From: a virus
Lineage: Duplodnaviria; Caudoviricetes
Direction: 5' to 3' (one strand)
Length of the DNA stretch: 29,602 bases
IMG/VR virus record: IMGVR_UViG_3300023297_000063
Coordinates: 1 to 29,602 of that record
Under the pieces are notes generated by a model. It did no database searches, was not told the DNA's origin, and was given only the letters and a program-made list of their open reading frames with translations. This document shows positions 1-29,602 of this stretch, one piece after another; the first letter of the stretch is position 1; each line of letters begins with the position of its first letter. The position numbers and the translations under genes are program-made.

Positions 1-45
1 CCACGACCCCGACCAGTCTGTGTTATGGATGTTAATTAAGAACAT
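1..45 (-). CDS. Truncated ORF (MFLINIHNTDWSGSW...), possibly the start of a Ser/Trp/Gly repeat protein
   Basis: ATG at 45, 6 nt after the stop of 52..366; open to the window edge. Confidence 0.45.
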   Translation of the reverse strand, partial: MFLINIHNTDWSGSW

Positions 46-51
46 TCTGCC

Positions 52-366
52 CTACCATTTCACTGGATAAATTGCCTCAACTGATTGTCGCATAACCATA
101 GCCTTTTGCTTTGGCAAATCTTGTGCATCAGATGGAGAAGCGTTTGAGTAATCTCCCGTGTCGAATACTATCTGTGCCTCGTCTAGTTCAATGAAGGTCG
201 GGTTCACTGACTTTACTTTTCCAAAATAGATGTACCTAGCACACTGAAACGCCCACTTTTTGTCTACTAAGTCACCCATTCCGTTCACTTCAATCGGCTC
301 AAAATCATCTCCTAGCTGGTCTTTTATCTTTTCTAAAGTCTCGTCACTCACATCAATCATAGGCAT
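52..366 (-). CDS. Hypothetical phage protein, possibly a small beta-barrel (Sm-like) domain
   Basis: SD GGAGG upstream; beta-rich pattern KWAFQCARYIYFGKVKSV...IELDEAQIVFDTG. Confidence 0.6.
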   Translation of the reverse strand: MPMIDVSDETLEKIKDQLGDDFEPIEVNGMGDLVDKKWAFQCARYIYFGKVKSVNPTFIELDEAQIVFDTGDYSNASPSDAQDLPKQKAMVMRQSVEAIYPVKW

Positions 367-599
367 AATGCCTCCTTATTATTTTCTAATTTATTTAATC
401 TCTCATCTATTCTATGTATTTGTTCGTAGATATCGTTGTATCTTTTTCTGAACTCATCGTTAATCTTCTCCTCTATGTAAGTATCGGAGGGGTTTTCTAT
501 GTTCTGGTGTTCTTTCTTGTGTTTCTTTACATATTTTCTATGGTTATCAGCTAAGTTGTTTACTCTGTCTAATAATCTTTTGAAGTCTAGTTCTTTCAT
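357..599 (-). CDS. Hypothetical coiled-coil protein
   Basis: AGGAG SD; start coupled to the upstream stop. Confidence 0.65.
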   Translation of the reverse strand: MKELDFKRLLDRVNNLADNHRKYVKKHKKEHQNIENPSDTYIEEKINDEFRKRYNDIYEQIHRIDERLNKLENNKEALCL

Positions 600-600
600 A

Positions 601-882
601 TTACTCCTTTGGGAAATCCTTGCGGATTTCTTTAATACAGTGATTCCAACCAGTCATTTCGTCTTCATTGTAAATATTCGGGAACTTGTCCACTTCTTTT
701 GGAATACACTTCTCTATTCTCTCCCTCTCTTTTTTTAGTTCTTGGGAGATAGTTTTAGATATGAAGTCTTTAATTTCGTCGTATCTTGCACTTGTAAAGT
801 TATTGACAAAACCTACCTCGTTTCTGCCATATAAGTCGTCAAAGTCTTTATCAAAGTCTTTCTCCCACTTAGTATTTTTCAT
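601..882 (-). CDS. Hypothetical phage protein (likely start MKNTKW at 882)
   Basis: GAGG SD before ATG 882; C-terminal GWNxCIxEI pattern seen in small phage proteins. Confidence 0.65.
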   Translation of the reverse strand: MKNTKWEKDFDKDFDDLYGRNEVGFVNNFTSARYDEIKDFISKTISQELKKERERIEKCIPKEVDKFPNIYNEDEMTGWNHCIKEIRKDFPKE

Positions 883-1282
883 TGTAAGTTCCTCTCCCAT
901 CTTTAAAAGCTCTAATAGTTTTTGTGTTCCAAAATAAGTTTTGGATAGCTTGTTTCCTTTTCTCTGGTGTTAAATCATATCTTCTGTGGCAGGAACGACA
1001 CATCCTTTGATAGTTCCCTCTGTGCTTCTCGTGCTTTTTCCCAATCTTCAGACACCATTCGAAAGTATTGCTCTTTTGTTCACACTTTGGGTTTTCACAA
1101 TGTTTTGGTTTGCCGTAGTGTGTGTTAAGCCATTGATGTACCGAAGTTCTGTGTGTTGGTTTGTCTTTCCAGTTTGGTGCTTTATCTCCCTTTACCCCCC
1201 TCAGGCTCTGCCAATAACACTCTCTGGAACAGAACTTGTTGGTAGCTAGCTTGGTAGGTTTTCCACATATTTTGCATTTCAT
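869..1282 (-). CDS. HNH-type (Zn-binding) endonuclease with N-terminal Zn finger
   Basis: CxxC...FCSREC; HQWL...KPKHCENPKC...NYQRMCRSCHRRYD. Confidence 0.65.
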   Translation of the reverse strand: MKCKICGKPTKLATNKFCSRECYWQSLRGVKGDKAPNWKDKPTHRTSVHQWLNTHYGKPKHCENPKCEQKSNTFEWCLKIGKKHEKHRGNYQRMCRSCHRRYDLTPEKRKQAIQNLFWNTKTIRAFKDGRGTYNEKY

Positions 1283-1288
1283 ATTACC

Positions 1289-1317
1289 ATTATATATCTA
1301 TGTCTATCAAATGTCAA
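1289..1317 (-). promoter_or_regulatory. Consensus sigma70-type promoter; predicted leaderless transcript
   Basis: TTGACA (1317-1312), 17 nt, TATAAT (1294-1289); ATG at 1282 with no SD. Confidence 0.8.
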
Positions 1318-1335
1318 GCTCCCATTGTTTGTCTG

Positions 1336-1677
1336 TCATATTCTCTCCCATTGCTCTTTCATTAGCTTGTCAACCATAATATAAACATCAGACTTTAACC
1401 CCTCTTTGTTCACCTTGTAGGTGCTGTGCTTGTCTTGGTTCACTTCTAAGATGCGTTCTACATCGCGGAGGAGTTTGTCCTCCCAGTTTTTGGTTGTCAT
1501 TTTGTTTCCTCTTTTAGTTGTTTTGTTGTCTGTCATAATATGTTCCTCTGGTTCGTCTGCTTCTATTTCTTCGTAGTGGAACTGACCGCTAGTATCGCAT
1601 AGGCAACGGTCTTCTACCTTATTTTTACCGAAGTGTGGTTTCCCACAAAGGTTACAGACTTGTACTACTCTTTTCAT
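1336..1677 (-). CDS. Hypothetical protein with N-terminal CxxC; apparently a composite of in-frame gene starts
   Basis: AGGAACATATTATGA at the start and repeated internally at 1533-1547. Confidence 0.55.
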   Translation of the reverse strand: MKRVVQVCNLCGKPHFGKNKVEDRCLCDTSGQFHYEEIEADEPEEHIMTDNKTTKRGNKMTTKNWEDKLLRDVERILEVNQDKHSTYKVNKEGLKSDVYIMVDKLMKEQWERI

Positions 1678-1691
1678 AATATGTTCCTTAA

Positions 1692-2180
1692 TTAAAGTGT
1701 TTCTAAAAACTTCTCTAAGTCTTCGTCTTGCACCATATCATCACGTCCAAACTTACCATCTAAATAACCCTTGTCATACAGCCACTCTGCTATCTTCTCT
1801 GCTTTGGTTTCTTTGGGTTCGATATTGTAAGTCCAAGACTCGCACTGTTTACCGTTAGATTCACATTTTTTGAAACATTCCCCACAAGCGAATTTCTCGT
1901 TTTTATGGTTGTAATGCAAATCTACTCCTGATACGCCACAATAATAACACGATATTGGCTCCCCTTCTTTGTCTTTGGTTTCTTTGGCTAATTTAGTCAT
2001 CTTGCTCTGCTCATCGTTTGATGCCTGAATGGCTTTGTCAACACACTCTTTGAAGGTGTCTGTGAGCATTATGCTCTGGGTGTGTTCCTCTTGGTGCTTG
2101 CTAAAAGCGTCTATCAATTCGTTCAATGTAGATACCATTTGTCCAAAGTCTTCTATAAATGCTCCTGTTATTCTTTTCAT
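1692..2180 (-). CDS. Hypothetical protein with Zn-finger insert; paralog of 2217..2663
   Basis: Shares NEL.D...HQEEH, KETK, KA.KIAE and the terminal ETL. Confidence 0.7.
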   Translation of the reverse strand: MKRITGAFIEDFGQMVSTLNELIDAFSKHQEEHTQSIMLTDTFKECVDKAIQASNDEQSKMTKLAKETKDKEGEPISCYYCGVSGVDLHYNHKNEKFACGECFKKCESNGKQCESWTYNIEPKETKAEKIAEWLYDKGYLDGKFGRDDMVQDEDLEKFLETL

Positions 2181-2216
2181 AACTTTCCTTTTAATTAGGG
2201 AAATACTTGCGTATTT

Positions 2217-2663
2217 CTAAAGTGTTTCTATTACTTCTAAGAACTCCTTAAGCATAGCTCCAAAATGTGGTTCATCTAATTCCATATCCCTATAATCGTG
2301 AGCATAGTCTTTGATTAGCTCTGCTATCTTGTCTGCTTTGGGTTTATACTTCGATGCAAATTCAATACCGCATAACTTGCAATATGGCGATATGTTCAAA
2401 TCAAATTCATGTTTACACTCTTTGGTTTCTTTGGGTTGGTCTGTTCCCCTACCAGATGAAAATATCTTGCCCTCTATTTCTGGTGCGTACACAGTTTTGA
2501 TAGCGTCTAATAGTCCTTCGTGTTCCTCTTGGTGACTGTTAGCGAAGTCAACTAATTCGTTTGTTTTCTCGACAACTCCTCGTAAGACCATATCTTTTGA
2601 TTCAAATGTGTCTTTCATAATCTCCACGGGCTGATAGTCGTCTAGTTTGGTTATCTTTTTCAT
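2217..2663 (-). CDS. Hypothetical protein with Zn-finger insert; paralog of 1692..2180
   Basis: AAGGAG SD; CKHEF...CKLCG; shared blocks with the neighbour. Confidence 0.7.
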   Translation of the reverse strand: MKKITKLDDYQPVEIMKDTFESKDMVLRGVVEKTNELVDFANSHQEEHEGLLDAIKTVYAPEIEGKIFSSGRGTDQPKETKECKHEFDLNISPYCKLCGIEFASKYKPKADKIAELIKDYAHDYRDMELDEPHFGAMLKEFLEVIETL

Positions 2664-2687
2664 ATATCTCCTTGATTAGGGAAATGC

Positions 2688-2801
2688 TTACGCATTTCTA
2701 AATACTTCCTCTATAATTTTATCAACCTCATCACACGCTTTTTTGTCGCCTTCCCAATGCATCAGGAACTCTCGTATTGCTTTTTTTAGTTTCTCTTTCA
2801 T
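2688..2801 (-). CDS. Small hypothetical protein, 37 aa (MKEKLKKAIREFLMHW...), absent from the ORF track
   Basis: AGGAGG SD; TAA stop falls in the loop of the hairpin at 2681-2698. Confidence 0.6.
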   Translation of the reverse strand: MKEKLKKAIREFLMHWEGDKKACDEVDKIIEEVFRNA

Positions 2802-2845
2802 CTTGTCCTCCTAGTTAATTAGGGGAGATTCTTGCGAATCTCTGT

Positions 2846-2996
2846 TAGTTGATTAAGTGGTGTTGGTAAGCGATACTCTGTTGATGTCGGTCACTCTCCG
2901 ACCAGCTCGTTGTGTTTTTTTGGCATCAGGAAGTTAAAACCTGCTTATTACCCATTGGGTCGCTGTACTAGCTTACCAACACCATTCAATCAATTA
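2846..2996 (-). ncRNA. Candidate structured ncRNA with a 26-bp closing stem
   Basis: Inverted repeat 2846-2871 / 2971-2996 (23/26 Watson-Crick); internal stems ACCC/GGGT, CAGG/CCTG, GTCGG/CCGAC; intergenic; strand inferred from context. Confidence 0.55.
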
Positions 2997-3023
2997 GTTT
3001 CTCCCCAGAGGGTAGAGGCAGAG

Positions 3024-3118
3024 TGGTGGAGGCAAGGTTTGACTTGCAGACAATTCACCTTGGAAATTAGGCATTGTTTAATTTTCCTATGTAACGGCTC
3101 ACAGTCCGCCACTCCACC
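3024..3118 (-). ncRNA. tRNA-like RNA or pseudo-tRNA
   Basis: Acceptor GGTGGAG/CTCCACC+A; TG; D-stem GCGG/CCGT; T-arm GCAAG-TCAAAC-CTTGC; no canonical anticodon loop. Confidence 0.55.
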
Positions 3119-3199
3119 ATTCCACCCCTACCCTTCTGTTTGTTGTGGGAGTATTTTAGGGAAATTCTTGCGAATTTCCTACCCTCCTTATTAAGTCTT

Positions 3200-3694
3200 C
3201 TATTCAAATATCTCGTCTACATCTATCTCTTCTTCGTCTACCTGTGAGTCCTGTGCTTCTTCTTTGCTACCAAAGGTTTCTGTTCCTTCGTCTGTAGCAC
3301 CGAATAGCTTCTCTAGGTCTATGTCCGCTTCTTTGATTTTATCTTTTTCTTCAGAAGTTATCTCTGATTTCTTGGGGCTGGGAGTCACTGTGTAATAACT
3401 GCCCTGTTCCTCTGTTCTTGTGATAGTCAAATCATATTGGGTGGGGTCTCCCCAATCTTCTTCATTGGCTAGTTTCTTGACTTCTCTATAAATCATTACT
3501 CCGCCCTTAAAGCCTTTGATTTCCCCGTCTTCTCGGTTGATAACTGTCCACGCAAATCGTTCGTTCGTCTCTCCCTTGTATTCCTCTTGGAAGTGAATCG
3601 GGGCAGACGCTAATCTAATTTTAACTTTATCTCCTTTGCCCGACAATCTTAAATAAGGGCTGTTGCTTTTGGGTTCGTATTCATAGTCTTTCAT
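3200..3694 (-). CDS. Probable phage single-stranded DNA-binding protein
   Basis: WGDPTQYDLTITRT...YTVTP motif; acidic tail ending EEEIDVDEIFE; next to an exonuclease. Confidence 0.6.
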   Translation of the reverse strand: MKDYEYEPKSNSPYLRLSGKGDKVKIRLASAPIHFQEEYKGETNERFAWTVINREDGEIKGFKGGVMIYREVKKLANEEDWGDPTQYDLTITRTEEQGSYYTVTPSPKKSEITSEEKDKIKEADIDLEKLFGATDEGTETFGSKEEAQDSQVDEEEIDVDEIFE

Positions 3695-4370
3695 CTTTCT
3701 CCTTTGCTTTTAATGTTGCCTCTTTACTTGTTAGATTTATATAATCGGGGTAACTTGCATACTTGGCGTTCTTCTGCCATTTGTATCGGGGTTCAAACTC
3801 TGGCACAATACCCGTCTGGAAGGCTTCAGATGCCTCTCTAATGACTTTATCTACGCTTTCTGAGTAATCGGCTGTCTCTTTGACAAAGTGCTCTATGCGG
3901 TAATCGTCTGCCGAAACATAAACTATATGAAATCGGGGTGCTTTCATCGCCATAGCGTAAAAACAGGCTTGTAGGATAACTTGGGGGTCTGCATCTCCTT
4001 GAGTTTCTATTCTTTTGAACTTAGAGTTCTTGACTGATTTAACTTCGTAGGGCTCGTCTTTGAATATGAAATCGACAACTCCGACTGTGTTCTTGTATTC
4101 AACTTCCTTTTGAACATCAGTTATTCTGAGTTTCATCTTTAGAATGTCGATTACTTTCTCTTCTACATCTTTCCCTCTGGCGAATAAGCAGAGAACATAG
4201 TCATCAACTTCGGGAGTTTCTATTCCCATTAAGTGTAAAACTTGCCATTGCAAAGCCCAGCCTAGTCTTGAGGCTGATAGCTTTCCCGAACTTACGTGCT
4301 TCTCTCGTTCTTTGTCGTTGAGTTCACGTATGGTGTCTTTGAATACTTTGTCTAGTGAATGAATAATCAT
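3681..4370 (-). CDS. Cas4-like PD-(D/E)XK exonuclease (likely start MIIHSL at 4370)
   Basis: LSASRLG, RGKDVE, GVVD...YEVKS, QACFY motifs; AGGAG SD before 4370. Confidence 0.75.
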   Translation of the reverse strand: MIIHSLDKVFKDTIRELNDKEREKHVSSGKLSASRLGWALQWQVLHLMGIETPEVDDYVLCLFARGKDVEEKVIDILKMKLRITDVQKEVEYKNTVGVVDFIFKDEPYEVKSVKNSKFKRIETQGDADPQVILQACFYAMAMKAPRFHIVYVSADDYRIEHFVKETADYSESVDKVIREASEAFQTGIVPEFEPRYKWQKNAKYASYPDYINLTSKEATLKAKEKDERL

Positions 4371-4588
4371 TTGTCTCCTTTGGGCAATTCTTGCGAATTG
4401 CTTTGTACAACCCTTACACCTTTTACCGAATCCAAAAACCAAGTTCTCGTCTTGGTAGGAAAGTTGTAGTTTGTATCGAAACGCATTCCTGCCTTTAGTA
4501 GCTCCATTTCTGCTTTGTCCAGGTGTTCCATTTGTTTCTTTGTTCTGTTTTTAAATATTATATCCACATTAACGTTTGCTTTTTTCAT
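4367..4588 (-). CDS. Hypothetical protein
   Basis: GAGG SD; overlaps both neighbours by 4 nt. Confidence 0.6.
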   Translation of the reverse strand: MKKANVNVDIIFKNRTKKQMEHLDKAEMELLKAGMRFDTNYNFPTKTRTWFLDSVKGVRVVQSNSQELPKGDK

Positions 4589-4773
4589 TGTACCGCCTCA
4601 TGTTCTCTCTGCATATCAGCTTGGTCTTCTCGCATAGCGTCATAAGCCATCTCGGCTCTCTCTTCTATTCTGTCTTTGCAATCACCACAGTAAGCTAACT
4701 CATCGTCTCCCCAGATAGCGTCATCTAGTGAGTATTCCTTCTCGCAGTAATTGCATTTGAATGTGTTGTTCAT
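4585..4773 (-). CDS. Small Zn-finger protein
   Basis: CNYC...CGDC; AGGAG SD. Confidence 0.65.
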   Translation of the reverse strand: MNNTFKCNYCEKEYSLDDAIWGDDELAYCGDCKDRIEERAEMAYDAMREDQADMQREHEAVQ

Positions 4774-4937
4774 AGCTCTCCTTTCAATACTTTTACGTCT
4801 TCCTTATTCCAATTATCTCTAAACATATTTGCCACTTCCCTTATAGATATTCCAGGCTCATTTCTGGTATCGTTTATAGCCAACATAAGCATTTCTTTGT
4901 TGTGTTCGTAAACCTCTCGTGGCGTTATTTCATTCAT
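4770..4937 (-). CDS. Small hypothetical protein, 55 aa (MNEITPREVYEH...), absent from the ORF track
   Basis: AAGGAG SD; ATGA overlap with the next gene. Confidence 0.65.
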   Translation of the reverse strand: MNEITPREVYEHNKEMLMLAINDTRNEPGISIREVANMFRDNWNKEDVKVLKGEL

Positions 4938-5050
4938 AATTATCTCCTTTTTAATTCGGTTTAGTTTGTGGCGTTTGCATATAGAGGAGTTTGCAAGTGT
5001 CCTCTATCGAAGTGGGCTTTCAGGCTTTCTCCTAATGTTGCCACCACATC

Positions 5051-5218
5051 TTATAAGTTTTTAACTTTAATTTCTTTTTGGACTTCTTTATCTCTTAAGA
5101 TTATCTCTTCAATCATCTGGGAACGCTTAACATTTAATCTTGGTTGTCGTTTTGCTATTTTTTCTATTACCCTTAATACTTCGGGGTGCATTGTAATGGC
5201 TATTTTTAGTCTTTTCAT
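5051..5218 (-). CDS. Ribbon-helix-helix (CopG/Arc/MetJ-like) DNA-binding protein, 55 aa, absent from the ORF track
   Basis: MKRLKIAITMHPEVLRVIEKIAKRQPRLNVKRSQMIEEII: alternating beta strand, helix, then RSxxIxxxI helix; AGGAG SD; own promoter. Confidence 0.7.
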   Translation of the reverse strand: MKRLKIAITMHPEVLRVIEKIAKRQPRLNVKRSQMIEEIILRDKEVQKEIKVKNL

Positions 5219-5247
5219 TTCATTACTCCTATTATTATTATATATTT

Positions 5248-5276
5248 AGTCTAGCATACCCGTTCTTACTTGTCAA
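5248..5276 (-). promoter_or_regulatory. sigma70-type promoter
   Basis: TTGACA, 17 nt, TAGACT with extended -10 TG. Confidence 0.75.
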
Positions 5277-5281
5277 TACTA

Positions 5282-5617
5282 CTAGAACAGCTTATGTTGT
5301 TTTGGCTTTATAGTATTATGTTTTTGCATAATTGCACAAGCACCTGCGGGATTGGTTGCTACTTCAAACTTATTCTCTGGAATAAACTCTTGCTCTCCGT
5401 GTCCGAAGTTCTGTTTGATTGACTTCTCAAATACAGATATTGGAGCAACGAGATAGACCTTTTCTTCTTGTTCGATTAAGACAACAAAGTCAGCGTCTTT
5501 CTTTATTCGTTGAACGATAGTGTCTTGAAATCCCCAAGCCTTTAACACTCTATGGAAGTGTACAGACCTTTTAACTTTCTTTTGGAATACTCCTTTTTGT
5601 ATTTTTCCCCAAGTCAT
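5282..5617 (-). CDS. Hypothetical phage protein
   Basis: Coupled start; KRSVHF...AWG...GHGEQEFIP. Confidence 0.65.
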   Translation of the reverse strand: MTWGKIQKGVFQKKVKRSVHFHRVLKAWGFQDTIVQRIKKDADFVVLIEQEEKVYLVAPISVFEKSIKQNFGHGEQEFIPENKFEVATNPAGACAIMQKHNTIKPKQHKLF

Positions 5618-5928
5618 TTGCTTCCTTTGTTTCTCTTCTCAAACGCCTCTTCTTTAAGTCTCATCTTTTTCTCTTGTTCGTTCTCTAGCGGGAATGGTCT
5701 GACATTTACAGACCTCCTGTATACATCCGTTAGCCCCAACTCGTCATTGTTTTGTAGTTCTATCTTTCCACTTTTAAGCTTATTAATTACATCTTCTGTG
5801 TCCGCAGTTAAAAAACCAACAACAATTCCACCATCTCTTTCATCTAACATCCAATATGTTGGCGATGATTCATGCTTGGTTTTCCAATCTCTTGAACTAA
5901 TCATTTTTTTTGCCCAAACTTGATACAT
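5614..5928 (-). CDS. Hypothetical protein
   Basis: AAGGAG SD; overlaps the rep gene end. Confidence 0.6.
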   Translation of the reverse strand: MYQVWAKKMISSRDWKTKHESSPTYWMLDERDGGIVVGFLTADTEDVINKLKSGKIELQNNDELGLTDVYRRSVNVRPFPLENEQEKKMRLKEEAFEKRNKGSK

Positions 5929-6568
5929 TGTTCTCCTTGTTTAGTTTGTGTAATCTTAAATATTCTGGTATTTCAACATCTCCTACTTCTATCTTTTGTT
6001 TTTCGTCTGAAAACTCGGTAGCCCTTTTCATCCAATTCTCTAGGAAAGCTTTGTAATTTTTATAACGCTTACCATTCATATTTAACCAATTAATTGCTCT
6101 TTCTATTTCCTCTTCTAAGTGGGTATTTGGGTATTTCTTTTCAAAGTATGTTTTATCTTTGGTGGGTATGGAAACAAGCCATTGTTTCCCATACTCTTCT
6201 TTATTCTTTACTTCTTTACTTCTTGTTAGAGTGTCATCTTGTTGTCTGCTTGTTGTCATCTTGTTGTCATCGTTGTTGTTACCGACCTGTTGATAACTCT
6301 CCCAATTCGATACTATATAGGTACTATATTTGTTGTTACTCCTTAGTGTCATCATTTTGGCTTTTACAAGCCTCATAGAAGCACCATAGGTTGTTGTTGG
6401 CTTCAAACCGCAATGTTCAGCCAACTGAAATCTGCCACCCTCCCAAACTCCTGTTTTTCTATCTACCAACAACAGCAATGTTATAAACACCTTGAATGCG
6501 TTGGTATCTCTTTTCAGGAAATCGTTGTCTATGATTTTGCGGTGAAGTTTCACCCAACCATTTCTCAT
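5897..6568 (-). CDS. Phage replication initiator (replisome-organizer-like); likely start MRNGWVKLHRK at 6568
   Basis: GWVKLHRKI N-terminus, low-complexity T/D/N linker, C-terminal YKNYKAFLENW; AGGAG SD. Confidence 0.8.
   Translation of the reverse strand: MRNGWVKLHRKIIDNDFLKRDTNAFKVFITLLLLVDRKTGVWEGGRFQLAEHCGLKPTTTYGASMRLVKAKMMTLRSNNKYSTYIVSNWESYQQVGNNNDDNKMTTSRQQDDTLTRSKEVKNKEEYGKQWLVSIPTKDKTYFEKKYPNTHLEEEIERAINWLNMNGKRYKNYKAFLENWMKRATEFSDEKQKIEVGDVEIPEYLRLHKLNKENNVSSLGKKND
6232..6280. repeat. Iteron-like repeats inside the initiator gene (candidate origin)
   Basis: TTGTTGTCATC tandem copies at 6250 and 6261, overlapping TGTCATCTTGTTGTC at 6232, and TGTCATC at about 6347. Confidence 0.55.
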
Positions 6569-6585
6569 TAGTTCTCCTAATAAAA

Positions 6586-6668
6586 TACCCCAGAGAAATC
6601 GGTTGAGGATTGGCTCTGGGGTAAACATATTTAGCTAAACGTGTTTTCATAAAAAATCCCCAACCGAT
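6586..6668 (-). promoter_or_regulatory. Structured 5' leader of the rep gene (attenuator or pseudoknot candidate)
   Basis: 10-bp hairpin TACCCCAGAG/CTCTGGGGTA followed by TTTTATT; loop complementary to 6654-6668. Confidence 0.6.
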
Positions 6669-6675
6669 TGTCTAT

Positions 6676-6704
6676 ATTCTATCTGCTCTCTTTTCTTTTG
6701 TCAA
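6676..6704 (-). promoter_or_regulatory. sigma70-type promoter for the replication operon
   Basis: TTGACA, 17 nt, TAGAAT. Confidence 0.75.
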
Positions 6705-6724
6705 TAGAATATACTGTTGATAAC

Positions 6725-7075
6725 CTAGTCACCACAATAAAATCCTAAGTCGTTACCCCAATTATCCCAACCTAACCAAGTGCAACCATCTCCGCCATCG
6801 CTACCATCGCTACCAGATTGACCTGCCGAACCTGTGTCGCCTTTTGAGCCAGTAGCACCTGTTTGACCTACTGCTCCTGCTTCTCCCGCTACGCCTGTTG
6901 CACCCGTATCACCTGTAAAGCCTCTTAACTCCTCCTTGTGGTCTTGGACATAACTCTCTACATTAGCGGGAATACTAACCACAGCATAAACCGCTATCGC
7001 CATTGCTATAACCGCAACACTCATAATCGCTATCTCTTTTCCGTTCTCTTTCACTCCTTTAATAAACCTTTTCAT
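6725..7075 (-). CDS. Membrane-anchored collagen-like protein
   Basis: N-terminal hydrophobic helix; about 15 Gly-X-Y triplets; short Cys-flanked Trp-rich tip. Confidence 0.75.
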   Translation of the reverse strand: MKRFIKGVKENGKEIAIMSVAVIAMAIAVYAVVSIPANVESYVQDHKEELRGFTGDTGATGVAGEAGAVGQTGATGSKGDTGSAGQSGSDGSDGGDGCTWLGWDNWGNDLGFYCGD

Positions 7076-7083
7076 TTTGCTCC

Positions 7084-7581
7084 CTAATTTATAAACTTTA
7101 GATATTCTTTATTTTTAAACATAGTCCAATGATTAAAGCCCGATTTCGTATCTCTCAACAGTTTAGCATATCTTATATTTTCCTCTGGTATCTGCATTTG
7201 TTCTATGGTTATTCCTCGTGTTGGCATAATTCTTATTTGGCATAGCCCGACACTCATTCCATACTCTCCACCACCTTGCCAAAATGTCAGATGTCCGTCT
7301 CCAATTGCCATTGTGTCCTCGCCTCTGTTCTCTGCTTTACAAATTGCCCTCATTGTATTTGCTTCATCGCCAAAGTATTTCACAAACAAGTCTTGTTCTG
7401 GCTCTGGGTTGATAAATGACAACTCCTCGAACTTTATCGCCGGGGGTTCTTCTTCAATTACAAATTCGTCAGAATTTGCTAAATCTCTATTCCTCATATC
7501 ATTCATAGTCTCTGCCACTCCCCCACAAAAAGAGGCAACAAGTGGAATAATACAGATTTTAATTATTAATTTAGGAATCAT
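7084..7581 (-). CDS. Lysozyme-like / lytic transglycosylase with N-terminal signal or anchor
   Basis: AICKAEN (catalytic Glu position), SVGLCQI (GLxQI), PEENIRYA, GFNHW. Confidence 0.7.
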   Translation of the reverse strand: MIPKLIIKICIIPLVASFCGGVAETMNDMRNRDLANSDEFVIEEEPPAIKFEELSFINPEPEQDLFVKYFGDEANTMRAICKAENRGEDTMAIGDGHLTFWQGGGEYGMSVGLCQIRIMPTRGITIEQMQIPEENIRYAKLLRDTKSGFNHWTMFKNKEYLKFIN

Positions 7582-7784
7582 TTTGTTTCTTTATTAGTTA
7601 TTTGATATGCGTTTTTATAATCTTTAACATTAAAATCTTCAATATCATAAACATTGCTACCGATTAAAACATCAACCTGCCATTCTTCAAGTTTTATACT
7701 ATTGTTCGCAAACAATAAACGAACTGCTCCCGTCTTGTCTTGGAAAACTTCTATTTGATTTTTGAATTTATCTTTTAATTTCAT
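7578..7784 (-). CDS. Hypothetical protein
   Basis: GAGGAG SD; coupled overlaps. Confidence 0.6.
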   Translation of the reverse strand: MKLKDKFKNQIEVFQDKTGAVRLLFANNSIKLEEWQVDVLIGSNVYDIEDFNVKDYKNAYQITNKETK

Positions 7785-7990
7785 TTTTCTCCTCTTTTAA
7801 ATTCTGTTAAAAATAATTGATACTCTGTTTTACACTTTGGACAAATCAAAAGAAACAACTCTGGCTTTTTTATGTTCTCAAACGTATTCTCTGGGCTGAT
7901 GTTTATATGCTCTTGGCAATCTGATTTAGGACATTTCAGATATGAAAATGATGGTTTCATATTTATTGGTAACCATTTCTTTCTACTCAT
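7781..7990 (-). CDS. Small Zn-ribbon protein
   Basis: CPKSDC...CPKC; AAGGAGG SD. Confidence 0.65.
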   Translation of the reverse strand: MSRKKWLPINMKPSFSYLKCPKSDCQEHINISPENTFENIKKPELFLLICPKCKTEYQLFLTEFKRGEK

Positions 7991-8160
7991 TCTACCTCCT
8001 TACCAGAATCGAGCACAACACCTGACAGCTGTCGAAGAACGGTTTCGTTTTCAGAGTTGGCATATCTCATTAATGCGTCAAGGTTTCTTTGAGTGATTGC
8101 CCACCCCTTCCCGTCAATGATGAACATTTTATTTTCCCCGTCTAGTTTTATTCTCTTCAT
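7987..8160 (-). CDS. Small hypothetical protein, 57 aa (MKRIKLDGENK...), absent from the ORF track
   Basis: GAGG SD; ATGA overlap with the next gene. Confidence 0.6.
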   Translation of the reverse strand: MKRIKLDGENKMFIIDGKGWAITQRNLDALMRYANSENETVLRQLSGVVLDSGKEVE

Positions 8161-8192
8161 TTTTCCTCTCTTTCTAAGAATGCGTGAGCATT

Positions 8193-8426
8193 CTATATTA
8201 TATTTCTATTAACTAAATCCATATACAAAACAACAACACCCGCAACAATAGCTAATATCTTAATCCATTGAATAAACGATATCCTCACACGATAACTTCT
8301 AAGGCGTCTTTTGGGCATTGACTCAACAGGGACACCAATTCTTTCGTCTTTGCCTAAAAACACCCTTCTATCTTTGAAGCGTCTGTCTACGCTTTCGACT
8401 CTTTTGCCGTTGTAAAATACTCTCAT
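8193..8426 (-). CDS. Small basic protein with C-terminal transmembrane helix
   Basis: First ORF after the leftward promoter; ILAIVAGVVVLY segment. Confidence 0.55.
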   Translation of the reverse strand: MRVFYNGKRVESVDRRFKDRRVFLGKDERIGVPVESMPKRRLRSYRVRISFIQWIKILAIVAGVVVLYMDLVNRNII

Positions 8427-8458
8427 ATGAAGCGTGATATATTAAATTGTTAAAGGGC

Positions 8459-8487
8459 TTGACAGGTGCGTTGTTTGCTGATATTGT
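8459..8487 (+). promoter_or_regulatory. Rightward sigma70-type promoter candidate
   Basis: TTGACA, 17 nt, TATTGT with extended TG. Confidence 0.5.
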
Positions 8488-8538
8488 TTAATTGTTAACC
8501 AGTTGTCCAGCACCTGCCACTTTCTGTGTCCTACGGAC

Positions 8539-8567
8539 AGTATAGCAAGGATAATGCTAGTTGTCAA
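8539..8567 (-). promoter_or_regulatory. Leftward sigma70-type promoter
   Basis: TTGACA, 17 nt, TATACT with extended TG. Confidence 0.75.
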
Positions 8568-8667
8568 TACTAAAGCATACTAGATACCAATATATATAGT
8601 GTAGGAGTACATAAAACAAAACAAAAGATAATCGGAGAGGTACAAATGCGTAAGCATTTGCTAATAA

Positions 8668-8847
8668 ATGTTAATAAAGTTCACAACAGATGAAATAAGT
8701 ACACTTGCCACCACCAAAGACGGTAACTATCAACTACCTATAAAGATGCTAATGCCTCAGGCCGAGATTAAGGCCAGAGCAGAGATTGTAAACTTGCCGA
8801 TTGACTGTTCATATAAGATAACCATTGAACCAATACCCAACGAGTAA
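8668..8847 (+). CDS. Small hypothetical protein, 59 aa (MLIKFTTDEIS...), absent from the ORF track
   Basis: Fills the gap before terS; preceded by a repeat hairpin, no SD. Confidence 0.5.
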   Translation: MLIKFTTDEISTLATTKDGNYQLPIKMLMPQAEIKARAEIVNLPIDCSYKITIEPIPNE

Positions 8848-8901
8848 ACGCCGTTGGTTTTTATTATTAAAAGTAAGAATGCGTAAGCATTCTCTAAGTC
8901 T

Positions 8902-9321
8902 ATGCCAACAAACAAACAGAGAGAGTACGTCAAAGTCAAAGTATCTGATAACATCAGTACGGATAAGGCACTAGCATTGAAAGCAGGGTATTCCGAGACT
9001 ACGAGCAGAAGAGTAGTCCAAATAAACCGTTCCAAAGGCGTACAGGAACTCATAGCAGAAGCCAATGCAACTGAAGGCTTAACAGATGAAAGTGTCTTAA
9101 AGGTCATCTCAAGGGCAGTTAATCAGAAGGATTACCGCAAGGGTGCAACGGTAGCTATGAATTGGCTTAGTCTTAAGTACAAGACTAGCACCCCAACACA
9201 AGACAACCGCAAGGTTACTATCAACCCCGATGCAGAGAAGCTAGATAAACAGGCACATATATATATATCACAGAAGTACAATATGACAGTTCCAGAGCTA
9301 AGAAAAAGACTAAAAGCATAG
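8902..9321 (+). CDS. terS: Terminase small subunit
   Basis: ALKAGYSETT HTH signature; upstream of TerL. Confidence 0.65.
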   Translation: MPTNKQREYVKVKVSDNISTDKALALKAGYSETTSRRVVQINRSKGVQELIAEANATEGLTDESVLKVISRAVNQKDYRKGATVAMNWLSLKYKTSTPTQDNRKVTINPDAEKLDKQAHIYISQKYNMTVPELRKRLKA

Positions 9322-9444
9322 GGGTCCCACCCCCACACACATATATATAGTACCTTACAAGGCTACACCGAGACTAAATTTTTATAAGTATTTTTACGAA
9401 GTCATACAGAATATATTTTTTATTAGTAATTTTGAGAGGCGACT

Positions 9445-9858
9445 ATGAAGTGTTTACAGTGTGGAGAGGAGTTTGAGGCTAAGAGAAAAACAGCAAAGTA
9501 TTGTAGTGACAAGTGTAGAAAGTTAGCGTTCTTGGAAGAAGGAGTTAGCGTTCCAAAGGAAAAGCCCGTTGAGACTGTTAGCGTTCTGGGAGATAGCGTT
9601 CCAGAAGTTAGCGTTCTTAATAAGTGTGACGATGAGCTAAGTGTGACAAACCCGTTGAAAAGAATTACAAAGGTCCCAAAATTCTTTGAAGGTTATTACG
9701 AAAGCGAAACTTACAAGAACTTAATCGAAGAGTTAGAACAGAAACCTATTAAACAATTAGAAGACGAGGGATACTTTATCCCCGCTTGGAAGTACACAGG
9801 CTATAGAAAGAAACCCAGTATGAAGGGATTATTAAAGGAAGCAAGATGTACAGAATAA
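9445..9858 (+). CDS. Zn-finger protein with internal VSV repeats
   Basis: CLQCG...YCSDKCR; GAGG SD. Confidence 0.7.
   Translation: MKCLQCGEEFEAKRKTAKYCSDKCRKLAFLEEGVSVPKEKPVETVSVLGDSVPEVSVLNKCDDELSVTNPLKRITKVPKFFEGYYESETYKNLIEELEQKPIKQLEDEGYFIPAWKYTGYRKKPSMKGLLKEARCTE
9522..9616 (+). repeat. Five copies of GWTAGCGTTC
   Basis: Copies at 9522, 9544, 9577, 9592, 9607. Confidence 0.8.
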
Positions 9859-10025
9859 TTAAAGACAAAAAAGAACTCTCTTATCCTATGGAGATTAAAT
9901 ATATGTACGACACTTTGGAAAGTGTCTATGGGATTAAACGAGAAGACGCTTCTAAGAAGTTGGGTATAGACCTACCTGAAGATTCTTACGAGTGGACAGA
10001 ACGCATTCAAAAGTATCAATCTTAA
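9846..10025 (+). CDS. Small hypothetical protein, 59 aa (MYRIIKDKK...), absent from the ORF track
   Basis: AAGGA SD; fills the gap. Confidence 0.5.
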   Translation: MYRIIKDKKELSYPMEIKYMYDTLESVYGIKREDASKKLGIDLPEDSYEWTERIQKYQS

Positions 10026-10055
10026 TTAGTATTAGTAATTAAATAAGGAGCTAAT

Positions 10056-10247
10056 GTGAAAAAGATAACATTAAAGATTGAAAAGACAAAGATGGGTTAC
10101 TGTATCGAGTACGATAAATTTGTGAACATCATCTCGTATGGGCCAGGAGAGAACGAGAGAATAACAGAACACCACGAAATAAACGGACTTGGGAGTAGCC
10201 TACCAAACCAACTTAAAAGGATTGTCAAAGAAGAATTGGACAAATAA
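10056..10247 (+). CDS. Hypothetical protein
   Basis: AAGGAG SD; GTG start. Confidence 0.6.
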   Translation: MKKITLKIEKTKMGYCIEYDKFVNIISYGPGENERITEHHEINGLGSSLPNQLKRIVKEELDK

Positions 10248-10248
10248 T

Positions 10249-10452
10249 ATGGACATATCTCAACTAGACAAATTAGAAGAATTACATAGATTAAATCCAA
10301 ACTATGACAAAGACCAGAAAATATGTAAAACGTGTGGTAAGAAAATTCTTGAAAAAGGTGATATTGCTTTAGCAGGAGACTTTTGTGTCGGTCATACAAA
10401 AAAAGAAATAGATGAGTATGGCGAAAGACTTAATGAATATATAAAAGAATAA
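10249..10452 (+). CDS. Small CxxC protein whose N-terminus (MDISQLD) duplicates that of TerL
   Basis: ATG 1 nt after the upstream stop; CKTCG. Confidence 0.55.
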   Translation: MDISQLDKLEELHRLNPNYDKDQKICKTCGKKILEKGDIALAGDFCVGHTKKEIDEYGERLNEYIKE

Positions 10453-10454
10453 CT

Positions 10455-11891
10455 ATGGACATATCTCAATTAGATGCCTTGGCGGCTTACACTAACCAGA
10501 CCGAAAAGCTGGGAGACTTATATCATTTCAATAACGAAGTGTTGGGTTATGACAAAATGGCGACCGAACCCCACCGTGAGATGTGTGACTCTGTACAGTA
10601 TGGTGGAGACCGCCAACTGCATCTATGGCCTAGAGGACATTTCAAAAGCACCTGTATTACAATAGGTTATTCTCTCTACTTGCTAGCTCAAGACCCGAAC
10701 ATTAGAATCTTTATAGGGAACTCCGTCTTACAGAACGCTAAGTCCTTTTTACGAGAAATCAAAGGTCACCTAAGAGATAATGAGAAGTTAAAAGAGATTA
10801 TGGGTGAGACCGTTAATAAAGACGACAAGTGGACAGAGACAGAAATTATTCTGAAGACCCGAACCGTTAATAAGAAAGAACCGAGCATCCAGGTGGCTGG
10901 AGTGGGTCAGTCGTTGGTAAGTCAGCATTATGATGTTATGTTCTTAGACGACTTAGTAGACACCGACAACATAAACACAGCCGAGCTAATCCAAAAGACT
11001 ATTGATTGGTATAAGATGGCACTCTCCCTCTTAGAGCCTGACGGGAAGTTGGTTGCTATAGGGACCCGTTACCACTATGGAGACCTATACGGTTACTTAA
11101 TCGACAAAGACATAGACCGCAAGAAGAACAAGTTTAATCCAGAAATTCATAGTTGTTATAAGAAAGACAAGAACGGAAAGAAACTTTCTATATTCCCCTC
11201 TAGGTTTACTTTAGAGAAGCTCCGAGAACTCAAAGAAGACCAGGGTTCCTACATTTTCAGTTGCCAATACCTTAACGAACCCGTAGACGCAGAGAACGCC
11301 AAATTCAAGAAGACAGACTTTAGATACTACACAGACGAAACGCTAGGGGATAAGGAGTTATATACGATTTACATGATAGACAGAGCCTACTCACTAGCCA
11401 AGACCGCTGACTATACCGCCCACGTTATTGTCTCGATTGACAAGAACAACAACTGGTATGTGAGACACGCTATTAGAACCAAGGAGTCAGAGAAAGACCT
11501 AATTAAAAGGATATTTGATAATCGTAGGACGTTTGACATAGACAGAACAGGAATCGAACAGAAAGCCTTTAATGACACCATAGCACCGGTTTTAAGGGAA
11601 GAGATGGACAGACGTGGTGAATACTTCCAAGTAGAAGAACTTAAAGGACGAGCCTCAAAGATTTCCCGAATAGAAGCGTTAGTTCCTAGATTCGAGAGCC
11701 ACAAGGTTCACTTCAAAAAGGGAATGGATGACCTAGAAGACGAATTGTTGAGATTCCCTTCAGCACAGCACGATGACACCAGCGATGCCTTGGCGTATGG
11801 TAACGATTTAGCAAGACGACCAGTTGATAACTCTAAGAAGAAAACCCCCCAGTATCATAAGAAGACAGGGAGAGTTATTGGTTATAGATAA
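10455..11891 (+). CDS. terL: Terminase large subunit
   Basis: PRGHFKST Walker A variant, YDVMFLDD Walker B, GTRYH motif, FSCQYLNEP, HDDxxDAL nuclease motif. Confidence 0.95.
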   Translation: MDISQLDALAAYTNQTEKLGDLYHFNNEVLGYDKMATEPHREMCDSVQYGGDRQLHLWPRGHFKSTCITIGYSLYLLAQDPNIRIFIGNSVLQNAKSFLREIKGHLRDNEKLKEIMGETVNKDDKWTETEIILKTRTVNKKEPSIQVAGVGQSLVSQHYDVMFLDDLVDTDNINTAELIQKTIDWYKMALSLLEPDGKLVAIGTRYHYGDLYGYLIDKDIDRKKNKFNPEIHSCYKKDKNGKKLSIFPSRFTLEKLRELKEDQGSYIFSCQYLNEPVDAENAKFKKTDFRYYTDETLGDKELYTIYMIDRAYSLAKTADYTAHVIVSIDKNNNWYVRHAIRTKESEKDLIKRIFDNRRTFDIDRTGIEQKAFNDTIAPVLREEMDRRGEYFQVEELKGRASKISRIEALVPRFESHKVHFKKGMDDLEDELLRFPSAQHDDTSDALAYGNDLARRPVDNSKKKTPQYHKKTGRVIGYR

Positions 11892-11899
11892 GGAGTGGG

Positions 11900-12103
11900 A
11901 TGACCAAAAAAATCAAAAACAAATGTCTTAACTGTGGGGCGGACACAGAAAACAATGCCTTTTGCTCAAGGGAGTGTGTTAATGACTACTCTTTCAGAAA
12001 CCGTGGAGGTTACACTTCCCAAGAAAGAAAACAGTATATGATTTTTTACCAAATCAGAGTCGAACAGATGAACAGTAATGAATATTATTTAGGTAAATGG
12101 TAA
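11900..12103 (+). CDS. Small Zn-finger protein
   Basis: CLNCG...FCSREC; AAGGAG SD. Confidence 0.65.
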   Translation: MTKKIKNKCLNCGADTENNAFCSRECVNDYSFRNRGGYTSQERKQYMIFYQIRVEQMNSNEYYLGKW

Positions 12104-12136
12104 ATCATCTATTGACAAGGTGGTAAAAAATGGTTA

Positions 12137-14008
12137 ATGAGTTACTTAATGGCAAAAGAAACAACCACAACCAAAGAAAAGAGCAAGGAGAAAGACAAAG
12201 AGACCAACGAAAAGATGTTGACTCTTTGGCAAGAGCGTTACTCGAAAGCATTGTCCAGCCAAGACTCCTGGTTTAAGAAGGTGTCGGCTTGGTACGACCT
12301 CCTGTACGCTTATTTGGATGACGGAGACATGGAATGGCACTCCAGAGTGTTTGAACCTTTGATGACTTCCAAGGTTTGGAACTTAATATCTAAGATAGTC
12401 GCTGGTGACCCAGGTTGGTTAGCCAATCCCGTAGGAGAAAAGAACGAAGAAGTCGCACTAAAGGCTATCGCCGCAGAAGAAACTCTAAAATACTACTCAA
12501 ACAACTCCAATTTAGACCTATCACTTAAAGAGATGTTCACAATAACTACCCTAGACGCTGCTACAGCGGGTATAGGGTATGTAAAAGTGCCTTGGACTAC
12601 TAAAAACAAGGCATACCACGAGAAAAATGTTGATGAGTACGGAAACATAGACACAGAAGAGACTAGAATCACCAAAACAGTCATAGGTTACCCAGATGCG
12701 ACTAATTTGTCGGTGTTTGACGTGTTATTTGCTCCATCCACAGGAAATGCTCTTCAAAAGGCTCCATACATCATCTGTAAGGGCTATCAGCCGATGTCAG
12801 ACCTAAAACAGAAGAACGAAGACACCCCTGGTTACTACAAGAACCTTTCAAATTTATCGTCAAAACCAGGCTCGGATACCACACAATATTCCCTATCTAG
12901 GAACAGACTATCAGACCAAGACAGCGAACACGATGACCCAACCATAGATTCAGTAGAGATGTGGGAGTGTTATGAGCGAATAGGCGACAAAATCTACATC
13001 ACGGTCATAGGAAACAGAAAAACCATCCTTAAACCTAAGAGATTACTAGACTACTGGCACGGAAAGTATCCAATCATAGCTTTCAGACTAAAACCTAAGA
13101 GTAAGTCTTTAGTCGGAGAGTCATTATTCGAGACCAACGAGAGACTTCTTTGGGGAATCAACGATTTAACAAACCATTTCCTAGACGCTTGGAACCTAGC
13201 CAACAACCCGATGATACTTCAAGAGGAAACTACTGTCGTAGATTCATATGAGGTAGCCCCAGGAAACCAAATCACTTATAAGGGAACACAGGAACCAAAA
13301 CCTTTCATGCTTCCACAACCACCTGTGCGTTCATACAGTGGAATCAGAGATACCCTAGCCGCTGACATAGACCAGAATACAATTTCCTCATATCAGACAG
13401 GTGCTCCGCTAGACTCATCGGACAAGACAGCAGGAACTAAGGGTGGAATACAAGCCATTCAGGCTGCTGGTGACGACATGATTGAGCTTTACAGAAGTTT
13501 CTTCCGAGAGGGTGTTAAAGAGCTTGGAACAATGTGGTTACAATTAGTACAACAGTATCAAGACCGTTCAATATGGGTTCAGATTACAGGAGAGAATGGC
13601 GTAGACAACGCAGAAATTTCCCCAGAGATGGTACAGGGAGAGTTCGATGTTCAAATAGAAGAGAACTCAATGCGACCACAGAACGAGGAGTTGGAAATTA
13701 CTAAGACCTCCGCCTTTACAGACAAGATGCTACAAATCGAACAGATGTCCCTACAGACAGCCACACCGATATTCTTAAACCACGAACAGCTCGTTAAAGA
13801 CACAGCACAGGGATTCAACAAGAAGAACACAAGCAAATACCTACAAGAACCACCACAACAGATGATGGGGCAAGGTGAAGAACCCGGTCTGGAACAAGGT
13901 TTAGAACAGGAACCACAGCTACCGCCTCCACTACCAGAACAAGAGCCTCAAATGCCGCCACCACTTCCAGAGCAAGAACCACAAATGCCACCACCATTAC
14001 CTGAATAG
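12137..14008 (+). CDS. Portal protein (podovirus, P22/SU10-like)
   Basis: 623 aa after TerL; GIGYVKV, YPIIAF, LANNP, KTAG..GG, GEFDVQI patterns; Pro/Gln-rich tail; start may be 12149. Confidence 0.88.
   Translation: MSYLMAKETTTTKEKSKEKDKETNEKMLTLWQERYSKALSSQDSWFKKVSAWYDLLYAYLDDGDMEWHSRVFEPLMTSKVWNLISKIVAGDPGWLANPVGEKNEEVALKAIAAEETLKYYSNNSNLDLSLKEMFTITTLDAATAGIGYVKVPWTTKNKAYHEKNVDEYGNIDTEETRITKTVIGYPDATNLSVFDVLFAPSTGNALQKAPYIICKGYQPMSDLKQKNEDTPGYYKNLSNLSSKPGSDTTQYSLSRNRLSDQDSEHDDPTIDSVEMWECYERIGDKIYITVIGNRKTILKPKRLLDYWHGKYPIIAFRLKPKSKSLVGESLFETNERLLWGINDLTNHFLDAWNLANNPMILQEETTVVDSYEVAPGNQITYKGTQEPKPFMLPQPPVRSYSGIRDTLAADIDQNTISSYQTGAPLDSSDKTAGTKGGIQAIQAAGDDMIELYRSFFREGVKELGTMWLQLVQQYQDRSIWVQITGENGVDNAEISPEMVQGEFDVQIEENSMRPQNEELEITKTSAFTDKMLQIEQMSLQTATPIFLNHEQLVKDTAQGFNKKNTSKYLQEPPQQMMGQGEEPGLEQGLEQEPQLPPPLPEQEPQMPPPLPEQEPQMPPPLPE
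13904..14005 (+). repeat. Three 33-nt tandem repeats encoding EQEPQ(L/M)PPPLP
   Basis: Peptide nearly identical while synonymous codons differ. Confidence 0.85.
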
Positions 14009-14031
14009 AATAAATCAACTAAGGAGGATTT

Positions 14032-14349
14032 ATGAAAGAGCCAGAACAAAAGAAAAAAGCCGAGAAGGCCATAGACAGAGCAGAAAAGGTCAACTATATG
14101 CAGGGGACTGAGGGTTGGGGTATTATAGCCAAGGCCATAGAGGATGAGATTGGGTGGGCTTTTGATAAGTCAGTAGCACCGGGGTTCAGAGAGGAAGTAA
14201 AAGAGAAGGCAGAAGTTTACTTTGAGCACTACGGATATGTGAACGGCTTGAAACAAGTTGAGGCAATCGTAAAAAAGGTTATGAGAACAGCCGAAGTGGC
14301 AAGAAAGGACATTGACAAATGGGAATTAAGGAAGAGCCAACGTTCCTAG
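14032..14349 (+). CDS. Hypothetical protein, head module
   Basis: AAGGAGG SD; TEGW motif common in genes following portals. Confidence 0.75.
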   Translation: MKEPEQKKKAEKAIDRAEKVNYMQGTEGWGIIAKAIEDEIGWAFDKSVAPGFREEVKEKAEVYFEHYGYVNGLKQVEAIVKKVMRTAEVARKDIDKWELRKSQRS

Positions 14350-14561
14350 AGGGAGAACACGGTAGATACAAAAATCCCATATTTGGAAGTGTTTCGCTCG
14401 TTAAAAACAAGGACATGAAAACTGTTCACGACTTTAACCACGAGCATTATTGGGAGATTGAACAAGAGTACCCAGAGTTCACCAATGTTAAGTGCAAGTG
14501 TGGTAAGGGCAAGATGCTCGCCAAAGGCATGACAGTTAAAGATGGCAAAATTGTAGTTTGA
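14319..14561 (+). CDS. Hypothetical protein
   Basis: AAGGA SD; HEH...CKCG. Confidence 0.65.
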   Translation: MGIKEEPTFLEGEHGRYKNPIFGSVSLVKNKDMKTVHDFNHEHYWEIEQEYPEFTNVKCKCGKGKMLAKGMTVKDGKIVV

Positions 14562-14658
14562 GATGTCGAAGGGAAGGTCGCCTCCTTTCGACTTCTTAGG
14601 CTAATAATTAACGACCCCTTGACCGAGGGTGGCTAATATATCGGTGGCTAGGAGGAAT

Positions 14659-15372
14659 ATGCCTGAAGAAAATGCTGCAAAAGTGGAGCAAGCTCCAGCG
14701 GTAGAAGAAACTACCGAGACGGAATCAGCACCCGTTGAAGAAAACACTTCCGAGGAAGTTCAACCGTCAGAGAAGACGAATGAGGTAGAAAACACTGAGC
14801 CAGTCGAGAAGATGGTACCCCTGTCTGCTTTACAAAAGGAAAGAGGTAGGCGTAAAGAAGCGGAGCAATACTCTCGCCAATTTACACAGGAAGAAGTTCA
14901 GCCAGCGGTTGAGCCTCAACTCCCGCCTGAGTTACCAGAACAGGAGAATGTGCAACGTTCAGAGCCAAGTAATCCGAATTACATGACTCGTGACGAGTAT
15001 GATTTTAAGGAAAGCGAACGCCAAAGATGGTCAGAAGTAGAAACTGAGTTCCCTCAACTGAAGGACAACCCAGAGTTACGGAAACTTGCTGAGTCAACAA
15101 GGGAAACCTCTCTTATTAAAGAGGGCAAGTACATGACTCCTAGTGAGTCTGCCAAAGCAATTGTAGACCTTTTTGGAAAAGCTAAATTCGATGGTCAGAA
15201 AGCTGCACAGGAATCTGTTGAAATACAAAAACGTGGACAGTTAGAAGGAAGCGGTTCTAAAGTGGACAACAAGTCACAGAACGAAAAGGAGTTGATGGAC
15301 ACTATTAAAAAGACCACCGACCCCAACGTTCAGAACAACGCACTTCACAATTTATTAAAAGAAGAAGACTAA
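14659..15372 (+). CDS. Capsid scaffolding protein (likely start MPEEN)
   Basis: AGGAGG SD; acidic disordered N-terminus, VPLSALQKER..RK motif; directly before the capsid gene. Confidence 0.8.
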   Translation: MPEENAAKVEQAPAVEETTETESAPVEENTSEEVQPSEKTNEVENTEPVEKMVPLSALQKERGRRKEAEQYSRQFTQEEVQPAVEPQLPPELPEQENVQRSEPSNPNYMTRDEYDFKESERQRWSEVETEFPQLKDNPELRKLAESTRETSLIKEGKYMTPSESAKAIVDLFGKAKFDGQKAAQESVEIQKRGQLEGSGSKVDNKSQNEKELMDTIKKTTDPNVQNNALHNLLKEED

Positions 15373-15418
15373 GAAGGCGGCCTAGTCCTTGGCGATTTCT
15401 GTATAACGAAGGACAAAA

Positions 15419-16348
15419 ATGGCCAACTATTCACCGATTAACACTTGGGATGATAGACAAGCCGTTGGTTCCATCAAAGAAGATATTTGGGGAATTATCA
15501 CCAACATCGATGTTCAAGAGACACAACTCGTTTCGGGCTTAGGTACTGTTGCAGTACATAGCGTACGACACGAATGGCCTGTTTCAACATTGGCTTCTGG
15601 TGCAACAATTTACAAAAATGCTGAAGGATTTACTCCCTCTTACGCTGATGTTACTGACGTTACACGAATAGCTAACTACTGCCAGAATATTTCTGCTGAA
15701 GTGAAGGTTACAGACACTCAGAGAATAGTTGACACAGTAGGTTACGCTGACAGACTAGCAGAAGAGAAATCCAAAGCATTGAAGGTTATTAAGAACAGAA
15801 TGGAAGCATCGTTAATGGCTGGTGCTATCGCTACTGGTTCATCAACTGTTGCTAGAGGAATGGCTGGATTGAAAGATACTACTACTTGGAATGTTACGAA
15901 CCACGCAGTTCTAACAACTTCTCCATCTGGTGTATCTCTTTCAGAGACAACTCTTAATGACTATCTTGCTAACGTATGGGATTCAACTGGCGCAAAGCTC
16001 AACGAGGCTTATATGGGTTCTGCTCTAAAACGAAGAATAACTGGCTTCACTGCTGGTTCCACTCTAAACTTGGACAGAGCTGATAAGAGACTTGTGAACG
16101 CTACTGACGTATACGAATCAGACTTCGGAGTATTGAAACTTTTCTTGCACCAATACGCTAACCAGGGAGCAACTGATAACGACCTTGTTATGATTAACTC
16201 TGACAACGTTAAAATCGGTTTCCTTGCAAAGCCTATGTATAAGACAACTGCAAGAGTTGGTTCTTACACTGCTGGATGGTACGAAACTGAAGCTCTTTGC
16301 CAAGTAAACGACCCACGAGCTATGCATATCTCTAAGAGACACAAATAG
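15419..16348 (+). CDS. Major capsid protein (DUF5309 / SU10-like)
   Basis: EDI..II.NI...ET, HEW, NYCQ, V.DTQ, YESDFG motifs. Confidence 0.88.
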   Translation: MANYSPINTWDDRQAVGSIKEDIWGIITNIDVQETQLVSGLGTVAVHSVRHEWPVSTLASGATIYKNAEGFTPSYADVTDVTRIANYCQNISAEVKVTDTQRIVDTVGYADRLAEEKSKALKVIKNRMEASLMAGAIATGSSTVARGMAGLKDTTTWNVTNHAVLTTSPSGVSLSETTLNDYLANVWDSTGAKLNEAYMGSALKRRITGFTAGSTLNLDRADKRLVNATDVYESDFGVLKLFLHQYANQGATDNDLVMINSDNVKIGFLAKPMYKTTARVGSYTAGWYETEALCQVNDPRAMHISKRHK

Positions 16349-16436
16349 AGCATTAAATAGCAACTCACAACTTAATAGTACGGTAAGGGATGGGCACCAA
16401 GAGTGGCTGTCCCCACCATACAATTAAGGAGGAACC

Positions 16437-16817
16437 GTGAAAAAACCAATACTTGAAGGAAGTCCAGATGAGACGCTGGCTTTTGGTACTAAAATAGATG
16501 GGTTCTTAGAACAGGACGTACAGTACTTGAAAGAGAAGTCCAAGGACGATAAAGAACTAATACACAATGTTATCAATCTTTGGCTGTGGAAGAAGGAAGA
16601 CCACATTGAAGACTTGATGGCTGTTTTGCAATCTAATGAGAAACGAAGGATTGTCTCTAATAAGAGTGGGATGAACAAAACTAAAACTATGGGAGCTGGG
16701 GTGTCTATACCAACGACTCTTTTGATTGCCTTAGAGAAATGTATTCCAAATATAGTTGATGATAAAAAACAATTAAACAAATTTAAAAAGTGGTTTCCGC
16801 AATTTAAAACTTATTAA
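16437..16817 (+). CDS. Hypothetical protein
   Basis: AAGGAGG SD; GTG start. Confidence 0.75.
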   Translation: MKKPILEGSPDETLAFGTKIDGFLEQDVQYLKEKSKDDKELIHNVINLWLWKKEDHIEDLMAVLQSNEKRRIVSNKSGMNKTKTMGAGVSIPTTLLIALEKCIPNIVDDKKQLNKFKKWFPQFKTY

Positions 16818-16835
16818 AACCTATTAGGAGGAAAG

Positions 16836-19800
16836 ATGAGCGACAAGACTAAAGACAAGATTAAAGACAAGAAAGTTACGCTAGCGATGATAGTTAGAGA
16901 CAACGAAAAAGATATGGAAAGAATCTTACCCAAGGTTAAAGATTTCTTTTCAGAGATAGTTATAATTGATACTGGCTCGAAAGACAAAACAAAAGAAGTC
17001 TGCAAAAGGTACGGGGCAAAGATTTATGACTTTAAATGGGTAGACGATTTCTCTAAAGCGAGGAATTTTTCTTTTTCAAAAGTTAAGACAGATTGGGTTT
17101 TTTGGTTGGACAGCGATGACAAAGTGTCAGGACTAGAGAACCTAGAAGAGATGGTAAAGTCAGCAGAAGCAAACAGTATAGACGGCTATGTGCTTTTGTA
17201 CAACTACGCAAGAGACGAGTACGGGAATGTCCTATCGGTTCAATGGAGAGAGCGACTTCTAAGAAAAAAGAAGTTTGAATGGAAGGGACAGATACACGAA
17301 ACAGCTATACAGAAGTCACACGCTCTAGTGGTGAAACACGAAGGGATAATAGTAGACCACTTGGCTACACCAGAAGATATGGCTAAGTCCAACAAGAGGA
17401 ATTTGGAAATACTAGAAGCCGAGGTAAAGAAAGATGGTGATAAAGTTGACCCAAGAACCTTATATTATATGGCACAAACTTACAGGGGAATTAAGGATTG
17501 GAAAAACGCTGGAAAGTACTATGTTGACTACCTAAAGGTTGGTGCTTGGGACGAAGAGAGAATGCAGGCGTGGCACTTCCTAGCTGACGCTATGAGAATG
17601 CAAGGTCAGTACGAACAAGCCATAATTGCAGACCACGAAGCACTTAAAATAAAGCCTGATTGGCCAGACGCCTACTTTGGGCTGGGAGATACTTACTTCT
17701 ATATGGCAGATGTTTCGGAGGAGAAAGAATACTGGGAAAACGCTATAGAGTGGATAAAAAATGGGTTTACAAAAAAGGTTCCAGACACAGTAAGAGTATT
17801 AGAACCTAACCGATATACTTGGATGCCATTATTGCAACTAGCCATCTGTCAGTTAAATCTTAGTAGTATTGACGAGGCTTTCAAGAACTATACCAAAGCA
17901 TACGAGTTATCTAACGGTGCAGACTTTGTAGGGAAATACTTAAAACTATTCAAGGATATGAAAGAGAAGAACGATGCTACTGAATCATTCCTAGAATATA
18001 TCGAGTATCTATCCAAATACGACAAATCAAAGATGAAAAACATCGATTCGCTTATTTCCAAAGACATCGGTGACGACCCAAGAGTCTCACAACTTAGAAA
18101 TAGCGTTGTTCCACCAAAAACTTGGGATGATAAGTCTGTAGCGATATTTTGTGCAGGTGCATATGAAGAGTGGGCAGCACCATCTGTGATAAAGGGCATA
18201 GGAGGCTCTGAGGAGGCAGTTATCTACTTGTCTAGGGAATTGGTCAAGCAGGGGTATAAAGTCACTGTGTACAACACCTGTGGGTCTCTGAGGGGTACAT
18301 ATGAAGGAGTGGACTATAGATATGTATGGGAACTTAACCCTAACGACAAATTTAACGTCTTTATCAGCTGGAGAAACCCATTCTCGTTTAATAGAATACA
18401 AGCAAAACATAAATGGGTATGGTTACACGATGTTCCAGAACAAGCAAAAGACACTTTCACTGATGAGGTGGTAAAAGACATAGATAAAGTAATAGTGTTG
18501 TCTAAATATCACAAATCTCTGATACCGATGGTTCCAAACGAGAAGATATTTGTTACTAACAATGGAATAGTCCCCGAACAGTTCAAAGACCTACCGAAGA
18601 AGGAGAAAAACTCTCTATTCTGGGGTTCAAGTTATGACCGAGGATTAGATTGCTTTCTAAGAGATATCTATCCGATAGTGTTAAAGGAGATACCAGATTT
18701 AACGCTAGACATTTGTTACGGATGGAAAACCTTTGATGAGATGAATAAAAACAACCCTACAAATATGAAGTGGAAAGACACCGTAGTGGCCTTGATGAAC
18801 CAAAAAGGGATTACGCATCACGGGCGAGTATCGCACAAAAAGGTAGCGGAACTAATGGGAGCAAGTTCTGTATGGGCTTATCCAACAGAGTTCCCCGAAA
18901 TAAACTGTCATCCAGCTGGAACAAGAATAATGACCGATACTGGAGAGGTGGAGATTGAGAAATTATCATTTGATAACAATGTGATAACGCACACTGGCAA
19001 GATTAAACCGATATTAACTCTGATGAGGAGAAAAGCCGATAAATTGTTACGGTTTACAGTACAGGCTGGTGACGACCTTTTGTGTACTCCAGAACACCCA
19101 CTATATGTTTTGAGAGATGGTAAACCACAATTTGTGGAAGCAAAAGACATTATAAAGCCTACACAATGGAAAAACAGGGGGTTCAAACCAGGCGGAGACT
19201 TTTTAATCACACCAAAAGTAAGAGTAGATAATAGCAATTTAGTTTTGGATACAACTTATAACGGAAAACAAAACAATTTTGATACTACAACAAACAACGT
19301 ATCAGACAAAATAATGATAACTCCAAAATTGGCTTGGTTGATTGGTTATTTTGCTGGAGACGGAACTGCTGGGCTTAGAACTGGCGAGGTTTCTGTCCTA
19401 GTTGCAGACAAACATCCAGAACATATAAACAAAGTGTTGGACGGATTCAAGGAATTGGGTTTACTTCCACGAGTCGTTAAATGCAAGGGATGTATGTCTT
19501 ATCGTGTAAGTTCTTATAAGTTAGCGAGAGCATTCAGAAAATACTTTTATGAGAATGGGGTTAAAATGATACCCTTTGAGTTTCTCAACTTCAGTGAAAC
19601 ACTCGATGGGTTGTTGGCTGCAGACGGACATGTAAATGGATATAATTGCAGTTTTACAAACAAATCATTGCATCTTATTGGTTTTGTAAGAATGGCACTA
19701 GCATCACAAGGATTGTCTGCTAGAACTATAAAGAGAATACACAAAAACGGTTGCGAGAGTTATTCTATGTCTTGGACAGAAACAGATGGTAACGGTTTTT

Positions 19801-20195
19801 ATAGAAATGACGATAAGTGGATACTGCACAAAATAAAGAAAATAGAGGAAATTAAACACAATGGATGGGTGTACAATCTGGAGGTAGTTGATGATAATTC
19901 TTTTGTGGCTAACGGACACGCTGTCCATAACTGTATTACAGCACAAAAGGCTCAATGTGCCAACACAATCCCTGTAACAACAGATGTTGCTGCACTCAAA
20001 GAGACCAACAAGTACGGAGTTAAGATTAAGACCGATACAATTTATTCAAATAAAGAGAAACAAGAAGAGTTTGCTAAAGAAGTTATTAAACAACTAAAGA
20101 ATCCAATCGAGATGCCAGTTGATAAGGCTATCAAAGAGATGAGTTGGGAAACCACAGCCAAAGCCTGGATTAAGGAGTGGAGTGATAAGAGTTAG
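16836..20195 (+). CDS. GT2 glycosyltransferase - TPR - GT4 glycosyltransferase fusion containing an intein
   Basis: MIVRD, DTGSxDxT, DFSKARN, WLDSDD (GT-A fold); TPR helices; GIGGSE, WLHD, SSYDRGL, YPTEFPEIN/CITAQKAQ (GT-B fold). Confidence 0.9.
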   Translation: MSDKTKDKIKDKKVTLAMIVRDNEKDMERILPKVKDFFSEIVIIDTGSKDKTKEVCKRYGAKIYDFKWVDDFSKARNFSFSKVKTDWVFWLDSDDKVSGLENLEEMVKSAEANSIDGYVLLYNYARDEYGNVLSVQWRERLLRKKKFEWKGQIHETAIQKSHALVVKHEGIIVDHLATPEDMAKSNKRNLEILEAEVKKDGDKVDPRTLYYMAQTYRGIKDWKNAGKYYVDYLKVGAWDEERMQAWHFLADAMRMQGQYEQAIIADHEALKIKPDWPDAYFGLGDTYFYMADVSEEKEYWENAIEWIKNGFTKKVPDTVRVLEPNRYTWMPLLQLAICQLNLSSIDEAFKNYTKAYELSNGADFVGKYLKLFKDMKEKNDATESFLEYIEYLSKYDKSKMKNIDSLISKDIGDDPRVSQLRNSVVPPKTWDDKSVAIFCAGAYEEWAAPSVIKGIGGSEEAVIYLSRELVKQGYKVTVYNTCGSLRGTYEGVDYRYVWELNPNDKFNVFISWRNPFSFNRIQAKHKWVWLHDVPEQAKDTFTDEVVKDIDKVIVLSKYHKSLIPMVPNEKIFVTNNGIVPEQFKDLPKKEKNSLFWGSSYDRGLDCFLRDIYPIVLKEIPDLTLDICYGWKTFDEMNKNNPTNMKWKDTVVALMNQKGITHHGRVSHKKVAELMGASSVWAYPTEFPEINCHPAGTRIMTDTGEVEIEKLSFDNNVITHTGKIKPILTLMRRKADKLLRFTVQAGDDLLCTPEHPLYVLRDGKPQFVEAKDIIKPTQWKNRGFKPGGDFLITPKVRVDNSNLVLDTTYNGKQNNFDTTTNNVSDKIMITPKLAWLIGYFAGDGTAGLRTGEVSVLVADKHPEHINKVLDGFKELGLLPRVVKCKGCMSYRVSSYKLARAFRKYFYENGVKMIPFEFLNFSETLDGLLAADGHVNGYNCSFTNKSLHLIGFVRMALASQGLSARTIKRIHKNGCESYSMSWTETDGNGFYRNDDKWILHKIKKIEEIKHNGWVYNLEVVDDNSFVANGHAVHNCITAQKAQCANTIPVTTDVAALKETNKYGVKIKTDTIYSNKEKQEEFAKEVIKQLKNPIEMPVDKAIKEMSWETTAKAWIKEWSDKS
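18906..19931 (+). mobile_element. Intein with LAGLIDADG homing endonuclease, 342 aa
   Basis: N-terminal CHPAGT; block B CTPEHP; LIGYFAGDG and LDGLLAADG; VYNLEV...NSFVANG..VHN followed by Cys+1. Confidence 0.93.
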
Positions 20196-20781
20196 AGACA
20201 CCTTCAAAAACTACGAGGCTTATAAGAAGTTCTACACAGAGAGCAAGGGTTATGATTTGGATATAGACAAGATTACTGATAGTGATAAGGCTGGTATTCC
20301 AGAAATGTACAGATGGGAGTGGGGACTCAAAGAATTAAAAGAGATAGATTGTAAAAGAGTTTTAGATGTAGGCAGTTGGACAGGTAGGTTTCCACTAATA
20401 TTAGCGATGAATGGTTTTGATGTTTTGGCATTAGAGGCTAATGTGGCAGCATATAAGTATATGAAACCGCAGAAGTATATGAAGGTCAATAAGATGTTCG
20501 AGGAGTTCGGTGGCGGAAAGTTTGATTGCATAACAGCCTTTGAGGTTATCGAACACGCTTACGATATGGAAAGATTTATAAAGCAAGTAGAATTACATTT
20601 AAACGATGATGGTTACTTCCTGTTTTCTACACCAAATCAAGATGGTGTTTATGGAGATGACGACAATGAGATACACCTGTGGACAGCTACCCTAGCATCG
20701 CTAATGGAGACATTTAAAGATTGGGAAATTATAGATTATGAGGTGGGAGATTTATTACTAATGATAGTGAGGAAAAAATGA
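20182..20781 (+). CDS. Class I SAM-dependent methyltransferase
   Basis: VLDVGSWTG, FDCITAFEVIEH, L..DG...FSTPN. Confidence 0.88.
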   Translation: MIRVRDTFKNYEAYKKFYTESKGYDLDIDKITDSDKAGIPEMYRWEWGLKELKEIDCKRVLDVGSWTGRFPLILAMNGFDVLALEANVAAYKYMKPQKYMKVNKMFEEFGGGKFDCITAFEVIEHAYDMERFIKQVELHLNDDGYFLFSTPNQDGVYGDDDNEIHLWTATLASLMETFKDWEIIDYEVGDLLLMIVRKK

Positions 20782-21467
20782 TTAACATTGTTATCCCTAT
20801 GGCTGGAAATGGACAGAGGTTCGTAGATGCTGGATTTAAGACATCTAAACCTAGAATAGATGTGAACGGAGTGCCGATGATTAACAGGGTGATTGAAAAC
20901 CTTACTCCTAGAAGGCATGACTTTAGGTTTATATTTCTGTGCAGACCAGAGGACTACGATTATATGTCTCAGTTCGGAGAGGTGATAGAGATAGCAGAAC
21001 AAACAGGTGGTGCAGCTTGTACTGCTATGCACGCACGAGACATTATAGACAACGCAGAGCCAGTAGTGATAGCATCTTGCGACCAAGTGGTTGACTTTGA
21101 TATGGACGACTTCCTAGACAAAGCCCACAACACCGCAGGAATGGTAATAACTTATAAGTCAGACAAAGACCACCACTCATTTTGCAGAACCGAGAAAGGC
21201 TATGTGAAGGAAGTTGCAGAGAAGAAAGTGATTTCAGACAACGCTAACGTAGGGATTTACTACTTTGGGACAGGAAGAGATTTTTGTGCTTCGGCTGAGG
21301 CTATGCTAGATGCCAAAGACACTTTCAACGATGAATACTATCTGGCACCTGTTTATAACTATTTATTAAAAGAAGGCAAAAAGAACATACGCTTATATGA
21401 GGTTGAAGAAGATGCGTGTCATATTCTTGGAACGCCTAGAGAGTTAAGGAGATACTTGGAATGTTAA
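20778..21467 (+). CDS. Sugar-phosphate nucleotidyltransferase (GT-A fold)
   Basis: IVIPMAGxGxRF...SKP, EVAEKK, ANVGIYYF, LGTP. Confidence 0.85.
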   Translation: MINIVIPMAGNGQRFVDAGFKTSKPRIDVNGVPMINRVIENLTPRRHDFRFIFLCRPEDYDYMSQFGEVIEIAEQTGGAACTAMHARDIIDNAEPVVIASCDQVVDFDMDDFLDKAHNTAGMVITYKSDKDHHSFCRTEKGYVKEVAEKKVISDNANVGIYYFGTGRDFCASAEAMLDAKDTFNDEYYLAPVYNYLLKEGKKNIRLYEVEEDACHILGTPRELRRYLEC

Positions 21468-22042
21468 TATTCGGTTCTGGAGATATGGCTACAGCCATAA
21501 ACAATAGAATAGGTTCAACAATGATTCCAGAAAAGAAGTGTGACATAAGGAACATTAGGAGTGTCAAAAAGGTTGTTGAGAAATATGACCCAGATGTTGT
21601 TATGAATTGTGCTGGTATTTTAGAACCAGAGAACTGGAAGAGAACGATAGACACGAACCTAACTGGTGCGTATAACATTTCAGAGGCTTCCAAAGGTAGG
21701 AAGATGATATTTATAGCTTCAACAGCAGGGTTACACGGAAAGAAAGGAGACCTATGTTATTGTGCATCCAAAGCTGGAGTTATATCTATAGTACAATCAC
21801 TGGCTTCAGAAGGAGAGTATGTATTCTGCATATCACCAGCAAGGATAGACTCTTCGATGAGAAACAAGACACACCCTTATGAAGATAAATCTACTAGATT
21901 AGATATGAACGAAATTGTAGATGTAGTAGAGGACATTTTGAAAGGCGAATATGAATCAGGAGACAACATAATAGTCAAGAAGGGCTGGGACATAATTGTA
22001 AACAAAGGAGAACCTTGGAAAAAGTTATTCAACCTAAAATAG
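21461..22042 (+). CDS. Short-chain dehydrogenase/reductase
   Basis: IFGSGDMA, NCAG, NLTG, IAS, YCASK. Confidence 0.88.
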   Translation: MLIFGSGDMATAINNRIGSTMIPEKKCDIRNIRSVKKVVEKYDPDVVMNCAGILEPENWKRTIDTNLTGAYNISEASKGRKMIFIASTAGLHGKKGDLCYCASKAGVISIVQSLASEGEYVFCISPARIDSSMRNKTHPYEDKSTRLDMNEIVDVVEDILKGEYESGDNIIVKKGWDIIVNKGEPWKKLFNLK

Positions 22043-22758
22043 CATACATCTATCACATTATAGGTACGCTTTCGATTGACCACATAAGTCATAGTATCGA
22101 GAGTATGAAGCGACAAGATATACACTGGGATACCTTGATTATTTATAATGGCGGAGATTTTGACAACAAACGCATATTAAACAGGATGGACACCAGTATG
22201 TTCGACCACGTTGAGTTTTACCCATACGATACAGGATTGGTTAAAGGTGCTGTCGCTGACTGGAATGAGCAGTTCAAGAACATAAAAGGCTTTGACTATT
22301 ACTTCGTTCACAAGGCTGACTTCTATCTAGCAGATGGAGCGTGTGAGAGGTTTGAGCAGATGATTGGAGGAACTGCCAATCCATTCTTTGTAGGTTTTAA
22401 GAAGTTTGATATGCGAGAGGATGTAGACATCAAACAGGTTAGAGAAATGGCTAAAAGGTCTAGCTTTGAGGCTAATATGGACACAGAGAAGACACTAGCC
22501 TACTCTCCCGAGAAAGAACCCAAGTGGGATGGGGTTATGCACGCATATAACGAACTAGCCAGAAGACAATTTGAAGCTCCAAACGAAGAGAAGAACATGG
22601 AGGTAGGAGCCTGTCAGTGTTTCCAAATGCTATCAGACAAGATAGGAAAAGAGAATATGCTAGTGGATGATGGAGTTTATGCTATGCATATGTTTCACGA
22701 GGTAACAAACCTAAAAGGGAAAACAGCAAACAAACTAATTAACGGAGAAAGGTACTAA
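22015..22758 (+). CDS. Hypothetical protein, possible divergent GT-A-fold enzyme
   Basis: Inside the sugar cluster; LIIYNG, YFVHKADFY, HMFH resemble degenerate GT-A motifs. Confidence 0.5.
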   Translation: MEKVIQPKIAYIYHIIGTLSIDHISHSIESMKRQDIHWDTLIIYNGGDFDNKRILNRMDTSMFDHVEFYPYDTGLVKGAVADWNEQFKNIKGFDYYFVHKADFYLADGACERFEQMIGGTANPFFVGFKKFDMREDVDIKQVREMAKRSSFEANMDTEKTLAYSPEKEPKWDGVMHAYNELARRQFEAPNEEKNMEVGACQCFQMLSDKIGKENMLVDDGVYAMHMFHEVTNLKGKTANKLINGERY

Positions 22759-22955
22759 TGATTACACAAAAACAATTACAGAAGCTGGTGGACAAGTGGG
22801 ACGTTTCTTACAAACCATCGTTTCGCAACCCTACCTGTGCTGACTGTGGAAAGACAATGTATTTTAGAATGTGGCACGTGTTTCTGAAAGAGTTTGGCAA
22901 TAAGAGAGAGATTCACCTATGTAAAAGATGTGGGCGGAAATGGGGGATAAAGTGA
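22758..22955 (+). CDS. Small Zn-finger protein
   Basis: CADC...HLCKRC; coupled start. Confidence 0.65.
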   Translation: MITQKQLQKLVDKWDVSYKPSFRNPTCADCGKTMYFRMWHVFLKEFGNKREIHLCKRCGRKWGIK

Positions 22956-23593
22956 AACCCTTAATAGTCATTCCGTACTTCAACGGAAAGGAGTTCCTAC
23001 CTAATCTACTAGCGTCTATTCCAAAAGACAAGTACAGAGTTTTGGTTGTGGATACAGGCTCTACCGACCCAGATAGTGTTGAACTTCTGAATAATATAGA
23101 TGTTCTAGTCGATAAGACAGACGTAGCTGGATTCGGATTAGGGGGATATATACTAGCCTACGATAAGTACCCATCAGACGAGTATTTCTTTATGCACGAT
23201 TCAATGGTTGTTAAAGACCCAGATTTTATAGAGAAGTTCAGAGAGAAAGGCGATGTGGTTGGATGGTTGAAGTTTCCATTCAGCGAACAGCACGATGATT
23301 ATATAAACTACCTTACTGCGGATTATGGAGATTATTCGGACGCACCAGAGTTTGGAATCTTTGGCCCGATATTCTACGCCAAGAAAGAAGCACTAGACGC
23401 CGTGAGAGAGCTTGGTTATTTCAAAGAATATCCGACAGACAAACAGCACTTATGTGCACAGGAAAGAGGAATGGCAATAGCGTTTAAGAGAGCAGGTTAT
23501 GATATGAAGTTTATAGAAACATATGATTATGAAAGACTAGATAATCGGAGGGACTATGAGTTATTCGACAAGATTAGACCACACCGAACTTAG
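22952..23593 (+). CDS. GT2-like glycosyltransferase (likely GTG start)
   Basis: IVIPYFN, VVDTGSTD, FFMHDS. Confidence 0.75.
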   Translation: MKPLIVIPYFNGKEFLPNLLASIPKDKYRVLVVDTGSTDPDSVELLNNIDVLVDKTDVAGFGLGGYILAYDKYPSDEYFFMHDSMVVKDPDFIEKFREKGDVVGWLKFPFSEQHDDYINYLTADYGDYSDAPEFGIFGPIFYAKKEALDAVRELGYFKEYPTDKQHLCAQERGMAIAFKRAGYDMKFIETYDYERLDNRRDYELFDKIRPHRT

Positions 23594-24164
23594 TATTGTT
23601 ATACCGTTGTACATTCATAAGATTGAACTGTATCCGATAATACAGAGATGTTTCGACAGTATAAAAGAACACTACCCAAATGCAGAGTTGGTAGTAATTG
23701 ATGATGGTTCACCGCTAGAACACGACTTTGAGGTAACCTACAGGAAGCCTAAGAACAGCGGGTTTACTAACACCGTTAATGAGGGATTGCACAGAGCCAC
23801 GAATGACATCATCGTTGTGATGAATGATGACATCACTCTGAAAGCTGGAGACCTAGATAGATTTTACGAGATAAACGCTGTGGGGATTTACTCACCTAAA
23901 ACAGAGGATGAGGGAGATGGAGACAAGTTCGGTTCTATATGGGGAATGAACAGAGAAACATATAAGAGGATGGGAAACCTAGACGAGAAGTTCCCACATT
24001 ATTTCTCAGACACAGAGTACTACAAGAAAGCCAAGAGATTAGAAATACCAATAACAAAGTGGTATGACATAGTTATAACTCACGAATCAGGAGCTACATA
24101 CGAGAAATTAGACAATCGTGAGGAGCTATACGATTCAGATAAGGCTAAGTATGATGTCAGTTGA
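23556..24164 (+). CDS. GT2 glycosyltransferase
   Basis: SIVIP, IDDGS, NSGF...VNEG, MNDD, G.LDE.F..YFSD.EY. Confidence 0.88.
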   Translation: MSYSTRLDHTELSIVIPLYIHKIELYPIIQRCFDSIKEHYPNAELVVIDDGSPLEHDFEVTYRKPKNSGFTNTVNEGLHRATNDIIVVMNDDITLKAGDLDRFYEINAVGIYSPKTEDEGDGDKFGSIWGMNRETYKRMGNLDEKFPHYFSDTEYYKKAKRLEIPITKWYDIVITHESGATYEKLDNREELYDSDKAKYDVS

Positions 24165-25011
24165 AATATGGACAGAAGTTTTGCCTTATGTTTATTGGTG
24201 GAAGCCAGATGACTATATGGGTGGAACGCCAGAGTATGTAGTCAACACAGCAGAGAACCTAGCCAAGTTGGGTTATGAGGTAATAGTATATTATGACAGC
24301 GAACCAACCGAATTGAATGGGGTTAATTACCTTCCGAGGAATATGTATTCAGGAGATGATGTATTATTATCTTGTAATGGCAGAGCACCTTTTCTTGCAA
24401 AGAGAAATATATCTTGGACATCTAAGGTTGACCAAACACAGGATATGTATTCGGACTTCGATGAACGCATAGTTTTGTCTAAATACCATCAAGGGCTGTT
24501 TGGGGAGGACTCTAAGATAATTCCATTGGCTGCAAACCCAATAAAACCAAAGAAAAAGAAGTTTCAAGCGATTTATACGTCATCACCCGACAGAGGGCTA
24601 GACTTTCTGTTGAAAATGTGGTCAAAGACATATCAAGACACAGGTTTGGTGCTAAAAACCTCTTACAACGCATCACGGAGCGTCTCAGGTGTGGAAAATC
24701 TAGGTAAACTGACTGATTCAGAGATGGATGACCTATATGCAGAGTCAAAGTACTGGTTACACCCCTGTCAGGGAATTGAGTTGTTTTGTATTTCGGGGTA
24801 TAAAGCTCAGATGGCTGGATGCGTTCCGATATATATTCCAAATATGGCGTTAGCAGAAACAGTCAAGTTTGGAAGGAAAACAGACCTAGTTAATTTCAGG
24901 GTTGATGTAAAAGAAGAAATAAAGAATCCAACTGAAATTCCAGACATTAGCTACGATAACTGGATGGACGTTACAATTACTCTTGACAATATAATTAAAA
25001 ATGATTATTGA
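24151..25011 (+). CDS. GT4-like glycosyltransferase; paralog of the fusion's C-terminal domain
   Basis: MGGTPE, IVLSKYH, SSPDRGL, ELFCISGYKAQMAG. Confidence 0.82.
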   Translation: MMSVEIWTEVLPYVYWWKPDDYMGGTPEYVVNTAENLAKLGYEVIVYYDSEPTELNGVNYLPRNMYSGDDVLLSCNGRAPFLAKRNISWTSKVDQTQDMYSDFDERIVLSKYHQGLFGEDSKIIPLAANPIKPKKKKFQAIYTSSPDRGLDFLLKMWSKTYQDTGLVLKTSYNASRSVSGVENLGKLTDSEMDDLYAESKYWLHPCQGIELFCISGYKAQMAGCVPIYIPNMALAETVKFGRKTDLVNFRVDVKEEIKNPTEIPDISYDNWMDVTITLDNIIKNDY

Positions 25012-25019
25012 GGTACTTA

Positions 25020-25397
25020 ATGAAGGAATCAGAACTACAAACAATAGCAGAGGAACAAGCATCTCCAGAAAAAGAGGCGGTGTTTCCAGAGAACGCAGTA
25101 AAGGAAGATTATTCATTTACTAAGCTATTACCGTTTTTTAACATAGAAGGCGAAGAGGCTGGAGAGCCTCAAGCGAAAGAAAGGCTCAATTTCATATGGG
25201 ACTTCTTTAAAGGAGAGAGTAAAGACGTTGCAGATGTCCTTTGGAAAATAAATGAGATTGAACACAAGATAGGAGCACCAGAGTTTGGGACTAGAAGATA
25301 CGAAAAACTCTACCGCTACCTGATATTACTTGATGACAAGAAAACAATAGACAGAGAATTAACTGCCTATGAGAACACAGTGGAGAAACTCAAGTAA
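25020..25397 (+). CDS. Hypothetical protein
   Basis: GAGG SD before ATG 25020. Confidence 0.7.
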   Translation: MKESELQTIAEEQASPEKEAVFPENAVKEDYSFTKLLPFFNIEGEEAGEPQAKERLNFIWDFFKGESKDVADVLWKINEIEHKIGAPEFGTRRYEKLYRYLILLDDKKTIDRELTAYENTVEKLK

Positions 25398-25466
25398 TGT
25401 TTGTAGGGGCTAGTTGTCCTCCTTTCTAGCCCCTAACCAACATAATGAGGCGACCAGAAAGGCCAT

Positions 25467-26108
25467 ATGGCTGTAACGTTGCAAACCGTTCTGGAAGATT
25501 TGAACTATATTCTAGGAGACACCAGTGTCCCTAGTACTGGTATTGATAACCAGGAAAGGTTTATTAACTTAACTAACGAGAAGATTTACGATTACCACGA
25601 CTGGAGATGGGCTACAAACTCTACAAGTTATGTATTCTCTGGCTCGACACAAACCTTGCCAACTGATTTTAATAATCTTGTAGAAGTAAGAGAAGAGATT
25701 ACTGGAGCAGACAACGATAACATTTACGATATCGTGAATGAGACAGACATAGACAGGAGTACGTCAGAATATATAGCTTATGTTTCTGGAAACGAAGAAG
25801 ATGGGTTTACTTTGAGTGTAAACCAGACAGACAATCCAACACTGAAAACTACTCTGAAGATTAAGGCTTCAGATATGTCAGCCACCACAGATGAGACAAA
25901 ATGTCCACGTTCTATGCCTATCGCCAGAGGAGCTGTTGTTCTGATGCAAGAAGCAGAAGACCCATACAGAGACACTACTCAGGCTTTAAGGAAATACCAA
26001 GACGAACTAGACGACTTGATTAGACTAGATGTTCGTACTAAACCAAGTAACAAGTTCTTTACCAAGAGTATGCGAAGAGGAGGAAGGGCTATTGGAGAAC
26101 CTCGATGA
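25467..26108 (+). CDS. Head-tail adaptor / tail tubular protein A-like
   Basis: FIN.....I....DW.W, TLPTDF motifs; precedes the nozzle gene. Confidence 0.72.
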   Translation: MAVTLQTVLEDLNYILGDTSVPSTGIDNQERFINLTNEKIYDYHDWRWATNSTSYVFSGSTQTLPTDFNNLVEVREEITGADNDNIYDIVNETDIDRSTSEYIAYVSGNEEDGFTLSVNQTDNPTLKTTLKIKASDMSATTDETKCPRSMPIARGAVVLMQEAEDPYRDTTQALRKYQDELDDLIRLDVRTKPSNKFFTKSMRRGGRAIGEPR

Positions 26109-27691
26109 GTAACATAAAGATGAGAAAATCTGCTATCGGAGGCTCTAATCCACCAGAGTGGGTACTGAACAAGTTCAGACGTGGTTTGAATACTCTGGTT
26201 TCTGACACTAGAGTAAATGTCGAAGAAACACCAAGAGCATTGAATGTAAACTATACAGAAGATGGACTTCCGACTAAACGTGGTGGGACTGCTTTACATA
26301 GAACGGAGATTGGAAGTCGCATACGAGGACTAGCTTCTTATTATAAAGATGACGGCACAGACTATATGATAGCTGCTGCTAATGGGACACTATATTACGA
26401 TAATGGCAGTGCGTGGGCACACATAACTTGTGCGTCTGGTGCAACCGTCTCACCCAATATCGACTACAACTTCGTACAGGCGAGGGATTATTTATACGCC
26501 CATGACGGACAGGGATTGAAGAGGATGGAAGGAACTACAATGACAGCTCAGACCAACGGCGTATCTGGTGATTTCGGAATCTACTGGAAAGGCAGACACG
26601 TTGTAGCTGGGAACGAGTCTTATCCATCACGAGTGTTTATATCTAGGAACAATGATGCAGGGCATTTTATAACCACAGGAACAGACACTTCTGCTGAGTG
26701 GTTTGATGTACAACCGTCTGATGGAGACAAAGTTAAAAGCGTGGCTACATTCTACGATAACTTAGTAATATTCAAAGAACGGTCTATCCACAAAGCAGTG
26801 CCTTCAAACTCTACTGGTGATTTCGTATCAAGCGTGCAGTTAATCAACAACGACATAGGTTGCGTTGCTCACAGGACTGTAGATACTGTAGACAACGATG
26901 TGTTCTTCTTGTCAAGGAAAGGTGTGTACGTTCTAGGAAACGAGCCTAACTTCTTTGATACGATTAGAACTAATGAAGTATCAGCTAGAGTTCACCCAGA
27001 GATAGAGGGAATAACCCCAGCCAACTTCGGACTAACATCTGCGATGTACCACAATTATAAATACTATATGGCATACCCATTCGGTGGGACTACATACAAC
27101 AACAGGGTTTTAGTATATGACACACGATATGGAGCTTGGTCACTACACACAGGATATAACCCTAACTGCTTTAACACCTTTATAGACTCTACTGGAACAG
27201 AAGCTCTTTACTGCGGAGACGATAACGCTGGTAAAGTCTTAAAGATGGAAAGCGGGACTGCTGACTCTGGTAGTTCGATTAACTCAAACTTTTACTCACC
27301 AAACATAGACTTAGAGGCACCTGACATTAAAAAGTTCTTTATGGATGCGACAATCCAGACAAGAAACACACAAGCCTCTTTAGATGTCGATGTCTATATA
27401 GACGGTGAAGTATATAAGTCTGCTACCTTCAATATCGGTACTACAGGAAGTTCGAGTGGTTTAGGCACAAAAGTGTTAGCAGAGGACTACCTAGCTTTGT
27501 CTGGTGGTTCTACCATAACTACAGAAGTGACTTCAAACATATTAAAGAGATTTAGACTTAAACATAGAGGAAAGAATATACAAATTAAAGTATCAAACGA
27601 CTCAACAACAGACTCGTGGACACTGATGAGCTTACGAGGGTCATACAGACCTTTGTCCCACTTCGTTTTTGACTCGGACGACAAAATATAA
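26105..27691 (+). CDS. Tail nozzle / stabilization protein (P22 gp10-like beta-propeller)
   Basis: F..GLN, NV......L.KRGG, LVIFKERSI, IGCVA, FFLS.KGVY, VLVYD. Confidence 0.8.
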   Translation: MSNIKMRKSAIGGSNPPEWVLNKFRRGLNTLVSDTRVNVEETPRALNVNYTEDGLPTKRGGTALHRTEIGSRIRGLASYYKDDGTDYMIAAANGTLYYDNGSAWAHITCASGATVSPNIDYNFVQARDYLYAHDGQGLKRMEGTTMTAQTNGVSGDFGIYWKGRHVVAGNESYPSRVFISRNNDAGHFITTGTDTSAEWFDVQPSDGDKVKSVATFYDNLVIFKERSIHKAVPSNSTGDFVSSVQLINNDIGCVAHRTVDTVDNDVFFLSRKGVYVLGNEPNFFDTIRTNEVSARVHPEIEGITPANFGLTSAMYHNYKYYMAYPFGGTTYNNRVLVYDTRYGAWSLHTGYNPNCFNTFIDSTGTEALYCGDDNAGKVLKMESGTADSGSSINSNFYSPNIDLEAPDIKKFFMDATIQTRNTQASLDVDVYIDGEVYKSATFNIGTTGSSSGLGTKVLAEDYLALSGGSTITTEVTSNILKRFRLKHRGKNIQIKVSNDSTTDSWTLMSLRGSYRPLSHFVFDSDDKI

Positions 27692-27703
27692 GAAAGGAAT
27701 TAT

Positions 27704-28660
27704 ATGGCTTTTTCAACAGATGACGCAACGCTTAAAACAATCGACCAACAGGACTTTTATGAAACTACACTTAAAACTGCTGTCACAGATGCAACAGATA
27801 CTAATATATATCTGACAGCACTACCTACGCCGACTGAAGGCTTTTTGACAATAGAACCGACCTCAACCTCAAAGCGAGAGGTAATCTTCTATACTTCGTT
27901 GGGTGCTGATTATGTGACCTGTCCTTCTGCCGCTGGTGGAAGAGGAGTTTCTGGAACAGCACAGGGACACGCTGTAAGTTCTGTAGTAAGATTGAGTGAC
28001 GCAAAACAGTATTGGACACTTTTAAGAGACAGACTCTTAGACGTTCAGACAGGATGGATAAACGCAGACGAGACTTGGACTTGTGGAGCAGATGATGTAA
28101 TCACAGTTCCGACCAACGCTACAGTTAAATACTCAGTAGGAGATAAGATTTTCTTACAAGATGATGGCGGAGATTTATACGGAAACGTAACAGCGGTCGC
28201 AGCCACATCACTAACGCTAGCTTCAAACGATGACTATACGCTAGCTAGCGGCTCAACAATTACAGAACCTAAATACTCAAAGGCTGTTTCACCAGTAGGA
28301 TTCCCTACTTGGTTTGATTATACACCGACACTAGCTGGTAATGTGTCAATGTCATATACCACAACTACTGTTGATTTGGCTATGTTTATGGTAGTTGGTA
28401 CAGCGGTAACTCTAATAATTCATCATCACGGAACAGTAGGTGGGACACCCAACACTAGTCTTACTGCAACTTTACCAGTAGCTTGTGCTGATGCTTTGAC
28501 TTATACTGCTTGTAATATATTAGACAATGGAGTTACTGCTCTTGGTTTCGCTATAACAAATGATACTGGAGATACCTTAGATGGCAGAGTAGCAGGAGGT
28601 GGAGTGTGGACAGCTGGAACCGCCTATGTAAGAGCACAAATAACTTATAAGATAGTATAA
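27704..28660 (+). CDS. Putative tail fibre protein
   Basis: Thr/Gly-rich, beta-rich; RGVSGTA..H, W..YTPTL, LPVA motifs; position after the nozzle. Confidence 0.65.
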   Translation: MAFSTDDATLKTIDQQDFYETTLKTAVTDATDTNIYLTALPTPTEGFLTIEPTSTSKREVIFYTSLGADYVTCPSAAGGRGVSGTAQGHAVSSVVRLSDAKQYWTLLRDRLLDVQTGWINADETWTCGADDVITVPTNATVKYSVGDKIFLQDDGGDLYGNVTAVAATSLTLASNDDYTLASGSTITEPKYSKAVSPVGFPTWFDYTPTLAGNVSMSYTTTTVDLAMFMVVGTAVTLIIHHHGTVGGTPNTSLTATLPVACADALTYTACNILDNGVTALGFAITNDTGDTLDGRVAGGGVWTAGTAYVRAQITYKIV

Positions 28661-28717
28661 AAATTCGTAAGAATTTTACATATAAATAATAACAAAGAAG
28701 CGACAGAAAGGAATATA

Positions 28718-29602
28718 ATGGCAGGTAGCATATGGCAAAAGGCAATAAACGTATTAAATCCTTTTGATGACATAACTGCGACACAATGGATAAAACAATC
28801 ACAGGCAGCCCCAGGAGGATTATTAAATCCTGGTACTAGTACTCCAACAAAACCTGGAGATAACACTTATGGGCAGTACACAGTAGATAGACCTGGCTAT
28901 CAACAGAGTTATGACTTTACTCCAGCTGGTTCTAGCGGAGGAACCCCGTCTACGGGCGGTAGCCCACAAGCGGCTGTTGGAGGAGGATTAAGCACCGACC
29001 AACTCAACACTCTATACGGAGGTAGCGGGGGAAGTGGAAGTGCCGCAGCAAGTGCAAAGGCACAAAGAGATGCTGAGAATTTGGCTTTTTCAAGAGGTCA
29101 GTATGAGAAGAGATATGGTGCACAACAGGCATTTAGAGGAGAATCAAAACAGTTCGCCACAGACCAGTTCAACACCGCAAGACAGAGAGGTCAGGAACAG
29201 CGTGGAGTACTCGGAGCTGATTACGCAGAGCAACGAGGATACATGCAACAAGACCTAGGAACTGCACAACAGGGTCTAACAGGTGCTTATGGTTCAAGAG
29301 GATTAGGGGATTCATCTTTCGCACTAAAAGCACAAGCTAATGCACAGCAGTCATTCGACAGAAACTTGTCGTTCATGAATAAAGAAGAGGCTGCACAGTA
29401 CAAAGAGATAGACCAATATCTGGCTGACCTAGACAAGCAGAGAGATTTCCAGCTCAAAGAACTAACCTATGAAGACTTTGAGAGTACAGAAGACTGCAAC
29501 GAAGCTATGAAGGGCTTTGAAGTAGAGAAAGCGAACATCCAAGCACAGAGAGAACAAATACAATCTGCTGCCTCACAGGCTGCGTCTAGCATCGGTGGGA
29601 TG
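28718..29602 (+). CDS. Truncated virion protein, probable internal/ejection protein; absent from the ORF track
   Basis: AAGGA SD; MAGSIWQKAIN... open to the window end; Gly/Ser linker, then Gln/Ala helical region with SRGLGDS. Confidence 0.7.
   Translation, partial: MAGSIWQKAINVLNPFDDITATQWIKQSQAAPGGLLNPGTSTPTKPGDNTYGQYTVDRPGYQQSYDFTPAGSSGGTPSTGGSPQAAVGGGLSTDQLNTLYGGSGGSGSAAASAKAQRDAENLAFSRGQYEKRYGAQQAFRGESKQFATDQFNTARQRGQEQRGVLGADYAEQRGYMQQDLGTAQQGLTGAYGSRGLGDSSFALKAQANAQQSFDRNLSFMNKEEAAQYKEIDQYLADLDKQRDFQLKELTYEDFESTEDCNEAMKGFEVEKANIQAQREQIQSAASQAASSIGGM

Follow-up and report, generated by a model that had tools for sequence, protein, structure and literature searches.

A covarying mini-hairpin at phage gene junctions whose core recurs in two bacterial chromosomes

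A short, perfectly paired hairpin recurs at gene junctions of the phage studied here, covaries among its copies, is retained in three other phages and is present in multiple copies in two bacterial chromosomes. As the best of the candidate explanations, though one that we hold tentatively and somewhat short of probable, we propose a REP-like single-stranded-DNA hairpin through which gene-start cassettes are copied or exchanged by a putative, probably host, enzyme. The folded form would then be DNA, with an enzyme acting upon it.

The window, i.e., the whole 29,602-nt stretch of phage DNA that was analyzed, holds 11 perfect 7-bp hairpins closed by a C-G pair, and the complete 42-kb phage (G001) holds 12. 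The original prediction had listed ten, all of which match in coordinates and sequence. Its count was too low, the copy at 7461-7478 (loop GTCA, not GNRA) having been overlooked and another lying beyond the window at G001:31570. In 100 block-wise dinucleotide shuffles, perfect 7-bp C-GNRA-G hairpins arose at a mean of 0.01 and a maximum of 1, as compared with the 10 observed, i.e., far above chance. Three other phages (G008, G009 and G010) contribute 12 copies, part of them at orthologous junctions, giving 24 altogether.

The palindrome spans 18-19 bases; its AAT-N-C / G-N-ATT core is fixed and its loop begins with G. Of the 168 stem pairs in the 24 copies, all but one (167) are of the Watson-Crick type; double changes are frequent and G-T wobbles absent. 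In a comparison of 23 copies (the 24th is perfect too), 160 of 161 pairs are standard, with 30 double changes and no one-sided ones, and the change is symmetric in 30/30 of the changed cells that pair. Perfect pairing can also come from template switching, whatever the function. As originally described, stem position 6 shows each of the four pair types, the closing C-G pair never varies, and CYAA follows at 0-2 nt in 8 of the ten listed copies. The loops of the phage copies (GCAA, GTAA, GTGA, GTCA, GTCAA and GCAC) are 4 to 5 nt long. As the original prediction held, these are not intrinsic terminators: window copies have 1-3 G-C pairs out of seven, i.e., no G+C-rich terminator stem, and the U-tract is absent from the ten (no more than 4 T among the 8 nt that follow) and from the whole set (0-4 T over the same distance, 24/24 copies). 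Rfam 15 covariance models gave no match over any copy, an 18-nt element being perhaps too short to score, and no description of the element was found in the literature, judged on titles and abstract openings from openly available journals.

In the window, an own-strand start codon lies within 41 nt downstream of 8 of the 11 copies, two of these starts (8668 and that of terS, 8902) having no Shine-Dalgarno (SD) sequence. An SD and start codon form the 3' end of the cassette in 6/11, and the SD is either 3-30 nt downstream of the hairpin or absent. Across all phages, 20/24 copies are on the transcribed strand and 4/24 are antisense, one of these within a gene, with their stems intact; three copies precede non-coding RNAs. 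Thus, the claimed location at translation starts stands for eight window copies, but the antisense copies and those before non-coding RNAs make "translation-start element" too narrow a term. Orientation was also said to switch with the transcription arm. In fact the switch falls between 4401 and 7461 and not at the divergence (about 8430-8640), so that 2/11 window copies are antisense. Calling the signal phage-wide was too strong as well, given a copy-free stretch of 20 kb of structural genes (8893-28660) and the occurrence of the core in bacterial chromosomes. None of the 32 sigma70-like sites in 1-10500 is overlapped by a copy.

Six copies are on the minus strand. That at 613..630 (loop GCAA) lies inside the last codons of ORF 601-900, with an SD 3 nt and an ATG (599) 13 nt downstream. 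At 2200..2217 (GCAA; ATG at 2180, 19 nt downstream) the upstream stop overlaps the first stem base, and at 2681..2698 (GTAA; ATG at 2663, 17 nt downstream) the loop contains the stop of a 37-codon ORF. A structured non-coding stretch precedes 2825..2842 (GCAA; ATG at 2801, 23 nt downstream), while 3161..3178 (GCAA, extendable to 8 bp) sits between an SSB-like gene and a structured non-coding stretch, with no SD. The copy at 4384..4401 (GCAA) is inside the last codons of ORF 4367-4588, 13 nt upstream of the ATG (4370) of a Cas4-like exonuclease. On the plus strand, 7461..7478 is antisense within the coding region of ORF 7084-7581 (minus strand), and 8177..8194 (GTGA) is antisense at the junction of the leftward ORFs 8193-8426 and 7987-8160. 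A rightward sigma70-like promoter (8459..8487, plus strand) is opposed by a leftward one (8567-8539), both being present in G008 also. The SD-less start of a 59-aa ORF (of no named family, and not found in G009 or G010) is 7 nt downstream of 8643..8660 (GTAA), and the equally SD-less terS start is 8 nt downstream of 8876..8893 (GTAA). Between these two, the sequence reads as an intrinsic-terminator-like hairpin with a T-tract (8837..8863, plus strand), replaced in G008 by a different hairpin plus T-rich tract. Finally, ORF 27704-28660 ends in a stop codon that runs into the first stem base of 28660..28677 (GTAA), and the next start is about 40 nt downstream.

Orthologous junction copies are kept in the three other phages. 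In G008, the counterpart of 8643 has pair 6 swapped and a GCAA loop, that of 8876 likewise lies 8 nt before terS, and an antisense pentaloop copy is 269 nt from the rightward promoter, vs. 264 nt for copy 8177. G009, a fragmentary record whose genes run one way, has an identical copy at the orthologous junction of 28660 and an identical hairpin at that of 613, where the downstream gene differs and an extra gene follows immediately. In G010, a cassette made up of a gene end and the hairpin is duplicated, and there is a half copy as well. Hardly any proteins are common to G001 and G010, so there is no obvious reader that both phages would encode. Together with the covariation, these orthologous copies support the original idea of a selected single-stranded hairpin signal.

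The element was absent from relatives reached via the Cas4-like exonuclease (at 30-46% identity) or via the capsid protein (at 31-69%), and from G003, which has a structural module in common with G001. TerL and terS searches returned only G008 besides near-identical records. None of 106 viral loci had two AAT-core copies in one locus, and 78 metagenome loci (400 kb) gave 3 hairpins, all unrelated. A model scan of 92 loci (1.41 Mb) gave 2 hits, one in a G010 relative and one in G011; the latter, which has the sole G-T pair seen, lies in the reading frame of a long ORF and was set aside as probably fortuitous. Single matches in L473 (coding) and L457 were also treated as chance.

Two unrelated bacterial chromosomes carry this core too, as a multicopy repeat specific to their lineages; it was found there with the pattern from one phage copy, such that coincidental likeness is possible. 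A rumen clostridial genome (G016) has 99 core matches, whereas of 300 other genomes from its phylum only 3 have a match, each time a single asymmetric one. In its genus, a four-helix-bundle gene adjoins the hairpin in 2/7 clostridial loci, and in one locus (L548) the hairpin follows a stop codon within an element bounded by inverted 7-mer repeats. The other chromosome, G026, has 11 hairpin-SD-ATG cassettes, e.g., before rplK, rplS, upp and serA, all 11 on the transcribed strand, and 5 further sites with the right arm plus SD, of which 4 have a damaged or missing left arm. The 2 other genomes of its family have no cassettes, and family rplK, rplS and DUF3006 starts are without the hairpin. Loops of the chromosomal look-alikes include GAA, GCA and GGA triloops (GAA in 6/11 G026 cassettes), and position 6 is nearly fixed, unlike in the phage family.

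Three observations point to a DNA hairpin. Phage stems have no wobble, whereas six RNA stems predicted from the same phages have 16 G-U among 197 pairs; antisense stems are intact; and the G-first loops match DNA mini-hairpins of great stability, in which C-G pairs close GNA or GNNA loops, GCAA and GTAA included (PMC13037366).

Copying or exchange is suggested by the lineage-specific chromosomal cassettes, by the hairpins beside four-helix-bundle genes and by the phage junctions themselves. Flanking dinucleotides tend to repeat (TA..TA 12, AA..AA 4, mixed 3; Fisher p = 0.017, which overstates the significance because the copies are related by descent). A hairpin-free paralogous junction at 1678..1705 (minus strand), an empty or decayed site as judged by junction alignment, aligns to junction 2200 with one 22-nt gap (score 31.0), although it can also be aligned to junction 2681, with a better score (37.8). 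In contigs of runs X2, X8 and X11, 483 nt are missing and the 2681 cassette runs straight into the start of gene 2180; these joints, examined at hairpin-bearing cassettes, have sides of only 22-35 nt and may derive from related phages. Longer shared gene ends could drive such crossovers without the hairpin. The extra gene of G009 and the duplicated cassette of G010 point in the same direction. Moreover, copies 8643 and 8876 have one shared core in the window and another in G008, their outer two pairs staying position-specific across both; judging from these sequences, conversion between copies would give such a pattern.

As a REP-like DNA hairpin, the element would be recognized in single-stranded form by a putative, probably host-encoded, nuclease or recombinase, which would copy or exchange it together with the downstream ribosome-binding site. 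The sense orientation would be favored because the cassette carries or abuts an SD, and the phage copies may serve as crossover or conversion points to swap small accessory genes and module starts. Of the options raised originally, a recombination or gene-shuffling site is the best supported, while a pure translation enhancer fits poorly given the copies before non-coding RNAs, the SD-less starts and the unchanged predicted start accessibility (8 vs. 26 starts, p = 0.50; one start is one base off). Against a DNA hairpin stand the transcribed-strand placement of 20/24 phage and 11/11 G026 copies, the concentration of loop deviants in antisense copies and an empty search for the enzyme: no integrase, HUH/Y1 transposase or four-helix-bundle protein appeared among the G001 ORFs scanned, and the hairpin was carried by 0/11 Y1-transposase loci (clostridial 0/10, G026 0/1, in incomplete genomes) and 0/12 nuclease/bundle loci of the G026 family.

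REP/REPIN elements with their RAYT (TnpA-REP) HUH nucleases (PMC6006769) offer a close parallel in architecture: short, multicopy, mostly extragenic palindromes with a fully paired stem (7-20 bp; 7 bp here), a 2-5-nt loop (3-5 nt in the phage element and its look-alikes) and lineage-specific expansion, with inverted doublets that recur in the clostridial look-alikes. They differ in having a GTAG/GTGG guide 0-2 nt 5' of the stem (here in 1/24 copies, 3161), at least 3 G/C among the first four basal stem bases (the basal arms here are AT-rich, e.g., GAAA, CAAA, AGAA, AAAA) and a cognate Y1 nuclease gene flanked by the repeat; such a gene was found neither among the scanned phage ORFs nor beside the look-alikes. 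Here, in turn, stems covary among copies and are usually tied to a downstream SD. PeSL cassettes of the T4-like phages RB49 and phi1 likewise combine a repeated junction stem-loop with an SD and start codon and precede small accessory genes; inter-cassette crossovers shuffle those genes (PMC2839356), as may happen here too. The present cassette has no sigma70 promoter or polyG/polyC terminator stem, and is only 18-26 nt, with little freedom in length or core sequence. The SAS/ESAS repeats of Cluster K mycobacteriophages (PMC3203893) similarly occur as 10-20 oriented copies at the starts of a gene subset, with a rare opposite-strand copy and no assigned function, but SAS is an asymmetric 13-mer holding the SD and ESAS are imperfect 17-mers with variable spacers, whereas in this phage the SD is preceded by a 7-bp hairpin that is perfectly paired and covaries.

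A broader version strikes us as rather unlikely, namely that mobile 18-26-base cassettes (a DNA mini-hairpin plus ribosome-binding site) common to phages and chromosomes form an undescribed family, enzyme-pasted into operon junctions, even nusG-rplK and trmD-rplS, and kept by the phage lineage as a programmable gene-swapping site. The pasting enzyme might then be linked to the repeat-flanked four-helix-bundle elements.

The main rival, possible but less probable than the REP-like DNA hairpin, is an mRNA hairpin bound by a host RNA-binding protein or endoribonuclease that cuts, stabilizes or gates translation downstream. The strand bias fits it, and so do the loops: all 20 sense copies have GNRA or GNRA-like ones (GYAA 18, GUCAA 2), and non-GYAA loops make up 4/4 antisense vs. 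2/20 sense copies (p = 0.0014, its significance again overstated by common descent). So do the overlap of the upstream stop codon with the stem base in 8/23 copies, a local pairing probability of at least 0.97 in 19/23 contexts, and the orthologous copies retained before terS and after a tail gene; protein-bound GNRA-like pentaloops are known from P22 boxB and a CRISPR RNA (PMC12550061). However, none of the 168 pairs is G-U, and perfect stems are kept even in antisense. SD genes, SD-less genes and non-coding RNAs lie downstream, with no common translational logic and no change in start accessibility, cleavage 3' of copies 613 and 4384 would cut the upstream ORF ahead of its stop, and G026 has mostly GAA triloops.

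We consider it improbable that the palindrome acts as a hairpin or cruciform promoter in the manner of the N4 early promoters, with transcription beginning a few bases downstream. The flank polarity, consistent in 24/24 copies (A before, C or A after), would suit this, as would four plus-strand copies pointing to terS, copy 8876 coming after a terminator-like site, and the non-coding RNAs and SD-less starts downstream. Similar C-G closing pairs and G-first 3-4-nt loops occur in the DNA mini-hairpins d(GCGNAGC)/d(GCGNNAGC), among them that of the N4 promoter and those of the G4/ssiA priming sites (PMC13037366), but here the G-first loop sits on the non-template strand, copies are dispersed over junctions rather than at one origin, strong sigma70 promoters exist elsewhere in the phage, and the scanned ORFs yielded no RNA polymerase, sigma factor or primase, the largest unannotated one (1056 aa) resembling LPD38 polyvalent proteins. 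A boxB-like antitermination site loaded repeatedly along operons, one of the options first raised, seems to us slightly less probable still. On the transcript, lambdoid boxB likewise folds into a short stem capped by a GNRA or GNRA-like loop, GUCAA being similar to the P22 GACAA pentaloop (PMC12550061). If each early operon should have a single site, located between its promoter and the first terminator, only copy 8643 fits, in both the window and G008; the twelve copies are mostly far from promoters rather than in promoter-proximal pairs, 8876 is past the terminator, antisense copies exist, and G001 and G010 share no candidate N-like protein, only an HNH ORF. The scanned ORFs gave no family match to an arginine-rich N protein either, though N proteins are so short and variable that such a scan could miss one.

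We would give little weight to the idea that the hairpin signals priming or primosome loading on the lagging-strand template, around an origin that would lie within the initiator gene: the orientation switch (4401-7461) brackets iteron-like 11-bp repeats in a DnaD-like gene, CTA follows the stem in 7/12 G001 copies, and G4 and ssiA priming sites have mini-hairpins (PMC13037366), but there are copy-free gaps of 20 and 12 kb, and in G009, a fragment, the 28660 orthologue follows local genes though inferred to lie past the replication midpoint. Least credible is that a dimeric repressor binds the palindrome as a double-stranded operator. The conserved AAT-N-C half-sites, antisense copies that would work equally and a small ORF (5051-5218) that by eye resembles ribbon-helix-helix proteins but gave no family hit speak for it; the uniformly symmetric changes, a spacer of 4 to 5 and no overlap with sigma70 promoters weigh against it. 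An integron attC (core sites in the wrong order), an RNase P minihelix (3' CCA only in a minority of copies), a CRISPR-repeat mimic (Rfam gave no hit to a repeat, and none of 127 loci showed a regular array), a Helitron end and tetraloop-receptor docking were dropped.

Were the REP-like DNA hairpin reading true, a palindrome of <20 bases would be a portable junction signal across phages and unrelated bacteria, a testable substrate for the swapping of small accessory phage genes, a route by which new ribosome-binding sites arise within core operons, and a starting point for understanding the four-helix-bundle genes that are flanked by repeats. Were it instead an RNA element, it would be a new intercistronic signal with its own reader. 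Under either reading, the 24 covarying copies specify the bases and pairs to mutate.

Scanning both strands of the window placed all ten hairpins of the original prediction correctly and revealed an eleventh copy, at 7461-7478 (+) with a GTCA loop, and no further copy with the same core. When compared to 100 block-wise dinucleotide shuffles, in which perfect 7-bp C-GNRA-G hairpins occurred at a mean of 0.01 and a maximum of 1, the ten seen in the window far exceed the background frequency; 7-bp hairpins of any kind with a 4-nt loop numbered 15, versus 1.9 in the shuffles. The proposed comparison with Rfam gave no match over any copy. The consensus reads A, three variable bases (mostly GAA), A-T-N-C, a GYAA loop, then G-N'-A-T, three bases complementary to the variable ones, and C or A. 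Across 23 aligned copies from the window and its relatives, 160 of 161 pairs are standard, with both-sided changes in 30 cells and one-sided changes in none, bearing out the claim that stem changes are compensated. None of 500 shuffles matched this covariation, and slid pairings reached only 17-57%. Because the stem pairs covary in this manner, the folded single strand is either selected or actively homogenised. All 24 copies (3161 counted with its eighth pair) have A immediately 5' of the stem and C or A immediately 3' of it, and the flanking dinucleotides tend to repeat across the stem (p = 0.017).

The window belongs to G001, a phage record of 42,115 bp that is complete and has direct terminal repeats; a twelfth copy lies on it beyond the window. 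The runs containing the phage DNA are salt-lake metagenomes. On the right arm lie the genes for terminase, portal, SU10-type capsid, glycosyltransferases and tail proteins; a DnaD-like initiator, a Cas4-like exonuclease and an SSB-like protein are encoded on the left arm, together with numerous small unknown ORFs. A 1056-aa ORF resembles LPD38 polyvalent proteins. Searches of 51 window ORFs plus 19 others in G001 turned up no RNA polymerase, sigma factor, integrase, HUH transposase or four-helix-bundle protein. Between the capsid and tail genes (16836-25397), a glycosyltransferase with an intein and a LAGLIDADG domain precedes a sugar-modification gene cluster. An array of paralogous small genes with common internal segments and ends occupies 1336-2663 (-), and mosaic forms of it occur in G002 and in contigs from several runs. 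Five strong sigma70-like promoters were recognised, and all 32 promoter-like sites in 1-10500 lie clear of the hairpins. Face-to-face sigma70-like promoters at 8459-8567 are also conserved in a second phage with the element (G008), and a weaker rightward promoter-like site at ~6698 overlaps a leftward promoter at 6704.

Eight of the 11 window copies lie at most 41 nt upstream of a start, with a Shine-Dalgarno (SD) sequence between hairpin and start in six of these and none in two (8668 and terS, the gene starting at 8902). Of 23 copies, 8 have a stem base that overlaps the upstream stop codon, 3 carry this codon in the loop, and 3 are themselves coding, supplying the final translated codons of the gene before them. 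Since copies 7461 and 8177 are antisense to leftward genes, hairpin orientation switches between 4401 and 7461, and not at the transcription divergence as had been proposed; no copies lie between 8893 and 28660. The switch region surrounds iteron-like repeats in the initiator gene, where three repeats at 11-bp spacing and, after them, a purine-rich tract (6200-6350) are likely a lambda O-type replication origin. Copy 3161 lies upstream of a strongly folding non-coding stretch (z = -7.6), which at 2848-3135 (-) holds two elements in which a long closing stem encloses internal hairpins, neither with an Rfam match; part of it (3031-3112) reappears between different flanks in contigs from several runs.

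Scanning viral contigs for the pattern yielded three more phages with the element: G008, G009 and G010, with four copies each (one in G010 with a terminal mismatch). In G008, 8643 and 8876 both have retained orthologues, in which pair 6 is swapped and the loop is GCAA. Two further copies, with loops GTCAA and GCAC, are opposite in strand to its single complete leftward ORF; the GCAC copy is near the contig end, where its context is uncertain. G009 retains the orthologues of 613 and 28660, and its other two copies lie upstream of long-stem non-coding elements. G010 and G001 have almost no proteins in common (5 matches at E ≤0.002, 2 of them below 1e-5), an HNH ORF being common to both at ~39%. 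The element was absent from those phages examined that are related solely via the capsid protein or the exonuclease. Of note, long-stem non-coding elements (L070 13900-13860 and 11570-11540; L300 1350-1380, 2750-2830 and 3060-3150; L302 3005-3240) are complementary in sequence to the leader of a promoter-driven HNH operon, which suggests, by analogy, C4/CI-like antisense control common to G001, G009 and perhaps G010. A short six-base-repeat ORF encoding Ser/Arg/Gly/Trp runs (L070 14010-14174 (-), L300 1134-1227) differs in copy number between G001 and G009, and G009 also carries a tRNA gene (L300 3161-3232).

Several arrangements in these phages would fit exchange at the hairpins. Copies 8643 and 8876 have one common core in the window and another in G008, with the outer two pairs being position-specific; conversion between the copies is a more parsimonious account of this than triple changes arising in parallel. 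At 1692, a paralogous junction is hairpin-free and can be aligned to junction 2200 if a single 22-nt gap is allowed, yet it scores higher when aligned to 2681 as a decayed copy. Contigs of metagenome runs X2, X8 and X11 place the 2681 cassette at the start of gene 2180, and other contigs connect gene starts with the 2200 cassette, though the joined sides span just 22-35 nt and could come from related phages. In G009 an additional gene directly follows the 613 orthologue; G010 contains one half copy and a gene-end cassette in duplicate.

Similar hairpins were found in bacterial chromosomes. A scan covering 19 of 64 parts of the genome contigs with a 613-type 20-mer, a pattern derived from a phage copy, returned at least 127 loci, 124 of them titled Clostridia, Clostridiales or Eubacteriales. 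There the hairpins form back-to-back doublets that are flanked by 7-mer tandem repeats and lie in intergenic positions (18 convergent, 24 tandem and 6 divergent, n = 48). Position 6 is almost invariant, none of 131 hairpins contains a G-T pair, and their loops include GCAA (83), GTAA (15), GTCA (11), GAA (8), GCA (7) and GGA (3). A single rumen clostridial genome (G016) has 99 matches, versus one asymmetric match each in 3 of 300 other genomes of its phylum. The hairpin occurs at none of 10 clostridial Y1 transposase loci and at 2 of 7 four-helix-bundle (PF05635) loci. At one of the latter, L548, it follows the stop codon, within an element bounded by inverted 7-mer repeats at an operon junction whose flanking genes we take to be pyrF/pyrE. 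Doublets are also inserted at several capsid-operon junctions of clostridial prophages (L316, L317, L344), in one case with a GTAG-type REP pair nested inside.

Another bacterial genome, G026 (1.9 Mb), has 20 AAATCC-N3-7-GGATTT sites versus none for the reversed control. Eleven are sense-direction hairpin-SD-ATG cassettes, ordered as in the phage, and the genes downstream include rplK, rplS, upp, serA, an epimerase, a HAD hydrolase and DUF3006. Its two family genomes contain no such cassettes, the hairpin being absent from their rplK, rplS and DUF3006 starts, and thirty wider relatives gave six matches, all asymmetric. Five additional G026 sites retain the right arm and SD, with the left arm damaged or lost in four. 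The overall pattern is that of a small repeat copied into junctions within one lineage and then decaying. The cassette often adjoins GTAG-type palindromes (L497, L509, L518, L521), and four-helix-bundle matches number 15 in G026 versus 2 and 3 in its family genomes. A common origin with the phage element, from which the search pattern was taken, is a lead.

Whether the hairpin acts as RNA or as DNA was weighed on several grounds. A signal in mRNA, possible but rather doubtful in our estimation, would account for the 20 of 24 copies on the transcribed strand, all with a GYAA or GUCAA loop, and for the concentration of non-GYAA loops in antisense copies (4/4 versus 2/20 sense copies; p = 0.0014, or 0.007 with duplicates collapsed); it also has a parallel in P22 boxB, whose GNRA-like pentaloop is bound by protein (PMC12550061). 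However, G-U pairs are absent among 168 hairpin pairs, versus 16 of 197 predicted pairs in six RNA stems of the same phages, antisense copies retain perfect stems, and predicted start accessibility does not differ between hairpin-bearing and hairpin-free starts. The loops of all phage copies are G-first, matching the stable DNA mini-hairpin series (PMC13037366). Neither the RNA nor the DNA evidence is decisive, because the copies are not independent and template switching can perfect any palindrome. Nor are the two roles exclusive, since recruitment to an mRNA role may have occurred at the orthologous copies that precede terS and follow the tail gene. The remaining alternatives each fail a defining test or account for few copies: a promoter is improbable, a boxB site slightly more so, a priming site very improbable, and a double-stranded operator, which leaves the symmetric stem changes unexplained, deserves almost no credence.

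In the literature searched, mostly at the level of abstracts, we found no published description of the element. Its likeness to SAS/ESAS (PMC3203893) is in placement only, and the closest systems in working mode are REP/REPIN elements (PMC6006769) and PeSL cassettes (PMC2839356), from which it differs in lacking a GTAG guide and Y1 nuclease, and a promoter, respectively. Alongside the repetition, covariation, placement and distribution observed, we infer a DNA form, an enzyme and a role in exchange, and tentatively favour a REP-like element that would fold as single-stranded DNA. Linkage to the SD would then explain its sense orientation, and an enzyme, probably host-encoded, would recognise the folded hairpin, whereby gene-start cassettes may be copied or exchanged.
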